From the IMG/VR virus record IMGVR_UViG_3300012979_001162, positions 1 through 64,000 of that record: a stretch of DNA of 64,000 bases. One strand, 5' to 3'. Positions 1 through 64,000 of the stretch are shown here, in pieces. The stretch is from a virus. Taxonomy: Duplodnaviria > Caudoviricetes. The notes beneath the pieces are model-generated. The model was not told the origin of the DNA and did not search any database. It saw only the letters and a program-made list of their open reading frames with translations. The position numbers and the translations under genes were made by a program. Within the stretch, counting starts at the first letter, position 1, and the number at the start of each line of letters is the position of its first letter.

Positions 1-125
1 TCATTTAATTCCTCAATAGAATTTGCAAACAATGGTGTTTGCTGCAAGCTTTGAGTTTGTATGCTCAAAACATCTTCTTCGAGTTCTTCAATTCTATCAG
101 TTAAATCCACTTTCTCAGAAGAATG

Positions 126-154
126 TTGACCAAAAAGGATATAGTATATATAAT
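126..154 (+). promoter_or_regulatory. sigma-A-type promoter for the tyrosine recombinase
   Basis: TTGACC(126-131)-N17-TATAAT(149-154) upstream of GGAGG and ATG 212. Confidence 0.75.
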
Positions 155-211
155 ATTTTCGCAAACATGGAAGCAATTGCTTCTGATATTTTTTTATGGA
201 GGAAATGTTAT

Positions 212-1210
212 ATGTATGAACAAATGAGGAATGATTTTTTGACTGCACTTTCCAATGAGCAGAATGTGGATGTGGCGACGGCATTGAGAGTGTTGGACCA
301 AGTGGCAATGAATTATGAAATTAAACCTAAGGAAGTTGATATTATTGTCTTTGAGGGAGAGTTGCCAGAAATGGTGAGAACATATTTGATTTGCAAAAAA
401 ATGGCGGGACTTTCTGATGGAACGTTGGAAAATTATAAAATAATTTTAAGCGTATTTTTTAAAGAAATTAAGCGACTGCCCCAGTTTATTACTGCAAATG
501 AAATAAGAGAGTTTCTGTATACATATCAAGAGACAAAAGGTGTATCTCGTCGTACCATTGATAAATATAGAGAGTATATTACGCGATTCTTCACTTGGGC
601 ATATAACGAAGGGTATATTCCAGATAATCCCGCAAAAAATATAGCGGCAATTAAATACGAAGAGAAGCCACGAGAAGCGCTGACGCAAGTCGAGTTGGAA
701 TATTTGAGAATGGCTTGTGAAACGGTGCGTGAACGAGCAATTATAGAATTTCTATATAGCACTGGCGCAAGAGTGTCAGAACTTACGACTCTCAAAAAGT
801 CGGATATAAATTGGTATGAAAAATCTGTGCGTTTATTCGGTAAAGGCAGAAAACATAGAATTAGTTTTTTGAATGCTAAAGCTGAAGTTGCATTAATAAA
901 ATATCTTGAATCTAGGGATGATAATTGCGAATATTTATTTGTCTCTGTAAAGAAACCATATCAAAATCTTAGTAAAGATGCGATTGAAAAAATTGTGCGT
1001 AATATAGCTCGTAGAGCTTCAGTCAATATAGGAAAGCATATTACGCCGCATATCTTAAGACACACTACGGCAACAATGGCATTGCAAAGCGGAATGCCAA
1101 TTGCCGACATCAGTAAATTACTTGGTCACGAAAGTATTGATACGACAATGATATATGCAAAATCGTCGATCGAGGACGTGCGTTCGGGACATAAAAAACA
1201 CATTGTTTAA
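212..1210 (+). CDS. Tyrosine recombinase (XerC/D-like; possibly a DNA invertase)
   Basis: Catalytic set present: TGARVSE (R), GKGRK (K), HILRH, LGH, TTMIY. N-terminal SAM-like region. Start moved to ATG 212 behind GGAGG. Confidence 0.92.
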   Translation: MYEQMRNDFLTALSNEQNVDVATALRVLDQVAMNYEIKPKEVDIIVFEGELPEMVRTYLICKKMAGLSDGTLENYKIILSVFFKEIKRLPQFITANEIREFLYTYQETKGVSRRTIDKYREYITRFFTWAYNEGYIPDNPAKNIAAIKYEEKPREALTQVELEYLRMACETVRERAIIEFLYSTGARVSELTTLKKSDINWYEKSVRLFGKGRKHRISFLNAKAEVALIKYLESRDDNCEYLFVSVKKPYQNLSKDAIEKIVRNIARRASVNIGKHITPHILRHTTATMALQSGMPIADISKLLGHESIDTTMIYAKSSIEDVRSGHKKHIV

Positions 1211-1293
1211 TAATAAAAAAACATTTGGCAGCCCTATGTTTTCTATTTATAGTTTTTAAGGCTGACTTTACACTGAGAAAAAGGAGGTATAGT

Positions 1294-1722
1294 ATGATTC
1301 GTGGAACAACCTGGCAGTTTAAATTTAAACTGCCTTATCCTATGACCGAAGTTTCATGGATAACAATTCAATTTTGGCAGCCAAACAATCCAAACGAATT
1401 ACTACCTATTATTAAAAAGGAAAATTGCTGTGTAGTTTCAGACAAGCCAAATGAGGTCTATGTTTCATTGACGGCCGAAGAAACTGCAAGATTTTCAGAT
1501 AAATATAAAGCTAAATTACAATTAAGAGGACTACACACTTCGAGTGGCACGATTTTTGGAAACAAACCAATGATGTTTACGGTTTATCCGATGGAAAATG
1601 GTATAATCCAAGAAGATCCGGTCACTGGCGGATACATCATCTATGATGGTAATGAAATTAGTACGTGGACACCCGATAATACGGCAATTGTTTTTGACGC
1701 CAATACCATCATTAAAGAATAG
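1294..1722 (+). CDS. Hypothetical tail-associated protein (BppU-N-like beta-sandwich)
   Basis: AGGAGG then ATG 1294; MIRGTT start and LTAEET...LQLR pattern; directly upstream of tail fibre. Confidence 0.55.
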   Translation: MIRGTTWQFKFKLPYPMTEVSWITIQFWQPNNPNELLPIIKKENCCVVSDKPNEVYVSLTAEETARFSDKYKAKLQLRGLHTSSGTIFGNKPMMFTVYPMENGIIQEDPVTGGYIIYDGNEISTWTPDNTAIVFDANTIIKE

Positions 1723-1733
1723 GAGGGATATGA

Positions 1734-4700
1734 ATGACTGAAGAAATTATTGATTTAATCGAAGAAAACGCTGCTCCAATTGTCAACGAAATGGAGATAG
1801 AAATAACCGAGTCAATTGGTTGGGCTGCCGCCGATACAAATATGCATAGTAATTTACCCGATCGTAATGCACCAAATCAGCATTTGACCTCCGCCATTAC
1901 AGGATTAGATGAACAGCTCGCGCAAATCAAAGCGCCCAGGGTTCTTTATTCAAATAAATCGGGAGTTGCTCATTATTATGAATGGGCAAGCGGTGCCTAT
2001 GATGAAGCTGGTTACTTTGTAAGTCTTGTGCCGGGATCTTCTAAGATTAAGATTTGTGACGGCATAAACATCTTTGGCGTGACTGTCGAGGAGGCAGGTT
2101 TTGTTGGCAATCAAGGCACGACTGGTCTTAGAGGTAATAATTACGGCTTGGTGGCTACCTCTGGTCTTGTTGATGTTAGATGTGTGTCTGGTATTAATGA
2201 GGGCGACTATGTTGTTGCTAACGCTAGTGGTCTTGCGGAAAAAACCGACTCAGATTGCGGATATAAGGTTGTATCTAAAGCAACTAAAGATGGCACCGAG
2301 TATGTTTCAATCTCATTGGGTGTACAGGCTTGTACGACAAATTTGCTCGGTCAAAGAGTTGGGCGATTAGAGGTAGATTTGGATGCCGCAGAACTCAACA
2401 TTCAAGCGGCGATGAAACTCGCAAATGATGCGACCGCTATGGCTGGTGCGAGTAATATAACCTCTAATGAAGCACAGGATAAGATAAATGGTGTAATCGA
2501 CGCTACTAATAATGCGCTCAAAGATGTCAACAACTCTTTGAAAGATATAGATGAGGCTAAGCAGGCTGCGAAAGATGCCGCTTATCAAGCAGATGTGGTT
2601 GCGAAACAAGCAGTTGATAGGGCAAATGACGCTCTGGCAAAAGCAAATGCGGTCGAACAGGATAATCAGTATATTCTATCACGAACCGAGGAAACTGCTG
2701 AGAACTATGAACGATTAATAGGGTCCATTGATAAATATAGCATTGGTGAATGCTCGCAGTCGTATGGCTTAACTCTTGAGCAAGCTCGCAGTATCCTTAA
2801 ACCGGGTATGATTTACATTCCCACTGAGAGCCACAAAGAGATTTATTGGGCTACAATTGATGGCAAAGGTTATAGCTTTGAAAAAGAGTTTACAGACGGG
2901 TATTATTATAGGTGGCACTCCAGACCTTTTGAACTCACCATCGATAACGGTACAAAAGATATTTCTGGATATTGGTGGAGTGAACAAATATATGGAGTTT
3001 GGCCTAGCCCTATAATGCTGCACGGAACGTCTTGTGCTTTTTGGTATGATAATTCTACTTTGTATAATTTAGAGACTGCCGACTGGGCAAAATTCAACAA
3101 ATCTATATGGGTGGAGAGCGAAGCTCCCACCGACGCACAGTATGATTATTGGTTTAACAACAATGTTGTGGAATCTAAATCTATTGATTTGACAAGCGGA
3201 ACCGAAACATGGATGCCATATGACACATATATAGGAGAAACGAGCCCTACTGAAAATAGTTATGAATTTTGGTACGACGGCACGAGTTTTTACACCCATT
3301 GGTTTGAGGTCAATACCATTGTAGGGAACGCAAGCAATCGTATTTCGAGTATGATTAGACAAGATGTGGATGCAATTACCGCAGAAATAGTTAACGCTCA
3401 CGGCGGTGTTGCTGGATTTGGCGCGTGGCTCACAGACACAGAAGCCAAGGCAAATATAGGAACATTTTGGGCAGATCCAGCTTCAGGTGAAAAGAATATG
3501 GCTAATATCGGTTTGGTTGCGAACGATGACGGATCATCTATGTCTTTTGTTGTAAGAAAAACAACGAAGAATGATAATGGAGAATTAGAGAGTGAGGATG
3601 TAGTTGTCAGTGGAGCTGGCATTACACTCAATCAAAATGAAGAAGGTTCATCTATATTAATTGAGGCGGATTGTATTCTTATTGAGGGTGAATCTATTTT
3701 TAAGACCGAGAATGGTCAAACATTTATTGACGGTGGATTAATTGAAACGGGTAGCATTCAGGCTGATGATATAACTACTGGCACTTTGAAGTCCGATGGA
3801 TATATTGATGGTGAAGTATACTCTCAGACAGGCACATCCTTCAGTTTGGATAATGGTACCATTAAATCTCAAAAGTTTGCTGTCGATGAAATCGGTGTGC
3901 TCCATGCAAGAGGTGCAGATATTGAGGGTACAATTAATGCTACAGATGGGAAAATTGGACAGTTTACCATTAAGGATGGTTATATGAATTTGATGGTTAG
4001 TGGTGGTGGTAACCTTATGGACACAATACTCCCGCCCTCTGGAGATCGTTTCACTCTGGATGATTATATGAGGGTTTATTCATTTGCCGATGCAGTTGAT
4101 GATGCTTGGAAGGGTTATTTGGAGCAAGGTAAAACATACACGGTTGTTATTGATATGATGATTGACTGGAATTCCGAAATTTCAACTATGAACCCCTCTG
4201 ATGTTATAAGATTGTACACTGCAGTTTCTGCCCGAGAAGGTATGTCGAGTGAAAGCAATGGGGTTGATTTAGGATGTCTCACAATACAAGACACCAACCA
4301 ATGGCAAACTGTTAAATATACTTTTCAATTTGATTATGGTGATAGGTTCACAACTGAGGATGAGTATGTGGCATATTTAAATGAAGAAAGTGGCAGAAAA
4401 GGTTTGGCCATTGCGCCCAACCCGCCAATGAATGCCACAGATTGCCCCATAAACAATCTTACCATTTATGATATAAAGCTTTTCGAGGGCGAGACCACAA
4501 ATGAAGAAGGTTTGGTTACATCTAGCCATATTAGTGATACGATGAGTTGGTCAATTACTCCTGACCAATGTGTGTGGTGGAATCAGGATACAACTCGACA
4601 AGATCCTTTGATGAGATTGGACAAAGGTGGTTTGTATGTGAGGGGTGAAATTGAGTCACAGTTGGGCTATATTGGTAATATATCTATTCAAGAAAGCGGG

Positions 4701-5738
4701 CTTTGTGGACACGTCGATAATGTTCCTAGTTGGATTTTAAACAATGAGGGTTTATATATGCCGACTTCAGGAAGTATGCTTCAAGTCGGCAATTTTTCAC
4801 TGTATAATATAGAAAACACCGAAGGTTCTCTTACCACCTACTTTAAATCTAATGGAAGTTTTAAGATACAAGCATCAAGCGGAGCGTATATTGCCTTGGA
4901 TGATCAAACCGGCAACGAACCGCAAGAAATCCGTGTAAAGCTTTATTACGCATGTAGTGTAGGTGGTCGGGCTAATACATATATATACGCTCAAGCAGAT
5001 AAGGCTCCATACTATGATTTAACTGTTCAGGTTGAATGTAAGCGCTACGATATAAATGCCGATAGTGGCAATGAATATAATGTGCAAACAAATACGGTTG
5101 TTTTAACCATCAAGGCAAACGAAGAGCAATCTGACGAACAACTTGTGTTTGGCACAGCTAGTCCATATTTCGCTGTGCATAATACAACTACTAATCAGTG
5201 GAATACGGCACAACCGAAATATGATGGCGTGTATCAACAAATGAATTATTATAGCAAGACATACGTACAAAATCGGTCGGCAACAGATATAAAAATTCAA
5301 GGAAATTTAATTCCGTCGGAGAAGGGAAATTATAATTTAGGTCTTTCTGATTGTTATTGGAATGTTATTTATTCCAAAGATGGTACGGTTTCAGTTTCCG
5401 ACGGAAAGAAAAAGAATACCGTTCAATCCCTAGAGGATTCTTACGACTTAATTTTTGATTCATTAAAACCTGTTTCTTATAAGTTTAATGAAAATACTAG
5501 TAATAGAACCCATGTTGGATTCGTTGCACAGGATGTCAAGGATGCAGTTGAATTTTCTGGTTTAACAACCCAAGACTTTGCAGGATATTGCGAATGGGAA
5601 GAAAGCGATGGCGAGATTGGTTGCGGATTGCGTTATGGTGAATTTGTTTCTCTCAACACTTGGCAAATCCAAAAACTTAAATCTCGCGTATCCGAACTTG
5701 AGGCAAAACTAAAAGAACTTGCCGAAAAGAATAATTAA
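1734..5738 (+). CDS. Large tail fibre/spike protein with C-terminal intramolecular chaperone (peptidase S74-like)
   Basis: C-terminal SDGKKKN...LKPVSYKF...HVGFVAQDV...LRYGEF plus coiled coil; beta-repeat regions and a CBM-like insertion at ~4000-4495. Confidence 0.85.
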   Translation: MTEEIIDLIEENAAPIVNEMEIEITESIGWAAADTNMHSNLPDRNAPNQHLTSAITGLDEQLAQIKAPRVLYSNKSGVAHYYEWASGAYDEAGYFVSLVPGSSKIKICDGINIFGVTVEEAGFVGNQGTTGLRGNNYGLVATSGLVDVRCVSGINEGDYVVANASGLAEKTDSDCGYKVVSKATKDGTEYVSISLGVQACTTNLLGQRVGRLEVDLDAAELNIQAAMKLANDATAMAGASNITSNEAQDKINGVIDATNNALKDVNNSLKDIDEAKQAAKDAAYQADVVAKQAVDRANDALAKANAVEQDNQYILSRTEETAENYERLIGSIDKYSIGECSQSYGLTLEQARSILKPGMIYIPTESHKEIYWATIDGKGYSFEKEFTDGYYYRWHSRPFELTIDNGTKDISGYWWSEQIYGVWPSPIMLHGTSCAFWYDNSTLYNLETADWAKFNKSIWVESEAPTDAQYDYWFNNNVVESKSIDLTSGTETWMPYDTYIGETSPTENSYEFWYDGTSFYTHWFEVNTIVGNASNRISSMIRQDVDAITAEIVNAHGGVAGFGAWLTDTEAKANIGTFWADPASGEKNMANIGLVANDDGSSMSFVVRKTTKNDNGELESEDVVVSGAGITLNQNEEGSSILIEADCILIEGESIFKTENGQTFIDGGLIETGSIQADDITTGTLKSDGYIDGEVYSQTGTSFSLDNGTIKSQKFAVDEIGVLHARGADIEGTINATDGKIGQFTIKDGYMNLMVSGGGNLMDTILPPSGDRFTLDDYMRVYSFADAVDDAWKGYLEQGKTYTVVIDMMIDWNSEISTMNPSDVIRLYTAVSAREGMSSESNGVDLGCLTIQDTNQWQTVKYTFQFDYGDRFTTEDEYVAYLNEESGRKGLAIAPNPPMNATDCPINNLTIYDIKLFEGETTNEEGLVTSSHISDTMSWSITPDQCVWWNQDTTRQDPLMRLDKGGLYVRGEIESQLGYIGNISIQESGLCGHVDNVPSWILNNEGLYMPTSGSMLQVGNFSLYNIENTEGSLTTYFKSNGSFKIQASSGAYIALDDQTGNEPQEIRVKLYYACSVGGRANTYIYAQADKAPYYDLTVQVECKRYDINADSGNEYNVQTNTVVLTIKANEEQSDEQLVFGTASPYFAVHNTTTNQWNTAQPKYDGVYQQMNYYSKTYVQNRSATDIKIQGNLIPSEKGNYNLGLSDCYWNVIYSKDGTVSVSDGKKKNTVQSLEDSYDLIFDSLKPVSYKFNENTSNRTHVGFVAQDVKDAVEFSGLTTQDFAGYCEWEESDGEIGCGLRYGEFVSLNTWQIQKLKSRVSELEAKLKELAEKNN

Positions 5739-5750
5739 AAGGAGAAAGCT

Positions 5751-5963
5751 ATGCAACAGAAATCAATTATCCTCGAAATGGACGAGGCAAAAAGAGAATT
5801 AATACAATGCGCCAATAATATTATGCAGAAACACGGACTCAATTGTTATTTGATGGAGCCGGCGTTTGCAGAATTGTATGCCGAAGTTAAAGCCGAGGCC
5901 CAAAGAGAGTTGGTGCAGGCAAGACAAGCGGCGATGGCTGCTCAAACACCACAAAATGATTAA
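5751..5963 (+). CDS. Small hypothetical protein
   Basis: AAGGAG RBS, 70 aa, follows tail fibre. Confidence 0.7.
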   Translation: MQQKSIILEMDEAKRELIQCANNIMQKHGLNCYLMEPAFAELYAEVKAEAQRELVQARQAAMAAQTPQND

Positions 5964-5964
5964 A

Positions 5965-5988
5965 GAGGGGGCGGCAATAGTCGCCCTC
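5965..5988 (+). other. GC-rich intergenic hairpin (terminator or processing site)
   Basis: GAGGG..GGCGGC-AATA-GTCGCCCTC stem-loop without a clear U tract. Confidence 0.4.
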
Positions 5989-6022
5989 AGATAAATAATG
6001 AGAAAAAGGAGAAATAATTATT

Positions 6023-6580
6023 ATGACTATACAGGAATTTGTAGAAGCTTACAAAGAACAGAGATTTATGAGCACCCCTCAGGGTCTTAACGAAAAATCA
6101 GAGTGGATTAGAGGACAACTTGGAATTAAAAAGTACATCCCTTTTATGGAGAAGAGAAAGATTGCCGAGATGATTGTAGAGCAGAATATTGAAGTGGTTG
6201 ATGGAATTAAGAAGTATGACAACATTGGCGCATACATTAGTTTTATTATGGCTTCTATCATTGCGCACACATCACTTGAATGTAGCGACGACCCCGTAGC
6301 AGACTATGATTTGCTTGCAGAGAGCGGGCTTTTGTCCCAGATTGTGGCAGAGTTTCAGGAGTCTCACAATGAGATTGATATTTTGCTCAAAATGGATGTG
6401 GCATATGAGCTAGAGGATAACCAGCCCGGCGCATTGATTGGCAGATTTTTAGATGGCGTGCTTAAGAAGCTTGATGGTGCGTCAGGCATGCTGAAAGAGA
6501 TCGTTGGCAATCTCGATTTAGAAGAAATGTTTAGCGAGGAAAATGTGGCCAAGATTGTTGGCTTTTTGAATAAAAAATAA
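6023..6580 (+). CDS. Hypothetical protein (possible tail assembly chaperone)
   Basis: AAGGAG RBS; acidic helical 185 aa upstream of tape measure. Confidence 0.6.
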   Translation: MTIQEFVEAYKEQRFMSTPQGLNEKSEWIRGQLGIKKYIPFMEKRKIAEMIVEQNIEVVDGIKKYDNIGAYISFIMASIIAHTSLECSDDPVADYDLLAESGLLSQIVAEFQESHNEIDILLKMDVAYELEDNQPGALIGRFLDGVLKKLDGASGMLKEIVGNLDLEEMFSEENVAKIVGFLNKK

Positions 6581-6599
6581 TTTGAAGGAGTTGGTGGAT

Positions 6600-7148
6600 A
6601 TGGCAAGGAAGACCAAAGTTCGCGGCCTAGAAGAAGAAATCAACAGAGTATTTAGTAGATATGAGAGTAATTTAAAAAAGGCGATGCAGGAAGCTGCGGA
6701 AGAGGCGGAGTTTGATATAAGATTTGAAGCAGAATCTTGTTTATATCGATATTACGAAAATTATGACACTAATTGGTATGGTCGTACTGAAAGTCTTATA
6801 GGAGCCTTTGTACCATACAACGATATAGTTAAAGATAAAAAAAACAATGCGTTCGTGGCTATCGTTGGTATGAGTTATGATCCGTCAAAACTAGATGGGT
6901 TATATAGCAGTAATGCATCAAAACAATATCAGCCAGTCGATAGCTCGTGGATATTAAGTAATTATTTGGCAGGTATACACCCAACAACCAATGGTTATCC
7001 ATTGTATGCTGACACATTGGAATATATCGAAGTACACGATTCAGAATCCCCGGACGATCATATGGATGCATTTTTACAACAATATGCCAAAACATTTAAC
7101 AATCACGTATTAAAATCATTTACAAAGGAAGTTATCAAGAGGAGGTGA
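6600..7148 (+). CDS. Hypothetical virion/tail-completion-like protein
   Basis: AAGGAG then ATG 6600; YxRTxxL-like motif (WYGRTESL); immediately precedes tape measure. Confidence 0.55.
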   Translation: MARKTKVRGLEEEINRVFSRYESNLKKAMQEAAEEAEFDIRFEAESCLYRYYENYDTNWYGRTESLIGAFVPYNDIVKDKKNNAFVAIVGMSYDPSKLDGLYSSNASKQYQPVDSSWILSNYLAGIHPTTNGYPLYADTLEYIEVHDSESPDDHMDAFLQQYAKTFNNHVLKSFTKEVIKRR

Positions 7149-7153
7149 GATAG

Positions 7154-10100
7154 ATGGATAAAATTATTAGACATGGTTTGGAAATAGCGGCAGGCCTGGA
7201 TAAAGCGTCGAAAGACGAAATGATGAGGGCTGTTCGAGAGGTATTTACAGAGGGCGCTATTATAGATTTTCAAAATAAAGAAAACATTAGAGGTTTGCGC
7301 GAGTTTGCTAAAGTGTTTAAGAGCGTATTCGAAAGGGCAGGAAATAATACTATTGATTTTAATAAAATTATGGAACTGCCATCAGAGGATATGTTTAAGG
7401 AACTTGGAAGAATTGCAGCAACATCGTTTTGGGATGCATGGAATACAATTTCTAGCAGTAGCGGTGGCTTTGCAAGTGAGCGTAATAGAATTGAGGCGGA
7501 ATTTAATTCATTAATTCAGACGCAGAAGCAAAAAATGCAAGAACTTGAAGATTGGCAATCAAAACTAAGAAAGAAAAAAGATGCCGAACGTCGTTTGTAT
7601 TTTGACATGGCTACTAAAGAAAGGGTTTCATATAAGAGTAATGACGACTTAAAAACTAGGGCCAACACAGCATATAATGAATTTGATACTGTAAATTTCG
7701 AATTGCAAGAAGCTAAAGAAGCCGGGCGTGTTACCGAAAAGTTATTATCAAGATGGCGAGATGCGGCTACGGAAATAGTGAAAGTCAAAAATACAGTTGA
7801 TGAATTAAAATTTCAAGTCGTCCATAAAACCGTGAAAGACGGAGGTATTTTTGGTAAAACAAAATCGATTCCTCTTATCGAAGAAATATTAGGCAGTAGA
7901 ATGGCTGACTATTTTACATCCGAGATTGGTGGAGAAGGCTTGTCGGACGATCTTTTAATTGGAACATCTGCTATAGAAGATTTTGTAGATACTAAGGCAA
8001 TAACAGACAAAATCGGTGATATTCAACAAAGTTTGATTAAACTTGACAATCAAATAGCTGATATGTCCGCGAATTATCCTGATTTGGTTGATAAGCAGAA
8101 GGTAACAGAAGCCGAGGAAGCAATTGATAGGGTATCAGCAGCATATGATAGATTATTGGTTAAATCTGGTAGCAATAAAGGGAAACTCAAAGCAAAGGCT
8201 TTAAAAGATATACAGTCTGCGATAGATTATTCTCCTAAATCTGCTGGCAACTTTGCAGTTTCGGATGATATGTCTGAAGCAAAAATAAAAAGCATCAGCG
8301 AAAAGGAACAAAAAGCATATGCGCAATTAAAGTCTTTGGCTGAATCTTATGCTCACTCAGAGGGGAGTTCTTGGGAACAACGTGCACAATACTTGTTAAA
8401 ATTTATTAAAGAATATGAGGCGCAGGTTAATAATCCAACACTATCTCATGAATTGACTAGTAGTCTGGCAAGTCTATATAAAGAACTGAAGCCAATTGAA
8501 GAAAGTACTAAAACAATGCTTCAGAATGTTGTTAATATGGCAAATAACGTTCCGGAAATTGGTATAGATGGCTCCGGTTCTGGCGCAGAAACTGGTGATG
8601 GTACCGGCTCCGGAGATGCATCTTCTTCTGAAACAGAGAACCTTCGTCAGCAACTTGAAGAGGCTAACAGAAAACGCAAAGAAGCAGAATTAGCAGAGCG
8701 TGTTGCACAAGAGAACGCTACCGCCGAAAGACACGCAACAGAAGAAGCAGAAGAGAGAGCCGAGATGTATCGCCGCGCGATGGATAGCATGCAAGAAGAG
8801 ATGGCGGATCTTCGTGGGCAGTTGGCGGATGCAGGTAGTGGTAGTGGAGATGGTTCTGGTGGTACTCCAGAATTAGAACGGGTTGCGAAAACAATTGAAG
8901 AAAAAAGAAACGTATTAGAAGAACTTCAGAAAAAAGTGAATAAAAGCCTTGAAGATCAAGGCACAAATATGTATGTGGCAACGCAAGAACAACTTGATAA
9001 AGCAAAACAAATATTATCCGAGTACGAGAAAATTCTTGTAAAGACGGCTGGTGGTAAGAACTTAACTCTTGGCCCAGATATGTCTAACCAAGATTTAATG
9101 AAATTCCTCGGTATGGATGCTCAAAAGGCTAAGAATGTTGAATTTACTAGGAAGGCTGGTATTGGCACAGGTGCTTCCAGAGATAATCGTACCGAGGAAG
9201 ATGTCGAGAATGCTCGCAAGGTTGCCGAATACGAGGCTCAGGCAAGAGCTGAAGCAGAGGCAAAAGCGAAAGCAGAAAAAGAAGCACGAGAAGAAGCAGA
9301 ACGGCAGGCCCAGGCAGAAAAAGAAAAAGAAGAGAGTCTTAAGAGACAAAGGGCCGCAGAAGAACGGATTGCAAAAGCTAAAGAGAGAACCGCGAAGGCT
9401 GCCGCAGAAAAAGCAGCGTCTGAAGAAAAGACAAAAGCGTTAATATTAGAGCAAAAACAGGCTCTTTTAGAAATGCTCGGAATGTCGAATGAAGCCGGGC
9501 TCTTCTTTGATTCCAAAACGGGAGAGATAAGTGATATTGTTGAGGGCGGCGCACATAGCGTAGAAACCACATCGGGAGCATGGAATAAAGCATCTACTCA
9601 ATATGACGGACGTCTTCATTCACACAATTATGATGTTGCCGCCCCTAGTTTTAGTGGAAAAGATAATGATTTTGCTGTATGGCTTAAAGGATTCGATTAT
9701 ATTAAAAAACAAATGATCCTTGCCAACAAAGAACTCTTGTCTTTTGATTTTTCATCAATTAGCCGTGAGACATTAAGACATATTGCGGCTTTGTATTCGA
9801 AGGCGGCAAGAGAAATTGATAAAGAGTTTGATGGTTATGTTAAAAATGGTCAAGTCGGCGAAAAGTTTGGCACGCTTGATAACTGGGATGAGCAGTTTCA
9901 GGCTCGCCTAAGAGATGCTCTGAATTCCATTATGGAGAAGTCGGAGTATGCTGGAATTATGACCTCTCAGCAACTTCCACAAGATATTATTGACACACAC
10001 AGAGAACAGCTTGCTAAGAATCAAGCCAAAGTTGCCAAGAAGCCTAATGCTGCAGATGGCATGTCTTTGGCGGATGAGTATGAGCGAGCCAATGATGAAG

Positions 10101-12517
10101 TGAAAGAACTAATTAAACAACTCGCAGTTCTTTATAGCACATATGATGATAGTTTTGTTGGCGATACAGAAGAAGATCCAATTATGGCGCTTGAGGAAAG
10201 GTTGCGGAACTTGCGACCAGATCTTGCAAAAATTGAAGCGTCGCAATTCGAAGATCTTGCTAAGACGTTAACGTCAGAAGAACAATCTACTATTCTTGCA
10301 CAAATTAAAAGCGAAGCAGCAGCCACAGAACAAGCGGTAGATGGATTAAATGAGAGTTTGGAGAAAACTCAACAATTGGCATCTAATGATGGCGCTGGAG
10401 CGGGCACGGGTGACGCCTCTCTTTCTGAACTTGAAGTAGAAAGGGGAAAGGCAGAATCTCTTCAAAATGAGATTGAGCAGAAAAATTCTGCACTTCAAGC
10501 GGCCAATGAAGAAAAACAAGCACTACAAAATGATTTAGACACAACTAGACAGCAACTTGTAGACTCGGAACATGAGAAATCTCTATATGATTCCGCAATG
10601 AATCAACTTACTGAAGAATCTGATGCTAAGGATAGGGTAATTTATGACCTTCGTGAGCAGCTATCAAATGGTGGTGACGCTATATTTACCGCAGAACAAC
10701 GTGCAAACGAAGCAGAGGAAAGAGCAAGTAATCTGGAGCGTAAACTTGCAGAATCATTTGATGGCGATAAGAAACAAGGGTCTGTTAATACCGAAGAACT
10801 TAAGACGCTTCTTAATTCGATTGTGTATAATGTCAAGATTGTGCATGACGATAATGACAAGACGGCAAATAAGATTGCGCTTGATGATTCTACTCTTGAG
10901 ACAACTTTGACTAAGGTTTTTGCGAACATTCTGAATCCTCAAACACAACAAAATGATTCCGAGCAGAAACAATCGTCTTGGGCACTTGAAAGCACATTAC
11001 AAACCGTTAAAGGTGTTCTTGATAACATTCATACGAATACTACCAAGATTGGAAGTTTTAATACTTCCAACGTTGATGCAATAGCAGGAACAGCTCTTGA
11101 TGGCAGGCTTACTGAAATAAGGTCTGTTTTGGAGTCTATTGACAACAAGATTGCTAAAGGCGGCGTTATTGCGACAAGAGGAGCCGTTAAGCAGGCAAAT
11201 GCTCAACCCATAGAATCCGAAGCGAAAACTCAGGCCGCTCGCTCCAATATGCTAAAGTCGCTTATCAACGATTATAAGACTCTTGGTAAGTTATCTGCGC
11301 AGTTTTCAAACGATGGAAATCTTGAAACACAAGCAATGCTCAAAAATCTCAAAGAAGAGATTGCTAGAAAGAGACAGTCGTTAAATATTACGATGGATGA
11401 AAACAGGAGCCTGAGGGAGAAATATAGCATAGCATTTGATGCCGAAAAGAGATTGTTGGATGCCGCGAAGGCACAGGCAAAGATAAATGAAGACAACAGA
11501 GACGACAAGACAGCTTGGAAAAAGAAGGTTAAAGACGCACAGAGAGCAATGGGGGTTAATGCGGCAACAAGTGCAGTTAATGCAGGTGATCAAACTGTAT
11601 TGCGAGCCATTGGAACCGAGGGTGTTTCACAAGATATTGCGAATAAAGCTAAAGAATTATCAGATCAGATTAAGACGTTACGTGTATTACGTGATGAAAT
11701 TGACAAGAAGGGCGAAAAAGCATCTGATGAAGATAGAGATAATCTAAGTAAACAGATATCTAAGGTTAAAGAGCTGAAGACTGAGGTTGATGGTTATCTG
11801 AAGATTCACGAAAAGTATAGCGGTGATAATGTAACTGATCTTGGCGATGCAAGCAATTTTGGGGCCGTTGGTACTGATCAGTATTGGAATAATATTACTG
11901 CGGCAATTAAGAAAGCCCAATCTGGCAAGATGACCATTAAGGGGCTTAATGCGGATACAGGCGAATTGACTGGTACAACCAAGATAGCTGCGAATACTTT
12001 TGCAACCTGGAGCGCGACGGTTGATCCGCTTACGGGCAGACTGAGTATGTTGCGTACCGGAATTAAGAAGACGGAGACACTGGTTGAGATCATCACCCGT
12101 AAAACAAAGGAAATTTTTACGTACTTTAGTGGTTCGAGTATTATTTTCAAGGCATTTAATGAGCTCAAGAAGGGCGTTCAGTATGTAAGAGATATTGACC
12201 TTGCGCTGACTGAGCTTAAGAAGGTAACAGATGAAACAGAAGAAACTTACAGGAAATTTTTAGATACTGCGTCTAAGACTGCGGCAAAAGTTGGTAGTAC
12301 GATTAAGGATGTTATTAGTTCTACTGCCGACTGGGCCCGTTTGGGATACAGTATGAAAGAAGCTGCGGAATTTGCAGAATCTACACAAATTTTAATGAAT
12401 GTCAGTGAATTTACTGATGTTTCTCAGGCAACAGATACGTTAATTTCTGCGGTACAAGCTTTTGGGTATACCGCAGAAACATCAATGGATGTTGTAGATT
12501 TGCTTAATACAATAGGT
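7154..12517 (+). CDS. Tape measure protein, exon 1 (1788 codons)
   Basis: C-terminal part is the phage minor-tail/TMP domain (DIDLALTELKKVTDE...ADWARLGYS...DLLNTIG); exon ends in U at a P1 U-G pair. Confidence 0.9.
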
Positions 12518-13711
12518 AAAATAATTGCCTATAGATAACTATAACGGTTAAAGGCTAGATATAGTTAAGACCGTGGAAAGATTTGATATTCATAATAAAA
12601 AAAATACAAAGGGGGTGAATAATATGGGGTTTATAGACTTAACTGGTACAAAACTTAAATACGCAACAGTGTTATATCGTACAAATGATCATGTTAAACC
12701 AAGCGGACAGCGCGTACCAGTATGGAAGTGTTTATGTGATTGTGGACAAGAATTTGATGTATGGGGGTCAAGCATAAGAAGATCTCCTGATACGATATGC
12801 TGCTCGGAGTGTAGAAATGTTAATAGAAAAATAAAAAATCGAATTAATATTGTTGGTAAAAGATATGGAAGACTTACAATACTTGAATCGATTTATAATG
12901 AACACCAAACACAGGTAAAATGTTTGTGTGATTGTGATAATATTATTGTTGTTTGTCAAGCCGACGTTGTTAATGGTCATACTAAATCTTGCGGATGCCT
13001 TCACAAAGAAAAGACTTCTGAGTCTAATACAAAAGATTGGGCTGGGCATATATCTAATTATGGCGTTGAATTTTTATCACAAAGCCATATGAATAATAAA
13101 GGACAGTGGATTTGGAATTGCAAATGTGGAATATGTGGCGATGAGTTTGTTGCTTTACCAGCAAAAGTGAACAATGGGCAGATTACATCATGTGGATGTG
13201 CATCACAATCATCCAAAGAAAGATTGATTAAAAATATATTGGATGATTTAAGCGTTGATTTTATACCACAATATTCATTTTCTGATTGTAGATATAAATA
13301 TCCGTTAAAATTTGATTTTTGCGTATTATATAAATCTCATGTATTGTATTTAATAGAATATGATGGTAAGCAACATTTTGAGCCAATTGATTTATTTGGT
13401 GGTGACTTAGCTTTTAAAGAATTACAAAAGCGAGATAACATTAAAAATGAATATTGTAAATCTAATAATATTCCTTTATTGAGAATACCATATACATTGT
13501 CGGACGAAGAAATTAAAAATATAATTTATGAATATCATTTATCCGTAACGACTGCAGGATGTGCATAGTAATATGCATATTGAAGTTATCCTTACAAATT
13601 ATGTAAGTAATATACAGTCTGAACTCACACTATAATATATGAAATGAAATGTGAGAGATAGGCCGAAAGACCTATCCGCCATAGTAATATGGTCATAAAA
13701 GTAACAGTTTG
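12518..13711 (+). mobile_element. Group I intron 1 in the tape measure gene (1194 nt, ORF in P6 region)
   Basis: P1 ATAGGT|.../GCCTAT with U-G at the splice site; P3 GATAACT/AGTTATC; P7 GACTG/CAGTC; terminal G13711; splicing restores LNTIG|NNYAIST. Confidence 0.92.
12624..13568 (+). CDS. Intron-encoded homing endonuclease (Cys-rich repeats plus C-terminal Vsr/DUF559-like PD-(D/E)XK domain)
   Basis: CLCDCG/KSCGC repeats; SKERLI...LKFDF...IEYDGKQH...KRDNIKNEYC...LLRIPY; 3' end runs into the intron core. Confidence 0.82.
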   Translation: MGFIDLTGTKLKYATVLYRTNDHVKPSGQRVPVWKCLCDCGQEFDVWGSSIRRSPDTICCSECRNVNRKIKNRINIVGKRYGRLTILESIYNEHQTQVKCLCDCDNIIVVCQADVVNGHTKSCGCLHKEKTSESNTKDWAGHISNYGVEFLSQSHMNNKGQWIWNCKCGICGDEFVALPAKVNNGQITSCGCASQSSKERLIKNILDDLSVDFIPQYSFSDCRYKYPLKFDFCVLYKSHVLYLIEYDGKQHFEPIDLFGGDLAFKELQKRDNIKNEYCKSNNIPLLRIPYTLSDEEIKNIIYEYHLSVTTAGCA

Positions 13712-13825
13712 AATAATTACGCAATCTCTACAGCAGATTTGGCTCAATCATTAACCAAATCTTCTGCATCATTAGTGGCTGCCGGAGGCAACCTTGCCGA
13801 AGCGGCGGCATTAACTGCGACAGCT
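13712..13825 (+). CDS. Tape measure protein, exon 2 (38 codons; absent from ORF track)
   Basis: Reads NNYAISTADLAQSLTKSSASLVAAGGNLAEAAALTATA, the expected continuation of the TMP domain; bounded by G|AAT and GCT|ATGTAA. Confidence 0.92.
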
Positions 13826-14248
13826 ATGTAAAATTGGCTGTTTTATATAGAAATATATAATTGTATCACATTTAATTGCGGGGAACCCCTTAGAGTTCTA
13901 ACAACCAAGTATATATAGGAATATATATATGGCAAAGAGTAACAGCTTTGGTATGGTAAAATTGTTAGAAATTGGGCAATCAAACGCAGCGAAGCTTCTA
14001 GAACAGAAGAACGTTCAACGACCATTCCCATTATGGGGTTTGAGAATATTGGCTTTGCCAGTTATCAAATTAGGGTATGAATCCTGAATACTCAAACCAT
14101 TAGAAGTACGGCGCAATCGCAAATGGCGTAGGAGAAAATCCTTTAAATGGAAATAGTGTGCCCGTAACGTGTAGTGACGACGGAGAAGATATGGTCTATT
14201 CAATATAGAAATTATATTGGTATGTTATTTATATAAAAGAGGTATGAT

Positions 14249-14422
14249 ATGAAAAAATTTGATAAAGAGTATTCAACTCAATATACTCCAGAAAAACTAT
14301 ATTTGGAACGAAACGGAATTTTCCCATCGTTTGTTAAAGTAGTGGATGGAGTTACAACGTATAAATACACAAAAACGTCAGAATTGTTTAAGTTGCTGGC
14401 GATTTTTTATGTTCAAAAATAA
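14249..14422 (+). CDS. 57-aa small protein inside intron 2 (below ORF-track cutoff)
   Basis: AGAGGT RBS; MKKFDKEYSTQYTPEKLYLERNGIFPSFVKVVDGVTTYKYTKTSELFKLLAIFYVQK. Confidence 0.7.
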   Translation: MKKFDKEYSTQYTPEKLYLERNGIFPSFVKVVDGVTTYKYTKTSELFKLLAIFYVQK

Positions 14423-14453
14423 TTTAACAAAGGATAATATATAGGTGATAATT

Positions 14454-15602
14454 ATGGCAAAATATAAACATATATGTAAACAATGCGGAGAATATTTTGA
14501 AGATTACTGCGAAACAACATTGTTTTGTAGTAGAAAGTGTTACTATGATAATAAAAATCAAAATAGTAAATATAGCAATATTGCTTGTCCTATTTGTGGC
14601 ACAGAATTTAAGCAAAAGCGCCAGAATCATATATTTTGTAGCGTATCTTGCCGAGTTAAGGCTACAGAAAAGAAGATTGAATGCGTTTGTGATTATTGCG
14701 GTAAACCATTTAGCAGAAAAGAGTCAGAGGTTACTAAAAATCGACGACATTATTGCTCCGATGAATGCAAACGAAAAGGCATGTATTGGAGCGACGAAGA
14801 CACAAATTTGTTGATTGAAAATTTTAATATTATGTCATATAAAGAAATGACTGGAATTTTTTCATCGCCCAAAACAGTAGCTGAAATTAAGCGTCGAGCA
14901 ATTTATATCGGATTAACTGAGAGTCAACAATGGAAACCTGAAGACATAGAGATACTGGCTAAATATTATTCTACTGTACCAATACAACAGGTTATGGCTC
15001 TGTTACCCGACAAAACTTTATTATCAATACGGGGACAGGCCAAGGCGCAAAATTTAAAAAGTTTTTATTATTTGAGCCGGATATATACTGATGATGAAGA
15101 AGAGTATTTGCGGCAAAATTATTTGAGTCAAACCAACGAACAGATTGGCGAAGCACTGGGAAGACAACCTAGTGCGATAGGACAACATCTGTGGGTAATG
15201 GGATTGAGTCGTCCTAAATGTGCAGATGGATACACTGATATTTCTGAATACATAAGATCTCGTTTGTATATGTGGAAAAATGAGATAAAAGAGAAAAATA
15301 ATTATACTTGTGCTCTAAGCGGATCACGAAGCAATATAGTCGTACATCACATTTATGGATTTAATCTATTATTAACCGAAGCCATAGATAGTGTTGGATT
15401 ATCTGTATATGAAGATTTAACAAAATATTCAGAGGATGAATTGAATAGATTAACAGAGGAATTTTTGTCTTTACAGGAATACTATGGTCAATATATATGT
15501 ATTACAGAAAGTATTCATAAATATTTTCATAGTATTTATGGGTATGGGAACAACACTCAACAACAATGGGACGAGTTTGTTAACGTATATTATAAAAAAT
15601 AA
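14454..15602 (+). CDS. Intron-encoded HNH-type endonuclease with Zn-finger and Myb/HTH-like repeats
   Basis: Three CxxC...FCSxxC units, WSDED/WKPED/YTDDE repeats, C-terminal NYTCALSG...VVHHI...HKYFHSIYG. Confidence 0.78.
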   Translation: MAKYKHICKQCGEYFEDYCETTLFCSRKCYYDNKNQNSKYSNIACPICGTEFKQKRQNHIFCSVSCRVKATEKKIECVCDYCGKPFSRKESEVTKNRRHYCSDECKRKGMYWSDEDTNLLIENFNIMSYKEMTGIFSSPKTVAEIKRRAIYIGLTESQQWKPEDIEILAKYYSTVPIQQVMALLPDKTLLSIRGQAKAQNLKSFYYLSRIYTDDEEEYLRQNYLSQTNEQIGEALGRQPSAIGQHLWVMGLSRPKCADGYTDISEYIRSRLYMWKNEIKEKNNYTCALSGSRSNIVVHHIYGFNLLLTEAIDSVGLSVYEDLTKYSEDELNRLTEEFLSLQEYYGQYICITESIHKYFHSIYGYGNNTQQQWDEFVNVYYKK

Positions 15603-15654
15603 ATAATGAATAAATAACATACAGCAAGATTTGCGACCTTGCTAAATATAAAAG

Positions 15655-18600
15655 AATGCTATAATTCAGGATGCGGATTCCGTAGGAACTGCCCTGAAAA
15701 CAACTTCGCTCCGTCTTCGTGGAACCTCAGTGAAGGTTTTAGAGGAAGAAGGATTAGACTCTGACGGCGCAATTGAATCTACGTCAAAACTTCGTAGTCA
15801 AGTTTTAGCTACTGCTGGCGTGGATATTTTAACCGATTCTGGCGCATATAAGAGCACGTATCAGATATTATTAGAAATTGCAGAAGTATGGGATAGGATT
15901 ACTGACGATAAAGCCAGGGCTGGATTATTGGAACTCCTAGCCGGCAAGCGTAACAGCTCAGTCATTGCAGCTCTACTTCAAAATCCAGAGAAACTCGAAG
16001 CTGCCTACAAAGATGCACAAAATGCCGAAGGTAGTGCATTAAAAGAAAACGAAAAATACCTTGACAGCATCCAAGGTAAAATTGACCAATTTAATAATAC
16101 CGTTCAAACCCTGTGGAGTAATACACTTGATAGTGATTGGGTAAAACGTATTGTTGAAGCAGGAACTTGGCTCTTTAAAATTCTTGACACATTGAAACCA
16201 ATTTCGGTATTAATTGCAGGAATTGCTGTATATTTAAATAAAAAATATAATTTTGTAGATTTTAGTAATTTATTTACTGGCTTTAAAGAGGCCTTTTCAA
16301 ACTCTAAGGGACCAAAAGATTTCTTTAAGAATTTGAAAAATGGATTTAAAGATACTGAAATCTCGATAGAAAAAGCTAAAGAAAAATTAAGGGAACTAGA
16401 AGAACAAAAAACAAAACTTGGTGATCCGAAATCCGAAAAGAACCGTCGTAAGGTTGATGCTCTTGACCAAGAAATAAATGCATATAAAGAAATGCTTGCG
16501 CCAAGTGAGGATTTGATATCAGCGCAAAATCAGTTAAACGCTGCAGAAAAGAGACTAGCTAATTATAAGGGCGACAACGCAAAGACTATTCAAAAATATG
16601 AGCGTGAAGTTAAAAAGGCAAAATTAGAAGTTGATAATCTTACAAATGCACAACAAAGAACTGGTAAAACAGGTAAAACTGCTTTTTCCGGATTAGGTAA
16701 GGGCGTAAAAGCTTTCGGAAAACAGGTTGCCTCGGTCGTATCTCAGATGCTTATTATGTTAGCAATTACAAAGATCATTGAATTGTTATTCAAAGCATTT
16801 GATGCCTTAATAACTACTCCAGAAGAGGCCGCCGAGAAATACGAAGAGTTAAATGGCGAGCTCGATACTCTTAAAGATAATTTAAAAACAATCGAGGGTG
16901 AATTATCAGCAATTGATGATAAAATGGCAGATTTGATTGCAAAAGGGCCATTAACTTTTGTTGAACAAGAAGAACTTGATCGCTTAAAAGCAGAAAGAGA
17001 AGAGCTTGAGCGCACACTTGAGTTGAATGAACAATTGGCAAAACAGAAACAGCAGCAAGTTAATAACCAAACAAGTGACCAGGTTGAGTATTACCGAAAC
17101 AAGGGCGTTAAGTCTGGAAAAACTACCGCTGAAAAGACTGGAAGTGGCGCTGCTACGGGAACTGCCATTGGTGCCGGGGCTGCAGGACTCGCTCTTACAG
17201 CGACGGGTGGTGCGGCTGGATTAGCAACGACATTGGGTGTTACTGGCGCTACACAGGCATGGAATCCGGTCGGATGGGGACTCTTGATAGCTGCGGCAAT
17301 TGTAGCAGCCGGAGCCATTATTGGCACCGCTGTTGGTGCCGCTAGTGGTGCTCTCGAAGAGAAGGTTGGCGACTCCATTGAAAATATGGAGGAGAAGCTT
17401 GCGGAAAAAGAAGCAGAAGTAGAAAAAAGAAGGGCAAAGTACCAGAAAACTGGAAAAGATGGCGATAGAAAAAAATATGAAGAAGCGCAGAAAGCACTAA
17501 GCGACTATCGTGGCGAAATGGCCAAATACTTCACAGAAATCGATGCCATGTATCAAAATGTTGATTTGAGTACCATAGAAGATCCAGACGAATACAAACG
17601 CCTCAAAGCAGAGATGAACGACTTCTATAATGAGCGTGATAAATGGTTAATTAAGTCTGGGGCGGAGGGTGCGGAATCTAATGCTATTGAACGCATATTC
17701 AGCAAAGATGATTATAAGAACGCGTCCGATACTATTGATACTCTGGTAGAGAAGCTTAAAAAAGACCCGACTGACCAAAGTGTACTCAGTCAAATTAGCG
17801 AACATTGTAAGGTTGCCGAGGCAGACCTTCAGGCAGTAGGTAGTTCTGTTGATGCCGCGAGAAATTACTTTACAATGCTTGGTCAGAACGCTGCATTTGA
17901 TACCTTGGGGGGCAAGACGGCAGAAATAACGTCGGCAACATCGAAATTACAAGCATTGTTGTCTAACATAAAATCTGCTGATTTTACTGGGCTTTTTGGT
18001 CGAGGTGGTGAGGTTAATAAAATCGCCATCGCAGAGTACTTTCAGGGTACATCTGAGGCTACTCGTACAGAAATCGCAAAACTTGTCAAGAGTATCAACG
18101 ACGATAAGATTAGTGTAGAGGATGCATTAAAGCAGTTTGAATACTTCGGTATTGATGCTACTATTGATATTTATCTCAAAGAGAACGCCGTTAATCTTGA
18201 GGAGGTAACAGAAAAAATTGATAACATTCAAGATGCATATTCCGCTTTATCAGACGCGGTAACTCAATATAATGAAAATGGTTATCTCACACTTGATAAT
18301 CTACAGGCATTATTAAGTCTTAAGCCGGAATATCTTGCGCTGTTGCAAATGGAAAACGGGCAGTTAAGCATTAATCAGTCTGCAATGGAAACTATGGTAC
18401 AGGCGAAGTTGGCGGATGCCAAAGCGACCGTTATCCAAAGTGCAATGGAACAGCTTCATGCTTTAGCGTCAAGAACAGCGGCCGATGAGGTTAATAATAG
18501 TGCGACCGCCGCATCTAATGCGGTTAGCAGTCTTGGTGAATATGCTAGTGCTCTTGGAACTGTTTCTAAGGACGCAATTGTTGCGGCGGGCGCCGTTACT

Positions 18601-19581
18601 GCATTAAACGCAGCCGTTGCAGGGGCTAAAGCAAACGAATTGGTTGATCAATCTGAAATTGATACTATTATGTCAACTATGAATAATAGTTTATTGATGA
18701 TTGACAAGCTCGGAGCTAACTTGTCTACGAACTTCAATCCTATTATGGGTAATGACACCGATAAAGATAAAGACGGAAAAGACGATGATGAAGAAGACAA
18801 GATTGCGGATGGCTGGGAAAAACTTCTCGCCAAATACGAAAACAAACTCTCTCTTCTTTCTAACGAGCGCGATCTTATCCAAGCCGAAATAGATAAAGCT
18901 GAAGCTCGTGGTGGAAAGGCGTCTTCTAAGAATTACGAAGATTTGATTCGTAATTCTGCCGAAGAAAAAGCATTACTTGAAGAAAAACAAAAAGCTCTAC
19001 AAGAATATCTTGACGCCAATGCTAACGCAATAGACCAAGACACTTGGACTGATTACAATAACGAAATCAACGAAACCGCCGTTGCAATAAAAGAATGTGA
19101 AATTAATACAATCGAATGGGCAGGGGCTATTCGTGAAATTGATTTGCATTATTTTGAACAAATTACAGATGAGGTTTCTCGCCTTGGCGAAGAACTTGAT
19201 TTTGTTAATAGTTTACTCGAAGATGAAGAGGTTGCCGATGAGAACGGTAACTGGAGTTCTGCAGCACTTACTCGTATGGGTATGTATACTCAACAAATGG
19301 AGATGGCTGCAGTAGAAGCTGCGAGATACCAAGATGAAATTGATAAGGTTAATGAACAATATGCAAAAGGCGAGTTGAGTGAAGAGCAGTATCAAGAGGC
19401 GTTGTCTGACCTTGTAAATGGACAACAAGACGCTATTCAGTCTTATGAGGACGCCAAGGATAGCATCGTTGAATTTAATGAGGCTCGTATTGACGCAATT
19501 CGTGAAGGCATAGAAAAAGAGATTGAGGCATTCCAGGATTTAACGGATGCTAAAAAAGAAGAATTAGACGCAGAAAGAGAT
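15655..19581 (+). CDS. Tape measure protein, exon 3 (1309 codons)
   Basis: In frame with ORF 15730; GAYKSTYQILLEIA...LLAGKR...YLDSIQGK TMP motifs, TM segments, coiled coils. Confidence 0.9.
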
Positions 19582-19769
19582 TAAGTATTAAACTTACTTA
19601 GTCCGCTATAATACGAAAGTTTATAGTGTATCCCTTTTAATTGCTGGGACTTCCTTAGAGTCTCACAAACAACAACGTGGTTGGTGACAACGAGCGTGAA
19701 TGTTTAAAAATTGTGAGAATTGGATAATCAGCAGCCAAGATTTGTAATATTATTTGTTTATTTTGCTAA

Positions 19770-19798
19770 TTGACAAAACAAAATGATTATGGTATAAT
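19770..19798 (+). promoter_or_regulatory. Consensus sigma-A promoter inside intron 3, with the 17-bp box in its spacer
   Basis: TTGACA-N17-TATAAT with extended TG. Confidence 0.8.
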
Positions 19799-20023
19799 AT
19801 TACAAATAAGGTTCAACGGCCATTCCCTGAAATGGGATTAGGGGCAAGTGTCCCGAAATGGAGGGTGCCTAAGGTCATTACAGTACAAAATGATTATGGC
19901 AAATGATATGGTCTGCACTTCGATGAAAGTCGGAGAAATTACTGAAAAGTAAACTGTGAGATTTAACGAATCTAAAATTAACAAATTATACAATACAAAA
20001 TGATTTAACAAGGAGGTGAGAAT

Positions 20024-21337
20024 ATGGCACAAAAGAAGACAAGAGAGGAATATGTTGAAGAATTAAAAATTAAAAATCCAGATATAGAACTGGTGGGAGA
20101 TTATATTAACGATCATACAAAAACGTTACATCGGTGCAACAAGCATAATGTATTATGGGATATATCTCCAAACAAAGTGCTATTGGGTAGAGGGTGCAAA
20201 GAGTGTGGACAAGAGAGATACAGAGATAAAAGAGGCAAGTCTGAGAAACGATATATTCAAGAATTGGCTGCAAAGAATCCTACAATCAAATTAAAAGGTA
20301 AATATATCAATTACAATACTCCTGTAGAACATTACTGTGAGACACATGATATGTTATTTGATATTAGACCAGGTGATGCGTTGCGCGGCAAAGGATGTAA
20401 AATGTGCAAGTCTGATAAGCTAAGAGCCAAGTTGTTAAAACCAGAAGAAGAATATGTTAAAGAACTTGCAGATAAAAATCCTAATGCTAAACTAGTCGGA
20501 AAATATATGGGGATTGATGTGGCTACGGAGCATCAATGTTTAATTCATAATGTAGTGTGGATGGCGTTGCCACACAATGTTTTATACGGTAAAGGCTGTC
20601 GTCAGTGTTTGGCTGAAAAGATCGGGAATCGACTTCGTAAGCCGGAGGAACAATATATATCTGAATTATCGGTTGAAAATCCTGATATAAAATTGGTTGG
20701 CGAATACATCAATGGGAAGACGCCAACCGAACATTACTGTGAAAAACACAGTCTTGTTTTTAATATTTCCCCAGAATGTGCTTTGCGAGGATATGGTTGT
20801 CCCAAATGTGCTTCGGAGAAGCTTAGAACGCAGTTACTTAAGCCTGAGGAGCAATATATATTGGAACTACAAATACAACATCCATATATTGTGTTGTGCG
20901 ACAAGTATGTTGGAACACACGTAAATACACCACATGAATGTTTGTTGTGTGGACACAAATGGGAGCCGAGGCCTGCAAATTTATTGTCGGGTATAGGCTG
21001 TCCTTGCTGCAATGAATCTAAAGGTGAAAAGGCGGTTACCGAATGGTTAAAACATCGTGACATTAGGCGTGTTCCACAGAAAAAGTTTAGTGATTGTTGT
21101 GACCAAAGAGAATTGCCCTTTGATTTTTATTTGCCAGATTATAATACTTGTATTGAATATCAGGGCAAACAACATTATGAGCCAATAGAGTATTTTGGTG
21201 GAGAGGAAGCGCTGTTATACACCCAATATCATGATCAAATTAAGTTTGATTATTGTATTACAAACAGTATTAAGCTCATTTGCGTTCCATATTGGGAAGA
21301 TGTGGATGAATATTTAAATAAAAATTTGTTAATTTGA
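20024..21337 (+). CDS. Intron-encoded homing endonuclease (five ~67-aa Zn-ribbon repeats plus Vsr/DUF559-like domain)
   Basis: Repeats KNPxIxLxGxY...HxC...GxGCxxC; C-terminal SKGEKAV...LPFDFY...IEYQGKQH; AAGGAGGTG RBS. Confidence 0.82.
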   Translation: MAQKKTREEYVEELKIKNPDIELVGDYINDHTKTLHRCNKHNVLWDISPNKVLLGRGCKECGQERYRDKRGKSEKRYIQELAAKNPTIKLKGKYINYNTPVEHYCETHDMLFDIRPGDALRGKGCKMCKSDKLRAKLLKPEEEYVKELADKNPNAKLVGKYMGIDVATEHQCLIHNVVWMALPHNVLYGKGCRQCLAEKIGNRLRKPEEQYISELSVENPDIKLVGEYINGKTPTEHYCEKHSLVFNISPECALRGYGCPKCASEKLRTQLLKPEEQYILELQIQHPYIVLCDKYVGTHVNTPHECLLCGHKWEPRPANLLSGIGCPCCNESKGEKAVTEWLKHRDIRRVPQKKFSDCCDQRELPFDFYLPDYNTCIEYQGKQHYEPIEYFGGEEALLYTQYHDQIKFDYCITNSIKLICVPYWEDVDEYLNKNLLI

Positions 21338-21353
21338 ACACAGAACATAATGG

Positions 21354-22784
21354 TTATACGAATTTAGAAAAGATACCGAGAAACAGAGCAAAAATATTCA
21401 AGACTTGGAAAGAAGAATTGCGGCGCTAAGTGGGTCATCCGCTGCGAGTGACGTTGCAGAACGCAGAAAATTGGAAGAGCAGCTTGCAAGTGCCAAGAGT
21501 GATCTCAATGATACGTATTATTCTCATTCTCGTGATGCACAATCTGCGGCGCTTGACGAAGAGGCTGAAGCATATACTCTTTCCAAAGAGCGTTATATCG
21601 AGCGCCTAGAAGAGCAACTAAAAGACCAAGAAACACTCATTCAAAACAGCATTATGGATGTTATGCTCAATGCCGATACTGTCTACAATGAGCTCATTAC
21701 TTTGTCTGATACATACGGTGGTATTCTATCCGATGAGTTAACTCAACCATGGGAGGATGCTTCTGCACAGGCAATCGCATGGAAGGAAGAACTTGGTAGA
21801 CAGTTGACCGCAAGCGAGCTCGCATTAATTACACACGAAAATGGTGTAGTCACTGCGTTCTCTAATGGGGTTGCAACAAAATTAGAGGGAACGTGGTCTA
21901 GGGTTGAAACTGCCGCTAAGAACTATGCTGGTTACTTAACTGGAACAGAGCTAAAGAATAGATTCAGCAATACATTAACGGGTTTTGGCAATCAAATTCA
22001 AGGTATTATCGACAAGTGGAATGGTGTTAAATCTGCCGCCGATGCTGCTTATACTGCCCAGACACGCACAGCGTCTGTTGGCGGAACTGGTGGTGCTTCG
22101 GGCGGCAGTGTAGGTTCAGGTTCTAGTTATGGCACCGCAGTAAGTTCACAGCCTGCACCGGCTCCTGTAGCACAAGTTGATAATAGAATACTAAGCAAAT
22201 ATAAACTTACTGCGGCACAGGTATTAGCTCTTGGGTATGGCCCAATTAGCTTAGAGAAATTTGAACAACTTCTTAGAGATTATCAGATTAAATATTCTGC
22301 AATTTATAAGCAAGTAGCAAATACACGCGATATTGAACGCCTTTCAAAAAAAGTGATGTATGGCGAGTATGTTTCTGGTTCGTGGGCTATTAGACAGTAT
22401 GCCAAAGGTACCGCCGGCACAGCCCGTGACGAATGGGCAATTACGGATGAGCCACAGTTTGGAGACGAGCTCGTTCTCGTTCCCGGCAAAGACGGTAACC
22501 TCTCTTTTATGCGTAAAGGCACAGGCGTAGTTCCTGCCGACATGACTCAGAAACTCTTCGAGCTCGCTCAAATTCCAACAAGTGACTTGATGAACAAGAA
22601 CCTGACGGCAATTGTACCCAACATCACGAAGAACGACTGCAAGAACGAGTTCAACTTCGAAAGCCTCGTTCACGTCGATACCGTTGATTCCGATACGCTA
22701 CCGAAACTTGAAAAGATGGTTGATAAGAAGATTGATGACTTTAGCAGAGCATTGAACTACTCTCTAAAGAAATTTAGCAGATAA
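21354..22784 (+). CDS. Tape measure protein, exon 4 (476 codons plus stop)
   Basis: In frame with ORF 21405; C-terminal YAKGT...AITDE...GDELV typical of TMP C-termini; followed by Dit. Confidence 0.88.
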   Translation, partial: LYEFRKDTEKQSKNIQDLERRIAALSGSSAASDVAERRKLEEQLASAKSDLNDTYYSHSRDAQSAALDEEAEAYTLSKERYIERLEEQLKDQETLIQNSIMDVMLNADTVYNELITLSDTYGGILSDELTQPWEDASAQAIAWKEELGRQLTASELALITHENGVVTAFSNGVATKLEGTWSRVETAAKNYAGYLTGTELKNRFSNTLTGFGNQIQGIIDKWNGVKSAADAAYTAQTRTASVGGTGGASGGSVGSGSSYGTAVSSQPAPAPVAQVDNRILSKYKLTAAQVLALGYGPISLEKFEQLLRDYQIKYSAIYKQVANTRDIERLSKKVMYGEYVSGSWAIRQYAKGTAGTARDEWAITDEPQFGDELVLVPGKDGNLSFMRKGTGVVPADMTQKLFELAQIPTSDLMNKNLTAIVPNITKNDCKNEFNFESLVHVDTVDSDTLPKLEKMVDKKIDDFSRALNYSLKKFSR

Positions 22785-22795
22785 AAACATACAAC

Positions 22796-22839
22796 TACTT
22801 AGCATTTGGTGGGGAGCTATCCCCACCTTTGACTAAGTA
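22796..22839 (+). terminator. Hairpin after tape measure gene
   Basis: GGTGGGGA-GCTA-TCCCCACC perfect stem, short T run, outer TACTTAG/CTAAGTA pairing. Confidence 0.55.
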
Positions 22840-22893
22840 TAAGGAGAAAAATTAAATGAATAAAAATATTGAAGTAGTTAAGGAGATGAAACA

Positions 22894-24009
22894 ATGTTAG
22901 CTCCAAATAGAATAAAATTTGCAGGCGTGTTTAGTAATGAACTAAATATGCCTGATTTAATTATGGACTGTGCTTTTGACTCAGACAATTCTGAAGTCAG
23001 CACGTTTTTAACAAGAGAGGCCGTCGCTTCCGAGTCTTATGACGGCAGAAACAGAAGGATAAGCTCCTTCAAGTACACAGAAAATTTCGCCCCAAAGTTT
23101 ACATTCCTTAAGAAAGGATTCGGAGATTTCACACAAGATGAGGTTCGCGCCTTGCTTAAATATTTAACCTCAAGGGATACGACCGGACTTTTAGAGGTGT
23201 ACGACGATGATTCCAATGTAATATCGTGGGTTTCTATCGGAAATTTTTCTGAGATTCAACTTTATAAAATTGCAAATAAAAGGACGGTCGGAGTGACCGC
23301 AGTTTGGGATAGTATTTCTCCTTTCTGTTTATCCGACCTTTACACAGTCACCAAGGTCATATCCTCGCCAGCGGACAACAAAATAACAATCAATATAGAT
23401 ACAGATGATAATAAGCCCGTATATCCTCGTGTCACAATTAAGCATCGTGGTTCGGTGGTGCGTATTCCAGATGGAACAGTATTAACAACCGACTCTGATA
23501 TGGTCGAAAATACCGTGTATTACAATGGGACAAAATACTTTTGGAAGTCTGCCGGCAAAGTGAGTGGAATCACAAAGCCTAATTATGATTGGGATGTAAT
23601 AACGGTGAACACAGACTATTCTACGACGGATGTAATAGAAAAGAATAAGATTTATTATTATACAAAGTCAAAGACATATTACTGGATTGAGCCATATTAT
23701 TTTAAGGATTCAACAACAAATCCTAATTTGGCAACTACAAGCGTAAAATTTACTAACAGACATACGGATTTTCTCAACCAATCCAAAGTACTTACCTCAA
23801 CAATAGTCAAAAACAATAATAACACAGAAATAATTGTGCTTGACGGAGCAAATCAAATCATTTCTAGTTCTAGCGTCAATCGTGTGTTTGACACAGATTT
23901 TAACTTAAATTGGCTTCCATTACTTGATGGTAAAAATGAAATTACTATTGAGGGCAACTGTACGGTTGAAATATCCTATCGTGAAGTACGCAAGATAGGC
24001 GAGTATTGA
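22894..24009 (+). CDS. Distal tail protein (Dit-like, with insertion)
   Basis: Directly after TMP; SPF motif, VYPRVTI, C-terminal WLPLLDGKNEITIEGNC. Confidence 0.75.
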   Translation: MLAPNRIKFAGVFSNELNMPDLIMDCAFDSDNSEVSTFLTREAVASESYDGRNRRISSFKYTENFAPKFTFLKKGFGDFTQDEVRALLKYLTSRDTTGLLEVYDDDSNVISWVSIGNFSEIQLYKIANKRTVGVTAVWDSISPFCLSDLYTVTKVISSPADNKITINIDTDDNKPVYPRVTIKHRGSVVRIPDGTVLTTDSDMVENTVYYNGTKYFWKSAGKVSGITKPNYDWDVITVNTDYSTTDVIEKNKIYYYTKSKTYYWIEPYYFKDSTTNPNLATTSVKFTNRHTDFLNQSKVLTSTIVKNNNNTEIIVLDGANQIISSSSVNRVFDTDFNLNWLPLLDGKNEITIEGNCTVEISYREVRKIGEY

Positions 24010-24024
24010 TAGGGTGGTGAGAAT

Positions 24025-27000
24025 ATGAAACTATCAATACCAAAAGATTATTTCGACGGTTCTCCAACACCCCCTCGTCTGTTTTTATGCACTCCAAGTG
24101 GGAAAATTATAAATGAACTAATTGCTACGGGTATCAATCTTCACGCAAAATGGAATTCTTATAGCGAGTTGTCTTTTGAAACACCAATGCGTTATGTAGA
24201 TATCTTTACAGGTGAAACTAAGATTCACCCTATGTACTCCAAAGTAGAATCGCCTCGTCAGATATATGCCGAAAATATCGGATTTTTCATTTTGCAAGAT
24301 ATAGACGATACTAGCGGAGATAATGATATAAAAAGTGTAACTGCCTTTAGTTCTGAGTACGCTGTTGCGAACAAATATCTTACTTCATTTTACATTAACA
24401 CAGGAGAAGTTGGTTCTCGCGAAGTTACTTACAATGAAAACAATTATGGTATAGATTACAGTAATGACAAAGACTCGTTTTATAAACTTGCGTCTGGGGC
24501 GTATGACCCATACGAAAGCTACTATATAAAAAAGTTTGCCAACGTGCAATTTTATAATCCCAACAAGACCGGGCTTAGTCTTTTACACTTAATACTTGAA
24601 ATTGTTCCAGATTGGAAAATCGGTCATGTAGACGCATCTCTTTGGCATAAAGAAAGGACTTTTAGTCAAGACCGAATTAGTGTATATGACTTTTTAATGA
24701 ACGATGTGGCTGAAACTTTTGGATGTGTATTTGAATGGGATACTCTCACACGAACGCTTAATGTGTACGAAGAGGCAGAGGATGGCGTAGAAGAAGATAA
24801 TACAATACAAACAAGATGGGCTACTGATTGCTTCATATCCAAGGATAATCTTGCATCGCAGGTGTCTGTGAAATATTCTGCTGACAATATAAAAACCAAA
24901 CTTACCGTTATTGGCGGTGAAGACCTCAATATTAGAGAAGTCAATCTTGACCGCAATGAAATCATGAACCTTAGTTTCTACCACAATCTCGATTGGATGG
25001 AGCAAGATTTATTTGATGCCTACAACAAATATCTCGACGCAATCAAAGAAGCCGAAACAGGGCTTGATTTTTACGGTCTACCGAGCAGAAAGTTTCCGAT
25101 GTCACACTCCGACGCGGTAAAGAAATGGGTTGCGGCACAAAACAAATATAACGACCTAATGCACACGGTTCCGGTAGAAAATGACACCGTGCTTGTTGGT
25201 GATGAATTTAAAAAACTGTATTGCACATATACGCCTATTGATACGGCGTTTTCGGATAAAACAATTTCACCAACGAACCAAGAGGTTGAAGAGTTGGACG
25301 AGTTATGGCATGATTCTGCGCGTACTATTCTAATCGATAAATCTACATTATCAGACGGTACAATGTTTATTGTCCAAGGATATGTGTACACATACAACTC
25401 TGCAGATGATACTTTTGAATATAATAGTGATGCAGCAACGACGACCTCGCTTAAGGCCTTGATTAAAAAACTTAACCAATATCATGTTGATGATGACACC
25501 AATGGTAATAAGACCGATAACGTGTTACTGAAACTCAAAAACGCCAATGGAGATGTTGCTACCATTCGTATCTACGATCCAAAGATAAAATATTCGGGTG
25601 ATTATGACCCAGATAAAACATATTATCAACAGAAGGTAAGTGCATCTGGTATTACAACATACGCCAAGTTAACTATAACAAACGCTACTGAATTTACAAC
25701 ATACGCTAAGAACTCGCTATATACAAATAATTATACTATACAATGCGTAGTTGTTATGGCAGATAGTGGCTTGTCTAGTAACCCATCTTATTGGAGTATG
25801 GAAGATTGGGATGGTACCGACACGATTACTCCAAAATCCTTTTCCGATTGGATTAGAGGAAATCTTACTGCTCAGGAAATGGGTCTTGTAGACGACAAAG
25901 GAAATTCCAATTTTACTGTCTCCTACATCGGCACTATGGGTGCTTATCTTGTGTTGGCAAAAAATGAATTTGAGGTTAAACATGTTGGGAATTACGAGTT
26001 AATTCCGTCCAAGAATTATTTAAGACAATATGGCGTTAATCTGTTAAAAGAAAAACACGATATTTACACCACTATATTCCAAACCCAAACCGAAGCAATG
26101 TTCTCTCAGGAGGGATATCAATGTACGGTTGGAGATAATGCTCCAACTGGAACAATTGCGGACGGTACAAGATGGCTTGATACCAATAGTGTACCAGTTG
26201 AATTGAAATCATACGACTTGGCGACAAATAGTTGGAAAACAATTTCCGCATCTTTGCCTACAAGCGAACAGGCAAAGTATGAAGATTATCAAAGATATAT
26301 AGACAACTATCAAAAGCTTCAAGCAGTCCAAGAAGTACTTACCGAGAAAGAACGCGAGGCAGGGTACTGTCTTAACGGACACGCCGTGCCAGGTAGAACA
26401 ATTAATTTTGGTTTGTATACAAGAGATGTGGACGACAATGAAGATGGAAAAATTGATGATAGAGACTTCTTAAGGTATAATGGACAGCTTTTGGAAGGAG
26501 ATTTGCATAGGGCGGCAGAGACCCATTTTGCAGAATTGAATTCATACTATGTTCCAAATATAATGGCATTTAATTCTAACACTCAATACTATATTAGAAA
26601 AAATGCGTATACCTATACTGCAGTTGCCATTCCAAATGAAGCGGAATTTAAGAAATACGATGGTAGTACAGAAGATAAGATATTATATGTTATCAAGTCC
26701 ACAGGTAAGAAATATACAATTACTCGCACTGGTATAAATGAAAACCTACCACTTTACACATTTATAACCTCATACGACCCAATTAAGTATGGACCGAATA
26801 CAAAACCCTTTAATCCAAATACTCAATATTATACCAAGCTGAACGCTTTTGCTTATGCTCCTCAGGTCATTGCAAACGAGGATGACTTTAAAACATATGA
26901 CGGTAGCTCGGAAGATAAAATATTATATGTTGTTACAAGCGGACATATATACGCTGTTTATCTTCAGGGCACAACTCCATATGTTGCATACGCAGATTCT

Positions 27001-28272
27001 ATGGGTGTCTATCAGATGATTAGAGACTATATTCGTGATGAAACGGAGATGAATAAGTTCTTTAATGAAGATCAGTGGATTAGACTGTCTCCGTTTATTC
27101 GAGAAGATGAATTTTCTGATTCTAATTTCTTTTGGACGGATTATGATTTTGAGGAACAAAAAATTCAAGTTATGGAAGAACTAATAAAGGCTGCTAACAA
27201 AGAGTTAAATACTTTATGTCAGCCGAGCCTTGAGTTCTCTATGACAATGGCAAACATTTTAGCACTGCCAGAGTTTGCTCCTCTGATTAACCAATTCCAG
27301 CTTGGCAATTTTATAAGAGTGCAGATTAGAGATGGATATATTAAGAGAGCGAGATTACTTGAGGTTGATTTGAATTTTGATGACTTAAGTGATTTTTCTT
27401 GTACTTTTGGCAACCTAGTGACAACAAAGAGCGAAATTGATAAGCACGCAGAACTCTTGGCTCAAGCAGTTTCGGCGGGAAAGCAAGTGGCAGTAGCTGC
27501 TGGAACTTGGCAAAGATCTGCAGATAAGGTTAATAAATTAGAAGAAGCGATTGAAGATGGTTTGCAAGACGCAGCACTTCAAGTTGGTCGTGCTAGTGGT
27601 CAAGCAATAACTTGGGACGCGAACGGATTTTATTGCAGAAAATTCGTAGAAGGTACAACAGACCAGTATGAAGATGAACAAATGGCAATCATCAACAATA
27701 AGATTGTATTTACCAATGATGGATGGCAAACAAGCGAAGCAGCACTGGGCGAATTTCAAGTTGACACCAATGGTGACGGCGTTGCAGAAACTCTTTATGG
27801 TTTGATTGCGAAAGCCGTAGTATCAGGATATATTAAGGGTTCGATAATTGAAGGTGGTTCACTTAAAATTGGTGGTACCGGAGGCACTTTTATAGTAAAC
27901 GAAGATGGCTCTGTTCAAATTCTTGGACCAGACGCGTCAACCCCAGTTTACGCAACAAAAGATGAAGTTGATTCAATAAGCCAAGTCGGTCGATACTCTG
28001 TTGAACTTGAATATACTGGATCTACAATTTTTACAGAACCCGGTCAGTCTTGTGTAATAAAATGCAAAGTGTTCGATGCGGGTGAGGAAATAATAAACCT
28101 ACCTTCTGGTACGGTATTTAAGTGGATGCGTAATTCCAATGGGGATGATACATCGTGGAATAACTCTCACACTTATACGGATATAAATACAATTACGATT
28201 ACTAATGCGGATATTGAAAAGAACGCACAATTTTATTGCCAGTGCACTATAGATGAAACAAAATTATTATAA
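24025..28272 (+). CDS. Tal/baseplate hub-like large tail protein
   Basis: Follows Dit; SELSFE...GFFIL N-terminus, LGNFIRV...RARLLEV...SCTFGN, IVFTNDGWQTSEAALG. Confidence 0.75.
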   Translation: MKLSIPKDYFDGSPTPPRLFLCTPSGKIINELIATGINLHAKWNSYSELSFETPMRYVDIFTGETKIHPMYSKVESPRQIYAENIGFFILQDIDDTSGDNDIKSVTAFSSEYAVANKYLTSFYINTGEVGSREVTYNENNYGIDYSNDKDSFYKLASGAYDPYESYYIKKFANVQFYNPNKTGLSLLHLILEIVPDWKIGHVDASLWHKERTFSQDRISVYDFLMNDVAETFGCVFEWDTLTRTLNVYEEAEDGVEEDNTIQTRWATDCFISKDNLASQVSVKYSADNIKTKLTVIGGEDLNIREVNLDRNEIMNLSFYHNLDWMEQDLFDAYNKYLDAIKEAETGLDFYGLPSRKFPMSHSDAVKKWVAAQNKYNDLMHTVPVENDTVLVGDEFKKLYCTYTPIDTAFSDKTISPTNQEVEELDELWHDSARTILIDKSTLSDGTMFIVQGYVYTYNSADDTFEYNSDAATTTSLKALIKKLNQYHVDDDTNGNKTDNVLLKLKNANGDVATIRIYDPKIKYSGDYDPDKTYYQQKVSASGITTYAKLTITNATEFTTYAKNSLYTNNYTIQCVVVMADSGLSSNPSYWSMEDWDGTDTITPKSFSDWIRGNLTAQEMGLVDDKGNSNFTVSYIGTMGAYLVLAKNEFEVKHVGNYELIPSKNYLRQYGVNLLKEKHDIYTTIFQTQTEAMFSQEGYQCTVGDNAPTGTIADGTRWLDTNSVPVELKSYDLATNSWKTISASLPTSEQAKYEDYQRYIDNYQKLQAVQEVLTEKEREAGYCLNGHAVPGRTINFGLYTRDVDDNEDGKIDDRDFLRYNGQLLEGDLHRAAETHFAELNSYYVPNIMAFNSNTQYYIRKNAYTYTAVAIPNEAEFKKYDGSTEDKILYVIKSTGKKYTITRTGINENLPLYTFITSYDPIKYGPNTKPFNPNTQYYTKLNAFAYAPQVIANEDDFKTYDGSSEDKILYVVTSGHIYAVYLQGTTPYVAYADSMGVYQMIRDYIRDETEMNKFFNEDQWIRLSPFIREDEFSDSNFFWTDYDFEEQKIQVMEELIKAANKELNTLCQPSLEFSMTMANILALPEFAPLINQFQLGNFIRVQIRDGYIKRARLLEVDLNFDDLSDFSCTFGNLVTTKSEIDKHAELLAQAVSAGKQVAVAAGTWQRSADKVNKLEEAIEDGLQDAALQVGRASGQAITWDANGFYCRKFVEGTTDQYEDEQMAIINNKIVFTNDGWQTSEAALGEFQVDTNGDGVAETLYGLIAKAVVSGYIKGSIIEGGSLKIGGTGGTFIVNEDGSVQILGPDASTPVYATKDEVDSISQVGRYSVELEYTGSTIFTEPGQSCVIKCKVFDAGEEIINLPSGTVFKWMRNSNGDDTSWNNSHTYTDINTITITNADIEKNAQFYCQCTIDETKLL

Positions 28273-28285
28273 AGGAGGTAGAAGC

Positions 28286-31200
28286 ATGGCAAAAATTATT
28301 ACAAGTCCTAATGTAACATTTATGGACACAACCGACAATAGAAAACTAGATGTTTACATAACATCAAATTTACCTACGGTACAAATTAAGAATTCGAACA
28401 TGAATCCTGTCGCATATACACCAAACTGGGCTTCTACCCCTTTGGTTTTAGAGGCGGATGCGTATTTAGACTCACAAGATGTAAATAATAAAACCACATT
28501 TTCGTGGTATAAAAAGAATGCGCTCGGCGTAGAAACGCTGATTAACGCAAATGCTCAAACTATAACCATTAATAGCAATGTTCTAGACGATGGGCAACTG
28601 GTCGTATATGTTTGTAAGGCATTATATAGAGCATCAGATGCTGACAATGGCGTAGAAGATTTTGAACAAATTACATTCACACAAGTGACCGCAGGTGTCA
28701 ATGGTCAGGATGGTACTTCAGTTACTATTCTTGGTAGCTACGATACTCTATCAGCCCTGCAGTCGGCACATCCAACCGGAAATGCCGGAGATGCATATCT
28801 TGTTGGTGGACGCTTATACGTATGGGCAGTAGACAATAGAGAATGGGAAGATGTTGGTAATATCCAAGGACCAAAAGGAGACACTGGTGTTGGTATAAGG
28901 TCTGTTACCATCACATACGGGGTATCTGATACGTCTTCTACACAGCCAACTTCTTGGCAAACCAGCGTTCCTGCGACAGCGGAGGGTAAGTATCTTTGGA
29001 CTCGTACCGTTATAGATTATACAGATGATAGTATTCCCGATACTGTTACATATATTTACGCAAAACAGGGTTCCAAGGGAGACACTGGTACTGCTGGTTC
29101 GTCTGTGACTGTATCTTCTGTGCAGTATCAAGAAGGAACATCTGCAACAGTTGCACCCACAGGTACTTGGTCGAATACCGTTGTGACGGCTGCGGAAGGT
29201 AAATATCTGTGGACTAAAACCACTTTTTCAGATGGTAAAACTGCCTATGGTGTTGCAAAACAAGGTGTCAGTGGCAAAGATGGAGTAGGTATTAATTCAA
29301 CAACAGTGGATTATGGTGTGTCTGATTCTGCAACTGCGCGACCTACTTCGTGGCAACAAGACATTCCTGTGGTTGCGGAAGGTCAATACCTTTGGACCCG
29401 TACTGTTATTGATTATACGGACGCATCTAAAGCTGACACCGTAACCTATACTTATGCAAAACAGGGCGCAAAAGGCGATACTGGCGTTGCGGGCTCATCC
29501 GTAACGGTTTCCTCCATTCAATACCAAGAAGGTGCTTCGGCTACGACCGCACCAACTGGAACTTGGTCTCCCGTGGTAGTTGCGGTTGCTGAGGGAAAAT
29601 ATCTATGGACAAAGACAGTATTTTCCGATGGTAAGATCGCATATGGTGTTGCCAAACAAGGCGCGAAAGGTAAGGATGGTGTTGGAATTAGTTCGATAAC
29701 CGTCGATTATGGTGTATCAGATAATGCATCAACTAAGCCTACAACTTGGCAACAATCTATACCGGTAGTTGCAGAGGGAAAGTATCTATGGACTCGTACT
29801 ATCACAGACTACACAGATACATCCGTGCCTGATACTGTGGCCTATGTGTATGCTAAACAGGGAATAAAGGGTGAAACTGGTGTAGCAGGATCTTCTGTGA
29901 CAGTATCTTCTATTCAATATCAGGCGGGTACCTCCGCCACTACTGCGCCCACTGGTACATGGGCAGATTCTGTTGTTGCGGTCTCAGAGGGTAATTACCT
30001 TTGGACAAAAACAACATTCTCGGATGGTAAGATTGCTTACGGTGTTGCCAAGCAAGGTCGAAAGGGTGACAAGGGCGCAGATGCCTATACGGTTCTTCTT
30101 ACAAATGAATCTCATGTGTTCGCAGGTAGTGTATCAGCGGCGATTGCCTCTAGTGCAACAACGCAAGTTTTAGCATACAATGCCGCAACTTCTCAGTCTG
30201 TAACTATTGTTTCAGTAAACGGTGTTGCGGCATCGACAGCCTCAACTGCTACAGGTATTGCTGGACTGTCGTTCCAATGTAGTGCGCTAAGTGGAACATC
30301 ACCAACAATTACATTTACTTGCACGACATCTTTTGTAAGCGCAAATGGAACTATTCCTATTGTCATTAAGGTTGGTAGTATATCCGTTACTAAGATGTTT
30401 ACTTACTCTATTGCTTTCAAGGGAGCAACTGGTGGACAAGGAAATCAAGGAAATCCGGGTTCTCCTGCCACGTCATATTGGCTTATGTCTAGTGCGAGTG
30501 TTGTGCAAAAAAGTGCATCTGGTACGGTTGTTTTGACACCTTCCACGCTTACATTTACTGGCAAGAGTCAAACAGGCACGAGCACTCCTATTGATTATGG
30601 GTGCAGATGGATCATTGCGTATTCCACTGATGGTTCTACTTATACTAATGCATACACTTCGACTGCGAATGAAACAACGAAAACATTCACGGTAGATTCC
30701 ACCTACAAAGCCATTCGAGTTAGAATGTATTTGGCTGGAGGTACTACAACCTTATTAGACGAACAAATTATCCCTGTTGTTGCAGATGGTGCTATCGGAA
30801 CTCCTGGCACAGACGCAGTGACATTCCAAGTTTATTCAAGTAATGGTTATGCTTTATCTATAAATACACCAACGGTAACGCTTCAAACTTTTGCATATAT
30901 TGGCGACATTGCTATTACTGCAGGTGCTACATATCAGTGGTATATATATAATGATACTGGATGGTCTGCAATATCTGGCGGTACCAATGCCTATTTAACA
31001 ATAACGCGTGAAGATGTTGCTTTCAGTAAGAGTTATATGTGCAAGATGACATTTGGTGGCGTGGAATATACTAGTGTTGCGACCATAGATGACAAAAACG
31101 ATGAAAATAAAGTGTTCACTACCAAACCGTCTAATTATGCCGCTGGGGATCTTTGGGTTGTTGGTGTGGACTATGCACCCGCAGGCGTAGCAGTAGGTAC

Positions 31201-31615
31201 GCTTCTGAGGGCAGAACATACAAATGTCACATATGGAGATGTGGACTGGGTTACTGCTACGAAGTACGACAAAGAACTCAATGATTTGAAGGACAACATT
31301 GAAACATACAATCAATATTTTTCCTTTGATTCTACCGAAGGATTAAAGATTAGTGCCAAAGACAATAATGGCACGCCGTCACAATTCTCTACATCACTAA
31401 CAAATGAAAGATTGTCGTTTAATTATGGTAACGAGGCTATTGCATATATCAATGGAACCAAAATGAATATCAAAGAGGCAGAAATCGAGTCGCCTCTAAC
31501 TGTAACTGGTAAATATTCAGGAAGCACTATGCTTCAGGCACCAGTTATAAACATTGGTAACTTTAGCATTATAGTTGAAAGTAATGGAAGTCTTTCAATT
31601 GTGGCTAATACTTAA
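28286..31615 (+). CDS. Tail fibre/host-specificity protein with collagen-like linkers
   Basis: GGAGG then ATG 28286; GxxG(D/E)TG linkers and YLWT(R/K)T repeats. Confidence 0.8.
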   Translation: MAKIITSPNVTFMDTTDNRKLDVYITSNLPTVQIKNSNMNPVAYTPNWASTPLVLEADAYLDSQDVNNKTTFSWYKKNALGVETLINANAQTITINSNVLDDGQLVVYVCKALYRASDADNGVEDFEQITFTQVTAGVNGQDGTSVTILGSYDTLSALQSAHPTGNAGDAYLVGGRLYVWAVDNREWEDVGNIQGPKGDTGVGIRSVTITYGVSDTSSTQPTSWQTSVPATAEGKYLWTRTVIDYTDDSIPDTVTYIYAKQGSKGDTGTAGSSVTVSSVQYQEGTSATVAPTGTWSNTVVTAAEGKYLWTKTTFSDGKTAYGVAKQGVSGKDGVGINSTTVDYGVSDSATARPTSWQQDIPVVAEGQYLWTRTVIDYTDASKADTVTYTYAKQGAKGDTGVAGSSVTVSSIQYQEGASATTAPTGTWSPVVVAVAEGKYLWTKTVFSDGKIAYGVAKQGAKGKDGVGISSITVDYGVSDNASTKPTTWQQSIPVVAEGKYLWTRTITDYTDTSVPDTVAYVYAKQGIKGETGVAGSSVTVSSIQYQAGTSATTAPTGTWADSVVAVSEGNYLWTKTTFSDGKIAYGVAKQGRKGDKGADAYTVLLTNESHVFAGSVSAAIASSATTQVLAYNAATSQSVTIVSVNGVAASTASTATGIAGLSFQCSALSGTSPTITFTCTTSFVSANGTIPIVIKVGSISVTKMFTYSIAFKGATGGQGNQGNPGSPATSYWLMSSASVVQKSASGTVVLTPSTLTFTGKSQTGTSTPIDYGCRWIIAYSTDGSTYTNAYTSTANETTKTFTVDSTYKAIRVRMYLAGGTTTLLDEQIIPVVADGAIGTPGTDAVTFQVYSSNGYALSINTPTVTLQTFAYIGDIAITAGATYQWYIYNDTGWSAISGGTNAYLTITREDVAFSKSYMCKMTFGGVEYTSVATIDDKNDENKVFTTKPSNYAAGDLWVVGVDYAPAGVAVGTLLRAEHTNVTYGDVDWVTATKYDKELNDLKDNIETYNQYFSFDSTEGLKISAKDNNGTPSQFSTSLTNERLSFNYGNEAIAYINGTKMNIKEAEIESPLTVTGKYSGSTMLQAPVINIGNFSIIVESNGSLSIVANT
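28870..30075 (+). repeat. Three tandem 396-bp (132-aa) two-part coding repeats
   Basis: LWTRT codons recur at ~28994, 29390 and 29786, alternating with YLWTKTxFSDGK units. Confidence 0.85.
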
Positions 31616-31631
31616 GAAAGGAGAATGGATT

Positions 31632-31904
31632 ATGGAACAACTTAGAACGGAAGAGGCAACAATAGAAGTGAAATATCACGACTTTTATTGTGATGAATGT
31701 AATTGCCTTGTTGGGTCGTCAGTCGAACACACTAATGGAGCATATGATCTTCTTGGTATTTATGAGGCGAATGTTCTTACGCCAGACGGAACTTTTAAGT
31801 ATTATAATCAGTGTCTATGTGAGACATGTAAAGAAGGATTTCCCTCGAAAGTTGCCGAAGCGCTTAAGGCTATTGGCTTTACGTGTCCAGACGAAATTGA
31901 ATAA
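31632..31904 (+). CDS. Small Cys-rich protein (two CxxC motifs)
   Basis: AAGGAG RBS; YCDEC and LCETC. Confidence 0.6.
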   Translation: MEQLRTEEATIEVKYHDFYCDECNCLVGSSVEHTNGAYDLLGIYEANVLTPDGTFKYYNQCLCETCKEGFPSKVAEALKAIGFTCPDEIE

Positions 31905-31922
31905 CAAAAGAGGTGAAAAAGA

Positions 31923-33989
31923 ATGGCAACTATTAACGGAACATCGGTCGGAGGAATGACGCTTCAGATCGATTATTCATACACACAAAACACAACAGCA
32001 AACACATCAACTGTAACAGCAAAGTTGCAGTTGGTAAGCCACTACGCATTATACGCTACTGCGTTGAGTGGTTCATATATTTCAGTAGGTGGCAGTAGAA
32101 CGGATTACAGTACATCAATTAGTTATGGTGGCTCTGGCACTACAACAACTGTATTAGCAACAAAAACAGTCACCGTGTCGCACAACAGCAACGGAACTGG
32201 TACTTGCAATCTTTCTGGTACATTTGTAATGAACGGTACTTATCGTAATATTTATGTTGGTACTATGACTGTAAGTTCAACAATTACACTACCAACAATT
32301 CCTAGGGCATCGGGGTTGACCGTGCCAACAAGTGTTAATACTGGATCAGCATTGTCAGGTACAGTTTCGCCGTCTTCGACTTCATTTAATCATAAGGTCG
32401 AACTTAAAATTGGTTCTACGGTCAAACAAACTATCACGTTGGCAACGGGCACCAATACTTTCAGTGCTACAATTCCACACTCTTGGCTTCCAAATAGCAC
32501 AAGTGCTACAATATCTGTTGTCTTGTCAACATATAGTGGAACAACATTTATTGCAAGTGCAACCAAAAATGTAACAGCCAATGTCCCGGCTTCTGTTGTG
32601 CCGTCTGTAAGTGCTTTTACCGCCGCATCATCTGTAACTAGCGGAACGTTTGCGAATTTGTATGTTCAAGGTAAGACCACTGCAAAATTAACAGCAACTG
32701 CGACTGCAGGAGATGGAAGCTCTATTGCTTCATATACTTATAGTGGTTCTGGAATAAATACAACAGTTACGACTAATACTGCTACAACATCAACGCTTCA
32801 GGCAACTGGTACGCAAACATATACAGTGACTGTAAAAGACGCTCGTGGAAGAACTGCAAGTAGAACGGTTTCTATAACCGTTTACCCATATTCCGCGCCG
32901 TCGATTGGTCCAGTATCAGTGCAAAGATGTGACGCAAGCGGAAACCTCACGGAAAGTGGAACTTATGCAAAATATACTGTTAATTCCGCATATTCGACTG
33001 TCAATGCTAAAAATACAAGAACTGTTACCGTCGCTTATAGTAGCAACAACGGAACTTCTTATTCTGCTGAAACTACGCTACAAGCGGCAACTGATACTGC
33101 GGCAACTAAGACTGGTGTCTATGGTGGCGGAGCGTTTGCTATTGCTAGTGCTTATGTCTTAAGATTTACAATCAAGGATGCTTATGGTGCTACAAAAACC
33201 ATTACAGCCCCACTTCAGTCTGCTGCCAGACCAATTAATATCCGCTCAAATGGTAAGGGCGTATCTATCGGTGCTATGTCCACAAAAGACGCATTCGAAT
33301 GTTCACTCATTGCAGACTTTAATAAAGCCGTCAATATTGACGGTGCAGTTACTATGCAAAGCACTTTAACGACCGCCGGTGCAATAAGCCCTAAAGGCGA
33401 CATCAACATGGGTGGATTAAATGGGCAAACCAAAGAATTATATGTTAGATTTTCAAATCCAACTACATCAGAATACCCGCATAATTCTGTATTATATGGC
33501 GGAAGTCCGCTTACCGCAAACGCCATTGGATGTTATGATCAAAAAAATAGTAGAAATATCTGGAGCTATAATGATGCAAATAATGCAGTGTTTATTGGAA
33601 ACACAAATGCTCAGATATCTTTTAACGGTGCAAAATTAGCGGATTTTGTAGTAGCGCAAGGTACTAGTAGCGATTGGAACTATGCGAAATGGAATAGCGG
33701 TAAATCGGAGGCGTGGCGCACGATTGAATTGGGCGACGTGCCATTAACTTCATCGCTTGCGGGTGGTGTGTATTCAAACGCTTCATATAATGGTAGAGGC
33801 GTAACGCTTCCCACTGGATTATTTACGGCCATACCATTGGCATTTGCAAATGTTTATAGTAATGGTTATACACATTGTCAGGTTGCAAGTGCCAATACAA
33901 CACAACTTGTATATCGTTTATGGTCACCATATAGTGCAACAGTATCAGGCGTTATTGTCTCACTGTATGTTGTTGGTAAATGGAAATAA
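31923..33989 (+). CDS. Siphovirus tail fibre/baseplate protein (DUF859-like) with C-terminal receptor-binding-type domain
   Basis: QNTTANTSTVT...HNSNGTG...LPTIPRAS N-terminus; Ig-like VKDARGRT; C-terminal WNYAKWNSGKSEAW...VVGKWK. Confidence 0.8.
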   Translation: MATINGTSVGGMTLQIDYSYTQNTTANTSTVTAKLQLVSHYALYATALSGSYISVGGSRTDYSTSISYGGSGTTTTVLATKTVTVSHNSNGTGTCNLSGTFVMNGTYRNIYVGTMTVSSTITLPTIPRASGLTVPTSVNTGSALSGTVSPSSTSFNHKVELKIGSTVKQTITLATGTNTFSATIPHSWLPNSTSATISVVLSTYSGTTFIASATKNVTANVPASVVPSVSAFTAASSVTSGTFANLYVQGKTTAKLTATATAGDGSSIASYTYSGSGINTTVTTNTATTSTLQATGTQTYTVTVKDARGRTASRTVSITVYPYSAPSIGPVSVQRCDASGNLTESGTYAKYTVNSAYSTVNAKNTRTVTVAYSSNNGTSYSAETTLQAATDTAATKTGVYGGGAFAIASAYVLRFTIKDAYGATKTITAPLQSAARPINIRSNGKGVSIGAMSTKDAFECSLIADFNKAVNIDGAVTMQSTLTTAGAISPKGDINMGGLNGQTKELYVRFSNPTTSEYPHNSVLYGGSPLTANAIGCYDQKNSRNIWSYNDANNAVFIGNTNAQISFNGAKLADFVVAQGTSSDWNYAKWNSGKSEAWRTIELGDVPLTSSLAGGVYSNASYNGRGVTLPTGLFTAIPLAFANVYSNGYTHCQVASANTTQLVYRLWSPYSATVSGVIVSLYVVGKWK

Positions 33990-34050
33990 AAGAACCTCCT
34001 AAGAGAACAAAAAAAATACAAATACCTTATGATAGGAGGTGAACTATTAA

Positions 34051-34677
34051 ATGGGAGATATTATAAAAGCCATAGAGTTTTTAGGAATTCCTGCTACGAT
34101 AGCTATTGCTCTAGTCGGGCTATTTCTTATCCTTCAGATTATTGGAGAACTGTGTGAGCTGAAAGGCAAAATTGTTCCCGAGTTTTTAAAGATACGTAAA
34201 TATTTTAAACGAAAAAAGCAAGAAAAAGAAGATACGAAACGAATGATACAGGAATGCAAGCAAGCATTGTTAGAATTCAATTCGCATTATAATCCAGAGA
34301 ATATTGCTAAGCGCAATAATTGGATGCACGAGGTTGATGACAATGTAAGAAATAATGATGAATTTATACAGAAGCTTGATGGAAAAATGGATAAATTGTT
34401 GGAGACTAATGAGGCACTAACAGCTCAATTGGAACAAGTTAAAAGTAATGTATTGGAAAACGAAGCAGATCGTCTTCGCTCTGAATTGTTTGATTGTGGA
34501 AATAGATGCAGACGTCGCATTAGACTTCATCCAGAAGAAATGGACCACATGCGCGCCGTTTATCAAAAATATTCAGAGGTGTTACATCAGAATGGTCCGG
34601 GCAAGAAGGAATTTGATTTTATAGCAGATTATTATAACAAACAAGACTTTCCTGATTATCACAAAAAGAACGACTGA
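34051..34677 (+). CDS. Holin-like membrane protein
   Basis: One N-terminal TM segment, coiled coil, C-terminal Y..L..NG motif; last gene of tail block. Confidence 0.55.
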   Translation: MGDIIKAIEFLGIPATIAIALVGLFLILQIIGELCELKGKIVPEFLKIRKYFKRKKQEKEDTKRMIQECKQALLEFNSHYNPENIAKRNNWMHEVDDNVRNNDEFIQKLDGKMDKLLETNEALTAQLEQVKSNVLENEADRLRSELFDCGNRCRRRIRLHPEEMDHMRAVYQKYSEVLHQNGPGKKEFDFIADYYNKQDFPDYHKKND

Positions 34678-34776
34678 GCGCAATCACAATGCAACCTGTT
34701 GATAAAGATGTGCTCGGAGAGTTAATTGATGGCTTGGCAGTGTTGTCAAAGAAGATCAATATTGAGAAGAAATAAT

Positions 34777-34858
34777 TTTTAACAAATTGTAAATTATATC
34801 ATACATATATTGACATTTTGATAATTTTATGGTATAATACATACGATACAAAATGATT
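34777..34858 (+). promoter_or_regulatory. Composite promoter: direct repeat, sigma-A core and 17-bp box
   Basis: TTTTAA-N5-TGTAAA(34777-93), N16, TTGACA(34810)-N17-TATAAT(34833), TACGATACAAAATGATT(34842-58). Confidence 0.82.
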
Positions 34859-34944
34859 GGTGGGACAGTGGAGTAGCTACCATTGGTCGCCTTACCGACC
34901 TAACCACCTCATTTTGTTTTTTTACCTGTAAGGAGGAGCTAAAG

Positions 34945-36183
34945 ATGAGTAAGAAAACGCATGAAGAGTTTATTAACGAAATGAAAATAAAACAACCAAA
35001 TATAGAAGTGCTTGGGCAATATATACATAGTAAATCTGGTGTTTATTGTAAATGTAAAATATGTGGTTTCGATTGTTATCCAAATGGAAAACTATGGAAA
35101 CCTATTCCGAATAATTTATTACACAAAAATCCCACGGGGTGCCCACAGTGTTCTGGAAGCGTAAAAACTCACGCAAAGTTTATACAAGAAATGAGCGAAA
35201 AACGCCCAGATATAAATGTGATGGGAAAATATAAGAATAAGCGCTCTGGAGTGCATTGCCAATGTAAAATATGCGGATTTAGTCAATATCAAGACGGAAC
35301 TGCATGGACGCCTCTACCTGAAAATCTATTGAGTGGTATGGGTTGTCCGAATTGCAATAACGAAAATAAAACATCATTTGCAGAACAAGCAATCTTATTC
35401 TATTGTAACAAGTTTACTACGGCTATAAATAGATATACTAAGTTTGGCGTTGAAATTGATATATGGCTTCCAGAACTAAATGTTGGTATTGAGTACAATG
35501 GGATGCATTGGCACAACAAACGCGAACAAAAAGACCAAATTAAATTAGATACACTTCGGAAAAATAATATTAGAACGATAACAATACAAGACAGTGGCGA
35601 AAATGCGATAATTGGAGATGTTATCATGCACGCTGGTTGTGGTAAAAAATTTAACGAGATAGATTGGGCAATTAAGCAATTGTTGGGGGTATTACATATA
35701 TCGGACGTTGAAATAAGCACTGAGCGAGACGAACAAGCTATTTATGCTCAATACGCGTCTTTAAAAAAAGAAAACAGTTTTGAGTTTAATTATCCAGATA
35801 AAGCAAAAGAATGGGATTATGATAAAAATGGCGATGTGACTCCAGATAAGGTCAACAAACAAAGTGTCAGAAAGTTTTTTAGAATTTGCCCATTATGTAA
35901 TACAAGTTATAAAACGGCTTTGGTCAATTGGATTAAGAGGGATGGATGTCGTGCGTGTGCGGGTGAAAGGCAGCGAGGATTAAATAATCCAGTGGCAAAA
36001 CCTGTGTTAATATTTGATGTTGATGGTGTACTATTCAAACAGTTTGAATGTGAAAGGGATGCCGCAAAATATCTTGGCATTAGCACGTCTTCTGCATCTC
36101 GTAGATGTAAAGATCACAAGCCTCTTGAATTTGGTGTGTGTTTAGGGTGCACGCTTTGGCATGCAAGTGATTGCAAATGTTAA
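34945..36183 (+). CDS. Free-standing homing-endonuclease-like protein (Zn ribbons, PD-(D/E)XK, NUMOD1-like HTH)
   Basis: GCPxC repeats; TSFAE...EIDIW...GIEYNGMHWH; EWDYDKNG Zn-ribbon; C-terminal DAAKYLGIS. Confidence 0.75.
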   Translation: MSKKTHEEFINEMKIKQPNIEVLGQYIHSKSGVYCKCKICGFDCYPNGKLWKPIPNNLLHKNPTGCPQCSGSVKTHAKFIQEMSEKRPDINVMGKYKNKRSGVHCQCKICGFSQYQDGTAWTPLPENLLSGMGCPNCNNENKTSFAEQAILFYCNKFTTAINRYTKFGVEIDIWLPELNVGIEYNGMHWHNKREQKDQIKLDTLRKNNIRTITIQDSGENAIIGDVIMHAGCGKKFNEIDWAIKQLLGVLHISDVEISTERDEQAIYAQYASLKKENSFEFNYPDKAKEWDYDKNGDVTPDKVNKQSVRKFFRICPLCNTSYKTALVNWIKRDGCRACAGERQRGLNNPVAKPVLIFDVDGVLFKQFECERDAAKYLGISTSSASRRCKDHKPLEFGVCLGCTLWHASDCKC

Positions 36184-36187
36184 TATT

Positions 36188-36224
36188 AAAATAAGGCATG
36201 GATATTTCCGTGCCTTATTTTTTT
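36188..36224. terminator. Bidirectional intrinsic terminator
   Basis: AAAATAAGGCATGG-ATATTT-CCGTGCCTTATTTTTTT between convergent genes. Confidence 0.8.
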
Positions 36225-36364
36225 GCTTCATAATATTCTTTTAATAATTTATTAATATATGAATTAACTGTTCTCGCATCTTTGTGCGCTTCCATTTCAA
36301 TTCTTATTTTCAAAGAAATTGGCACTCTTAGTGTTAAATTTATAGTGGGTTCTTTTTCTTTCAT
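36215..36364 (-). CDS. 49-aa ribbon-helix-helix (Arc-like) protein (absent from ORF track)
   Basis: MKEKEPTINLTLRVPISLKIRIEMEAHKDARTVNSYINKLLKEYYEAKK; GAGGAG RBS; own promoter. Confidence 0.8.
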   Translation of the reverse strand: MKEKEPTINLTLRVPISLKIRIEMEAHKDARTVNSYINKLLKEYYEAKK

Positions 36365-36385
36365 TACTAATCACTCCTCATAAAT

Positions 36386-36448
36386 ATTCTAGCAATTAAA
36401 AAAATATTAGTCAATACGATTGACAAGTTTTGCACTCATAGGTATACT
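36386..36448. promoter_or_regulatory. Back-to-back sigma-A promoters (RHH gene leftward, tubRZ rightward)
   Basis: Minus TTGACT(36414-09)-N17-TAGAAT(36391-86); plus TTGACA(36420)-N17-TATACT(36443). Confidence 0.8.
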
Positions 36449-36515
36449 AATAATTAAGTTAGTGAGTGCAATCGTGTGCAACATCGCTTAATGGAGAGAA
36501 GGGGAGTGGAATAAC

Positions 36516-36779
36516 ATGGAACAACATGCAAAGACAAGTAGGTTTCAGATTATAATTTTATCGCTATTAAAAAATATGCAAGCAACATCGATTGCTTCTG
36601 CCGTAACGTTACATGAAATACAAGATGGTTATAATTTACAAAAGTCATATACTACTCTGTTTAGAAACGTAAAGCAATTTACACAGGCAGGATATATACA
36701 AGAAGGCCTACGAGATTATAAAAGCAAAACATACTATATCACAAATAAGGGATTAGAATTATTAATGGAGGTGCAATAA
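36516..36779 (+). CDS. TubR-like winged-helix protein
   Basis: SYTTLFRNVKQF...GYIQEG...TYYITNKG wHTH pattern directly upstream of tubulin-like gene. Confidence 0.7.
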   Translation: MEQHAKTSRFQIIILSLLKNMQATSIASAVTLHEIQDGYNLQKSYTTLFRNVKQFTQAGYIQEGLRDYKSKTYYITNKGLELLMEVQ

Positions 36780-36780
36780 T

Positions 36781-37806
36781 ATGAGAGAACAAATATCAGT
36801 ATTAGGATTAGGAGCGGCTGGCTCAAATGTCGCACAATTATTTAGTGAGCTAGAATACTCAACGGCGGTGCTTAATAGTTCACAAGAAGATCTTAATGTA
36901 ATTAAAAATGTCGCTCATAAGATTAAAGTTCGTAATGGTGAGGGCGCTTCAAAAAATCGTCAAGCCATACTTAAATTAGCCGCCGAATCTATTGATGAAA
37001 TTATAGAAAATATAACGACGGTCTTAAAAAATAAATATATCATTGTGATATTTTCTGCAGGCGGAGGTACTGGATCTGGCTTAAGCACTTTTATATGTTC
37101 ATATTTGACTCAAGTTGGTAAAGTAGTGATACCTGTAGTAATTCTTCCGGACGACGCTAAAGAATCAATACGAGCATGTGAGAATACGTATAATCTTATC
37201 GCAGAGCTAAACGGCGTACAGGGTCTTGGTGCTACATTTTTATTAGATAATGCTAAACACGAAGATAAGTTCGCTATCAATAACAAATTTGTCAGAGATA
37301 TGGATGCGTTTTTAAGTATTAATAACTGCAGTCAAATGGGTAATTTAGACAAGAGTGAAATCAAGACGCTTCTCTCCACTCCAGGAGTCGCTGTGCTATC
37401 AAAACAAAGCAAAAGCAAAAGTACGGTCACTGATGTAATAGGTGGCATTAGAAACGGAATATACGCTGATATTGAGTCAAAAACTTTAATGTACTTAGGC
37501 ATTTCTACATCGAATAAATCTTTCTTAACTACTTCTTTGGAGCAAGAGTTTGGTGTGCCGTATGATACATTTATCGGATATTCTGAAGCAACAACCGTAA
37601 CCATATTAACAGGACTCCAACTTCCTATTAAACGCATAAAAAAATTTGAAGATAAAGTTAATAACATGTCTAAAATTGTACAGGAGAATTTATCAATAAA
37701 GAATTCAATTACATTTAATACATTAAACACAATTACTTCTGCCCAACCAGAAGTTAAACAAACCCATGTAACGGGCAGGGATTTGTTAATGCAATTTATG
37801 AAATAA
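36781..37806 (+). CDS. tubZ: TubZ-like tubulin/FtsZ-family GTPase
   Basis: GLGAAGSN, GASKNR, tubulin signature GGGTGSG, T7-like GNLDKSE. Confidence 0.88.
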   Translation: MREQISVLGLGAAGSNVAQLFSELEYSTAVLNSSQEDLNVIKNVAHKIKVRNGEGASKNRQAILKLAAESIDEIIENITTVLKNKYIIVIFSAGGGTGSGLSTFICSYLTQVGKVVIPVVILPDDAKESIRACENTYNLIAELNGVQGLGATFLLDNAKHEDKFAINNKFVRDMDAFLSINNCSQMGNLDKSEIKTLLSTPGVAVLSKQSKSKSTVTDVIGGIRNGIYADIESKTLMYLGISTSNKSFLTTSLEQEFGVPYDTFIGYSEATTVTILTGLQLPIKRIKKFEDKVNNMSKIVQENLSIKNSITFNTLNTITSAQPEVKQTHVTGRDLLMQFMK

Positions 37807-37808
37807 TT

Positions 37809-37842
37809 AAGAGTCACCGAATATGGTGGCTCTTATTTTTTT
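37809..37842. terminator. Terminator at the convergence of the two arms
   Basis: AAGAGTCACC-GAATAT-GGTGGCTCTT followed by ATTTTTTT. Confidence 0.8.
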
Positions 37843-37873
37843 ACGCCAAAAAGAAAAGAGGGTAACCCCCTCC

Positions 37874-39856
37874 TTAAAACACCGTTTTCTTATAACTTAT
37901 ATCTCCAATCCACAATCCTATGCTTTCCGCAATCTTGAATATAACATCATTGTTGCCTTCCCATCTGGTATAGCCTATAACATTGTTGCCTATCAGAACA
38001 CGCTCAAGCTCCTTGACGTCTGCTATTAGTTTGTAGCCACGATTCATTGGGTTTCTTTGTATAATACCTTGCTCAAGCAATTCTTCTTTTACTATTTTTG
38101 ATAAGCTTTCAAATGTTAATTTTATCCCCTGCTCTCTCATATAGAACGCAGCATTTCTTGTTACAATCTTTTCTGGATCTTTTAGTATGAATTCGTATAA
38201 TAGTTCTTTAATTTTGCGTATTTTTGATGCGCCAACCTTAAAGTAATTATTGCATAAATCATGTAGGTTGCCTTTTAGATATATATCTAGTCCGCCATCT
38301 TCATATACATTAATTTTGTCTACTAACATCAACACTTGCTTTTTAGTAATTTGTTGCGTTGTAAGAACATTATTTATTATGCTAATAGCGCCATTTAAGT
38401 TTTTTCTAACTTCTATTTCATCTATCGCTATATTTTGCATATCTGCAATTTGTTGTTCTAATACTTTTATTTCTGCGTATTTTTCATTTTGAATATCATT
38501 ATATATTTTGTTGATGCTATCTATTGAACCTGGATTTTCCATTATTTCATAGTTTTTTTGTTCTATAAGTATTTTAACTGCTTGTTGCACTCTATCTAAT
38601 TTATTTATAAGTTGCTGAATGTTATCACTACAGTCTACTCTATTAGACATTTCTGACTGTATAATTTGGTCAATGTCTTTAAGAACATTCATTAGGTTAT
38701 TTTTGCAATGTTCTAAAAATTCCAATAAAGCTTCGGTTAGGTTTGACTCTGTTATACTGTGACTTGTGCACACTGATGTGCCGTATATGTTGTACGCCTT
38801 GCACACATATCTAGTGTTACTGCCACCATTTGCTGATGTCAGCCTTGTTCCACAATCCGCACAATATAGCAATCCGGCAAATATATTTGGTCGCGTTTGA
38901 TTTTTCTTGCCTCGATAATGTTCCACCGTTCTTGATTTAATAATTTCTTGTACAAGCTTAAATGTCGGTTCGTCTATTATCGGCTCGTGATGATGCTTAA
39001 ATACATGTTGGTCTTCTTTGGGCACTGGAACCTGCTTTCCATTAATTGCCCTGTTTTTATATTTACCTAGCGTTAATGTGCCGATATAAAAATCATTATT
39101 TAACATTTGCTGTATAGCCTTGATGTCCCATTTGGTAGTTGCCTTTCTTTTGCTTACTCCACCCCTTGCCTCCGTATATTGCTTTTTTATCATTGCTGGT
39201 GTAGGTATATTTCTTTCTGTTAATTCTCTTGCTATAAGCTTCACTCCCATTCCACTTATATACATATCGAATATTTGTTTTACATATGGAGCAACCATTG
39301 GATCTACGGAATATTTGCTTTTGTCATAATGGTCTTTGACATAGCCATAAGGCACACTAATAACACACGAACCGTCCTTTTGGGCAGAAGCAAGACTTTT
39401 TCTGATTTTTTTGCTCGTTTCAACTACATATCGTTCGTTCATCCAAATTCTTATGCCGACCATATCGTGTGTTGACTCATCTAATGTGTCATAATTATCA
39501 CCAGGCGCGATAACTCTTTTGCCTGTTTCCAATATATTTTCTAGGAATAATTGAACCTTTGGTGAATGCCTTCCTATTCTAGATAAGTCTTTCACAATAA
39601 TCAAATCTACCTTGTTGTCATTTAAATCTTTTTTTAATTGATTAAAATCCGGTCTATCCATAGTGTATCCGCTATAACCGTCGTCTACATAGAACTTGGT
39701 AATGATAATTCCATTTTCTTTTGCATATTGTTCTATAATCTTTCTTTGGTTACTTATGCTCGTACTTTCCTTGTCGTCACCGTCTTCAATTGATAGCCTT
39801 AGATAGGACACACCCTCTTTTATTTCTTTGATTGGATATATTTTTCCTTTTTGCAT
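37874..39856 (-). CDS. Large serine recombinase (resolvase, recombinase, Zn-ribbon) with C-terminal extension
   Basis: YLRLS catalytic motif, DDGYSG..RP, KDLSRIGR, PYGY, HEPIID, LLYCADCG. Confidence 0.92.
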   Translation of the reverse strand: MQKGKIYPIKEIKEGVSYLRLSIEDGDDKESTSISNQRKIIEQYAKENGIIITKFYVDDGYSGYTMDRPDFNQLKKDLNDNKVDLIIVKDLSRIGRHSPKVQLFLENILETGKRVIAPGDNYDTLDESTHDMVGIRIWMNERYVVETSKKIRKSLASAQKDGSCVISVPYGYVKDHYDKSKYSVDPMVAPYVKQIFDMYISGMGVKLIARELTERNIPTPAMIKKQYTEARGGVSKRKATTKWDIKAIQQMLNNDFYIGTLTLGKYKNRAINGKQVPVPKEDQHVFKHHHEPIIDEPTFKLVQEIIKSRTVEHYRGKKNQTRPNIFAGLLYCADCGTRLTSANGGSNTRYVCKAYNIYGTSVCTSHSITESNLTEALLEFLEHCKNNLMNVLKDIDQIIQSEMSNRVDCSDNIQQLINKLDRVQQAVKILIEQKNYEIMENPGSIDSINKIYNDIQNEKYAEIKVLEQQIADMQNIAIDEIEVRKNLNGAISIINNVLTTQQITKKQVLMLVDKINVYEDGGLDIYLKGNLHDLCNNYFKVGASKIRKIKELLYEFILKDPEKIVTRNAAFYMREQGIKLTFESLSKIVKEELLEQGIIQRNPMNRGYKLIADVKELERVLIGNNVIGYTRWEGNNDVIFKIAESIGLWIGDISYKKTVF

Positions 39857-39914
39857 ACATACGCCACCCTTCCATTGTTGTTTCTTTTAGATGACATTAT
39901 TGTACCATAAAGGA

Positions 39915-40100
39915 CTATTGCTTTACTATAGATTTGATGAAATTATATAAATTTTCTTTCAATTCCCCATCTCCACTAACACAAATACTGAGTCTGTATT
40001 CTTTGGAGATGTCGTCATGCGCGAATGCTTCTCTGATCTGCTTAATCTCTGTTGTTGTAATGGTTGTGGGAACGAAGATTGTAATTATGCCCTTTTTCAT
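39915..40100 (-). CDS. Small hypothetical protein upstream of the serine recombinase
   Basis: 61 aa, ATGA overlap with upstream gene. Confidence 0.6.
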   Translation of the reverse strand: MKKGIITIFVPTTITTTEIKQIREAFAHDDISKEYRLSICVSGDGELKENLYNFIKSIVKQ

Positions 40101-40642
40101 TTTGAGATGTCCTTATCAAAATATCCGAAGCAAATGAAATCAATCTGAGTGTATGGCTTGTACCCATCCCACTTAAAATGATAATCTGATCTAAAGTACA
40201 TTACATACGGTGGAAGAGTGCATCCATTTTGTAACACCAAATCAACCGCTGTGTAATTTAGTTCCGTAGGCGTTGTTTTATAAAGCAAATTTGCAGGCGT
40301 GAATTGATACGGTGAATATATTACATCTTCCAAAGTATCTCCCCATCTACCATCTTGCCATCTATTAATAACCGTAGATGCCACTGCCATTTGACACTCA
40401 AGGCTTTCCGTGTTGGCTTCTCGATATACTAATCTTGCTAACATTTCCCTTTCTGTTGATGTAATGTCATAGGCATATATGGGCTCTTTTATCACCTCAA
40501 CAATCACTTCTTTTTCTACCTCTTTGATGATTTCTATCGTTTCAGCTTCTTTGGGTATGATTGCAATAATAATGCAAAGTAATATTATAATGCTTATTAG
40601 TTTTATAATAATACAATAGTAAGTTCGTTTTTGTTCTTCCAT
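40097..40642 (-). CDS. SleB/CwlJ-like cell wall hydrolase (Hydrolase_2) with N-terminal membrane anchor
   Basis: LARLVYREA...VASTVINR...DVIYSPYQF. Confidence 0.85.
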   Translation of the reverse strand: MEEQKRTYYCIIIKLISIIILLCIIIAIIPKEAETIEIIKEVEKEVIVEVIKEPIYAYDITSTEREMLARLVYREANTESLECQMAVASTVINRWQDGRWGDTLEDVIYSPYQFTPANLLYKTTPTELNYTAVDLVLQNGCTLPPYVMYFRSDYHFKWDGYKPYTQIDFICFGYFDKDISK

Positions 40643-40657
40643 TTATACCACTCCTTA

Positions 40658-40692
40658 AAAATAAAAAGAGGTGATAAATTGATACCACCTCT
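40658..40692 (-). terminator. Intrinsic terminator after dut
   Basis: Minus strand AGAGGTGGTA..TATCACCTCT followed by TTTTATTTT. Confidence 0.7.
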
Positions 40693-40704
40693 ATGAAATT
40701 TTAG

Positions 40705-41217
40705 TTACTTGCCTGAACTACCAAGTGCTCCGAGTCCACGCTCTGACTTGATGTTCTGAAGTTCCTCGTATGAAACCTCTTCTACTTCTGTTTTAGGGAC
40801 AGGAATTACAAGTGCCTGGGCAATAGCCTTAGAATATGGATACACAAAGCTTTCAGGCATTGTGGTGCCGTAATAATTGCCGTAAGTCTCCATCTCGGTT
40901 AATTTAGAAATAAACATAACCTTATCAGTTGTATTAGTTAAGCCAATGAACCATTCGTTACGATACCCGGAATCAATTACTCCACATCGTCTTGCAATAC
41001 CCTTCGAACCTGTACTGCCTCTTTCAAAAACAAGAAAGCCATAGTCGGAACTACAAGCACTTGCGATGCCGGTAGGGATGAGTTTAGTTTCGTGAGGTTC
41101 GATTACTATATAATCCTCATCAAAACAAGCATAAATATCAAAACCCATATCCTCGTCACGTTTACTAGGGATCTTGGCATCAGGTCTGACTTTTGCAAAT
41201 TTTACATTAGTTACCAT
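40705..41217 (-). CDS. dut: Trimeric dUTPase
   Basis: GFDIY, ERGSTG, GVIDSGYR, IAQ, RGLGALGSSG. Confidence 0.93.
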   Translation of the reverse strand: MVTNVKFAKVRPDAKIPSKRDEDMGFDIYACFDEDYIVIEPHETKLIPTGIASACSSDYGFLVFERGSTGSKGIARRCGVIDSGYRNEWFIGLTNTTDKVMFISKLTEMETYGNYYGTTMPESFVYPYSKAIAQALVIPVPKTEVEEVSYEELQNIKSERGLGALGSSGK

Positions 41218-41229
41218 ATTTGCACCTCA

Positions 41230-41535
41230 TTAAAGAATCGAATTCCAGAACTTGGAACTAAACAAACTAAGTATGTCATCGTCGGACGTATAAGAGTAAA
41301 TTCCATAATCATTCATATATGCCTTAAGAAGGTATATGCATTTTTCAAGCGCTTCATCGACTTCCTTCTTACGAGCATTCTTTTCCGTAGCACGAAGTTC
41401 TTTAAGTCTGTTTTTTTCTTCAATTCGCTTCTGCGCTTCACAGCTTAAAATGCAATGAGCGAGGTCTGACGGTGCCGAATATTCTTCATTGCAATAAGGA
41501 CAAGTGTAAAATGTATTTATATCTTTCATATTCAT
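41230..41535 (-). CDS. Hypothetical protein with C2HC Zn finger and coiled coil
   Basis: CPYC...HCILSC; start after AAAGGA and a 17-bp box. Confidence 0.65.
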   Translation of the reverse strand: MNMKDINTFYTCPYCNEEYSAPSDLAHCILSCEAQKRIEEKNRLKELRATEKNARKKEVDEALEKCIYLLKAYMNDYGIYSYTSDDDILSLFSSKFWNSIL

Positions 41536-41561
41536 TTTCCTTTCAATCATTTTGTATTGTT

Positions 41562-41777
41562 TTAATCTTTGGTAATGGTTGCCACGAAGCGTCCACAATG
41601 ACATTCATAAACTCCGGGAACGTTGCTATTAATTATCTCTCTAAAGCTTTCGCACATGCATTTATCTTTCTGTGGGTCAGAACGAATACTACAAGGGCAA
41701 ATGTGGTTATTTTCTTCGAGTTGTTTTAAAATTTCTGTCAGCAACTCTCTATCTTCCGTTTGTTTAATCTTAACCAT
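41562..41777 (-). CDS. Ferredoxin:thioredoxin reductase catalytic-subunit-like protein
   Basis: CPC...CMC...CHCG motif triplet. Confidence 0.75.
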   Translation of the reverse strand: MVKIKQTEDRELLTEILKQLEENNHICPCSIRSDPQKDKCMCESFREIINSNVPGVYECHCGRFVATITKD

Positions 41778-42238
41778 CAGTAATCCAATCCTTTCTTGTA
41801 AATATTCTGATTCGATGTAGCAAGAGTAATACCATACTGAACATTACTATCAGTGCATTTTTCGGGTTCATATCGACCACATTTCAAATAATCGCAACGA
41901 TCTTTAACTATTAATGGTACTTCGTTTAAATCATAGCGTGTAAAAATCCAAATTTTTTTATTAAATTGTTGTAAATAATCCAACAACTCAATTAACGATG
42001 CCATATTTTGATCTAATGGTTCGCCACCAAAAATCATAATATTATCAATCAATTCATCAAAAGATTGGATCTTGCTTTTTAAGAAAAGCAAATATTTATT
42101 ATCCAGCCTATCTCCAAGATTAAAATCCCAAGATTCTGGGTTGTGACACCCTTTGCAATGTGGCGAGCCATTGCAACCCGCCACATATATTTCGAACGCT
42201 TTATGTTTCAGTGTATACTGAGTACCTAAAATATTCAC
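41777..42238 (-). CDS. nrdG: Anaerobic RNR activase (radical SAM)
   Basis: GC..HCKGCHNPESW, GGEPL, TSNQ; adjacent to nrdD. Confidence 0.9.
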   Translation of the reverse strand: MNILGTQYTLKHKAFEIYVAGCNGSPHCKGCHNPESWDFNLGDRLDNKYLLFLKSKIQSFDELIDNIMIFGGEPLDQNMASLIELLDYLQQFNKKIWIFTRYDLNEVPLIVKDRCDYLKCGRYEPEKCTDSNVQYGITLATSNQNIYKKGLDY

Positions 42239-44148
42239 ACTTTCAACTCCTTAGACTTATAGAACTTTCTATGAGGATAATCCGCTTTTCTTCTAACTTT
42301 ATTCCAGTGCTTGACATTGGTTAGGAAACCAACTACTCGTGTATATTCCTCGATAATAGGCTTTCCACAAATTGAGCATACGCCATCAGTACCAACCGAC
42401 ATATGTCCGGCTTCACACAACTGAAGTACATAATTAATTGCGTGGTAAATAACGCCTTTCTTCGCGGTCACTCTAATTAAATCCATAAGGTCATGATAAT
42501 CTTCGATACGAGTATCGCAGTTCAAATGAAGTATGCTGCCGCCCGAGAAGTATTTATCAAGAGCCCCCTGAATATCAATTCTATCAAGCAAATCTGCACT
42601 CGCAATAAGGGGCACAAACTGATTAGAGTAAAGGTCATATTCATTCTGATACTTCATAATCTTGTCTTTTTCTGCAAACTTTACACTCAAAGACTCGCCC
42701 GGCACTTGCTCACAATTGTGGGGTGCTCCATACTGCTTTTCATATTTTGCATTTTCTGTATTAATGACATTGATTATACGAAGAGCAAAGTCTCTACCTT
42801 CTTCCGTAGTAATATCATATCCCATTTGCTCTAAACTTTCGTACAATGCGTTAACTCCACAGGTAGAATACTGCTTCGACAAATCCATAAATTCGTGCGT
42901 ATATAGGGGCTCATTACCGTTTTTGATACGCTTCTCTACAATCTTCCTCTTTGCGTTGTTGACTCTAGCACATACACCAACGAGACACTTGAGATCTTCG
43001 AAATATCCTTCTTCATCGCCTTTATGTTTAAATGCAAGTCTGGCAAAATTGATAGAGCATACACCAAGGCTACCAATCTTACTAGAACCAGAACCAAACG
43101 AATTGAAGTACTCAGACTTTTGCTCAGATCTAAGTCTACAACACGAGCTAAGCGTCGAACTATCACCACAATAAATATTGATAAATCCGAACTCAAGATT
43201 CTTCTTTGCAATCATCTCAAGAAATGCTTCATCTTTGATGTTCTTATCTTCATCTATGCTGAAGCACGCCGTAGTAACAGGGAATGTAAGAGGCACTCCT
43301 CTTCTGAGCTCTGCATTCATAATATCAAGATAAATTTCCTGAAGTCTCTGAATAATCTCCTTGTTGGGAGAAGAGCCGTCGGGGAAGATGTAGTCGTCGC
43401 AAAGCTTGTCGAGGAAGTAGTTGTCATACACAGATACATTGGTGAAGGGGCTTTGGTTGGCCCTTAAATCAAAGTTAACACTATATATAAAGCTGTCGAG
43501 CATCTCTTTTACATATGTCCAACAATCCTCTTCTGATGCAAACTTAAAATGCGCGTCAGACTTGGTTTCCAAAATATTAGAAACATAGTATGACATTGTA
43601 ACGAGCAAATCTGCGAGTCCAGTTGCTCCAAGTGTAGAGTTAGATGCGATGATAACAAACTGCTCCAACTGGGATTTAAATGCATGCAAGTACTTGGGAG
43701 GTTTACTCTTGACTTTGCTCGCCATACACAATCCCTTCATTAAAATGTCATAAGTTGAATAGTTAAAACAATACGGCTTTCCGGCTGCAATACCGTGCAT
43801 ATCGTGAGTATAAATATCTCCGCAGAGATTTGCTTCTACGGTCATATTCGCCACGGAAAGACCGTATAATCTCTTCATTTCCTTCCAAAGCACATAGTAA
43901 CTATTAAGTCTCTGAAAAGGCTTAGGCAATTCTACATCGTATGCCACAACGCTATTACTGGAAACATTAGCATTAGCATCAACGCTTGCGTCTGCCGTTA
44001 CCTTGGAAGCAAAAAAGTTTCTACTAAACTCAGACATATCCATCTGTTTTCCAATACCATCTAAATCAAATAAGGCATCAGGATATTTTGCCTTTAGATG
44101 CATATAAAGATCGTCAAATTCTTGATCATAAGTTGTCTTAAAATACAT
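42235..44148 (-). CDS. nrdD: Class III ribonucleotide reductase, no ATP cone
   Basis: QSPFTN, TFPV, SSCCRLR, YTRVVGFL glycyl-radical loop, CxxGH..CSICG Zn site. Confidence 0.93.
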   Translation of the reverse strand: MYFKTTYDQEFDDLYMHLKAKYPDALFDLDGIGKQMDMSEFSRNFFASKVTADASVDANANVSSNSVVAYDVELPKPFQRLNSYYVLWKEMKRLYGLSVANMTVEANLCGDIYTHDMHGIAAGKPYCFNYSTYDILMKGLCMASKVKSKPPKYLHAFKSQLEQFVIIASNSTLGATGLADLLVTMSYYVSNILETKSDAHFKFASEEDCWTYVKEMLDSFIYSVNFDLRANQSPFTNVSVYDNYFLDKLCDDYIFPDGSSPNKEIIQRLQEIYLDIMNAELRRGVPLTFPVTTACFSIDEDKNIKDEAFLEMIAKKNLEFGFINIYCGDSSTLSSCCRLRSEQKSEYFNSFGSGSSKIGSLGVCSINFARLAFKHKGDEEGYFEDLKCLVGVCARVNNAKRKIVEKRIKNGNEPLYTHEFMDLSKQYSTCGVNALYESLEQMGYDITTEEGRDFALRIINVINTENAKYEKQYGAPHNCEQVPGESLSVKFAEKDKIMKYQNEYDLYSNQFVPLIASADLLDRIDIQGALDKYFSGGSILHLNCDTRIEDYHDLMDLIRVTAKKGVIYHAINYVLQLCEAGHMSVGTDGVCSICGKPIIEEYTRVVGFLTNVKHWNKVRRKADYPHRKFYKSKELKV

Positions 44149-44149
44149 A

Positions 44150-44368
44150 TTACTGCTCCTTAATCCATTCTTGAAGTTGTTTTGTGTCGTAACATACACC
44201 GTCGATAATTGCAAACGGTGCTGATTTAATATTGTTTTCTTCTGCTACGGACATTACTGTGTCTTTATTGTCAATTACTTCAAAGTCAATCTTCTTTTTG
44301 TCCATCAACATTTGAAGTACCTTACATTTTGGACAGTGGATAGTGTAGTACTTAATTACTTTTCCCAT
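44150..44368 (-). CDS. Glutaredoxin/NrdH-like redoxin
   Basis: CPKC and SAP motifs, 72 aa. Confidence 0.85.
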   Translation of the reverse strand: MGKVIKYYTIHCPKCKVLQMLMDKKKIDFEVIDNKDTVMSVAEENNIKSAPFAIIDGVCYDTKQLQEWIKEQ

Positions 44369-44925
44369 TCTCTCTCTTTCCTTTCAATTGTATTTATTAC
44401 ATTATTTAATTCGCCCCAATGATGGAGACGGTAAATACTATAGACATAATCAGCATCATTATCTATGTTCCAGAGTTGACTAAAACATACTCTGTCTGCA
44501 AATGTGCTTTTCAGATTGTCCAATTTGTCATCTATTAATATATCCATATTGAGCAATGATTTATTATGAATTCTGATTAAATTCTGCTTTGGAATAAATG
44601 GAAAATATTTCTGCAACAGTTCTTCCTTCCATTCCATATTTCTTGCATCTGTCGATGTTGCCACATACACCTCATGTCCTTGCTCAACGAGAGTTTTAAC
44701 GGCTCTAACGGCACCCTTGTATGGTTGCAGACAAGAGTACGTTTCTTTGTCTACGAACAATTCAAGTAATTCATCAGCAACCTCTACAGGAAGACTGTCG
44801 TGCAAGTTGTATGTGGTTATTTGCGATAATTCGAGGTTTGTGTCGTGTTTTTGATTGTAAAGTTCAATAACCTTAGTAAGGGTTGGAAATAAAGTTTCAT
44901 CAAAGTCGATTGCTATTTTAAACAT
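44356..44925 (-). CDS. 5'(3')-deoxyribonucleotidase (HAD, NT5C-like)
   Basis: IAIDFDETL, ATS, K, LIDD, WN motifs. Confidence 0.85.
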   Translation of the reverse strand: MFKIAIDFDETLFPTLTKVIELYNQKHDTNLELSQITTYNLHDSLPVEVADELLELFVDKETYSCLQPYKGAVRAVKTLVEQGHEVYVATSTDARNMEWKEELLQKYFPFIPKQNLIRIHNKSLLNMDILIDDKLDNLKSTFADRVCFSQLWNIDNDADYVYSIYRLHHWGELNNVINTIERKEREWEK

Positions 44926-45502
44926 TTGACATCTCCTCTCGATCATTCTTCCACGCACCTTCTACGGTCGAAATCCACCTCAACACTGAATAAGCCTTTG
45001 CAACATCAATATTCGATATTGCATAATCAAAATCTGCATTTCTTAACATTTCGCGAAACTGACTGCGTTCATCCATATCCCTCTTCATAAAGGTAAGTCT
45101 ATCGTCGCCACGCTTGTTGAGCGCTCTATCTTTGCGGATTTCATCCGGTGTATTAACATATATGGTTACGAGCCTCAGATTTGGTAAATCGAGTTCTCTC
45201 AAATGTTGTACTCCTATAGGATCTATAACATACACATCGTTTTCGTATAATTGCTCAATGGTGCAACAATACCTATACGGTCCAATTTGTGTAAATGCGG
45301 CAATACGACCAGAGTCTTCAAGTACTTGATATTCCTCATTGGAAACGAAGATATGCGTATCGCCCTCATTTGTTCGGCGTGGGCGCGTTGTGTAACTAAT
45401 CAACTGCTTAAGCCCAGTTCGATTAGTTAATTTATTGACCAATGTGTCTTTGCCTGATGCTGTACGCCCCATAATTAATAACAGTGTATGTTCTTTATTC
45501 AT
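44918..45502 (-). CDS. gmk: Guanylate kinase-like protein
   Basis: GRTASGKDT P-loop, SYTTRPRRTNE, HIFVS. Confidence 0.88.
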   Translation of the reverse strand: MNKEHTLLLIMGRTASGKDTLVNKLTNRTGLKQLISYTTRPRRTNEGDTHIFVSNEEYQVLEDSGRIAAFTQIGPYRYCCTIEQLYENDVYVIDPIGVQHLRELDLPNLRLVTIYVNTPDEIRKDRALNKRGDDRLTFMKRDMDERSQFREMLRNADFDYAISNIDVAKAYSVLRWISTVEGAWKNDREEMSNV

Positions 45503-46262
45503 CTATATTCACCTCTATTCCATACTGCTGATATAAATGTTTTTGTGGTGCAAGCTCACCATAATATAGAACTTCTGCCGCAAGTCTCGCTTTAATGGCA
45601 TCATCCTTATTATTGAAACACCCAAGGTTAATCATCTTGTTGTCAACACCAATTCTCGCACACCATTTTTCTATTCCTTTATGCCAACCAACACCAGAAA
45701 CACCAGATGTATTATTTTTATGTCTGGATTGATTTTTCATATTCTCTAACGAGGTTGCTTTGCGTAAATTTGATTTGCGATTATCCAAAGGATTTCTGTT
45801 AATGTGGTCATGGTATGTACCAACAATTAAATAATGCATTGATATCATTCGCTTTGCTTCAATATCTTTGGCTCGCAAAGCATGATACCCAGACGAAGAA
45901 ACATATTCACTCCAACAATAATCCTTAATAATGTCGTAGTCCTCTAAGTCAAAATAAAATGGAGTCTTTGTGTTGTGACAATATCCTATTCCATATTCGC
46001 CACTTAAATCATATTTATTTGTTTCGCGACGTCTTTTGCCGTTTTTAGTTGAAATTTCAATCATAAGACATCCACAAGAATTTGTCCTACCTCTTTTTAA
46101 GTCATTTTGCATAACAACAAACTCATTATCTGGTGTACAACTACAAAACACATACCATCTGGCATAACGTTTCCCAGAGTTGCTTATGTAATCTTCTGCT
46201 TGCCGAACCACTTTTAACCTTCCAAATTCTCTTCCGGTCAAATCTTCTTTCACCTTAACCAT
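45495..46262 (-). CDS. Free-standing HNH endonuclease with AP2 domain
   Basis: DHINRNPLDNRKSNLR; NTSGVSGV.W...W.ARI...LG.F...AIKAR. Confidence 0.88.
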   Translation of the reverse strand: MVKVKEDLTGREFGRLKVVRQAEDYISNSGKRYARWYVFCSCTPDNEFVVMQNDLKRGRTNSCGCLMIEISTKNGKRRRETNKYDLSGEYGIGYCHNTKTPFYFDLEDYDIIKDYCWSEYVSSSGYHALRAKDIEAKRMISMHYLIVGTYHDHINRNPLDNRKSNLRKATSLENMKNQSRHKNNTSGVSGVGWHKGIEKWCARIGVDNKMINLGCFNNKDDAIKARLAAEVLYYGELAPQKHLYQQYGIEVNIDE

Positions 46263-46914
46263 CTTCTTCCTCCAAACACATTTCCTTAAAATAAGGAAGA
46301 GTTTCGATCCATGCACAGTAGTCGTGCCACTCCTTAAGTTTATGGTGTTTTCTTGCATGATACTGATTGAGAAATGTTTCGTAGTTAAGTGTTACAGTAC
46401 GAAGTTGGTTGTAACTACTCGGAAGGGTTTGAATCATTCTCCACCAATATTTTTTGTCTTTAGTTTCGAGGAACTTTTCTCTACTCTCATTCAAATAATC
46501 CAGTGTGTCATAAAAGCAATCCGGGATGTCGCAGTTCAACTGGTCTATTGAAAAATCAGATAGATAAAAAGGCTTGGCGTGTATCTTGTGCATAGTTGAA
46601 CAAGAATTGGAGACAGTCGCTACTTTGTAAGTATCAAATTCCTTCCACCAATAAAGCGGAGCCGTGATATCTACACTCACAAAAATCTGCCTCAGGAACT
46701 TTCTATGGTCGCTTCCAGCTTTTACAAGTTTTCTCGCAAGAGCAAGGTCGTTAGGACCAAGAACGAACTTAACCTCATCATTAGGATTGATGATGCTCGG
46801 ATCTTCGACAAACTCCCAATCGCTATCCATTCTATCCCAACTATTCATAGGATTACGAGCGCCACGAATAGCATTGTCCATGTTCATTACGCTAGTTCTG
46901 TCAAGTTTAATCAT
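46255..46914 (-). CDS. ThyX-fold-like conserved phage protein
   Basis: HRKFLRQI.V..DITAPLYWWKEFDTY...STMH...RKHHKLKEW; in nucleotide cluster; activity uncertain. Confidence 0.55.
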   Translation of the reverse strand: MIKLDRTSVMNMDNAIRGARNPMNSWDRMDSDWEFVEDPSIINPNDEVKFVLGPNDLALARKLVKAGSDHRKFLRQIFVSVDITAPLYWWKEFDTYKVATVSNSCSTMHKIHAKPFYLSDFSIDQLNCDIPDCFYDTLDYLNESREKFLETKDKKYWWRMIQTLPSSYNQLRTVTLNYETFLNQYHARKHHKLKEWHDYCAWIETLPYFKEMCLEEEDG

Positions 46915-46915
46915 T

Positions 46916-47068
46916 TCAGACCTCCACCTTTACCAACCCATATTGCTCACAGATGCATTCTACACTACAAAATATTCTGCCCTCTGAATCAACATAATAC
47001 TCTTTGTCTTCGTTTGTTATTGGATTGCCACAACATTCGCAGGTGCCAAAGTTTCTAATCTCATCCAT
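46916..47068 (-). CDS. Small Zn-finger protein
   Basis: CECCG...FCSVEC; start MDEIR after AAGGAG. Confidence 0.65.
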   Translation of the reverse strand: MDEIRNFGTCECCGNPITNEDKEYYVDSEGRIFCSVECICEQYGLVKVEV

Positions 47069-47402
47069 TGTTACCGTCTCCTTCCATGTAGAATTTCTTT
47101 TTCTCATAAAGGATGCCATTAACAGGATTATCGTCAATTGCATCCTGGGGAAGAAGTCGTTGTGTTCTTGGCAAATCTTTGTATGCCTCCGACATTACAT
47201 CGTCCCACTGTTGCTTTGTTAATTCACAGATCGTCCTATCGCCATATACAGGCACACAATAAGGCAGGAAGGCGTGATCTTGGTAGTTAAAGTCGTACTT
47301 ACGCTTTCTAATACGTTCAATAAGAGCCTTTCTTCTATCTTCTGTAAAAGTTACTCTCTGACAATAACCTGAATAGCAACTGGTCCATCCTATAACTGTC
47401 AT
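47061..47402 (-). CDS. Hypothetical protein
   Basis: Overlap-coupled with neighbours, GAGG RBS. Confidence 0.65.
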   Translation of the reverse strand: MTVIGWTSCYSGYCQRVTFTEDRRKALIERIRKRKYDFNYQDHAFLPYCVPVYGDRTICELTKQQWDDVMSEAYKDLPRTQRLLPQDAIDDNPVNGILYEKKKFYMEGDGNNG

Positions 47403-47704
47403 ACCTCATCACCTTCCGTCGCTTCTTTCAAATCATTTTGTTGTGTTTCTTGTTGCTTCAACTGCACAGATACAATCTCGACAACTCTCTTAATCGCTCT
47501 CTGATAATCACGCAAACTAGACTGAGAGCCCTTCTTAAGATTTTTCTCAATTGCCCCATAGACTGCTGCGGCAATAAAGGTGGCACCCACTTTCATTCCT
47601 GAAGTTCTTGTGCTTTCAAACCACTTTTCAATCACCTTGCGCAGCTCTTCTTCGGATGCGTTCTGAATTTCAGAGACCACCTCTGTCATTTTTGTTTCTT
47701 CCAT
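47399..47704 (-). CDS. Hypothetical protein
   Basis: GAGG RBS; first gene after a composite promoter. Confidence 0.65.
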   Translation of the reverse strand: MEETKMTEVVSEIQNASEEELRKVIEKWFESTRTSGMKVGATFIAAAVYGAIEKNLKKGSQSSLRDYQRAIKRVVEIVSVQLKQQETQQNDLKEATEGDEV

Positions 47705-47731
47705 AATACATTCCTCTCTATGTTATTGTAC

Positions 47732-47812
47732 AATCATTTTGTACTGTAACTATTATATCACTTTATTAAAAATTGTCAACATACGTTTCTGTTAGTTTAC
47801 AATTTATTTACA
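47732..47812 (-). promoter_or_regulatory. Composite promoter: direct repeat, sigma-A core and 17-bp box
   Basis: TGTAAA-N5-TGTAAA(47812-796), N16, TTGACA(47779)-N16-TATAAT(47757), TACAGTACAAAATGATT(47748-32). Confidence 0.82.
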
Positions 47813-47813
47813 A

Positions 47814-48242
47814 TTATCTAGGAATTGAACACTCCCAATACTTCTTGGTTACATAGACATCATATTCGTCTTCGTACTTAAACACAACTACTATGGTGTT
47901 TCCGGAGCCTGTCAAATAGTGACCATAATCTTCTGTATCACTCTCTGCCACACGCAATCTCTCCCTAACCCACTCTTGGATTTTTGCATTGTCTATATCT
48001 ATTGCATTGTCACTTGGAGGCATAAAGTGGAGAGGAAATTCAATATTACTAGAATTTAAATCGATCCCCTCAGGTTCATCTACAAAGACCTTTGTTCCAC
48101 AATTGGGACAGATAAGTTCTCTGCCACCGAAAACGCCGATATAAGTATCACCCTTTTCGTATTCAAGAAGTGTTCCACATTCGTTGCATCTTGCTCTGTA
48201 AATCTTGGGTAACTCCTCGTTCTCTTTAATTACTCTTATCAT
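47814..48242 (-). CDS. Hypothetical Zn-ribbon protein
   Basis: CNECG...CPNCG; GGAGG RBS. Confidence 0.7.
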   Translation of the reverse strand: MIRVIKENEELPKIYRARCNECGTLLEYEKGDTYIGVFGGRELICPNCGTKVFVDEPEGIDLNSSNIEFPLHFMPPSDNAIDIDNAKIQEWVRERLRVAESDTEDYGHYLTGSGNTIVVVFKYEDEYDVYVTKKYWECSIPR

Positions 48243-48388
48243 ACATTTTCCTCCATAAGTGTTTTAAGTTCTTTGAGAATATTCTCGTAGCTTCCTCTTG
48301 AAGATATCTACTTGCCGTTAAGATACAAGTCATAACCTCTATCTTCGCACAATTTGATAGTAAAATCGTGTACTGTTTTGTTTGCCAT
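48239..48388 (-). pseudogene. 49-codon ORF interrupted by in-frame TAG
   Basis: MANKTVHDFTIKLCEDRGYDLYLNGK*ISSRGSYENILKELKTLMEENV; GGAGGAG RBS; final TGA overlaps next ATG. Confidence 0.55.
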
Positions 48389-48391
48389 TGT

Positions 48392-50356
48392 TTACTCCTC
48401 CAACATTTTCATTAATTCATCTTCATATACAACCTTGACACCAAGACTCTGTGCTTTGGTAAGTTTAGACCCAGCCTTTTCACCACAGAAGAGCACATCG
48501 AGATTTTTGCTTACGCTACTTACAAACTTAGCACCCTTGGCCTCAAGTTTTTCTTTGAGTACATCTCTGCTCTGTGAGAAACTTCCGGTAATACAGAATT
48601 TCAAACCATTGAGAGGATTATCTACAACCTCTACCTTAGTCTGCACAACAAATCTCATCTCGGCAGCCAAATCAACGATTTCTGCCTCATTTTCCGTTAA
48701 GTACTTAGTGATTTCTGCAGAAGTTTTATCGCCAACACCTTCTAATTCACACCAATTATAGCCATCCTCAAATGCCTTATAAAACGCATTAAAATCACCG
48801 TTGAATGCATCTGCAAGAGTTTTAGATGCAGACTTGCCTACGCCATCTATACCGAGTGCAGTAATGAAATTTTCTAGCTTAACATCCCTTGAATTTTCAA
48901 TGGATTTTAGCAGAGTACTTACGGATTTTTCGCCCATACCTTCTAACCTAGTAAGTGATTGTTTGTGTTCGTTAAGGTGATAAATATCCTTATAAGTGTG
49001 CAGAAAATCGTGTGAAATTAGAGTTTCTAGCGTCTTCTCTGAGAGTCCTCGAATATCCATACAATTTTTGCTTACAAAATGAGTAAATTTAGCAAGGCTT
49101 CTAGAGGGACAGTGTTCGTTGGGGCAATACAATACGTTAGCCGTTCCGGTATTCTTGATAATAAGCTCCGTGCCACAGGAAGGGCATTTATCAATGATTG
49201 GTAGCTGATAATTCTCAGAGTTATAATCCAAATTAACCTCGATGGCAGGAATAACCATATTTCGTTTACTGCAACAAATTCGATCTCCAATTCTTAATTT
49301 TAAATTATTGATATAGTCCAAATTGTGTAGTGTGGCACGAGAAACCTGTGAATCTAAAATAGATATTGCGTCGAACAAACCAGTAGGCGTAACAATTCCG
49401 TTTCGCGATGTATTCCACTCTATCCCTCTAAATACCGTCTCAACTAAATCATCCTGTTCCTTCTTTGCGAGACCATAGTTATAGTGATGACTTGTTCTGC
49501 CAAGCGACATGCCATACGCATAGTCGTCATAACGAATAACGACTCCATCGCACGGAATACCATTATCATCTGCATATTTGTGAACCATACTGATAATGTC
49601 TGGGGTTTCCTCCATCCCCATATTACCAGTCTTTATGCGATAGATTACCTCGAACCCAAGACTTTCAAGAATGTTAAATCTTTCATTTAACGAATTAATA
49701 TCATCCATTCCTTCTATAACATCGAAGGCCATAAAATGTATATGTCTTTTTGCACACTCGCTACTATCAAGAAGTGAAAGACTTCCACTTGCTAGATTTC
49801 TACAATTAGCATATTTATCTTCTTCCGGCAAAGATGCGTTAATTTTATCAAGTTCATCTTTTAGTATAACGCTCTCTCCAACAACAGTAAAATCTTTGCC
49901 ATAATTAACTTTTAACGGAATATTAAAAGTTTTTGCATTATGGGTGATTAGGCTACCCTCAACTCCATTGCCACGAGTTGATGCTTCAATAAGCTCCGCC
50001 GTTACGCCGTCATATGATTTATAGATCAACTTGGTTGTCAATCCATCGCCTTTAATCATAAATAAAACATCTTTATCACCCGTAAACTTTACAACGTCTT
50101 CTACGGATTTCGTTTTTGCCAAACTCAATAAAGGAATGTTGTGTTGTACCTTAGGTAATGTATCTACCACCTCGTATCCAACAGATTGCGTTGGTGAATT
50201 GGCAAAATAACAATTCGTTTCTTTTTCGAGTTCTGCCAACTCATCAAAATATCGATCATATACATCGTCTGTAACCAATGGCTGGTGATTATAATAAGCA
50301 TCTCTGTATTGATTACATAATTCAATTAATTCTTTTATCTTCTTTATCTGCTTCAT
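48392..50356 (-). CDS. ligA: NAD-dependent DNA ligase
   Basis: AYY...YD, LLSL, KGDG, STRGNG, RNLASG, Zn finger, HhH, BRCT (CITGS...GSKLTKA). Confidence 0.95.
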   Translation of the reverse strand: MKQIKKIKELIELCNQYRDAYYNHQPLVTDDVYDRYFDELAELEKETNCYFANSPTQSVGYEVVDTLPKVQHNIPLLSLAKTKSVEDVVKFTGDKDVLFMIKGDGLTTKLIYKSYDGVTAELIEASTRGNGVEGSLITHNAKTFNIPLKVNYGKDFTVVGESVILKDELDKINASLPEEDKYANCRNLASGSLSLLDSSECAKRHIHFMAFDVIEGMDDINSLNERFNILESLGFEVIYRIKTGNMGMEETPDIISMVHKYADDNGIPCDGVVIRYDDYAYGMSLGRTSHHYNYGLAKKEQDDLVETVFRGIEWNTSRNGIVTPTGLFDAISILDSQVSRATLHNLDYINNLKLRIGDRICCSKRNMVIPAIEVNLDYNSENYQLPIIDKCPSCGTELIIKNTGTANVLYCPNEHCPSRSLAKFTHFVSKNCMDIRGLSEKTLETLISHDFLHTYKDIYHLNEHKQSLTRLEGMGEKSVSTLLKSIENSRDVKLENFITALGIDGVGKSASKTLADAFNGDFNAFYKAFEDGYNWCELEGVGDKTSAEITKYLTENEAEIVDLAAEMRFVVQTKVEVVDNPLNGLKFCITGSFSQSRDVLKEKLEAKGAKFVSSVSKNLDVLFCGEKAGSKLTKAQSLGVKVVYEDELMKMLEE

Positions 50357-51080
50357 CTTCTTTGTACCTCCAAATAAATCCCCCAGAACTTTGTGATCCT
50401 CCACGACAACATCTGGTAATTCCGGTATAGCAAATACCTAAAGCGATTGAGGCATCCTTAGCACATTCCCACGCCTTGATAAAATTTCCGTCCATATCAT
50501 ATTGGAAAGCTATTCTTGCCCTAGGATTTTCTGAGCCAATATTCTGGTCTTTGTGAATGTTTGACATATGTTGTCTATATTCTTCGTTCTTCCATCTATC
50601 TTTTGCCAAATCGCTTAGTAGTTGCTTTGTTTCCTCTGAATGTTCTTTATTGAAGAATGGATTGTTTTCTCCTGCCAATTTGTGATTTCCATAATTGGGG
50701 TTCTTGCTTCCTATATATGTTTTGGCATGTTCGCTTCTGCGCATTCTTTCAGTATCACTTATAGGTATCCCCTCGGCTCCACCCTCTCCACCAGAAGAAA
50801 TGTTATAGCCATATAATTTGTTGTTTGATTTGTAATAAGCAATCAATTCCTTTTCTTTGTTTGCCGCCTCTTCTTTTGGTAAGGCGGTAAACACTATTTC
50901 ATGTTCAAAATTATCCCAACCATATTTTTGAATTGCACTGTTGAAATATTGATTATTTTTATATCCATTACCCTTATGCCATCGTTTTTCTGGTGGTTCT
51001 TGGCATGTCATCCCAATATATACTTTTCCACTTGGGCTGGTGTGCTTGTATACACAATAAAGTTTTTCTTCATTTCCCAT
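50322..51080 (-). CDS. Free-standing GIY-YIG endonuclease (NUMOD3/NUMOD1)
   Basis: CVYKH...VYIG, GYNISSGG, NPFFNKEHSEETK, C-terminal HTH; 3' end overlaps ligA start. Confidence 0.88.
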   Translation of the reverse strand: MGNEEKLYCVYKHTSPSGKVYIGMTCQEPPEKRWHKGNGYKNNQYFNSAIQKYGWDNFEHEIVFTALPKEEAANKEKELIAYYKSNNKLYGYNISSGGEGGAEGIPISDTERMRRSEHAKTYIGSKNPNYGNHKLAGENNPFFNKEHSEETKQLLSDLAKDRWKNEEYRQHMSNIHKDQNIGSENPRARIAFQYDMDGNFIKAWECAKDASIALGICYTGITRCCRGGSQSSGGFIWRYKEDEADKEDKRIN

Positions 51081-51159
51081 AAATCCTTTATAAATAATTT
51101 CTTCTTTTGTAGAATTTTTTACATTATTTATTAAACCTCCTTAATCATTCTGTACTGTA

Positions 51160-51612
51160 TTACATTTCAATCTTCAAATTCTTTCGCTTCTGATCCGGTC
51201 TCCAAACATATATCCATTTGTTTGCATTAAATTCAAATGTGTTGTCGCTAGTATCGTACTCTACAACACTCGCATCCATTTTTACTAAAACCTTATCTGG
51301 TTTCATACCATATCGCTTCAACCATTTCTTATTAATTCTTTTCTTGTTATGCCATCGTGCCTGAACCATTATCGGCACATAATATTGCATAACAAAACTT
51401 TTTGGATGCCACATATCTTCCAACATTTCTTTCGTAATAAAAGTTGTATCTATTGGAAGAGTAGGCTCTGCATCAAATTTACATCTTAATGCGTTTTCTG
51501 TACTTGCCGATAACTCATAACACATAGACATAGAGGAGCCATCTGAAAGTTTCACAAAATCTTTATCATTATCTAGATAATACAATGTTCCACCATTAAT
51601 TTGATTTATCAT
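51160..51612 (-). CDS. Hypothetical protein
   Basis: AAGGAG RBS; RWHNKKRINKKWLKRYG basic motif. Confidence 0.65.
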   Translation of the reverse strand: MINQINGGTLYYLDNDKDFVKLSDGSSMSMCYELSASTENALRCKFDAEPTLPIDTTFITKEMLEDMWHPKSFVMQYYVPIMVQARWHNKKRINKKWLKRYGMKPDKVLVKMDASVVEYDTSDNTFEFNANKWIYVWRPDQKRKNLKIEM

Positions 51613-51763
51613 TCTCCTTCTCCTTAATATAATTTTCCATTTCGCCAATCAGACCCACGATACCCTGAAAATCTGATGCCAAGTTATCAAACCCAATCTT
51701 TTTAAAATACTCAGCCTTCTGTTGGTATTTTTCTTTCTGTTCGTTTAAATACTCAATTGTCAT
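51596..51763 (-). CDS. 55-aa hypothetical protein (absent from ORF track)
   Basis: MTIEYLNEQKEKYQQKAEYF...; ATGA overlap with upstream gene; fills the gap. Confidence 0.6.
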   Translation of the reverse strand: MTIEYLNEQKEKYQQKAEYFKKIGFDNLASDFQGIVGLIGEMENYIKEKENDKSN

Positions 51764-52023
51764 TCTTCTTCTCCTATCTCATATGTAGTATAACATTGGT
51801 CACAAATTCGATCTCCATTATTGAGCTTGATGTACGTATTTGTTATCCATTCTTCACATACAGCGCACTGGTAAGTCTCAACATAATCTCCTTGGCAACG
51901 TGGGCATCCACTCACCGTTTCGGAACACGGCGTTCCCCAATACTCTCCACGGCCTTCGTGCCACACGGCAACTTCGTCTTCATCAAAGATGTATCCACAA
52001 TCAAGACAAATAAATTTACTCAT
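51760..52023 (-). CDS. Small multi-CxxC Zn-binding protein
   Basis: CLDCG, CPRC, CAVC, CDQC. Confidence 0.7.
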   Translation of the reverse strand: MSKFICLDCGYIFDEDEVAVWHEGRGEYWGTPCSETVSGCPRCQGDYVETYQCAVCEEWITNTYIKLNNGDRICDQCYTTYEIGEEE

Positions 52024-52041
52024 ACGTTTTCCTTTCTGTAT

Positions 52042-52123
52042 AATCATTTTGTTGTGTATTTATTATATACCCACATCAAATTATTGTCAACACCTTTATG
52101 TAAACATTTACAATTTGTTAACA
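52042..52123 (-). promoter_or_regulatory. Composite promoter: direct repeat, sigma-A core and 17-bp box
   Basis: TGTTAA-N5-TGTAAA(52123-107), N16, TTGACA(52090)-N17-TATAAT(52067), TACACAACAAAATGATT(52058-42). Confidence 0.82.
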
Positions 52124-52149
52124 AATAAAGGCATAACCTAAGCTATACC

Positions 52150-52929
52150 CTATAATTTAGCAGTGTAAGTTAAACAGATAAAACCGGCGCCACTCAACAG
52201 CTTGCCCCACACCTCGTTGCCAACAACTACCTCGCTCACTATCGTATAAACCTCATTTCTTTTTACCGTAGTTACTATTGGATAATTCGTTCCTGCACCC
52301 TTTCTTACGTTTAATACATCTGTTGTAACCCTTACTAAATATCTTGTACTTTGCCCCAAGATTGATGCAACAAGATTCCTAAATTGGTCCATAGTTTTGC
52401 CGTGAATAGTAAACCAATGGTCGCAATCTGCGTGATTGGAAGCATACCCTTTCTTATGTGCTTCGGCGTGGCTTACTATTGATGATGGCTGTAAGTTAAA
52501 CTTCTTACAAAGCATAGCACAGTATTCCGCTGCTACTCTGTACACTTCGTTGAAATATTCTTCATTCCACAGATTATCTTCGCATAACTCAATCTGAATA
52601 TGACCAGTTGGATTGTAATTATAACTACCATACTTTCCACTGCCGCACCCCCAACAAGCGTAGTTGTATGGAAGTATGTTTGCCACTCTTACTTGATAGT
52701 TTTTATCATACCCTATAAAACTATGCACGCACATTTCACCAATCTTGCTGGACGGATTGTTCCAATGGTTGTTATACCAATTAATGCCACACTCGGATTT
52801 ACAGTCTACATACCTTTTTAAGTTCGGATTGTTTGCCCCGGTGCTATGTAGTACAATCCCTACTGGTGTCATAGGTTGCTTTGCTTTATAGCAATCATTT
52901 TTAGTTGCGTAAGCCGTAATAATGTCCAT
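52150..52929 (-). CDS. N-acetylmuramoyl-L-alanine amidase (Amidase_2) with SH3b domain; endolysin-like
   Basis: IVLHSTG, VHSFIG, IELCE, VSHAE...HAD; LNVRKGAGT...WGKL.SGAG. Confidence 0.9.
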   Translation of the reverse strand: MDIITAYATKNDCYKAKQPMTPVGIVLHSTGANNPNLKRYVDCKSECGINWYNNHWNNPSSKIGEMCVHSFIGYDKNYQVRVANILPYNYACWGCGSGKYGSYNYNPTGHIQIELCEDNLWNEEYFNEVYRVAAEYCAMLCKKFNLQPSSIVSHAEAHKKGYASNHADCDHWFTIHGKTMDQFRNLVASILGQSTRYLVRVTTDVLNVRKGAGTNYPIVTTVKRNEVYTIVSEVVVGNEVWGKLLSGAGFICLTYTAKL

Positions 52930-52950
52930 AAAAAAAATCAACTCCTCTAT

Positions 52951-53020
52951 AATCATTTTGTATTGCTACAATTTAATTATAAAGGAATTGATTGTTTTTG
53001 TCAAATCATTTTGTATTGTA
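52951..53020 (-). promoter_or_regulatory. sigma-A promoter of the amidase, flanked by two 17-bp boxes
   Basis: Box 53020-04, TTGACA(53004)-N17-TATAAT(52981), box 52967-51. Confidence 0.8.
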
Positions 53021-53021
53021 A

Positions 53022-53669
53022 TTACTTTTTGTCGGCAAACAACCAACGGTAGCAGTTCGCTTTAGTCAACCACGATATTCCAAAGAACGCAAGTGCGATA
53101 GTTTCAACGAGCCATACCCCGCCCCACCAATTAAAGATGCTAATCGGAATGATAGCCAAAAACGATACCACCATACCAATTCCACAGACGCGGAAAATCA
53201 CATTTCTTTTCTTTTTGTTTTCCGTCATATTGCCACTACTCTTTGTGAATAAAAAAATCGAGTTATAAGCAAGCAAACCAAAGAAACCAATAGCGCACAC
53301 ATTATGCAACATTCCACTTACAAACGGTGTGAGCTGAAATGTTCCAACATGAGTAAGTTCTGCCAATTCGGGCCATCTAACAACCAAGTCCTTTGTGCCA
53401 CACGAAAACAAGCAAATTCCGAAAGCAAATAGTCCGGCGATGGAACATATGATATCATCCTGTCTATCATATCCAGTGTAACTAAGCAAAAACATTCCTG
53501 CTGATCCAAGGATAATCATAAACGGAACAATACAAGTTGGAAGGTAATATGTTGCTGAGATAGAGTCTGGTAGACCATAACCGTAAATAAAGCTCATGCA
53601 TAGTACAATCAACGGCAATAACATACCGAGCTTTCCAATAGTACATCTAAGTTGTCTTGTGTCAATCAT
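53022..53669 (-). CDS. Multi-pass membrane protein (DUF998-like)
   Basis: About six TM segments; SISATYY, LH..A..FF, E..AL..FG.SW..K. Confidence 0.75.
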   Translation of the reverse strand: MIDTRQLRCTIGKLGMLLPLIVLCMSFIYGYGLPDSISATYYLPTCIVPFMIILGSAGMFLLSYTGYDRQDDIICSIAGLFAFGICLFSCGTKDLVVRWPELAELTHVGTFQLTPFVSGMLHNVCAIGFFGLLAYNSIFLFTKSSGNMTENKKKRNVIFRVCGIGMVVSFLAIIPISIFNWWGGVWLVETIALAFFGISWLTKANCYRWLFADKK

Positions 53670-53673
53670 AAAA

Positions 53674-53793
53674 TCACTCCTTATTTAAATTTCTAAGTCG
53701 TCTTTCTAACTTCGCTATTATTTTTCCATTGTCTCTCTTACGAGACTGGAGGAGCGTAATGCGATTCTTAAGTGCGAGTTCATTGTTGTTCAT
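53674..53793 (-). CDS. 39-aa basic protein (absent from ORF track)
   Basis: AAGGAG RBS; MNNNELALKNRITLLQSRKRDNGKIIAKLERRLRNLNKE. Confidence 0.65.
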   Translation of the reverse strand: MNNNELALKNRITLLQSRKRDNGKIIAKLERRLRNLNKE

Positions 53794-53813
53794 AGTTTTT
53801 CTCCTTTGTTTAA

Positions 53814-54905
53814 CTATATTATTTGATTATTCTGCAAATTGGATTGGTTATCATTTAAAGAGTTGTACCATTCTATAAAATCATCTATTTGCTTTTTTAC
53901 TTTTTCTGACTTCACAGGGTTAATCCACGGTATTCTGTATATTACAAATCCATTTGCGGTTAATCTTTTATCTCGTAGTGTATCATGTTCTTTTCTCTCT
54001 TCGTATTGATGCTGCTTCCCATCAATCTCAAGATCAATATATCCATCGATTAAAAAATCTAAAAAATAGCATCCTTGCTCATCAATGCCTATATCTGTTT
54101 TCTTGAGAGTATATTCTGGTTCATATTGTAGTTTATTATTTGTTAACACTCTCTCCCAAAATAACTCGGCATAACTACGAATCTTTCTTGTTTTCCATCC
54201 AATGTGTTTGCCCTCGTCAATCAATCTTTTCTGAACTTCTGTTCCGATTTTAGATCTTTTGGCATGAGAGACTTCGGATGTAGTAACATAAGATTCACCG
54301 AATTCATTTCTTAAGTCATTTATGGTTTTATCGTGTTGCTTAAGGTGGCTAGCATTAATGTTTGCTAGTCTGACATTACAATAAGGGCAAACAACAAAGT
54401 CAACACCTTCAACTTTGTCTAATGTGTAATGTTTTAAATTTCTATACGTTATCACACCTTGCACGTATAAATCTTTTGTACCGTTCGCATATTCATTGAA
54501 ATTTATACGCACATCACATTCATTTTGCTGTTTTTCAGTTTGTTGAGCATATCTTTCCCTCAAGGAATTTGATATTTTAATTTTACTTTCGGAAGTATGT
54601 ATGCGTCCTTTGTTGTTGTGTTTTGCAGCACAACTACTGCCGCAAAATCGTTTTCTTTGATAATCTGCAAAGCTATTTTTTGCACTAATTGGAATTAATT
54701 TTCCACACTCTTCACAACACTTCGTTACAATTTCTCTTTTATGGTTACATTGCTTGGCAACACCAATCGCTCGTTTCGGCATGTCATGCTCAAAGCCACA
54801 TATAGTACACTTAACATGATACATTTTATGACCGTCATTCGATTTATAGCCGCAAAGATACAATACCTTATGAATGCCTATAACCGTTCCTATGATATCA
54901 TCCAT
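53814..54905 (-). CDS. Free-standing homing-endonuclease-like protein (Zn fingers, NUMOD3, DUF559/Vsr-like domain) at the 3' end of the tRNA cluster
   Basis: GGAGG then ATG 54905; SYAE...YFLDF...LEIDGKQH...DTLRD..L...G..IYRI. Confidence 0.8.
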   Translation of the reverse strand: MDDIIGTVIGIHKVLYLCGYKSNDGHKMYHVKCTICGFEHDMPKRAIGVAKQCNHKREIVTKCCEECGKLIPISAKNSFADYQRKRFCGSSCAAKHNNKGRIHTSESKIKISNSLRERYAQQTEKQQNECDVRINFNEYANGTKDLYVQGVITYRNLKHYTLDKVEGVDFVVCPYCNVRLANINASHLKQHDKTINDLRNEFGESYVTTSEVSHAKRSKIGTEVQKRLIDEGKHIGWKTRKIRSYAELFWERVLTNNKLQYEPEYTLKKTDIGIDEQGCYFLDFLIDGYIDLEIDGKQHQYEERKEHDTLRDKRLTANGFVIYRIPWINPVKSEKVKKQIDDFIEWYNSLNDNQSNLQNNQII

Positions 54906-55060
54906 ATATTCCCTCCAATCATTTGTTTTGTTATGGTACCAGATGTTAGTACTGCCCTGATCCTCGAAACCCCAAATTTCGCATGCTTCTTTCACACCCC
55001 ATCTGATATTTTGTAAGTTCTTAATTATAGGGAAAGAACTGTGACTGTAAGAAAACCATT

Positions 55061-55152
55061 TGGCTGGGAAGATGGGATTTGAACCCATGTAGGGAACTTC
55101 TTCCTTTGTGCCAGAGTCAAAGTCTGGTGCCTTACCGCTTGGCGACTTCCCA
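55061..55152 (-). tRNA. tRNA-Gln(UUG) with a 22-nt variable region
   Basis: TGGGAAG/CTTCCCA acceptor, CCAGA-CTTTGAC-TCTGG, ATGGG-TTCAAAT-CCCAT, GCCA end. Confidence 0.88.
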
Positions 55153-55240
55153 ATATCGAAGGGCGATTTTTAACTCTTTCGAGAGGCCAATCGCCGTAGC
55201 CTAGCAAATCGTATATACGATCAGCCGATTCATTATAAGA

Positions 55241-55336
55241 TGGCGGAAGACTTCGGACTTGAACCGAAACGCCGAATGACTTCGACTACTCATTGATTAG
55301 CAATCAACTGCCTTACCAAATTAGGCTTAGCCTTCC
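55241..55336 (-). tRNA. tRNA-Ser(GCU)
   Basis: GGAAGGC/GTCTTCC acceptor, GTTGA-TTGCTAA-TCAAT, long V arm, TTCGG-TTCAAGT-CCGAA, GCCA end. Confidence 0.9.
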
Positions 55337-56470
55337 ATAAGTACTCCAACAACCGCTATTGATAAGTAGCGATACGGTGATTTACCCTGATCCGCAACAG
55401 CAACACTACACAACCCGACCTTTTATGTGTCGTATATCGGGTAACGACTATCTCTGTTGTTGGCTTTATTGCACCATCCGTGAAAACGAATGGAGGAACC
55501 TTTACCACGACTAGTGGGTAGGCATTGTGGCTGGACTTACATCTCGGTGAGAAGGCCCTTCCACCCCAATCCGATAGGCTGTTCAACTCTCTCCATTTAC
55601 TACAGCTTCTTACAACGCTACTAAATACTTCGTTTGCAACCTCCATAATTAGCACTTCGTAGCACCTATCTCGCATATAAACCCTTGATTCGCTTATAAA
55701 GCAGGTTCAAGAAACCCTAACGAAATCGCACCGCAGGACGTAATACGAAATCTCAACTCTTCCCACACAAGGATGGGCGAGCAATGACTACTATCCCGAC
55801 ATACGAACCAGCTTTACACTTATTCGTGTCCGTTTTTGTTGTTTGCATAACCGCTCAGCACGGCATTGTGCTTATCAATGTCTTGGCACATTTGAATAGT
55901 AGTAGTGTGAGAGAAAATTATGGGGAACATCCCCATACGAACGTAAAATTCGCATCCCAAGGTACTTCGTGTTGACGAAGCAACTACTAGCCTTGGAGAC
56001 GCTACGGCTCACTCTAAAAATCTCGTTTATTTCACAAGTTGTCATCTTGTTATTTCCACTACCAACGACAAAGATTTCTGCCGTTTCACAATTCCACCCT
56101 GGGACACTTACGCCGTAGCAGAGGTGCGGGTGGTCAATTTTTGACAACTTAATGTTGTCTACCAGTTGCATTTAGCAACGCAGGGGGTTTCGCCTATTTC
56201 GTTTTTCATAGCAAGCCTACATACGACCTCATCTTGCATTTCCTACCGGACTTCGGTTTACTGCAGACACCGAAGTGGACTCGTATGCTTCCAATGGCTT
56301 TCTTTCCAGCCTAGACCAAGTTCATCTTACACTTGGAGAATTTGTCATCATTTTATCCAACTTTTGATGATGACCCAAAAGCTCGTTGCGTTCATCTATG
56401 GGTTAGACTACTTGTCGCTATAACAATACCCTCCTCATAAGTATCTTATAGAAGCAACCCCAAATGGCGC
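55337..56470 (-). ncRNA. Candidate large structured non-coding RNA (or several), ~1.1 kb
   Basis: No credible ORF or RBS; more GC-rich than other intergenic DNA; many perfect stems; bracketed by co-oriented tRNAs. Confidence 0.6.
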
Positions 56471-56472
56471 TT

Positions 56473-56548
56473 TGGTGCAGAAGGTAAGATTCAAACTTAC
56501 GAATACTAGTTTTTTATCACTAGTGCTTTCCAACTAAGCTACTTCTGC
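56473..56548 (-). tRNA. tRNA-like RNA with non-canonical 8-nt anticodon loop (pseudo-tRNA)
   Basis: GCAGAAG/CTTCTGC, GCTT/AAGC, CTAGT-GATAAAAA-ACTAG, GTAAG-TTTGAAT-CTTAC, ACCA end. Confidence 0.7.
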
Positions 56549-56857
56549 GCATGCCCCACACTTAACGTTAACAGGCTCCTACTGACCAGTGGGCTACGGC
56601 TATGACATTACTTCATTCTGCTTCGAAGGGGCATTTGTTATCCGCATTTCCTTACGGGCAAGACCGGCTTCAAACAAATGAGCTCTCAACTTCTCAAGAG
56701 TTTCTTTTAAATAATGGCTCGGCTCGTCACCCATTCCGTATGGGTCGCTTTATATGCCATTATGCCTTCTTACTTGCGCTCCATTTTCGTACATCGCTAT
56801 TCGACACGGTTGATACTCTTTTTTCATCAGTGGGATCACAACTTAACTAATCTGGTT

Positions 56858-56940
56858 TGGCAGGGGAGCGGCGACTCGAACACCGATAGCCTTTCGGCAC
56901 AGTTTTGGAGACTGCTGTCTTACCATTAGACGACTCCCCT
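56858..56940 (-). tRNA. tRNA-Trp(CCA) with an extra variable-arm hairpin
   Basis: AGGGGAG/CTCCCCT, GCAGT-CTCCAAA-ACTGT, V region GCC-GAAA-GGC-TAT, CGGTG-TTCGAGT-CGCCG, GCCA end. Confidence 0.9.
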
Positions 56941-57020
56941 ATGTAAGAGACTTCTAAAACCTACAAGGAAACTCCGTCTCGATGTTTTTTATACAGGAGG
57001 TACTCGTATGATGTAACGAG

Positions 57021-57097
57021 TGGTGATCACACTGGCATTCGAAGCCAGACTGGATGCGTTCTAAGCACATTGCCTCTACCTGTTGGGCTATGCGGTC
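57021..57097 (-). tRNA. tRNA-Leu(UAG) with short variable loop
   Basis: Leu-type D arm GCCCAACAGGTAGAGGC, ATGTG-CTTAGAA-CGCAT, 5-nt V loop, CTGGC-TTCGAAT-GCCAG, ACCA end; one C-A mismatch in acceptor. Confidence 0.82.
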
Positions 57098-57108
57098 ATA
57101 ATTGGCAC

Positions 57109-57822
57109 TCAAACTTGAATGCCATATACAGAAAACCACGTCTGATGTGATTTTCTATGTTTTGTTGATGGAGGTTCTTTGAGCATAGCAGAGATAAGCT
57201 CTTTTGTTTTGTTTACTCCGTACTCTCGTACGGATTTGTTGATAGTATTTATGCCTAATCCCAATTTTTGGGCCCACTGTTGTCCTGTTAATACTTCACT
57301 CTCAACTTCAATCCAATTGACCTTGCCTGCTCTTCTAGAATTTTCCTCCAACGGAATCCATCGACAGTTACTGGGGGAATAGTCTACGTCGGGATCAATT
57401 CTATCTATGGTTAGAAATTCTTCGTACCCATTGTTCAAAGCCCACTTTTCAAATTTACCAGGGTTATCCAACCACTCTTGACACACTTTAATACCCTTTT
57501 CCCCATACCACCTATAGTTTTTGTCATTTGGATTATAGCATCGAACAATGATGCCTCTGAAGATCTTACCAAGACGACTATTCTCCCATTTATGCCTATT
57601 AATAATGTACTCTCCGTTAGTTCTTAAGTGGGTGCATTTATTTGATAGTTTGCTTGGTGCAGAAACCCCACTATATGTAAATTCTGTTTCAAAACCACAT
57701 TCGTTGCATACACATTTATAAATTCGATGTCTGTACTTATCGGTTTTATCTGTTATATCTGCTATTGTATAGATTCCGTGCACTTCTCCAATGTGAGATC
57801 TTGGATCAAATTTTTCTACCAT
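57109..57822 (-). CDS. Free-standing HNH-like homing endonuclease at the 5' end of the tRNA cluster
   Basis: RCYNPN..Y..YG.KGIKVC.EW...LTIDRID...YSPSNCRW. Confidence 0.85.
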   Translation of the reverse strand: MVEKFDPRSHIGEVHGIYTIADITDKTDKYRHRIYKCVCNECGFETEFTYSGVSAPSKLSNKCTHLRTNGEYIINRHKWENSRLGKIFRGIIVRCYNPNDKNYRWYGEKGIKVCQEWLDNPGKFEKWALNNGYEEFLTIDRIDPDVDYSPSNCRWIPLEENSRRAGKVNWIEVESEVLTGQQWAQKLGLGINTINKSVREYGVNKTKELISAMLKEPPSTKHRKSHQTWFSVYGIQV

Positions 57823-57839
57823 AATATTATGTCCTTACT

Positions 57840-57923
57840 AATCATGCTGTATTGTGTACTAATTATACCACAATCATTTTGTATTGTCAATATATTTCCG
57901 TAATCGTTTACAATCTATTTACA
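57840..57923 (-). promoter_or_regulatory. Composite promoter heading the endonuclease-tRNA cluster
   Basis: TGTAAA-N5-TGTAAA(57923-07), N16, TTGACA(57890)-N17-TATAAT(57867), box in spacer (57888-72) and degenerate box (57856-40). Confidence 0.85.
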
Positions 57924-58085
57924 TTTACTCTTTTTCTCCGCATCTCGACGCTTAACTTCTTTTAAAAAGCAATCCCAACTGCAAGTATATTCTCCCGCAA
58001 TCAAACAACAAGTATCTACCGTTACCTTAAATGTCTTGCTGCAAACCGGACAAACCACCATATCCCCTATTTTGCTAGGCTTCAT
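57915..58085 (-). CDS. Small Zn-finger protein
   Basis: CPVC...CSWDC; start MKPSK. Confidence 0.6.
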   Translation of the reverse strand: MKPSKIGDMVVCPVCSKTFKVTVDTCCLIAGEYTCSWDCFLKEVKRRDAEKKSKCK

Positions 58086-58098
58086 CGTTATATACCCC

Positions 58099-58425
58099 TT
58101 AAACATCTGTAGCCTCATTTTGAGCATCGCACCAATATGCCATTGCAATTTCGGTAAGGTGCTCTATGGCAGTATGAAATGCGTCAACTCTTCCTTCATA
58201 GAAATCGTCTCCGTATTCCGCAAGTAGTTCATTTCTTGCTATCTCGGAATGCATTTTGGTTTTAAATTTCGCAACAATCTCACGAGCGACCTCGCTCTTT
58301 GGTACAACGTCGGCGGTCGGTAAATCCTCTATCATCTTAATTGCCTTGGCTTGTTTAAACGCAACATTATAAGGGTATTTAACGATAACGTCCACCGCTT
58401 CGCTCTTTTTGATAAATTCGTCCAT
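58099..58425 (-). CDS. Hypothetical phage protein
   Basis: MDEFIKKSEA...IEDLPTADVVP pattern common in Firmicutes phages; AAAGGA RBS. Confidence 0.7.
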   Translation of the reverse strand: MDEFIKKSEAVDVIVKYPYNVAFKQAKAIKMIEDLPTADVVPKSEVAREIVAKFKTKMHSEIARNELLAEYGDDFYEGRVDAFHTAIEHLTEIAMAYWCDAQNEATDV

Positions 58426-58426
58426 A

Positions 58427-58573
58427 TCATTTTCCTTTCTCTCCAATATAATGGTCTTTCTGTCCCAAAAGGCACATTGTTGCTTTTTTGGACGACAGGC
58501 AACAAATAAAGTTAATGCCGTTTTCCGATATAATAGCTCGACTGTTCGCACAAGTAATACATTTTCCGCTCAT
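58427..58573 (-). CDS. 48-aa Cys-rich protein (absent from ORF track)
   Basis: MSGKCITCANSRAIISENGINFICCLSSKKATMCLLGQKDHYIGEKGK; fills the gap between neighbours. Confidence 0.55.
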   Translation of the reverse strand: MSGKCITCANSRAIISENGINFICCLSSKKATMCLLGQKDHYIGEKGK

Positions 58574-58574
58574 A

Positions 58575-58979
58575 TCACTCACCGCCTTTCATCTTCGGAA
58601 CTTCGGGAAGTGGCATCCAATGGGTGACAGACTCGGCTATGCTGTATAAGTAAAAGCCGTGACTTTTGTTATAATCAAGAACAGCTATTGTGGTTAGATT
58701 TTCAAAAAGCTGATGCGATACCTTAATACAAACCAAATATCGCCCATTTTCCTCAGGTAACCTCTCGTCAACGCTTATCCACTCGCCACCTTCTTCGTAA
58801 TTGTACGAAATTGGTTCGCTCTGCTTGCGATAGTCGTTTGCAATAATCACATTAGCCATACATTCAAAACAGCAGGGCTCATCGCCAATATCAAGTGCTT
58901 TATTGCATTGTTCACAACTGCCGTATTCTTTGTAAAAAGGGCATATATCACTTATGATTTTTTGTTTCTGCTCATTCAT
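58575..58979 (-). CDS. DUF551-domain protein
   Basis: WISVDERLPE...VTHWMPLPE. Confidence 0.85.
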   Translation of the reverse strand: MNEQKQKIISDICPFYKEYGSCEQCNKALDIGDEPCCFECMANVIIANDYRKQSEPISYNYEEGGEWISVDERLPEENGRYLVCIKVSHQLFENLTTIAVLDYNKSHGFYLYSIAESVTHWMPLPEVPKMKGGE

Positions 58980-59428
58980 CGTTTGTTCCTTTCTTCTTTT
59001 ATAATTTCCCAAGCTCTCGCTTGTACCATATCCCAAAATTTGCAATTTGGAATTTTGGTATTTAAAATCTTTTCAAGGCGTTCTGGCTCTAATTTATGCC
59101 TATACTTTTCGCTAATGCAGGGTGGACCAGGCATACCACTGTGGTTTATGCAATACTCCCAAAAATCAGATTTACCAGAGTATCTACCCTCAATAACCCA
59201 CAAACGATTACCTGTGATGTGAATGGAAGTCCTCTTTCCTGTCCAAAATTCTGCGTTGATAACTTTGCCATTGTAGGTTATTCCGCCTCCATAGCATAAT
59301 TCCCAGCGGTCACAGAATCCACCGTCTATATGTTCGGGCCCTGCACCAGCGGGCTCGTTACCGAGCCAAACCTCGTCTGGTATCCAGTCAACTGGTTTAC
59401 AGCGAATTATTTCCTCACGACTCTTCAT
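58976..59428 (-). CDS. Hypothetical protein
   Basis: GAGGAGG RBS; first sizeable gene after a composite promoter. Confidence 0.7.
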   Translation of the reverse strand: MKSREEIIRCKPVDWIPDEVWLGNEPAGAGPEHIDGGFCDRWELCYGGGITYNGKVINAEFWTGKRTSIHITGNRLWVIEGRYSGKSDFWEYCINHSGMPGPPCISEKYRHKLEPERLEKILNTKIPNCKFWDMVQARAWEIIKEERNKR

Positions 59429-59480
59429 TGTCTGCCCTCCTCAAATTTCGTTCTTTCTACCTCTTTCATTTCTTTTCTCC

Positions 59481-59561
59481 AATCATTTTGAACTGTAATT
59501 AGTATATCATACATTTTCCAATTGTCAAGGGGTTTATGTAATTGTTTACATTTCGTTTACA
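59481..59561 (-). promoter_or_regulatory. Composite promoter: direct repeat, sigma-A core and 17-bp box
   Basis: TGTAAA-N5-TGTAAA(59561-45), N16, TTGACA(59528)-N16-TATACT(59506), TACAGTTCAAAATGATT(59497-81). Confidence 0.8.
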
Positions 59562-59630
59562 ATTACACCCCAAAGGCAAAATCCAATGGGGTATAATTCG
59601 TCCGAAAAAGTGTATAGTTTTAGTGACGAG

Positions 59631-62600
59631 TTATTCGATGGTGTAGGAGGTGAGCCAGATGTCCTCTCGGCTATAATCTTGTACCCAATTCTCTCCGTCC
59701 TTTTTCCACGCAGGCTTCTTCGTTGTACGGTAGTCAACAATCATTCCAGAAGAAAGAGGGTTGCTCTCGTAGTCTTTTTTCTTTAATTTTACGCTAACCG
59801 TCTGTCCATCATAGAGTCGGTACAGTGAGAGCCTAGGCGTGTACTTTGTATTGATATCCAAGATGACTGCCTTAGTAGGTTTGGTGGGATCGATATGCGA
59901 CACATACCCAAGCATTTCTTGTTCTGTTTGAATCTTGGTTAGTAATGGAATGTCTTGGTCGGGAATGCGATTACACAAGTCTGCAAGCATTGCATCCATA
60001 TGATCCTCGTCAAATTTAAACATCTTTTCAGTTTCAGAGACACAGTACTGGGTCAATATCTCCATAGGCAATGTGGTTTTTTCTTTCTTAACTTGTTTCT
60101 TTCCATGAAGAAGATTATATAAGTCAACAATCTTAAGTAATTTCAAAGAGCCACCAAACTCCTCTCGGAAGAAGTCGAGTTTTATGAGTATTTCTAACTG
60201 ACGTGAGTTCAGAGGTGACACATTGAGGAAATCAATAAAACTATTAAACTGAGTATCTTTCATATTATACAATGCTTCGGAGACATCTGCATTAAGATAC
60301 TTAATCGACTCAAGCCCCTTATAGATGCTATTCGTTGCCTTATCCATTTGATAGCCACTACGAGAATATCTAAACTTAGGAGGTTGAATTTTAATTCCTA
60401 CTTTATTTGCATACTTTGTAATGGCTACAATCTTATCCTCTTTGCCGGTGAAAGTATTGAAGGCTGCCGTTAAAAATTCAAGGGGATAATAGTGGCGCAA
60501 GTATCCACACACATAACCAATACAACTGTACGCATCGGAATGGTTCCAGCTAAATCCGTATGAGGACGCATCGAGAATAATCTGTAGGAATGGCTTAATA
60601 ACCTCTTGGCATCTTTCTTTAGTAATATCATAATGCGTTGACGAATACTCAATAAATCTACGCTCAATCTCAGGAAGAAGCTGTTCTGTACCTTTCTTCT
60701 TTGCAATACCACGACGAACATTATCGGATTCGGCACTAGAATATCCACAAAAATCTGTTAAGAAACGCATGATTGTCTCTTGCATACACACTCGTCCAGC
60801 TTCAGGAGCAAGAAAGTCATTCAGTTCCTTAAAACCATTATCATAGAACACACCGTCTGCTACTTCATCGCGATAACTTGCACAAGCTGGTCTCAATAAA
60901 CCATTGCCAAATGAGAACCACTTAATATAAGAAAAGTTCTTACTTTGTTCTCTTGCTTTGGCAACCACCGTATCAGACATAAATCTCTTGAGATAAGCCG
61001 CAGCGCTATCGGACTCCCACTGGAATATCATTGTAGTATCATCTCGAATGCTACGCCAAACTGCTTCATCCTCAAGGTCTACATTATCCGGAGTCAATCT
61101 ATCAATACCTACAAGTTTGCAACATTCATTAATTACACCAATGTTATCTAGCCCAAGGATATCAAGCTTGACATACATTTGGTCATCGAGGCCGTGCATA
61201 TCTAACATTGACACAGGATAATCAGATGTAGAAAGACTACACAGCCCAACATCTGCCTCAATTTCTTTATCACTTACGAGAACTCCACTTGGGTGAGAGC
61301 CGATAGAAACGATAGTTCCAGAAACAATGTCTACATACTTAAATACTTCTGGATATTTTTCTTTCCATTTATCATCAATGGTTCCATCAATGTTTACTGC
61401 ATCGCTAATCTGCTGTGCTTCATCAAGAGAAATATTAAGAGCTCTACACACGTCCTTGATTGCACCCTTTGTTGCAATGGTGTTGAATGTAATAATCTCA
61501 CTCGTCTTGATATGAGGCAAATTCATTCTATCATGCAACAGGAAGTACTTAATCTTTTCTCTATCCTTTGAACAGTAGTCTGTATCTATATCAGCATTGG
61601 TAACACGCCCGGGGTTCATAAAACGGAAGAAGTTTAAATCAAACTTCAAACTGTCCATCTGAGTAATACCAAGCGCATAAGCAATAAGGCTGCCAGACAC
61701 AGATCCACGTCCGTAACCACACTGAATATCGTTTTCTCGCTCCCACTCTCTAAGGTAAGTTTCAAGTAGCATAAAGTCAATGGCTCCAACCTTTTTATAA
61801 ACCTCATACTCTTCTCTGATTTGCTTAACCACTTGGGCGCTCGGATAGCGAGACTTTAGATGTGGATGTTTCTTATACGCCTCGTTAATCTTCGTCTTAA
61901 ATGTCTTATCGGGATCGTCATAAATATGAGGATACTTTGTCTGTCTATCTACCTCAAAAGTTTCAACCATATCTGCAATTTTGTTAGTATTTTCAATCGC
62001 TTCAAGATAAATTTCCTTAGGCAGTGAATCTTGCTTTTCATATGTTTCACACAATTCGTCATAAGACTTGAAGGTCAAATCCCACCCCTCTTCATCATCA
62101 AAGCGAATATTCTTACTAAGCTGAAGAATCTTTCGTCCTTCGGCATGCTCCTCATTTAGGGAGTGTGTATCCGTACACGCTACAAGTTGCAAACCATACG
62201 TCTTACTAAGATTATATAATTTTTGGTTATACACTTTCTGGTCCGAAACATTATGGTGCTGAATCTCTAAGAAGCATCTATTCTTGTTCTTCATTATAAA
62301 ATCAATAAACTGCTTTTGAATGTTATCAGACGCACGATTCAAGATGCCGCCAAGGCAAGCGGTAGAAATGATTACATTGTCAGATGTGTTGAGCAGATCA
62401 GCAAACTCGATCCTCGGAGCATAGTAGTAATGTCCATCCTTACGATTAAACGACTTACTCGCAAGTCTATTAATTTCCTTTACTCCATCAAAGTTTCTTG
62501 CGATAAGCAAACAGTGCCAATTATCACGAAGTTTAATAGGATTACCATCCTCATCAACATCAATCTTTTCAGTTATGTAAAACTCTGCGGCATGGATATA

Positions 62601-62798
62601 TTTCATCCCAGCTTTTTCAATAGCCTCTTTCTTACCGTGCCAATCGAACACCGAACCATGCTCGCTGAGTGCGAGAGCAGTCATACCGAGCTCTTGAGCT
62701 CTCTTAACATAGTCTTGATATTTAGTAACTGAATCAATGTTGGTAACTCCATTTGACATATCTGAGTGCAAATGCAGTACCGTATAATTATTATTCAT
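59631..62798 (-). CDS. dnaE: DNA polymerase III alpha subunit (family C)
   Basis: PHP HLHS/SEHG, GRGSVSGS, DIDTD, HPSG, KLDILGL, FQWES. Confidence 0.95.
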   Translation of the reverse strand: MNNNYTVLHLHSDMSNGVTNIDSVTKYQDYVKRAQELGMTALALSEHGSVFDWHGKKEAIEKAGMKYIHAAEFYITEKIDVDEDGNPIKLRDNWHCLLIARNFDGVKEINRLASKSFNRKDGHYYYAPRIEFADLLNTSDNVIISTACLGGILNRASDNIQKQFIDFIMKNKNRCFLEIQHHNVSDQKVYNQKLYNLSKTYGLQLVACTDTHSLNEEHAEGRKILQLSKNIRFDDEEGWDLTFKSYDELCETYEKQDSLPKEIYLEAIENTNKIADMVETFEVDRQTKYPHIYDDPDKTFKTKINEAYKKHPHLKSRYPSAQVVKQIREEYEVYKKVGAIDFMLLETYLREWERENDIQCGYGRGSVSGSLIAYALGITQMDSLKFDLNFFRFMNPGRVTNADIDTDYCSKDREKIKYFLLHDRMNLPHIKTSEIITFNTIATKGAIKDVCRALNISLDEAQQISDAVNIDGTIDDKWKEKYPEVFKYVDIVSGTIVSIGSHPSGVLVSDKEIEADVGLCSLSTSDYPVSMLDMHGLDDQMYVKLDILGLDNIGVINECCKLVGIDRLTPDNVDLEDEAVWRSIRDDTTMIFQWESDSAAAYLKRFMSDTVVAKAREQSKNFSYIKWFSFGNGLLRPACASYRDEVADGVFYDNGFKELNDFLAPEAGRVCMQETIMRFLTDFCGYSSAESDNVRRGIAKKKGTEQLLPEIERRFIEYSSTHYDITKERCQEVIKPFLQIILDASSYGFSWNHSDAYSCIGYVCGYLRHYYPLEFLTAAFNTFTGKEDKIVAITKYANKVGIKIQPPKFRYSRSGYQMDKATNSIYKGLESIKYLNADVSEALYNMKDTQFNSFIDFLNVSPLNSRQLEILIKLDFFREEFGGSLKLLKIVDLYNLLHGKKQVKKEKTTLPMEILTQYCVSETEKMFKFDEDHMDAMLADLCNRIPDQDIPLLTKIQTEQEMLGYVSHIDPTKPTKAVILDINTKYTPRLSLYRLYDGQTVSVKLKKKDYESNPLSSGMIVDYRTTKKPAWKKDGENWVQDYSREDIWLTSYTIE

Positions 62799-63748
62799 AT
62801 AGCCACCTCATAATCTTTATATTTAGATAATTTCATATATGACTTACTGTCATAAATCATCACGCCCTCTTTATTTAGATGGTATCTTATATATGTTTCC
62901 GTCACCGAAAGATGTTTTGCTAAGGCTGCGGCATTTGTAAATACCACCTTGTCTTCGACGCATATCACAGGAATGACTTTAGAATTAAGCAAACACACAT
63001 CAATCAAATAGTTTAATCTATAATCATCATTTAAATACTCCTCTGAATATAAGACCCAATGTTTGCCACCAGCTGTTCTTACTGGGTGCTTAAGTGCCAC
63101 CGTTACACTACCCTCGCATTTAATATTGTATTTCTGCATAGCAAATTTAATACAATCAAACACCTCTCCGGTCTCTATACATATAACTCGTGTTGCCTTT
63201 GGATTATTTTCATTAGCAGATAACCCATTTGTTTTACGTGTCTCACTTAAATGCTGCTTCATTTCCTCCGTCCAATAATTTCCATAGTTTGGATTATTGT
63301 CGCCCTGTACAAGTTGTGCAATCTTCTCTCTGAACTCTTTAGATTTATATGGACCGTTTTCGTCGGCGCGAATTGCGATCATCTTTTCTCTAAAATCCTC
63401 ATCTTGCCACTGTGCCCTATGAATATCTGACTGTTTCTTTTTAAATTCTTCGGGAGCAACCCATCCGGTAGATCCCTCTCCGCCATCTGTTTGATTGGTT
63501 AAACGAAAGTCGGTATTTTCCTTGTACCATTTAATCGTTTCTTGTTCCTTTTGAAAGGCTTCTGATTCTGTGAGGTTTTCATAGATTTTCTTTGCATTAC
63601 AGTTATGAGATGTATACATATTAGTAAAGAACTTATTTCTACCAGACACTTGTTTATATCTTCTACCTTTACCTTTTCCTACATAAAACACTTCGTTTGT
63701 TTCTGTAATATACCAAATATATACATAATACAATCTTTCGTTGTCCAT
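62795..63748 (-). CDS. Free-standing GIY-YIG endonuclease (NUMOD3-like) upstream of dnaE
   Basis: YYVYIW...FYVGKGKG.R, LTNQTDGGEG, NPNYG. Confidence 0.85.
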   Translation of the reverse strand: MDNERLYYVYIWYITETNEVFYVGKGKGRRYKQVSGRNKFFTNMYTSHNCNAKKIYENLTESEAFQKEQETIKWYKENTDFRLTNQTDGGEGSTGWVAPEEFKKKQSDIHRAQWQDEDFREKMIAIRADENGPYKSKEFREKIAQLVQGDNNPNYGNYWTEEMKQHLSETRKTNGLSANENNPKATRVICIETGEVFDCIKFAMQKYNIKCEGSVTVALKHPVRTAGGKHWVLYSEEYLNDDYRLNYLIDVCLLNSKVIPVICVEDKVVFTNAAALAKHLSVTETYIRYHLNKEGVMIYDSKSYMKLSKYKDYEVAI

Positions 63749-63776
63749 CCAATCACTCTCCAATCATTCTGTATCG

Positions 63777-64000
63777 TTACCATTCGTCTTCTTCGCTTGT
63801 AATTACACACTCGTCGCAATTATCACTACAAAACTCGCCGTCCCATTGATAATAAATCAACATTCTCTGCTCTTTATTTAGATTAAGCAGCCTATGTGCA
63901 ATTTCAAGGCAGATGGTCTTATCGTGTCTATTAGCATTTTCTTCTCTATTGCAATATTCAATACACCATTGCAAATCATCATCGTCTATGTTGCCATCAT
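63777..64000 (-). CDS. Hypothetical protein, 5' end outside window
   Basis: Frame stays open to the window edge. Confidence 0.55.
   Translation of the reverse strand, partial: DGNIDDDDLQWCIEYCNREENANRHDKTICLEIAHRLLNLNKEQRMLIYYQWDGEFCSDNCDECVITSEEDEW

Follow-up and report, generated by a model that had tools for sequence, protein, structure and literature searches.

The Rin shufflon of Bifidobacterium breve and Bifidobacterium longum prophages (Mavrich et al. 2018, PMC6109161) combines Rc and Rv cassettes with 11-bp rix sites and with a tyrosine invertase at its flank, and Rin-like systems have also been reported from Eggerthella lenta prophages (PMC8778435). Gene-altering inversions beside tyrosine recombinases have been catalogued broadly (PMC9881135). 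A BV01-like phage of Phocaeicola vulgatus carries a recombinase-flanked invertible region over the distal end of a tail-fibre gene, with 10-bp directional motifs and activity that is visible in reads (2026 preprint, PMC13596623). The locus described here belongs to an uncultured phage from the cattle gut (rumen) whose genome is probably about 170 kb long, and it very likely forms one end of a switch that varies a tail-fibre (receptor-binding) protein by site-specific inversion.

The window, which is the whole stretch of 64,000 nucleotides that was analysed, comprises bases 1–64000 of a linear virus contig from IMG/VR (G000:C1; 162,648 bp) that is rated 95% complete. Window position 1 is the contig end, so that the minus-strand cassette found there leaves the contig and not merely the window, and the gene that the original prediction placed upstream of the window is located at the opposite contig end (Table 1). 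Beyond the 3′ end of the recombinase gene, the contig encodes a tail fibre/spike protein of 1334 aa, which carries a Peptidase_S74 chaperone domain, and also a tape-measure-like protein. Other recombinases in the genome are a 660-aa large serine recombinase (window 37874–39856), a second tyrosine recombinase at about 83.8 kb on C1 and a small resolvase-like ORF. PF00239 matches are confined to C1:39371–39811 and 86387–86692, which puts the serine recombinases 38 and 86 kb from the switch. With a serine recombinase and a second tyrosine recombinase present, integration or resolution need not rely on the enzyme at 212–1210. Among GenBank phages, no DNA or protein match was found to the locus, the constant head or cassette B, and the nearest cultured-phage integrases (from Terrisporobacter and Clostridium phages) have 33–37% identity to the recombinase.

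Table 1. Coordinates of the switch features. Positions are those of the window except for the constant head, which is given on the contig.
Feature	Position	Strand	Details
Head of cassette B, silent and start-less	1–112	−	37 codons and part of another, cut off by the contig end; open frame
Crossover site, recombinase-proximal (IR-R)	105–130	−	GTCAACATTC-TTCTGA-GAAAGTGGAT; core 123–113
Predicted sigma-70-type promoter of the recombinase	126–154	+	TTGACC-17-TATAAT; 11/12 consensus matches
Fixed flank between site and recombinase	131–211		minus strand, stub (..LRKYYIYYILFGQH); plus strand, recombinase leader
Terminator-like hairpin and T-run in the recombinase leader	168–194	+	pattern match
Xer-like tyrosine recombinase, 332 aa, presumed invertase	212–1210	+	RBS GGAGG at 199–203
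Constant head (Rc), 50 codons	G000:C1:162498–162648	+	AAAGGAG-N8-ATG; peptide MKIMRVKQQDGTLVDIPIGVDTASSAVSAHNTSTSAHADIREEISQLSSE

On the minus strand, window positions 3–308 form a single open frame that exits at position 1. An open, protein-like frame running off the window edge had been described beforehand, and the minus-strand translation from 131 downward (GQHSSEKVDLTDRIEELEEDVLSIQTQSLQQTPLFANSIEELN) is identical to the one quoted then. The stretch from the recombinase start (212) to the cassette has no in-frame ATG. It does have TTG codons in frame, at 176–174 and 164–162, neither of which is preceded by a Shine-Dalgarno-like sequence or RBS, so the claim that the cassette has no start is correct in substance. 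The cassette head is identical to residues 51–87 of the ENA protein P0002, in which it is joined to the constant head; the expressed form of cassette B would be an M14-peptidase-like module of about 730 aa. In the silent state, an untranslatable stub encoded by the minus strand of the fixed flank would take the place of the constant head. Start-less cassettes in inverted orientation are found on the minus strand of window positions 1–131, as a 669-aa cassette in the related contig L003, and in the JGI protein P0050.

The crossover site was originally predicted at roughly 110–135. A site is indeed present there, and its inverted partner lies in frame inside a gene head that has its own start. 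The 11-nt core TTCTTCTGAGA encodes Ser-Ser-Glu, and both arms read T-TCT-TCT-GAG-A in the same frame. Window positions 130–113 read GTCAACATTCTTCTGAGA, and the inverted partner GTCAACTTTCTTCTGAGA forms the last 18 bases of the contig (G000:C1:162631–162648), with a match at 17 of 18 positions. The 18-mer at 113–130 has just one other copy at one mismatch or fewer in the 162,648-bp contig, the inverted terminal one, where chance alone would give about 2e-4; a search for further copies of the site had been proposed with the original prediction, and this single copy at the opposite contig end is its outcome. The core itself has two exact copies in the whole contig, which are inverted relative to each other and share a reading frame. 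A quasi-palindrome, TTCTCAGAA, noted earlier beside the −35 element of the recombinase, is located at 112–120 as described, and the −35 hexamer of the predicted promoter overlaps GTTGAC, the outer arm of the site.

Comparison with L003 delimits the conserved part of the site. The motif C-W-TTCTTCTGAGA is invariant across all four aligned arms (G000 and L003), and the constant-head arms of the two phages also have AAATTAGTCAAC in common; over 24 nt the site is the same in these phages, whose constant heads are otherwise unrelated. The recombinase-proximal arm of L003 is degenerate beyond a 13-nt core, and the inner arm is poorly conserved in L003, much as in the sfx sites of Rci. The recombinase-proximal site of G000 can be read as a 10-6-10 dyad in which two inverted 10-mers, imperfectly matched (7/10), enclose a 6-bp centre. 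Such a dif-like arrangement would suit an Xer-like enzyme. A candidate third site near window positions 15–30 has weak likeness to the core (about 11/15) and was rejected as unsupported. The exact 18-mer pattern occurs in seven IMG/VR contigs, of which L003 and L004 alone are relevant; the remaining five are taken to be chance occurrences, as three fall inside a gene for an N4-like virion RNA polymerase and two inside unrelated genes.

The constant head begins with MKIMRVKQQDG and ends with ADIREEISQLSSE, and a search with its 50 aa returned no family match of its own. The contig breaks off at ...TAGTCAACTTTCTTCTGAGA, and its final base is precisely the last one of the core. A stop at the last base that is common to alternative continuations is suggestive of a branch in a de Bruijn graph. 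Three related contigs, two from IMG/VR and one from bovine gut, bridge both ends by way of a 3.9–4.1-kb segment between inverted sites. The two ends of the G000 contig are therefore neighbours; the invertible segment between them, roughly 4 kb long, was lost in assembly, and a loss of this size accords with the 5% of the genome that is estimated to be missing.

The whole locus is spanned in L003 and L004, which carry in order a constant head (Rc′) with a site at 5978–5997, cassette A′, a 168-aa ORF, the inverted cassette B′, a site at 9906–9925 and the recombinase. Both contigs have two sites only, which is to say one invertible segment. In L003, a 558-aa gene on the plus strand has an N-terminal part of 104 aa (5685–5997) that ends ..TEQISQLSSEK at the first site, and the 168-aa ORF follows it directly on the same strand. 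Cassette B′ of L003 (669 aa, minus strand) has a Metallophos domain, and its head, ..FSSSLSSEIEE.., holds the second, inverted site. The two arms are separated by 3,908 nt, and the recombinase begins at 10001. A bovine-gut Logan contig (X4 record 23; 12,983 bp) gives the same layout: it has an inverted match to window 105–130 at record positions 1902–1927, a 30-nt overhang that is identical to the right end of G000 (Rc), and the sequence from window position 109 onward, including the recombinase, from record position 6019, about 4.1 kb past the Rc site. Cassette heads diverge immediately after the site in both L003 and the X4 contig, and loose ends in X2 and X4 indicate that cassette heads are mosaic between samples. 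The bovine-gut Logan contigs, in which at most 0.33 of the sampled words matched, link the contig ends and cannot reveal minority orientations, and stretches that they leave uncovered carry no weight.

Both kinds of junction that an inversion would produce were sought at the protein level by searching the 50-aa head against 5.8 billion proteins and examining the longer proteins. The expressed state is represented by P0002, a 778-aa protein on a 130,393-bp contig from an independent assembly. Residues 1–50 of P0002 match the constant head of G000 at 50/50 positions (100%) and are fused in frame at Ser-Ser-Glu to the cassette of the window. Residues 46–87 match the minus strand of window 128–3 at 41 of 42 positions, and the sole change (Leu/His) is encoded by a polymorphic base that remains part of the outer flank. 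Past the head, P0002 has a body of about 690 aa with a weak MpaA match; a search with this body returned 225 homologues, many of which have PF00246 (Peptidase_M14). The silent state is represented by one of these homologues, P0050 (730 aa), which opens with LRKYYIYYILFGQHSSE, the exact stub of G000, and continues into a different, intact M14 cassette. As judged from these translated records, silent (stub plus cassette) and expressed (head plus cassette) junctions both exist in nature for the G000 system; the comparison of Rc-B in P0002 with stub-B in G000 draws on a separate assembly and not on reads of one population. If the two cassettes share the 112-nt head, as they might, the comparison of P0002 with G000 would, taken alone, fall short of proving a flip. 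For the L003-type phage, the Rc′+A′ protein is present on 16 contigs, and a search for the Rc′+B′ fusion found none. IMG/VR searches with P0002, P0050 and the 50-aa head gave no useful relatives. The original proposal that receptor-binding C-termini are exchanged on an upstream gene is supported by the head of that gene at the other contig end, by its fusion to the cassette in P0002 and by the layout of the relatives.

The recombinase has a Pfam Phage_integrase match (1.6e-35) together with SAM-like N-terminal/core-binding domains, and all of its catalytic motifs were found (ARVSE, GKGRKHR, HILRH, GHES and IY(315)AK). The claim of a catalytically intact tyrosine recombinase among tail genes, with the cassette pointing away from it, agrees with these motifs and with the spike and tape-measure-like genes downstream. 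Its best NCBIfam matches are of the XerA/XerC/XerD type, with NF040815 at 228.8 bits against a cut-off of 220, and the next best models, XerC and XerD, fall under their own cut-offs. By domain content, the enzyme would be classed as Xer-like and of the simple type, with a core-binding and a catalytic domain and no arm-binding domain. The gene lies 82 nt from the site and directly flanks the variable region. The hairpin in its leader may act as an attenuator that holds the recombinase low, and the overlap of promoter and site, taken with this hairpin, suggests low, self-limited expression. A metagenome scan with the recombinase found one relative with 89% identity, on a 1.9-kb contig that begins 44 nt upstream of the gene.

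In L003 and L004, a recombinase with 86% identity is found at the equivalent position, next to the inverted site. More distant members of the clade (43–49% identity) lie within about 200 nt of one inverted-repeat arm, and the opposite arm falls in a tail gene further upstream, as in L006, with 19-nt arms, and in 16 contigs with TTAATGAATTAAAT. In these 16 contigs of the distant group (43–45%), the 14-mers are inverted and conserved and the interiors are hypervariable, and no relative inversion was seen. The closest homologue in a genome scan (64% identity, on a 160-kb contig of a Lachnospiraceae MAG) follows tail-fibre genes and is accompanied by neither a site nor an inverted cassette. Adjacency is therefore by itself no proof of an invertase role.

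These observations bear on the possibility that the arrangement is a fossil or locked one, in which a past inversion or module capture no longer flips and the recombinase serves integration or dimer resolution. The 64%-identical homologue beside tail genes would fit this history, as would the single state of the L003-type relative across its 16 contigs and the degeneracy of the L003 recombinase-proximal arm beyond the core. Yet start-less cassettes of 669–730 codons are wholly open in L003 and P0050, and frames of this length that are still open are hard to account for without periodic expression. The G000 cassette is moreover known in both junction types, the contig break falls exactly at the core, and other recombinases in the genome could handle integration. 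We consider a locked arrangement improbable.

The region in front of the crossover core is a widespread protein motif. Among proteins that share the motif of the constant head, the SSE junction is present in 24 of 27, and most have ..AHADIRE.I.QLSSE; their C-termini are unrelated. The part that precedes this hinge ranges from 35 to 450 aa, and the tips that follow the SSE junction are M14-like, metallophosphoesterase, BNR/sialidase, SGNH and others, so that in many rumen and gut phages the hinge links N-terminal anchors of unrelated kinds to enzyme-like tips that are likewise unrelated. One protein with the junction motif, P0019, has matches to tail-fibre PHROGs in the part before the hinge. 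The varied N-termini and tips, together with the P0019 match, mark the hinge as a tail-fibre module boundary with the crossover core at its 3′ end. The identification of the target as a tail fibre or receptor-binding protein comes from the P0019 PHROGs and from the neighbouring spike and tape-measure-like genes.

An extension of this idea, which we regard as unlikely, is that the hinge (..HNTSTSAHADIRE.ISQLSSEK), its site and the recombinase also form a shared docking point at which co-infecting phages trade receptor-binding modules. The recombinase would also be self-throttling because its −35 hexamer belongs to the site. A further account dispenses with inversion altogether: P0002 and G000 would be different strains in which cassettes were placed at the hinge by homologous or illegitimate recombination, or whose cassettes share a head, and the two junctions would be unrelated by inversion. 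It draws on the ..AHADIRE.I.QLSSE hinge that precedes many unrelated C-termini in many phages and on the mosaic cassette heads of X2 and X4. It is nevertheless highly improbable, since 82 nt separate the recombinase gene from the stub junction, which is an in-frame inverted copy of the Rc site, the polymorphic base remains with the outer flanks as predicted for a crossover inside the core, and three related contigs have two opposed cassettes between inverted sites. Least credible of all is an assembly artefact in which window 1–112 was misjoined to the recombinase flank across a short repeat: the junction is at a contig end and none of the contigs compared has exactly the G000 head on the recombinase flank beyond position 97–110, but the shared sequence of 11–26 nt is below usual assembly k-mers, the stub-plus-cassette junction occurs independently in P0050, and junctions of the same type occur in the L003, L004, X2 and X4 contigs.

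An inversion switch is thus the reading that we carry forward, and a mechanism can be drafted on the observed sites, their common frame, the architecture in relatives and the two junction types. The constant head, with its own ATG and RBS, ends in the site GTCAAC-T-TTCTTCTGAGA, and the inverted copy of this site (130–113) heads the start-less cassette. The interval of about 4 kb or more between the sites should contain the bodies of two opposed C-terminal cassettes. We infer that the enzyme encoded at 212–1210 is the catalyst; it would swap strands inside the shared core, at cleavage positions that can be placed only by inference, and the segment would flip with the Ser-Ser-Glu frame kept in both arms. 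The cassette that faces the constant head would be translated as Rc-SSE-cassette, and the other would be left behind the untranslatable stub. A phage population would then hold alternative fibre tips and, presumably, alternative specificities for receptors or surface polymers, with a corresponding effect on host range.

The locus could imply that tyrosine-recombinase switches of tail fibres, first known in small actinobacterial prophages, extend to large (~170-kb) uncultured rumen phages. Their cargo would be entire enzyme-bearing tips (M14-peptidase-like, metallophosphoesterase and deacetylase-like) and not small binding domains, and the swapping of whole enzyme-bearing tips points to switching among cell-surface polymers as receptors or substrates. 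The two ends of the contig and its ‘95% complete’ rating would be a direct outcome of the switch. In viromics, a contig that breaks at a short inverted site next to a recombinase can point to a switch of this kind and can explain why receptor-binding genes are absent.

Among known systems, the invertible segments of Mu (Gin/G-segment), P1 (Cin) and p15B (Min) follow the same logic, with a constant 5′ part outside and opposed alternative 3′ parts inside, and the small accessory ORF that accompanies one cassette in L003 is like U/U′ in Mu. These systems use serine invertases and a Fis-dependent enhancer, whereas the enzyme adjacent to the G000 site is a tyrosine recombinase and not a serine invertase. 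The R64 shufflon (Rci, sfx, pilV) shares with G000 a tyrosine recombinase and short asymmetric sites in which one arm and the core are well conserved, and Rci also swaps the C-termini of an adhesin, much as fibre tips would be swapped in G000. R64 is, in contrast, a plasmid system with a pilus-tip adhesin, seven sites and four segments; the G000 recombinase matches Xer-type models best, and it is surrounded by the tail genes of a phage genome and does not lie on a plasmid with a pilV adhesin and a conjugative type IV pilus. Of the Rci-type shufflon that was originally proposed, the start-less cassette, the inverted sites and the fused form stand; the relatives have two sites only, and the enzyme is Xer-like. 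A multi-segment shufflon is unproven given two sites in the spanning relatives and a segment that is unassembled in G000. The BV01-like system has three small cassettes in 1.7 kb, six isoforms and a Bacteroidota host, compared with one segment of about 4 kb and two large cassettes for G000.

The Rin shufflon is closest in parts list and layout, and on this analogy we read the G000 switch as one of the Rin type. In both, a phage tyrosine recombinase stands at one flank and an Rc gene with a constant N-terminus at the other, variable start-less C-terminal cassettes lie in between, and the target is a receptor-binding tail protein. A short asymmetric repeat (11-bp class), rare elsewhere in the genome, heads each cassette in both systems; the core is TTCTTCTGAGA in G000 and TTCCCTAACCC in Rin. 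Rin has several cassettes and rix sites, whereas two sites are seen in the G000 system, and cassettes of the G000 type are very large and enzyme-like (about 450–730 aa), unlike those of Rin. The hosting phages also differ: Rin resides in actinobacterial prophages of about 40 kb, and the rumen phage, of about 170 kb, has a host lineage of Clostridia type. Switches of this kind have been known in other gut phages since 2018, and what G000 adds is a large rumen phage as carrier, large enzyme-like cassettes and a predicted recombinase promoter that overlaps the crossover site.

Inverted repeats also lie beside more distant homologues of the presumed invertase of the rumen phage. A recombinase of 49% identity is preceded by two start-less frames that face each other (L006:8851-9853) and have in common an exact 19-nt inverted repeat, TACTCAACTAAATGGCAAA, which encodes S(T/L)TQLNGKS; no constant head was found within the frames examined. 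Sixteen human-gut phage contigs (among L007-L021, L029, L032 and L062) carry two copies of TTAATGAATTAAAT in inverted orientation to each other, a sequence that encodes INELN, ~200 nt upstream of a recombinase at ~9995 that is 43-45% identical to the rumen phage enzyme. This pair encloses the hypervariable 3' end of a tail gene (276-871 nt), and the interiors differ wholly from contig to contig. The space between the copies is too small for a second cassette, and no relative inversion of the interiors was seen among the 16 contigs. A switch-less relative is JBGVKZ010000055.1 (L177; 159,749 bp), which is in the same size class as the rumen phage. On this contig a run of three tail-fibre genes (791, 683 and 876 aa) precedes a recombinase of 64% identity, and there is no crossover site. 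The contig is binned with a Lachnospiraceae MAG, which is a possible host clue.

The leader of the rumen phage recombinase (window 126-194 region) contains a near-consensus predicted promoter, TTGACC-17-TATAAT, and the crossover site's outer arm runs into the promoter's -35 hexamer. A T-run and a terminator-like hairpin (window 168-194) lie 3' of this promoter and 5' of the recombinase RBS. Judged from sequence, the overlap and hairpin may reflect autoregulation or attenuation of the invertase. Besides this enzyme (window 212-1210), the phage genome encodes three more recombinases.

Further recombinases encoded by the rumen phage genome
Feature	Coordinates	Strand
Large serine recombinase, 660 aa, XisF/Ccr-like	window 37874-39856	-
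Second Xer-like tyrosine recombinase, 328 aa	G000:C1:83787-84299	-
Resolvase-like ORF, 124 aa	G000:C1:86387-86692	-

Cassette B, the start-less C-terminal module at the switch, is one member of a very large family, with 225 homologue matches, in which modules of ~730 aa are joined to many differing phage N-termini, including collagen-like and fibre repeats. The modules carry an M14 zinc-carboxypeptidase domain (MpaA-like), at residues ~560-700 in P0002, an ENA protein that fuses the constant head to cassette B. We would guess that the substrate is peptidoglycan stem peptide or poly-gamma-glutamate. In a related phage, a TnpB/IS605 OrfB-type gene with a Cas12f-like TNB domain (L003:83-1222) occurs within the tail-fibre region. 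Two genes lie directly upstream of the constant head of the rumen phage (L002:9548-10666 and 10679-11782, equivalent to G000:C1:160196-162430). One encodes a 372-aa product with 45% identity to P0028, a fibre protein of a related phage, and the other a 367-aa metallophosphoesterase. These “fixed” fibre-like and enzyme genes are of the kinds seen as switchable cassettes in relatives.

Follow-up and report, generated by a model that had tools for sequence, protein, structure and literature searches.

The question raised by this phage genome is what reads a short asymmetric box that recurs on both of its gene arms and always follows the direction of transcription. The first-pass annotation of the window (the whole stretch of DNA that was analysed, 64,000 nucleotides of a phage genome of 162,648 bp) had interpreted the box as multi-copy sites for one phage repressor, in the manner of the SPbeta repeated element, with antitermination or translational effects in RNA as an alternative. 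The box is here interpreted as the probable operator of a master repressor of the MrpR/YopR/SroF family, monomeric and with a tyrosine-recombinase fold, the gene of which lies outside the window (82722-83672, minus strand).

Copy number, polarity and position of the box

The core of the box, ACAAAATGATT, occurs in 41 exact copies in the genome, 14 of them inside the window, and its extended consensus (wwACAmwACAAAATGATT) is asymmetric, contains an A-tract and has an informative length of ~18-19 bp. At a PWM threshold of ≥12 bits, 52 hits are found genome-wide (~2.6 are expected by chance, both strands summed, under a 3rd-order Markov model), 51 of which are co-oriented with the gene arm that carries them and one opposed, so that antisense copies in comparable numbers are ruled out. 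The excess over chance is also apparent within the window, where 21 matches with at most one mismatch to the core compare with 5.65 expected and none of 100 shuffles reached 21. Two wrong-strand matches with one mismatch in the window, at 42614 and 49074, do not reach 12 bits and seem to be chance occurrences. Box polarity flips at both arm junctions (~37.8 and ~113.5 kb), where GC skew turns as well. Conservation in relatives, which the first-pass annotation had asked to be checked, is higher in the core (~0.92 identical) than in the flanks (~0.77).

All the coordinates originally listed were borne out. Plus-strand cores start at 5951, 10948, 19778, 19885, 19995 and 34848, and minus-strand cores have their leftmost base at 41545, 47431, 47732, 51143, 52042, 52951, 53004, 57872, 59481 and 63762, those at 51143, 59481 and 63762 with a single mismatch each. 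Degenerate copies at 57840 (ACAGCATGATT, 13.5 bits) and 54917 are present as well, and an exact core inside an ORF at 10525 (plus strand) is additional to the original list.

The three placements that had been described, after a -10, within a promoter spacer, and between a stop codon and the next RBS, were each found. On the plus arm, the box at 5944-5962 (25.7 bits) overlaps the stop codon of ORF 5751-5963 and precedes a hairpin and then, 61 nt on, ORF 6023-6580. Two boxes, at 10518-10536 (the additional exact core) and 10941-10959, lie within the tape-measure ORF 7154-12538; in-ORF copies encode T-Q/P-Q-N-D, as claimed. A group I intron (19586-19935) contains a perfect TTGACA-17-TATAAT promoter with one box in its 17-nt spacer (19771-19789) and another downstream of it (19878-19896); the box at 19988-20006 lies 18 nt 5′ of the ATG of ORF 20024-21337, an HNH homing endonuclease borne by the intron. 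The box at 34841-34859 has its core exactly 9 nt past the -10 of the TTGACA-17-TATAAT promoter that serves the NUMOD1/zinc-finger endonuclease-like ORF 34945-36183.

On the minus arm, the same 9-nt offset is seen at 47731-47749 (TTGACA-16-TATAAT), at 52041-52059 (TTGACA-17-TATAAT) and at 59480-59498, where the variant TCAAAATGATT follows a TATACT -10 and relatives carry ACAAAATGATT. The endolysin promoter (ORF 52150-52929) has two boxes, one 14 nt past the -10 (52950-52968) and one that abuts and overlaps the -35 (53003-53021; GATTTGACA). The promoter of the HNH endonuclease ORF 57109-57822 also has two, one in its TTGACA-17-TATAAT spacer (57871-57889) and the degenerate copy 11 nt past the -10 (57839-57857). 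Other copies sit at gene junctions: in a stop codon (TAA)-to-RBS gap with an ATG 9 nt past the core (41544-41562), at the 3′ end of ORF 47399-47704 with the next start codon (47402) 28 nt on (47430-47448), and, as a degenerate copy with one A deleted (ACAAATGATT, 54917-54926), immediately 5′ of the SD of ORF 53814-54905. The variant ACAGAATGATT occurs twice, at 51142-51160 upstream of ORF 50322-51080 (a GIY-YIG homing endonuclease) and at 63761-63779, 13 nt 5′ of the ATG of the homing endonuclease ORF 62795-63748.

Genome-wide, a box is present at 15 of the 21 near-consensus sigma-A promoters; in nine cases it lies exactly 9 nt past the -10 and in three within the spacer, and at least two copies cover a -35. 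Box-free promoters include those of tubRZ and of the Xer-like recombinase, functions that a plasmid prophage must keep on. About 30 copies (~60% of the sites) are promoter-less and lie between a stop codon and an RBS, at ORF ends or within ORFs, the late arm included.

An MrpR-like protein as candidate reader

Judged by its genes, the phage genome is SPbeta-like. Its YonO-type RNA polymerase (125768-128602) matches SPbeta yonO, Clostridium phage c-st and Enterocloster phages; a tyrosine recombinase is encoded in the tail region, as yomM is in SPbeta, and the exonuclease-portal gene order resembles yonJ-yonE. A TubR-like wHTH and TubZ partition pair (36516-37806, plus strand) suggests a plasmid prophage lifestyle, with a gut Firmicute as the probable host. 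This pair stands outside the box system, its near-consensus promoter (-10 ending at 36448) being free of the box. The wHTH protein (36516-36779), which had been put forward as a possible binder, was dropped because it is the TubR partner of TubZ. An RHH protein, the other binder proposed within the window, fared no better, as Pfam recognised no RHH among ten small window ORFs tested. A window segment compared by Megablast with isolated phages gave no match, nor did IMG/VR scans with the single proteins P0126 and P0134, and an exact box-pattern scan of IMG/VR returned mostly single chance matches among those listed.

The remaining suggestion, that the binder is encoded outside the window, now has a likely candidate in the MrpR/YopR/SroF homologue at 82722-83672 (minus strand). 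This ORF is hit by MrpR in tblastn (E=1e-6), and its top phmmer matches in the PDB are YopR/MrpR (8e-8) and phi3T SroF (4e-6). The relationship is distant (~25% identity across the N-terminal half): Pfam MrpR_N_CB scores 21.9 bits, both Pfam MrpR models fall below their cut-offs, and MrpR_C_cat is present in close homologues. Foldseek of the AF2 model puts 8a0a (MrpR, 7.5e-9), 9rd5 (the SroF-DNA complex, 1.5e-8) and 8bj6 at the top; the fold matches that of phi3T SroF, and true recombinases are weaker by ~5 orders of magnitude. In a low-identity alignment, the box II HxxR position reads LQNSG, with neither His nor Arg, and the C-terminal Tyr is retained as in MrpR. Homologues of the protein at 63-88% identity exist; a profile search of genome contigs with the MrpR-like alignment returned no relative.

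MrpR, YopR and SroF are names of one protein, the SPbeta master repressor, which has been shown experimentally to bind SPBRE DNA (Kohm et al. 2023, PMC10516654), SPBRE being the SPbeta repeated element (Lazarevic 1999, as cited in PMC10516654). The ~13 SPBRE sites extracted from SPbeta (AAATACAAAWAATATGTATA) are asymmetric and all co-oriented; like the box described here, they lie directly past a -10, 5′ of an SD or over a -35, and the two share the segment ATACAAAA. In both phages, the gene of the integrase-fold repressor has a canonical integrase gene ahead of it (83739-84725 here, yopP before yopR in SPbeta), and both have a YonO RNA polymerase and a recombinase among the tail genes. Differences from SPbeta concern the box sequence, the ~25% protein identity, the TubZ/TubR pair carried here and the arbitrium genes, which were not found in the genome (tblastn with AimR, best E=0.39). 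Likewise, tblastn with SPbeta YopP, YopQ, YopO, YonR, YonN, YopM and YopN gave no convincing homologue in the genome.

The structure of SroF, which as a monomer closes around an asymmetric A-tract box of 26 bp (bioRxiv 10.1101/2025.11.27.690993; PDB 9rd5, 9rgl), leads one to expect a non-palindromic, oriented box here. By analogy with phi3T SroF, one repressor monomer would clamp one asymmetric A-tract box. In contrast to phi3T, the conserved box measures 18-19 bp instead of 26 bp, one site is an inverted pair, and neither a Sar-like gene nor a LexA box was identified: a genome search for GAAC-N4-GTTC gave a single match, within coding DNA, and none that was intergenic. Given this and the lack of an AimR homologue, a Sar-type antirepressor could not be placed.

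The inverted pair is formed by the sole anti-oriented box of the genome, in the arrangement ACAAAATGATT-GCGTTC-ATCATTTTGT, around the -35/spacer region of the promoter of ORF 82722-83672, and it is kept in relatives with an only 52-70% identical protein. Boxes that face each other at the repressor's own promoter suggest autoregulation. Together with the SPbeta-like character of the phage, this homologue and its box pair sustain the original comparison to SPbeta-type repressor sites. The 11-6-10 spacing of the pair is also that of recombinase core sites, two catalytically plausible tyrosine recombinases that could in principle bind it are encoded (the Xer-like protein at 23-1210 and the integrase at 83739-84725), and homology to MrpR is by itself no proof of the reader's identity. 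It is nonetheless unlikely that one of these recombinases, or an unrecognised regulator, is the reader and that the pair serves as a dif/lox-like site of resolution: a resolvase would have no use for fifty half-sites scattered over promoters and RBSs and oriented with transcription, and in the experimentally studied relatives it is the MrpR/SroF orthologue that reads such boxes.

Readings in RNA, by a polymerase or as a polar signal

A role in RNA, whether as a 5′-leader or intercistronic element for a phage RNA-binding protein or nuclease or as a translation enhancer, would account for the presence of all copies but one in the sense strand and for the ~25 copies that lie immediately ahead of an SD and end 9-31 nt before the start codon. 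Moreover, where the core lies 9 nt past a -10, primary transcripts would begin approximately at the box, judging from predicted start sites. The details of placement make this reading improbable, slightly more so than a different DNA-binding protein. The three copies in spacers and the at least two over a -35 are upstream of the start site of their own promoter, and spacing is rigid towards the -10 (nine at 9 nt) and variable towards the start codon (9 to 130 nt), on which grounds the antitermination or translation alternative of the first-pass annotation is disfavoured. The copies at 5951, 144343 and 153573 precede a terminator or hairpin and no gene, the inverted pair conserved at the repressor promoter has the layout of a DNA operator, and for the homologous SPBRE a function as DNA site is proven (PMC10516654).

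The box could also be a promoter for the YonO-type RNA polymerase that the phage encodes, or for a host polymerase modified by the phage. The promoter sequence of YonO is unknown (PMC5467207), and the box is asymmetric, co-oriented and situated just upstream of RBSs, in the late arm as elsewhere; ~10 homing endonuclease genes, a class that often has its own phage-type expression signals, are preceded by it (about a fifth of the copies). This possibility is rated marginally below the RNA reading. SPbeta YonO uses one start site, upstream of yonK, for a single late operon (PMC5467207), and this site has no SPBRE. The box, on the other hand, is found on all arms, ahead of early genes, of replication genes and of the YonO-type polymerase gene itself. 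Furthermore, it occupies a fixed register in sigma-A spacers and is present at one promoter as a conserved inverted pair, and a phage promoter would have no need of the rigid 9-nt offset from a host -10. The idea of a polar signal for chromosome handling (KOPS/SRS- or Chi-like) or of a passive remnant of mobile homing-endonuclease cassettes, suggested by the joint turn of polarity and GC skew and by the copies ahead of endonuclease genes, was rejected as very improbable, since it gives no reason for a fixed 9 nt to the -10 or for positions in spacers and between stop codon and RBS, and since the core, better conserved than its flanks, varies in a concerted way from genome to genome.

Promoter-less copies and box variants in relatives

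If the MrpR-like protein is the reader, its action would differ between the two classes of sites. At ~15 sigma-A promoters, the box falls on the predicted start site (with its core 9 nt past the -10), within the spacer or on the -35, positions from which a bound repressor would exclude the host RNA polymerase and could thereby keep the (probably plasmid) prophage silent. At the ~30 promoter-less copies within long operons, the bound repressor probably blocks read-through in the way of a stoperator, a role that fits their placement; alternatively, these copies may provide added binding capacity. The number of sites, ~51, compares with ~10 ChAP-seq peaks (~13 sequence matches) in SPbeta, all of them promoter sites, so that the promoter-less copies have no experimental precedent in the family.

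Precedents for such dispersed sites come from unrelated phages. The stoperators of cluster A mycobacteriophages, bound by L5 gp71, are tens of asymmetric sites, oriented with transcription on both arms and often located in short intra-operon gaps. The boxes described here resemble them in all three respects: tens per genome, one orientation to transcription and intra-operon gaps. The L5 repressor, however, a small protein of the HTH type, bears no relation to the integrase-fold candidate, its hosts are Actinobacteria, and the roadblock demonstrated for L5 is one that we infer for the present boxes. With an integrase-fold candidate reader and no gp71-like HTH protein, the likeness is at most one of function and not of membership. 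In the plasmid prophage P1, a monomeric C1 repressor binds asymmetric 17-bp operators dispersed over a large genome. The present system has in common with it the (here probable) plasmid prophage state, the asymmetric dispersed operators and, by analogy, the monomeric repressor; it differs in the repressor fold, which is unrelated, and in the number of sites (fewer than 20 in P1), and we know of no report that P1 operators are strictly co-oriented with transcription.

To our knowledge, the characterisation of MrpR/SroF repressors dates from 2023-2025 and is confined to Bacillus phages, with about ten promoter sites known. The present analysis places a switch of this type in an uncultured gut phage group that resembles a plasmid prophage, with sites five times more numerous than in Bacillus phages, strictly polar and mostly off promoters. 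If the promoter-less copies block elongation, they would represent a second, independent invention of the stoperator, on an unrelated protein fold. More tentatively, and with some doubt, one may imagine that in SPbeta-like phages outside Bacillus the integrase-fold repressor has expanded into a true stoperator network, in which ~30 orientation-dependent roadblocks away from promoters would keep read-through silent over the 163 kb of a plasmid prophage and specifically guard ~10 homing endonuclease genes and intron-borne promoters, immunity specificity being set by single-base changes of the box throughout a genome. If the promoter-less copies do block elongation, the box sequence would be a simple readout of immunity groups in metagenomic phages. 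The box can also be used for the annotation of early promoters and operon junctions in large phages of this kind.

Box variants in relatives bear on the nature of the reader. Single-base variants are found genome-wide in lineages with diverged MrpR-like proteins, namely ACAAAGTGATT (42% identity), ACAAAATAATT (47%) and ACAAAATTATT (31%), which implies a single trans-acting reader; a core conserved above its flanks and changes made in concert across genomes likewise argue for selection by a sequence-specific reader. Co-variation between box and repressor is partial, proteins that are 44-100% identical all having the same box, and the putative reading helix, RRYRWVQRR, is unchanged in the ACAAAATAATT lineage. 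A further example is the Mammaliicoccus phage phi6255, SPbeta-like and with an MrpR-like gene, which has its own A-tract box in 22 exact, co-oriented copies within 40.8 kb, these too in stop-box-RBS positions.

A polar box throughout the phage genome

The virus record, a single IMG/VR entry of 162,648 bp rated 95% complete, carries an asymmetric DNA box that is real and highly non-random. In the window (bases 1-64000 of the record), 21 sites match its core ACAAAATGATT with one mismatch or none, 14 of them perfectly, against 5.65 expected from dinucleotide shuffling, and none of 100 shuffles attains 21. The full genome holds 41 exact cores, and the information content of the box spans wwACAmwACAAAATGATT plus one purine. 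All the copies that the first-pass annotation had located are borne out on re-check of the window; the one at 54917, described as degenerate, is present and consists of the core minus one A, immediately 5′ of the SD sequence, while an exact copy that had been overlooked lies within an ORF at 10525 (+). The proposed co-orientation with transcription holds genome-wide: a 19-bp position weight matrix, with a threshold of at least 12 bits, finds 51 copies oriented with the local gene arm (+, 1-37.8 kb; −, 37.9-113.5 kb; +, 113.6-162.6 kb) and 1 against it, the chance level in third-order Markov sequences being ∼2.6 for both strands combined.

Placement at promoters and between genes

A genome scan for sigma-A promoters that deviate from TTGACA and TATAAT, spaced by 16-18 nt, in no more than one position overall returns 21 near-consensus promoters, 15 of which bear a box. 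In nine of these 15, the core starts exactly 9 nt past the −10; if transcription starts ∼7 nt past the −10, the 18-bp box would cover roughly −5 to +13. Three of the 15 have the spacer filled by the box in a common register (TTGACAAT followed by ACAAAATGATT), the −10 ending at 19798 and 152141 in two of them and the third, at 57862, having an extra degenerate copy past the −10. Two boxes (53004 and 85723) overlap the −35. The six promoters without a box include those of tubR/tubZ (−10 ending at 36448) and of the Xer-like recombinase (154), functions that a plasmid prophage should keep on. Some 30 more copies have no promoter: usually a TAA stop abuts the box, an SD follows and the start codon lies 9-31 nt past the core, and a few boxes overlap ORF ends or sit within the tape-measure ORF. 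The rigid −10 spacing and the loose start-codon spacing point to a function on promoter DNA, not mRNA. The promoter-less copies might act as roadblocks, a role that we regard as possible but somewhat doubtful.

Within the tape-measure region, Rfam identifies a group I intron (64.9 bits; window 19586-19935) that holds a full TTGACA-17-TATAAT promoter with a box in its spacer, plus a second box; the near-identical context of the box at genome position 147252 suggests another intron or non-coding RNA there. At 153530-153620 and 144336-144400 of the genome, a terminator-like hairpin and T run stand directly 3′ of a box with no gene, and a weak promoter upstream of the box and hairpin at 153.5 kb makes a very short box-only transcript conceivable. 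The motif TGTAAA-N5-TGTAAA, which we take to be a WalR-like box in box-bearing promoters, lies 16 bp upstream of the −35 at 57.9 kb (window 57900-57925, − strand), so that strong promoters would share an architecture of ∼80 bp.

A candidate reader of the box

The best explanation, and in our judgement a probable one, is that the box forms the operator array of a repressor of the MrpR/SroF family encoded outside the window. A tblastn search with MrpR (YopR), the integrase-fold master repressor of SPbeta, gives a single genome match (83666-83175, −; E=1e-6), in a 316-aa ORF at 82722-83672 (−). The top PDB sequence matches of this protein are YopR/MrpR (8bj6, 8a0a; 8e-8) and phi3T SroF (9rd5; 4e-6). 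Its Pfam scores for MrpR_N_CB (21.9 bits) and MrpR_C_cat (14 bits) are both under cut-off, and MrpR_C_cat is present in its close homologues in a large protein collection. With its AlphaFold model (pLDDT 76), Foldseek ranks MrpR, SroF-DNA and YopR first (7.5e-9 to 5e-8), genuine recombinases scoring 1e-3 or worse. The genome's sole anti-oriented box stands at the promoter of this gene, within an inverted pair, ACAAAATGATT-GCGTTC-ATCATTTTGT, that brackets the −35 and occupies the spacer before its TATAAT; IMG/VR relatives retain this layout even at a protein identity of only 52-70%. Directly upstream of the gene, a canonical Phage_integrase protein (83739-84725) recalls the yopP...yopR arrangement of SPbeta and the integrase...integrase pair of Mammaliicoccus phage phi6255. 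The wHTH protein of the window, an earlier candidate for the binder, drops out as TubR, paired with TubZ.

SPBRE, the box of MrpR in SPbeta, is not printed in the papers and was extracted from the SPbeta record. There, ∼13 copies of AAATACAAAWAATATGTATA precede yonP, yonT, yonX, aimR, yopM, yopV, yorE, yorM, yorZ and yosX, all oriented with the downstream gene and placed right after a TATAGA/TATAAT −10, right before an SD or over a −35; these ten genes are the ones at which MrpR ChAP-seq peaks fall. SPBRE and the present box have ATACAAAA in common, and a 4-nt gap also aligns the TG(A/T)(A/T)TA tail; homology of the two boxes is plausible. In phi3T, SroF wraps as a monomer around an asymmetric 26-bp A-tract box, a mode of binding that explains a non-palindromic, oriented operator.

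In alignments of relatives with ∼70-80% DNA identity, the core (11 columns) reaches ∼0.92 identity and the flanks ∼0.77, a comparison in which BLAST seeds may favour the box. One relative with a portal 92% identical has the same box and an MrpR-like protein only 59% identical. More distant lineages have a box altered at a single base, used across their loci and co-oriented in every copy: ACAAAGTGATT (protein 42% identical; 5-8 copies per ∼20 kb), ACAAAATAATT (47%; 7 copies) and ACAAAATTATT (31%; 6 copies). For a box to change in concert in this way, a single trans-acting reader is required. The match between the variants and MrpR-like protein divergence appears only partial, the original box being kept in lineages at 44-52% protein identity and the putative reading helix not being diagnostic of the variant. 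The isolated SPbeta-like phage phi6255 has an MrpR-like gene, and in the 40.8-kb stretch surrounding it (phi6255 79201-120043) ATAAAATATAA recurs 22 times exactly, always co-oriented, many of the copies lying between stop codon and RBS. Dense arrays thus seem common outside SPbeta itself, and this one, in an isolated phage, appears undescribed.

An RNA element would fit in part, through the sense polarity of the copies and their nearness to the SD; copies in promoter spacers and over the −35, the fixed distance to the −10, the inverted pair at one promoter and the copies followed by a terminator argue for DNA instead. A promoter for the YonO-type RNA polymerase is an attractive idea, the sequence of that promoter being unknown, but SPbeta YonO has one start site, without SPBRE, and the present box lies inside host-type promoters and stands before early genes as well as before the polymerase's own gene. 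Another DNA-binding protein, such as one of the two true recombinases, may be the reader. Box placement rules out a KOPS/Chi-like polar signal.

Phage identity and mobile genes

Products of the + arm include tail fibre, tape measure and minor tail proteins, several homing endonucleases and a 395-aa XerC/D-like recombinase (23-1210) with intact catalytic motifs. The TubR-like wHTH protein and the tubulin-like GTPase TubZ (36516-37806), behind a near-consensus promoter without a box, make up a partition pair of type III, like that of Clostridium phage c-st; the presence of this pair and of two tyrosine recombinases suggests maintenance as a plasmid prophage. The YonO-type single-chain DNA-dependent RNA polymerase (125768-128602; 944 aa) has its closest relatives in c-st, Enterocloster phages, Bacillus phage BUCT082 and SPbeta-group phages; upstream of its gene lie a box and an HNH/NUMOD4 endonuclease gene with its own sigma-A promoter and box. 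The polymerase-exonuclease-portal order and a recombinase among tail genes also resemble SPbeta.

About 10 homing-endonuclease genes (HNH, GIY-YIG, NUMOD) have a box directly 5′ of each, several with a private sigma-A promoter (window 20024-21337, 34945-36183, 50322-51080, 57109-57822 and 62795-63748; genome 81672-82661, 125085-125738, 152263-153585 and 155645-157162), and these mobile genes seem to share control with the phage's own operons. On the − arm, a nucleotide-metabolism block (window 41777-44925) comprises a radical-SAM activase-like ORF, a 637-aa ORF, a glutaredoxin-like ORF and NT5C, and a dUTPase (40705-41217) is assigned to the same block.

Follow-up and report, generated by a model that had tools for sequence, protein, structure and literature searches.

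The variable arm of tRNA is treated as a class marker, which is read by synthetases and by some toxins. To our knowledge, textbooks place the long variable arms of bacteria only on Leu, Ser, Tyr and Sec tRNAs. Published precedent suggests that variable-arm architecture matters in the conflict between phage and host. For example, PtuAB of Septu and of retron-Eco7 cuts the variable arm of tRNA-Tyr (PMC13096335), and the tRNA-Tyr of phage T5 has been reported to resist PtuAB by means of its distinctive variable loop (PMC11555353, PMC13096335). The MenT3 toxin needs the long variable loop of tRNA-Ser, which serves as a handle (PMC11162799), and phage tRNAs with variant anticodon loops also defeat a nuclease through altered shape (PMC10264068). 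In the published precedents with a variable arm, an existing arm was removed or altered, not added. Bacterial Schlafen was considered as further support and was rejected, because the bacterial enzyme in question, unlike human SLFN11, shows no specificity for class II tRNAs.

Natural tRNAs that join a long arm to an unusual anticodon have been described as nev-tRNAs (PMC3333845) and allo-tRNAs (PMC5389517). The nev-tRNAs are reported to be class II molecules with Gly or Ile anticodons that are charged with Leu according to the arm rather than the anticodon, and allo-tRNAs have acceptor/T stems of 8/4 or 9/3. Engineered tRNAs on an allo-tRNA chassis, in which an aptamer hairpin forms the arm, reportedly remain competent in translation (Mukai 2020, PMC7590224). 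Leu tRNAs can do without the arm: the type I tRNA-Leu(CAA) of Streptomyces coelicolor is charged by the Streptomyces LeuRS (Fan et al. 2019, PMC6614811), and E. coli LeuRS has no need of the arm (PMC9976931).

In this study, we analysed a window of 64,000 nucleotides from a 163-kb cattle-gut phage, in which armed tRNA-Gln and tRNA-Trp, an arm-less tRNA-Leu and a normal tRNA-Ser lie in one array. The original prediction of a tRNA set with swapped variable-arm classes was confirmed by ARAGORN, by Rfam and by variable regions read by hand (22, 13 and 5 nt for Gln, Trp and Leu, respectively). The array and its flanks contain:

50322-51080: GIY-YIG/NUMOD gene at the flank of the array
53814..55088, minus strand: 424-aa ORF immediately downstream of tRNA-Gln; its product has an endonuclease-like DUF559 domain at the C terminus (Pfam PF04480, E 8.3e-5)
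55061..55152, minus strand: tRNA-Gln(UUG), 92 nt (ARAGORN; Rfam 59.6 bits)
55089..55110, minus strand: variable region of tRNA-Gln, 22 nt, in which 6 unpaired nt precede a hairpin (4-bp stem GGAA/UUCC, loop GAAG) and 4 unpaired nt ending in C48 follow it
55241..55336, minus strand: tRNA-Ser(GCU), ordinary class II; the variable stem has 6 bp, the first acceptor pair is G1-C72 and the discriminator is G73 (ARAGORN)
56473..56548, minus strand: fifth tRNA, whose anticodon loop is 8 nt long (GAUAAAAA); it has A73 and CCA (Rfam 56.3 bits, fold z -3.55)
56858..56940, minus strand: tRNA-Trp(CCA), 83 nt (ARAGORN; Rfam 50.7 bits, fold z -3.13)
56886..56898, minus strand: variable region of tRNA-Trp, 13 nt, with a GCC-GAAA-GGC hairpin and 3 unpaired nt
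57021..57097, minus strand: tRNA-Leu(UAG), 77 nt, whose variable loop is 5 nt long (57049-57053); it has A73 and CCA (ARAGORN)
57109..57822, minus strand: gene for a homing-type HNH endonuclease, 12 nt upstream of tRNA-Leu (PHROGs phrog_3377, E 2.7e-40)
57862..57890, minus strand: putative sigma-70-type promoter preceding the HNH gene and the tRNA array, a consensus match (12/12, with TG)

Four minus-strand tRNAs were called by ARAGORN; the fifth (56473-56548), which is absent from the original prediction, was missed by this program and found by the Rfam tRNA model. All encode their CCA ends and have acceptor/T stems of 7/5, and the discriminator is G73 in Gln, Trp and Ser and A73 in Leu. The minimum-energy folds of tRNA-Gln and tRNA-Trp are cloverleaves with an additional hairpin. 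In the alignment to the Rfam tRNA model, the variable-region insert is 19 nt in Gln and 10 nt in Trp, and, folded in isolation, the variable regions surpass 94% (Gln) and 99% (Trp) of their shuffles. The called start of the DUF559 ORF falls within tRNA-Gln.

The two armed tRNAs have the acceptor, D, anticodon and T arms, the discriminators and the CCA ends of canonical bacterial tRNA-Gln(UUG) and tRNA-Trp(CCA). They differ in the variable region, which is not the 4-5 nt of class I but 22 nt with a 4-bp hairpin (Gln) or 13 nt with a 3-bp hairpin (Trp). A variable region of at least 10 nt that forms a stem-loop between positions 45 and 46, on a 7/5 cloverleaf, is also the layout of the class II tRNAs (Leu, Ser, bacterial Tyr and Sec). 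Here, in contrast, the arm stands on the isotypes Gln and Trp, with a stem of 3-4 bp and the D arm of the class I parent, and Leu is the arm-less one. The 7/5 stems separate them from allo-tRNAs, and they are natural, unlike the aptamer-tagged tRNAs. Whereas nev-tRNAs have a class II, Leu-type body with A73, the bodies here share homology with unarmed tRNAs for Gln and Trp, and have G73 and Gln or Trp identity sets. The defence-escaping phage tRNAs likewise lie in arrays linked to homing endonucleases; those escapes modify an existing arm or the anticodon loop, whereas the anticodon loops of the tRNAs considered here are unchanged.

The Gln and Trp genes of the array match the published bacterial identity sets for tRNA-Gln and tRNA-Trp (PMC9976931). 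tRNA-Gln has perfect stems with U1-A72, G2-C71, G3-C70, G73 and UUG at gene positions 33-35; the first four of these are read by GlnRS, and U1-A72 is also read by GatCAB (PMC9976931). tRNA-Trp has perfect stems with A1-U72, G2 to G5 each paired with C, G73 and the CCA anticodon. The cognate sets are complete across the armed Gln and Trp families at the IMG/VR loci. In the phage polymerase, UGG stands at 7/7 conserved Trp columns and Gln is kept at 10/11 conserved Gln columns, and recoding of Trp or Gln codons is absent from this protein. The cores of Trp/Tyr, Glu/Gln and class IIa synthetases and a CCA-adding enzyme were not found in the 163-kb record; therefore, host enzymes would charge the array. 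RtcB and an Rnl2-type ligase were not found in the phage genome either.

Comparison with relatives shows that the arms are lineage-specific. The Gln arm is missing from the syntenic genes of the closest relatives, L014 and L003, and the Trp arm from L003, L014 and L249. Compared with the tRNA-Trp of the syntenic L246 locus (91% identical), which has a 4-nt variable loop, the window gene shows a clean 9-nt insertion and three stem pairs with double compensation. The exact sequence of the Trp insert was found only in this genome. A metagenome scan with a conserved 32-mer returned six loci from one assembly, whose Trp genes are all unarmed. A 92-nt armed Trp gene is conserved across four contigs (L018, L029, L039 and L050). 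The Gln arm of L039 is homologous to that of the window, and its stem differs by two doubly compensated pairs. Both armed Gln alleles have the anticodon stem CCAGA/UCUGG, the start of the variable region and a 4-bp arm in common. Armed and unarmed Gln alleles occupy one locus in each of two clades with clade-specific flanks (the window versus L014, and L039 versus L018 and L050). The window Gln gene is itself a mosaic, in which the leader and the 5' half match L014 at 93% identity and the remainder resembles L039.

The arms recur far beyond this clade. Long variable regions mark the Gln(UUG) genes of about 59 IMG/VR loci, which comprise 28 distinct sequences; at least 118 loci carry unarmed Gln(UUG). 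The armed Trp(CCA) pattern was found at 38 IMG/VR loci, 29 of which (about 30) were called tRNA-Trp by ARAGORN. When the IMG/VR hits, the genome-collection hits and the window were pooled, they comprised 23 distinct variable regions of Gln and 16 of Trp. Almost all of these form hairpins of unrelated sequence in the same place between positions 45 and 46, many of them with GNRA-type or other tetraloops. In Trp, 0-1 nt precede the stem and 3 nt follow it; in Gln, 3-6 nt precede and 2-4 nt follow, and in most Gln regions CA on the 5' side and a 3'-terminal C are retained. In cellular genomes armed Gln is rare, with 13 matches in about 185,000 species, almost all of them in dense tRNA arrays with phage-like features; in viral contigs it is common. 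In other arrays, tRNAs for Lys, Ile, Met, Thr, Asn, Gly and Arg sporadically bear arms. Because the Lys, Thr, Asn and Gly tRNAs are among them, we abandoned the notion that only substrates of class I synthetases tolerate an arm.

The exact pattern of the window's Gln gene had no match in IMG/VR. Among GenBank phage records, two armed Trp types had no match, one armed Gln type was found in a single unannotated faecal phage fragment, and no cultured phage with these arms was present. We found no published description of arms on class I Gln or Trp tRNAs in phages, and an arm added to class I tRNAs, or deleted from Leu, as an escape from defence is not described in the literature that we found. 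As to whether the inserts are unique and unconserved, the answer is divided: the Trp insert is unique and the nearest relatives are unarmed, but the design recurs widely and the Gln arm covaries.

The tRNA-Leu(UAG) has A73, a 5-nt variable loop, GG in the D loop and the T loop UUCGAAU, with one C3-A70 mismatch in the acceptor stem. Its own minimum-energy fold is not a cloverleaf, and the Rfam tRNA model did not reach it even at E<=10; the call is supported by ARAGORN and by covariation in its family. It is 80-84% identical over 70 nt to a 77-nt tRNA-Leu annotated in Pseudomonas Otagovirus phages, and its orthologue in L246 (2261-2337) shows three doubly compensated pairs relative to the window. 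In the family, 98% of cells are paired and 19/20 stem pairs covary, a result as good as which was reached by 0/500 shuffles. This pattern indicates a real, old and widespread phage family that probably lost its arm. The family resembles the Streptomyces type I tRNA-Leu and the Otagovirus tRNA-Leu in its Leu anticodon, A73 and 5-nt loop. It differs from the former (PMC6614811) in that it spans the anticodons UAG, UAA and CAA and very different hosts, and in that leucylation is here a prediction.

We believe that these are working phage tRNA genes in which the variable-arm class was swapped, that they would serve as decoders charged by the host, and that the change of outline may act against enzymes which recognise tRNA; we give this reading a probability of roughly 0.5. 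It builds on the gene structure, the identity elements, the compensatory evolution, the recurrence, and the armed and unarmed alleles at one locus. The Gln and Trp tRNAs are ordinary bacterial-type tRNAs with a small hairpin placed between positions 45 and 46, around which the core nucleotides are retained. The host would probably charge the array with the cognate amino acids by GlnRS, or GluRS plus GatCAB, and by TrpRS and LeuRS, and decoding would be normal (CAA/CAG by Gln, UGG by Trp, and CUA/CUG by Leu). The armed Gln segment may be a portable piece, which recombination could carry between phage tRNA genes, within an array that has genes for homing-type endonucleases at its flanks. With the outline altered, enzymes of the host or of rival phages that read or cut the variable region might lose recognition. 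This counter-defence purpose is suggested by analogy with the published enzymes that act on variable arms. It is possible, although doubtful, that swapping the arm, with a gain in class I tRNAs and a loss in class II, is a general phage strategy which makes the phage's tRNAs invisible to enzymes of the host or of rival phages that read or cut tRNAs according to their architecture; armed segments would then spread between phages through recombination within tRNA genes. A defence that attacks class I tRNA-Gln or tRNA-Trp from the side of the variable loop is not known to us.

The arms could also be a tolerated neutral polymorphism on tRNAs that remain ordinary decoders, with hairpins that arise and drift in fast-evolving arrays because the variable loop is the only place in a tRNA that accepts extra nucleotides. 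Since the closest relatives do without the arms at the same loci, the arms are dispensable and could be neutral. The alternation of armed and unarmed Gln alleles within clades, the sporadic arms on seven other isotypes and the high diversity of arm sequences fit this explanation as well. On the other hand, drift does not readily produce arms that are nearly all clean hairpins with spacing specific to the isotype, or stems that covary between the window and L039. The retention of the 92-nt armed Trp in four contigs, and the scarcity of armed Gln in cellular genomes (13 in about 185,000 species) when it is common in viral contigs, also speak against it, so that we consider neutrality rather unlikely. 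Selection might instead have acted on the DNA, where insertions would alter target sites of homing endonucleases directed, like T4 SegB, at conserved sequences of tRNA genes and thereby protect the allele, or would mark a gene-conversion tract, the hairpin shape merely keeping the tRNA usable. Three endonuclease-type genes are close at hand (HNH 12 nt from tRNA-Leu, DUF559 adjoining tRNA-Gln, and GIY-YIG/NUMOD at 50322-51080), the Gln gene is a mosaic, and SegB, which is often linked to tRNA arrays, provides a precedent by cutting T4-type tRNA gene regions (PMC2330249, PMC13096335). However, this explanation accounts for neither the old and conserved arm-less Leu family nor the isotype-specific geometry of the arms; we regard it as unlikely.

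Among the candidate roles first proposed for the arms, a change in T-box sensing is unlikely on general grounds: class II tRNAs are normal T-box ligands. A role outside translation, in which the arm is a handle for a phage protein or RNA (such as the neighbouring 1.1-kb ORF-free region) or the tRNA is a decoy that lures enzymes acting on variable arms, would agree with the frequent GNRA-type and other tetraloops and with the unclassified, GC-richer, ORF-free region that the array adjoins. But armed Gln and Trp tRNAs occur in many arrays of unrelated phages, as judged by their tRNAs, so that docking on the neighbouring large RNA found no support; moreover, the acceptor, anticodon and CCA features that are all kept would be needless for a pure handle or decoy, which makes this role very unlikely. 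The least probable explanation in our view is a switch of identity, by which the arm would recruit SerRS (or LeuRS or TyrRS) and UGG and CAA/CAG would partly be read as another amino acid. The nev-tRNAs, reportedly charged by arm rather than anticodon (PMC3333845), offer a precedent; G73 and G2-C71 are common to both armed tRNAs and bacterial tRNA-Ser, and the 22-nt Gln region comes close in length to the variable region of the phage tRNA-Ser. The G1-C72 pair conserved in bacterial tRNA-Ser (PMC9976931) is, however, replaced by U1-A72 in Gln and A1-U72 in Trp, which are the Gln and Trp determinants, and the arm stems, at 4 bp (Gln) and 3 bp (Trp), are shorter than the 6-bp stem of the phage tRNA-Ser. 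The bodies descend from Gln and Trp tRNAs rather than Leu or Ser. Thus, the redirection of Ser onto Trp and Gln codons in the original prediction is disfavoured, because the identity sets are complete across the armed families, G1-C72 is absent, and the UGG and Gln codons stay at the conserved positions of the polymerase.

If armed Gln and Trp tRNAs keep their cognate identity, the class boundary is plastic: GlnRS or GluRS-GatCAB and TrpRS would tolerate an arm, just as Leu tRNAs tolerate its loss. If the swap defeats tRNA-directed immunity, it would be a new principle in the tRNA arms race and a second tRNA-based route of counter-defence beside changes in the anticodon loop. The armed tRNAs would also provide ready-made and naturally tested scaffolds for orthogonal or tagged tRNAs. 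Should the arms be neutral, they would map the sites at which a tRNA can be enlarged without loss of function.

Parts of the stretch occur only in bovine-gut and related sequencing runs, and the contigs of four runs covered neither arm. The very deep cover at 55109-55156 in the sequencing runs comes from the 5' halves of tRNA-Gln of other organisms. Neither of the ORF-free stretches, 55337-56470 and 56549-56857, matched an Rfam family at the gathering threshold or at E<=10, and the fold of a conserved 84-nt element was not better than shuffles. The pattern of the fifth tRNA with its 8-nt anticodon loop had no match in IMG/VR. Its orthologue lies at 5080-5155 of L244, where the stems covary with those of the window and the 8-nt loop is unchanged.

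The window covers the initial 64 kb of an IMG/VR virus record that has 162,648 bases and is approximately 95% complete, and parts of the window stretch are contained in bovine-gut metagenomes. The tRNA array comprises the following genes:

55061-55152, minus strand: tRNA-Gln(UUG), 92 nt; ARAGORN and Rfam tRNA model
55241-55336, minus strand: tRNA-Ser(GCU); ARAGORN and Rfam tRNA model
56473-56548, minus strand: fifth tRNA, with an 8-nt anticodon loop GAUAAAAA, A73 and CCA; Rfam 56.3 bits, missed by ARAGORN
56858-56940, minus strand: tRNA-Trp(CCA), 83 nt; ARAGORN and Rfam tRNA model
57021-57097, minus strand: tRNA-Leu(UAG), 77 nt; ARAGORN

The Rfam tRNA model placed variable-region inserts of 19 nt in Gln and 10 nt in Trp, and tRNA-Leu(UAG) did not match this model, even at E<=10. 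By manual reading, the variable region of Gln (55089-55110) has 22 nt with a 4-bp stem and the loop GAAG, that of Trp (56886-56898) has 13 nt and reads GCC-GAAA-GGC, and that of Leu has 5 nt. At minimum energy, Gln and Trp each folded into a cloverleaf with an extra hairpin, and the CCA end is encoded in every gene of the array. The original prediction had described this swap, with arms gained by Gln and Trp, an arm missing from Leu and intact CCA ends, and the ARAGORN run that it proposed called the Gln, Ser, Trp and Leu genes. Because these calls, the Rfam inserts, the manual readings, the folds and the CCA ends agree, the description is correct. An assembly artefact is unlikely: both arms form perfect hairpins, and a different sample supplied an independent homologue of the Gln arm.

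The tRNAs of the window are structurally sound, keep their cognate identity elements and show compensatory evolution, and the added arms of Gln and Trp occupy the usual place of a class II arm. tRNA-Gln carries U1-A72, G2-C71, G3-C70, G73 and the UUG anticodon, and tRNA-Trp carries A1-U72, four G-C pairs, G73 and the CCA anticodon, which match the bacterial identity sets; U1-A72 is also read by the amidotransferase route (PMC9976931). A73, a D-loop GG and a normal T loop are present in tRNA-Leu. E. coli LeuRS relies on these features rather than on the arm (PMC9976931), and a natural type I tRNA-Leu is charged by Streptomyces LeuRS (PMC6614811). Trp/Tyr, Glu/Gln and class IIa synthetase cores and a CCA-adding enzyme were searched for in the whole phage record and none was found; with no synthetase core of these families, host enzymes must charge the tRNAs. 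In the DNA polymerase, UGG occupies 7/7 conserved Trp columns and 10 of the 11 conserved Gln columns are kept, and nothing there suggests codon recoding. CAA accounts for 62% of Gln codons in the phage, and CUA for 8% of Leu codons. Class II (long-arm) tRNAs are used normally by EF-Tu and the ribosome. Engineered hairpins at the arm position are tolerated (PMC7590224). From these two points, armed tRNAs would be expected to decode normally. We believe, with a probability of about 0.75, that the Gln, Trp and Leu tRNAs are functional cognate decoders. Charging through the arm with serine, which the original prediction had considered for Trp and Gln codons, or with another wrong amino acid is highly improbable, since G1-C72 is absent, the arm stems are short and the cognate identity sets are retained.

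IMG/VR was scanned with degenerate Gln(UUG) and Trp(CCA) patterns requiring a variable region of at least 10 nt. The Gln pattern matched 59 loci, nearly all confirmed by ARAGORN (28 distinct sequences), and the Trp pattern 38, of which ARAGORN confirmed 29, five more looked armed by eye and four were chance matches; these are numbers of loci, not a share of all Gln(UUG) or Trp genes, and the unarmed Gln(UUG) pattern matched at least 118 loci. Pooling IMG/VR, genome-collection hits and the window gave 23 different variable regions for Gln and 16 for Trp, nearly all of them hairpins with unrelated sequences and constant placement. The Gln layout is CA, 1-4 further free nt, a 3-7-bp stem and 2-4 free nt with a terminal C; that of Trp is 0-1 free nt, a 3-6-bp stem, frequently capped by GAAA, UUCG, GCAA or GUGA, and 3 free nt. 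Among prokaryotes (one genome per species, approximately 185,000 species), the armed-Gln pattern occurred in only 13 places, almost all in dense tRNA arrays of gut Clostridia genome bins; several of these arrays also hold a four-base anticodon, an amber suppressor or a tmRNA. Natural armed Gln or Trp tRNAs are not described in the literature that we searched, including reviews of non-canonical tRNAs (PMC7609411) and of tRNA identity, and a comparison of two armed Trp types and one armed Gln type with GenBank phage records gave no cultured phage with such arms.

Some related arrangements were also seen. A Ruminococcus genome bin (L114:1758-2526) has armed Gln, arm-less Leu(UAA), a tmRNA and an amber-reading tRNA(cta), labelled Pyl by ARAGORN, in one array. 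A Salinisphaera genome bin (L117:3750-3951) has adjacent tRNA-Gln(UUG) genes of 75 nt and, armed, 90 nt, the only armed Gln seen outside gut Clostridia-type arrays. Other phage arrays carry long arms on Lys(UUU), Ile(UAU), Met, Thr, Asn, Gly and Arg tRNAs (long-armed or arm-less tRNAs in L022, L023, L028, L031, L035, L037, L047, L086, L089 and L090); L037 has armed Trp and Ile alongside three Leu and two Tyr that lack the arm. Skipping-rope RNA (Rfam 71.6 bits) and four-base anticodons called by ARAGORN (aata in a 95-nt tRNA, ttct, cgtt) also occur in such arrays (L002:5349-5428, L002:5784-5878, L113:4244-4323, L039:3584-3664).

Fourteen related loci were retrieved with the polymerase gene. 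In L014, whose polymerase is 94% identical and whose tRNA order is that of the window (Trp, fifth tRNA, long gap, Ser, Gln), Trp and Gln are unarmed, at 75 nt each, and unarmed genes are also present in L003 and L005. The metagenome contig L246 is 91% identical to the window over Leu(UAG), the spacer, Trp and the next spacer; its Trp has exactly nine variable-region nucleotides fewer, and outside the insert three stem pairs are changed, doubly compensated. Its Leu is arm-less as in the window and is free of the window's C3-A70 mismatch. These unarmed genes indicate that both arms are lineage-specific, and the exact Trp insert was unique among all sequences fetched.

A second phage clade, separate from the first, also has the armed Gln segment. 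The 204-kb contig L039 carries armed Gln and armed Trp together; its siblings L018, L029 and L050 have the same 92-nt armed Trp, but a 75-nt Gln at that place. The Gln leader and trailer are common to L039, L018 and L050, and the leader to the window and L014. The armed Gln genes of the window and L039 share the anticodon stem CCAGA/UCUGG and the first five variable nucleotides, and their 4-bp arms are in register (GGAA/UUCC and GGUG/CACU, two pairs changed on both sides). Since its leader and 5' half resemble L014 (93% identity) and its middle resembles L039, the window Gln is a mosaic. Homing-type endonuclease genes flank the array or lie further off:

57109-57822, minus strand: HNH endonuclease gene, flanking
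53814-55088, minus strand: DUF559-domain protein gene, flanking
50322-51080, minus strand: GIY-YIG/NUMOD endonuclease gene, further off

The mosaic and the flanking genes fit a history of recombination inside tRNA genes, of the sort reported for SegB of T-even phages (PMC2330249, PMC13096335).

The window Leu is 80-84% identical to 77-nt annotated tRNA-Leu genes in 26 Pseudomonas phage records, and similar arm-less Leu genes (UAG, UAA, CAA) occur in L005, L014, L114, L246 and L248. In an alignment of eight arm-less Leu genes, 98% of cells were paired and 19 of 20 pairs had changes on both sides; none of 500 shuffles and no slid control came close. Among the gathered loci, which were chosen for armed Gln/Trp and not at random, 12/40 distinct Leu and 4/15 distinct Tyr genes were arm-less. 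Arm-less Tyr was seen in L020, L037 and L116.

As to purpose, the best-grounded lead is that conflict over the variable arm is already known. Studies have shown that the tRNA-Tyr arm is cut by PtuAB of Septu and retron-Eco7, and T5 tRNA-Tyr is reportedly resistant via its distinctive variable loop (PMC13096335). MenT3 requires the long loop of tRNA-Ser, and tRNA-Ala with a grafted tRNA-Ser loop is a substrate (PMC11162799). Loss of the arm from Leu would take away a handle for arm-reading enzymes, and an arm on Gln or Trp could keep off enzymes that use the compact class I core as their docking site. We know of no enzyme that docks in this way on Gln or Trp tRNAs. We tentatively speculate that the arms serve defence evasion. 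The main alternative, that they are neutral, tolerated insertions, is somewhat less probable; the armed/unarmed polymorphism in near relatives suits conditional benefit and neutrality equally. A DNA-level role against homing endonucleases, to which the mosaic Gln and the endonuclease genes beside the array point, is doubtful, as it leaves the conserved arm geometry and the arm-less Leu family unexplained. A non-translational handle or decoy, for which we found no specific support, is less likely still.

The window also contains these RNA elements:

56551-56634, minus strand: approximately 84-nt element directly upstream of the fifth tRNA; counterpart at L014:17250-17335
55337-56470, minus strand: 1.1-kb ORF-free region, 44% G+C, between the fifth tRNA and tRNA-Ser
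19586-19935, plus strand: group I intron (Rfam RF00028, 64.9 bits) between two long plus-strand-arm ORFs

The fifth tRNA has an orthologue (L244:5080-5155) with covarying acceptor, anticodon and T stems and a loop differing only in its first base; no additional copy turned up when IMG/VR was scanned by pattern. ARAGORN reads a four-base anticodon, taaa, and the gene may serve in quadruplet or frameshift decoding, or be a Phe-type tRNA with A34. The approximately 84-nt element, closed by AUGCCCC/GGGGCAU, belongs to no Rfam family, and shuffled sequences fold equally well (z -0.11). It is near-invariant in eight otherwise shuffled tRNA arrays (window, L014, L244-L249), and its positions 56576-56631 match RNA-library contigs exactly. 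The ORF-free region has no Rfam match, and its conservation in L014 and L003 is limited to patches. A 929-nt bovine-gut RNA-library contig spans 55785-56458, with two blocks swapped for other sequence.

What the first reader, a model, noticed from the sequence alone, without database searches (positions are those of the whole stretch)
55337..56470. ~1.1 kb ORF-free, hairpin-dense region inside the tRNA operon: candidate large ornate ncRNA
Seen: in an otherwise gene-dense genome this region has no credible gene but many stems: GCTACGGC/GCCGTAGC (56001/56112), ACTTCGGT/ACCGAAGT (56250/56269), TATGGGGA/TCCCCATA (55919/55930), CCAAGG/CCTTGG enclosing CTTCGT/ACGAAG (55957-96), GACAAC/GTTGTC (56143-59), GTTGC/GCAAC (56165-79), TCATCA/TGATGA (56345-73), CATACGA/TCGTATG (56220/56281) and long-range GGGGTT/AACCCC (56184/56456). 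It is bracketed by tRNA-like elements that could define its ends by processing. Known: GOLLD and ROOL RNAs are large phage ncRNAs found beside tRNAs. I could not match their hallmark segments by eye, so this may be a divergent member, several smaller RNAs or a new class.
Basis: partly seen in the sequence, partly recalled or inferred. Interest (0 to 1): 0.85.

Follow-up and report, generated by a model that had tools for sequence, protein, structure and literature searches.

The report
Mosaic structured RNAs in phage tRNA operon
The 1.1-kb gene-free stretch between two tRNA-type genes of this gut Clostridia-type phage is real structured non-coding RNA, but it is a chain of separately conserved, swappable RNA modules plus a lineage-specific insert, not a GOLLD/ROOL relative or a proven single giant RNA.

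Summary
Observation confirmed. Window 55337-56475 lies on the minus strand inside a tRNA array. No Rfam family matches here or in seven related loci, so it is not a recognisable GOLLD or ROOL.

Relatives (IMG/VR contigs, one metagenome, fecal Clostridia MAGs) share only 447 of the 1139 nt. These fall in discrete blocks that recur in different combinations and orders:
- a 123-nt pseudoknotted module next to tRNA-Ser: 11 members, 16 of 28 pairs with compensatory changes, 0/500 shuffles as good;
- a 116-nt domain with three consecutive compensatory pairs;
- several covarying hairpins;
- a long-range helix.

About 380 nt in the 5' half has no homologue found, but folds better than shuffles (z -2.9).

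Best reading: modular stable RNAs co-transcribed with the tRNAs and released by tRNA processing. Their function is unknown. They are analogous in context to T4 RNAC/RNAD, GOLLD and ROOL.

This scan reached the same "mosaic of modules" reading earlier on other phage genomes. This window is a further and larger instance.

The parts
56476..56548 (-). 5' boundary: tRNA-like element with intact cloverleaf stems but an 8-nt anticodon loop (GAUAAAAA)
   Evidence: Rfam tRNA 56.3 bits. Not called by ARAGORN. The same loop is kept in L036, and a related one in L034, which ARAGORN reads as 4-nt anticodon 'taaa'.
56385..56475 (-). 91-nt leader with no homologue found
   Evidence: No blastn match in any fetched locus. 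It diverges from L036 immediately after the tRNA-like element.
56316..56373 (-). Conserved hairpin pair: H1 (56345-56373) and the alpha hairpin (56316-56336) with conserved loop UGUAAGAUNAA
   Evidence: 86% identical to L036. Two compensatory A-U to C-G changes in the alpha stem against L036 and L034.
55941..56315 (-). Lineage-specific structured core. It includes the GCUACGGC/GCCGUAGC-closed domain 56001-56119, the CAUACGA/UCGUAUG-closed domain 56220-56287, and hairpin 55957-55996
   Evidence: No homologue in IMG/VR relatives, metagenome loci or MAGs. The exception is the GACAAC/GUUGUC hairpin 56143-56159, which G005 and L037 carry directly after their tRNA-like element. Fold z -2.90 on the minus strand, -1.99 on the plus strand.
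55909..55937 (-). Hairpin UAUGGGGA-UGU-UCCCCAUA followed by a U/C-rich tract; terminator-like, at the junction of the two halves
   Evidence: Terminator-like. Homologous hairpins are in G001, L037 and L042, with a U-A to C-G swap. In relatives the 'tail' is a conserved UUCUCUUGG motif, so a terminator role is doubtful.
55786..55901 (-). Domain A1: ~116 nt closed by a 10-bp helix, with three inner hairpins
   Evidence: 84% identical to L043. RNAalifold gives 35 pairs. Three consecutive pairs changed on both sides: CGA/UCG to UAG/CUA.
55745..55787 (-). Motif A2 (hairpin CCCA/UGGG, then GAAGAGUUGAGAUUUCGU)
   Evidence: 91% identical to L043, where it sits directly before the pseudoknot module rather than 250 nt upstream. 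The stem is CCUA/UAGG in L043.
55577..55666 (-). M2 (55655-55666) and M3 (55577-55606): conserved motifs whose GCYAC and GURGU segments can form a helix around a variable insert
   Evidence: Present in the window, G005, G006, L037 and G001, 48-98 nt apart. The window has GCUAC/GUAGU where the others have GCCAC/GUGGU. The pairing itself is inferred.
55474..55523 (-). M4: two hairpins (CCAC/GUGG and CCAUUCG/CGGAUGG) around AAAGGUUCCU
   Evidence: Shared with G005 and G006. Stems covary: CUAC/GUAG in G006, and UCAUUCG/CGGAUGA in G005.
55344..55466 (-). M5: pseudoknotted module. P1 is an 8-bp closing helix, P2 is a hairpin whose loop pairs downstream (H-type pseudoknot), P3 is optional, and P4 abuts P1. 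It ends 8 nt before tRNA-Ser
   Evidence: The covariance model finds 11 members. 95.3% of cells are paired and 16 of 28 pairs changed on both sides, with 0/500 shuffles as high and slid controls at 7 or fewer. It is single-copy in this genome.
55241..55336 (-). 3' boundary: tRNA-Ser(gct)
   Evidence: ARAGORN and Rfam.
57862..57890 (-). Candidate operon promoter (TTGACA-17-TATAAT, 12/12, with TG)
   Evidence: It is a consensus match only. No other minus-strand promoter-like site lies between 57532 and 55051.

Best explanation
The stretch is the non-coding, minus-strand interior of the phage's tRNA operon. It consists of a chain of independently folding structured-RNA modules: H1/alpha hairpins, domain A1, motif A2, the M2-M3 helix domain, M4 hairpins and the pseudoknotted M5 module. 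A ~380-nt lineage-specific structured insert sits among them. Inferred mechanism: the operon is read from an upstream sigma-70-type promoter. RNase P cuts at the 5' end of tRNA-Ser, and tRNA 3'-end processing cuts at the preceding tRNA-like element. Together these release the intervening RNA, whole or further cut between modules. The closed-helix and pseudoknot folds make the pieces stable. They then act in trans in the infected cell, as proposed for other RNAs of unknown role in phage tRNA regions. Shown: non-coding, conserved in blocks, covarying helices, modular shuffling. Inferred: transcription, processing, stability, trans action.
For: Non-coding. Strand: all flanking tRNAs are on the minus strand; G-U pairs occur in covarying helices; the fold is more stable on the minus strand. 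Structure: M5 covariation, A1, alpha hairpin, M2/M3 and M4. Modularity: M5 occurs alone after a peptidase-like gene and before tRNA-Gln in L027, and twice in a bacterial mobile-element region without tRNAs. The A half occurs alone between tRNA-Pro and tRNA-Ser in L043. A2 and the GACAAC hairpin sit in different positions in relatives. Gap sizes range from 424 to 1139 nt. Only 447 of 1139 nt are covered by homologues. Context precedent: T4 RNAC/RNAD from the tRNA region (PMC3014915); GOLLD and ROOL near tRNAs, possibly co-transcribed (PMC5737381).
Against: There are no expression or end-mapping data. The motif order alpha, hairpin, M2, M3, M4, M5 is largely collinear in several relatives, and the M2-M3 pairing is long-range, so parts may work as one larger RNA. 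The A half does not fold better than shuffles (z -0.74). Covariation counts for M5 come from an alignment fitted to the model. Most other helices rest on 2-5 sequences. The orphan core has no comparative support at all.
Confidence: 0.6

Rival explanations
1. One large ornate RNA of a new class. The whole tRNA-bounded unit, perhaps together with the conserved ~300-nt block upstream of the tRNA-like element, would be a single functional RNA with a conserved core and variable peripheral domains, comparable in kind to GOLLD with its embedded tRNAs.
For: It is bounded by tRNA-type elements in all relatives. Motif order is largely collinear in the window, G005, G006, L037 and G001. M2-M3 is a long-range helix with a compensatory change. 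The upstream block 56549-56857 always precedes a tRNA-like element and is highly conserved. GOLLD also has one conserved and one variable half, with tRNAs in its linker (bioRxiv 10.1101/2024.12.08.627333).
Against: Modules occur alone or re-ordered. 61% of the region has no homologue. A close relative (94% identical polymerase) lacks most of the middle. There is no Rfam GOLLD or ROOL signal, even at E<=10.
Confidence: 0.2
2. Mostly evolutionary debris. The region would be decayed tRNA genes, or homing-endonuclease or recombination scars between functional tRNAs, with only a few functional hairpins such as processing or termination signals.
For: Homing-endonuclease-type genes flank the array: an HNH gene at 57109-57822 and a DUF559-domain ORF at 53814-55088. 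This phage keeps only 4-5 tRNAs where relatives have 10-14. Truncated or odd tRNA-like pieces occur in relatives. Turnover of the middle is rapid.
Against: No tRNA-like fragment is detected inside the region, even at E<=10. Several helices show compensatory changes. The orphan core folds better than shuffles, and better on the tRNA strand. G+C is raised across the whole region.
Confidence: 0.15
3. Hidden small protein gene(s) in the orphan part.
For: ORFs of 98 aa and 106 aa on the minus strand and 85 aa on the plus strand exist. Three relatives have a strong Shine-Dalgarno sequence plus a 12-codon mini-ORF at the homologous position.
Against: ORF lengths are within chance. There is no Shine-Dalgarno sequence and no Pfam or PHROG hit. 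Both minus-strand ORFs run through covarying RNA modules or conserved hairpins, and the 106-aa ORF crosses M5, where relatives differ by indels that are not multiples of three. In this window and in L036 the mini-ORF's Shine-Dalgarno sequence is lost and its frame is not kept.
Confidence: 0.03

Closest known systems
GOLLD RNA (Rfam; Weinberg et al.)
   Same: A large structured non-coding RNA in phages and prophages beside tRNA islands. tRNAs can sit inside its linker. One half is conserved and the other variable. Function unknown (PMC5737381; bioRxiv 10.1101/2024.12.08.627333).
   Different: No match to the Rfam model at E<=10 in the window or in seven related loci. In GOLLD the 3' half is the conserved one. 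Here conservation is patchy and the modules are shuffled.
ROOL RNA (Rfam RF03087 from memory; Weinberg 2017)
   Same: Found in phage or prophage context near tRNAs, possibly co-transcribed. Contains multiple pseudoknots. Occurs in gut and rumen Firmicutes (PMC5737381).
   Different: No match to the model. [quoted passage not shown] No such fixed architecture is seen here.
T4 RNAC and RNAD (small RNAs from the T4 tRNA region)
   Same: Small non-tRNA RNAs encoded within a phage tRNA gene cluster, with unknown role (PMC3014915). This matches the proposed logic of co-transcription and release by tRNA processing.
   Different: T4 infects a different host phylum. Its RNAs are two defined species, not a shuffled set.
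skipping-rope and drum RNAs (Weinberg 2017)
   Same: Small structured RNAs of unknown function. A skipping-rope RNA sits in the tRNA array of the relative L039 (64.9 bits).
   Different: Neither motif matches inside this window. The modules found here have no Rfam family.

Membership tests
GOLLD RNA | Match to the Rfam covariance model, including the conserved 3' domain | tested here: not met
   cmscan at the gathering threshold on the window, at E<=10 on 54900-57300, and at E<=5 on seven related loci: no GOLLD hit.
GOLLD RNA | Location in a phage or prophage beside tRNA genes | tested here: met
   Lies inside a phage tRNA array.
ROOL RNA | Match to the Rfam covariance model (~581 nt, six multistem junctions, three pseudoknots) | tested here: not met
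   No ROOL hit.
ROOL RNA | Phage or prophage context near tRNAs | tested here: met
tRNA or decayed tRNA | Cloverleaf match to the tRNA model within 55337-56475 | tested here: not met
   At E<=10, tRNA hits fall only at the flanking genes. ARAGORN finds none inside.
Type III antitoxin RNA (ToxI-like) | Tandem array of ~33-36-nt repeats next to a ToxN-family gene | tested here: not met
   Only short two-copy chance-level repeats occur in 55000-57200. No ToxN gene is adjacent. By contrast, a genuine 33-nt x 3.1 array precedes ToxN in G017.
Small RNAs of phage tRNA operons (T4 RNAC/RNAD type) | Encoded between tRNA genes on the tRNA strand | tested here: met
   Strand is supported.
Small RNAs of phage tRNA operons (T4 RNAC/RNAD type) | Accumulate as discrete stable transcripts | not testable with these tools
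   No expression data are available.
M5 pseudoknot module (uncatalogued; defined here) | P1 closing helix, P2 hairpin whose loop pairs downstream, and P4 hairpin abutting P1 | tested here: met
   Window 55344-55466 scores 144.9 bits to model R1 (it is one of the three sequences R1 was built from, so its score is by construction). The helices are supported by covariation across 11 members.

The most novel reading that the evidence does not exclude
The conserved ~300-nt block upstream (56549-56857), the anticodon-disabled tRNA-like element and the 1.1-kb region together form one giant modular RNA of 1.0-1.6 kb. This would be a third class of phage 'ornate' RNA with an embedded tRNA mimic, analogous to GOLLD with linker tRNAs. 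Its swappable peripheral modules would tune binding or assembly, or decoy host tRNA- or RNA-targeting defences.
Probability: 0.12. Interest if true: 0.85.

Novelty: new variant of a known kind. Interest (0 to 1): 0.55.

Why it matters
Phage tRNA islands are where GOLLD and ROOL, the RNAs now known to form nanocages, were found, and their function is still unknown. This region shows that gut Clostridia-type phages carry further structured RNA families in the same niche that are not in Rfam. These families behave like mobile cassettes. The pseudoknotted M5 module has strong covariation and also occurs outside phages' tRNA arrays, in a bacterial region carrying phage-type (Bro-N/ANT) and defence-type (ToxN, AAA_15) genes. 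It is therefore a concrete, compact target of 70-190 nt for structure and function work. The shuffling pattern suggests that selection acts on individual modules.

Tried and rejected
- **blastn against phages:** the region against 50,697 phage records gave no match.
- **Six-frame Pfam/PHROG scan:** The three longest ORFs were scanned instead and gave nothing.
- **Global MAFFT alignments:** alignments of whole gaps were misleading because of large indels. I replaced them with ungapped-window and blastn word-7 comparisons.
- **False positive:** pattern hit L029 lies inside coding sequence with no tRNA nearby, and was discarded.
- **Exact-pattern scans:** scans for the GACAAC hairpin, the M1-M2 pair and domain A1 added no new relatives.
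- **Orphan core:** searching the two MAG genomes (G007, G008) behind loci L042 and L043 found nothing. The contigs of L034, L038 and L040 are not held.
- **Broader M5 model:** a model built from 11 sequences could not be calibrated in time.
- **Terminator reading of hairpin 55919-55937:** weakened, because its U/C tail is a conserved motif in relatives.
- **ToxI-mimic idea:** M2 shares ACGAAGCC with a ToxI-like repeat in G017. An 8-mer match is chance-level and the region has no tandem repeats.
- **Diverged 'drum' RNA:** reported by an earlier follow-up on another genome, but no drum hit here at E<=10.
- **Fremin & Bhatt 2023 supplements:** not held, so I could not check for overlap with their unnamed candidate RNAs.

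Full report
**Setting.** The window is part of a 162.6-kb IMG/VR virus record, about 95% complete. Its DNA polymerase III alpha-type (PHP-domain) polymerase is 44-48% identical to those of Clostridioides, Thomasclavelia and Bacillus phages. The closest DNA relatives come from one metagenome and from fecal Clostridia and Acutalibacteraceae MAGs. The finding lies on the minus strand of a tRNA array, in this order:
- an HNH endonuclease gene (57822-57109);
- tRNA-Leu (57097-57021);
- tRNA-Trp (56940-56858);
- a 309-nt block;
- a tRNA-like element (56548-56476);
- the 1139-nt gap (56475-55337);
- tRNA-Ser (55336-55241);
- a hairpin spacer;
- tRNA-Gln (55152-55061);
- a DUF559-domain ORF.

A perfect TTGACA-17-TATAAT site at 57890-57862 could drive the whole unit.

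Every frame has 12-27 stops. The longest open run (116 codons) is what shuffles give (92.7 +/- 21.4). The three longest ORFs lack a Shine-Dalgarno sequence and any Pfam or PHROG hit. G+C is 0.435-0.46, against roughly 0.31-0.40 in flanking genes. Folding energy beats dinucleotide shuffles in the 5' half (z -3.52, 0/100) but not in the 3' half (z -0.74).

**It is no known family.** Three Rfam scans returned only the flanking tRNAs: gathering threshold on the window, E<=10 on 54900-57300, and E<=5 on seven related loci. The one extra hit was a skipping-rope RNA in relative L039. There was no GOLLD, ROOL, OLE, raiA, drum, RNase P, tmRNA or intron hit in the region.

**Relatives.** I used three anchors to collect about 15 related tRNA arrays: the neighbouring polymerase, conserved DNA words, and a covariance model. 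The gap between a tRNA-like element and the next tRNA is ORF-free in the relative read in detail, G005. It varies from 424 to 1139 nt, and the window has the longest. A phage with a 94% identical polymerase (G005) shares only the two ends and a few islands. By blastn, 447 of the 1139 nt are covered by any homologue.

**Conserved blocks, 5' to 3' on the minus strand.**
1. H1 and alpha hairpins (56373-56316). They are 86% identical to L036. Two A-U to C-G compensatory pairs lie under a conserved UGUAAGAUNAA loop.
2. The GACAAC/GUUGUC hairpin (56159-56143). In G005 and L037 it sits directly after their tRNA-like element, so the window has about 315 extra nucleotides before it.
3. Hairpin 55937-55919. 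Homologues are in G001, L037 and L042, with a U-A/C-G swap. The scan calls it terminator-like, but in relatives its tail is a conserved UUCUCUUGG motif.
4. Domain A1 (55901-55786). It is 84% identical to L043, has 35 predicted pairs, and shows three consecutive compensatory pairs.
5. Motif A2 (55787-55745). It is 91% identical to L043, but there it abuts M5.
6. M2 and M3 (55666-55577). The segments are GCUAC/GUAGU in the window and GCCAC/GUGGU in four relatives, consistent with a helix around a variable insert.
7. M4 hairpins (55523-55474), which covary against G005 and G006.
8. M5 (55466-55344).

**M5 is the best-supported element.** Model R1 was built from three sequences and finds 11 members. 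Two of these are in a bacterial genome of the same order. There the closing helix is fully replaced (UGGGUUUC/GAAACCCA), and the loop-downstream pairing changes from ACCCGA/UCGGGU to ACUCGA/UCGAGU. Other members solve the pseudoknot with GGGAA/UUCCC, GUUUC/GAAAC or GUGG/CCAC.

On the 11-row alignment, 95.3% of cells pair. Sixteen of 28 pairs have changes on both sides, against 4.7 +/- 1.7 in shuffles (0/500) and at most 7 in slid controls. The caveat is that the alignment was fitted to the model. G-U pairs in these helices, and the more stable minus-strand fold of the orphan core, fix the strand as that of the tRNAs.

**Modular rather than monolithic.**
- M5 stands alone between a peptidase-like gene and tRNA-Gln in L027.
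- It also stands without tRNAs in a region of G017 that carries ToxN with a 33-nt repeat array, an AAA_15 ATPase and a Bro-N/ANT antirepressor.
- The 3' half alone fills a 593-nt gap between tRNA-Pro and tRNA-Ser in L043.
- G006 has M1-M4 but no M5.
- A2 and the GACAAC hairpin change position.

On the other side, the order alpha, hairpin, M2, M3, M4, M5 is largely kept in five genomes, and M2-M3 is long-range. A larger functional unit therefore cannot be excluded.

**The orphan core.** It has no homologue in anything I could reach. It is supported only by z -2.9 and by strand asymmetry.

**Mechanism (inferred).** The region is co-transcribed with the tRNAs. RNase P cuts at tRNA-Ser, and 3' processing cuts at the tRNA-like element, releasing the intervening RNA. 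Closed helices and pseudoknots stabilise the products, which then act in trans. Precedents are T4 RNAC/RNAD from the T4 tRNA region, whose role is unknown (PMC3014915). GOLLD and ROOL also lie near tRNAs, are possibly co-transcribed with them, and have tRNAs in the GOLLD linker (PMC5737381; bioRxiv 10.1101/2024.12.08.627333).

**Prior work.** A 2023 survey lists about 8,500 unnamed candidate structured RNAs from IMG/VR (PMC10690425). I could not check for overlap. Earlier follow-ups of this scan, on other phage genomes, reached the same reading: a mosaic of tRNA-operon RNA modules that includes an uncatalogued pseudoknotted domain. I reached this reading independently before seeing those notes, and I tested the pseudoknot module here.

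**Verdict.** It is not GOLLD or ROOL, and it is not shown to be a single giant RNA.

Noticed in passing
window 56549-56857 (-): The 309-nt block between tRNA-Trp and the tRNA-like element is the most conserved RNA of the array. It is 97% identical to L040, and its 3' 127 nt are 94% identical to G006. It is present in at least 9 arrays, always after a tRNA and just before a tRNA-like element. RNAalifold gives 44 pairs, 12 with changes on both sides. It has no Rfam family.
   Followed up: partly
window 56476-56548 (-); L036; L034: The tRNA-like element has perfect stems but an 8-nt anticodon loop, GAUAAAAA. The loop is kept in L036, and L034 has a similar one (AAUAAAAA; ARAGORN reads a 4-nt anticodon 'taaa'). 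It could be a quadruplet-reading tRNA, a decoy or a processing handle.
   Followed up: partly
window 55061-55152 and 56858-56940 (-): tRNA-Gln (92 nt) and tRNA-Trp (83 nt) carry 19-nt and 10-nt insertions in the variable region. Their counterparts in G005 are the normal 75 nt.
   Followed up: no
L019 1345-1402 (-), L030 4639-4696 (+), L037 (after its tRNA-like element): Three relatives have a strong AAAGGAGG Shine-Dalgarno sequence plus a conserved 12-codon mini-ORF (MRNS...), enclosed by a UACUUAG/CUAAGUA helix, at the position of the window's H1/alpha block. In the window and in L036 the Shine-Dalgarno sequence is lost (GUUGG) and the frame is not kept.
   Followed up: partly
window 55158-55205 (-): The spacer between tRNA-Ser and tRNA-Gln holds a nested hairpin (GGCGAUU...CUCU-CGAA-AGAG...AAUCGCC). 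It is 90-93% conserved in G005, G006 and L037, and less so in G001.
   Followed up: no
L052 2640-2742 and L051 536-1330 (bacterial genome G017): A classic type III toxin-antitoxin locus: 3.1 perfect copies of a 33-nt repeat, followed by a ToxN-family gene. It is flanked by an AAA_15/AAA_21 ATPase gene and a Bro-N/ANT gene. The two M5-like RNAs lie about 0.6 kb upstream of the repeat array and 170 nt downstream of toxN.
   Followed up: partly
L039 3121-3200 (+): A skipping-rope RNA (Rfam RF02924, 64.9 bits) lies inside a related phage tRNA array.
   Followed up: no
L030 4506-4600; L034 (after its block-C homologue); L038: In some relatives the tRNA-like element after the conserved block is about 100 nt long and has two T-arm-like hairpins (GGUUCGA...). 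ARAGORN reads the L034 element as tRNA-Ser because of the extra arm.
   Followed up: no
window 19586-19935 (+): A group I intron (Rfam 64.9 bits) lies between the large ORFs 15730-19584 and 20024-21337.
   Followed up: no
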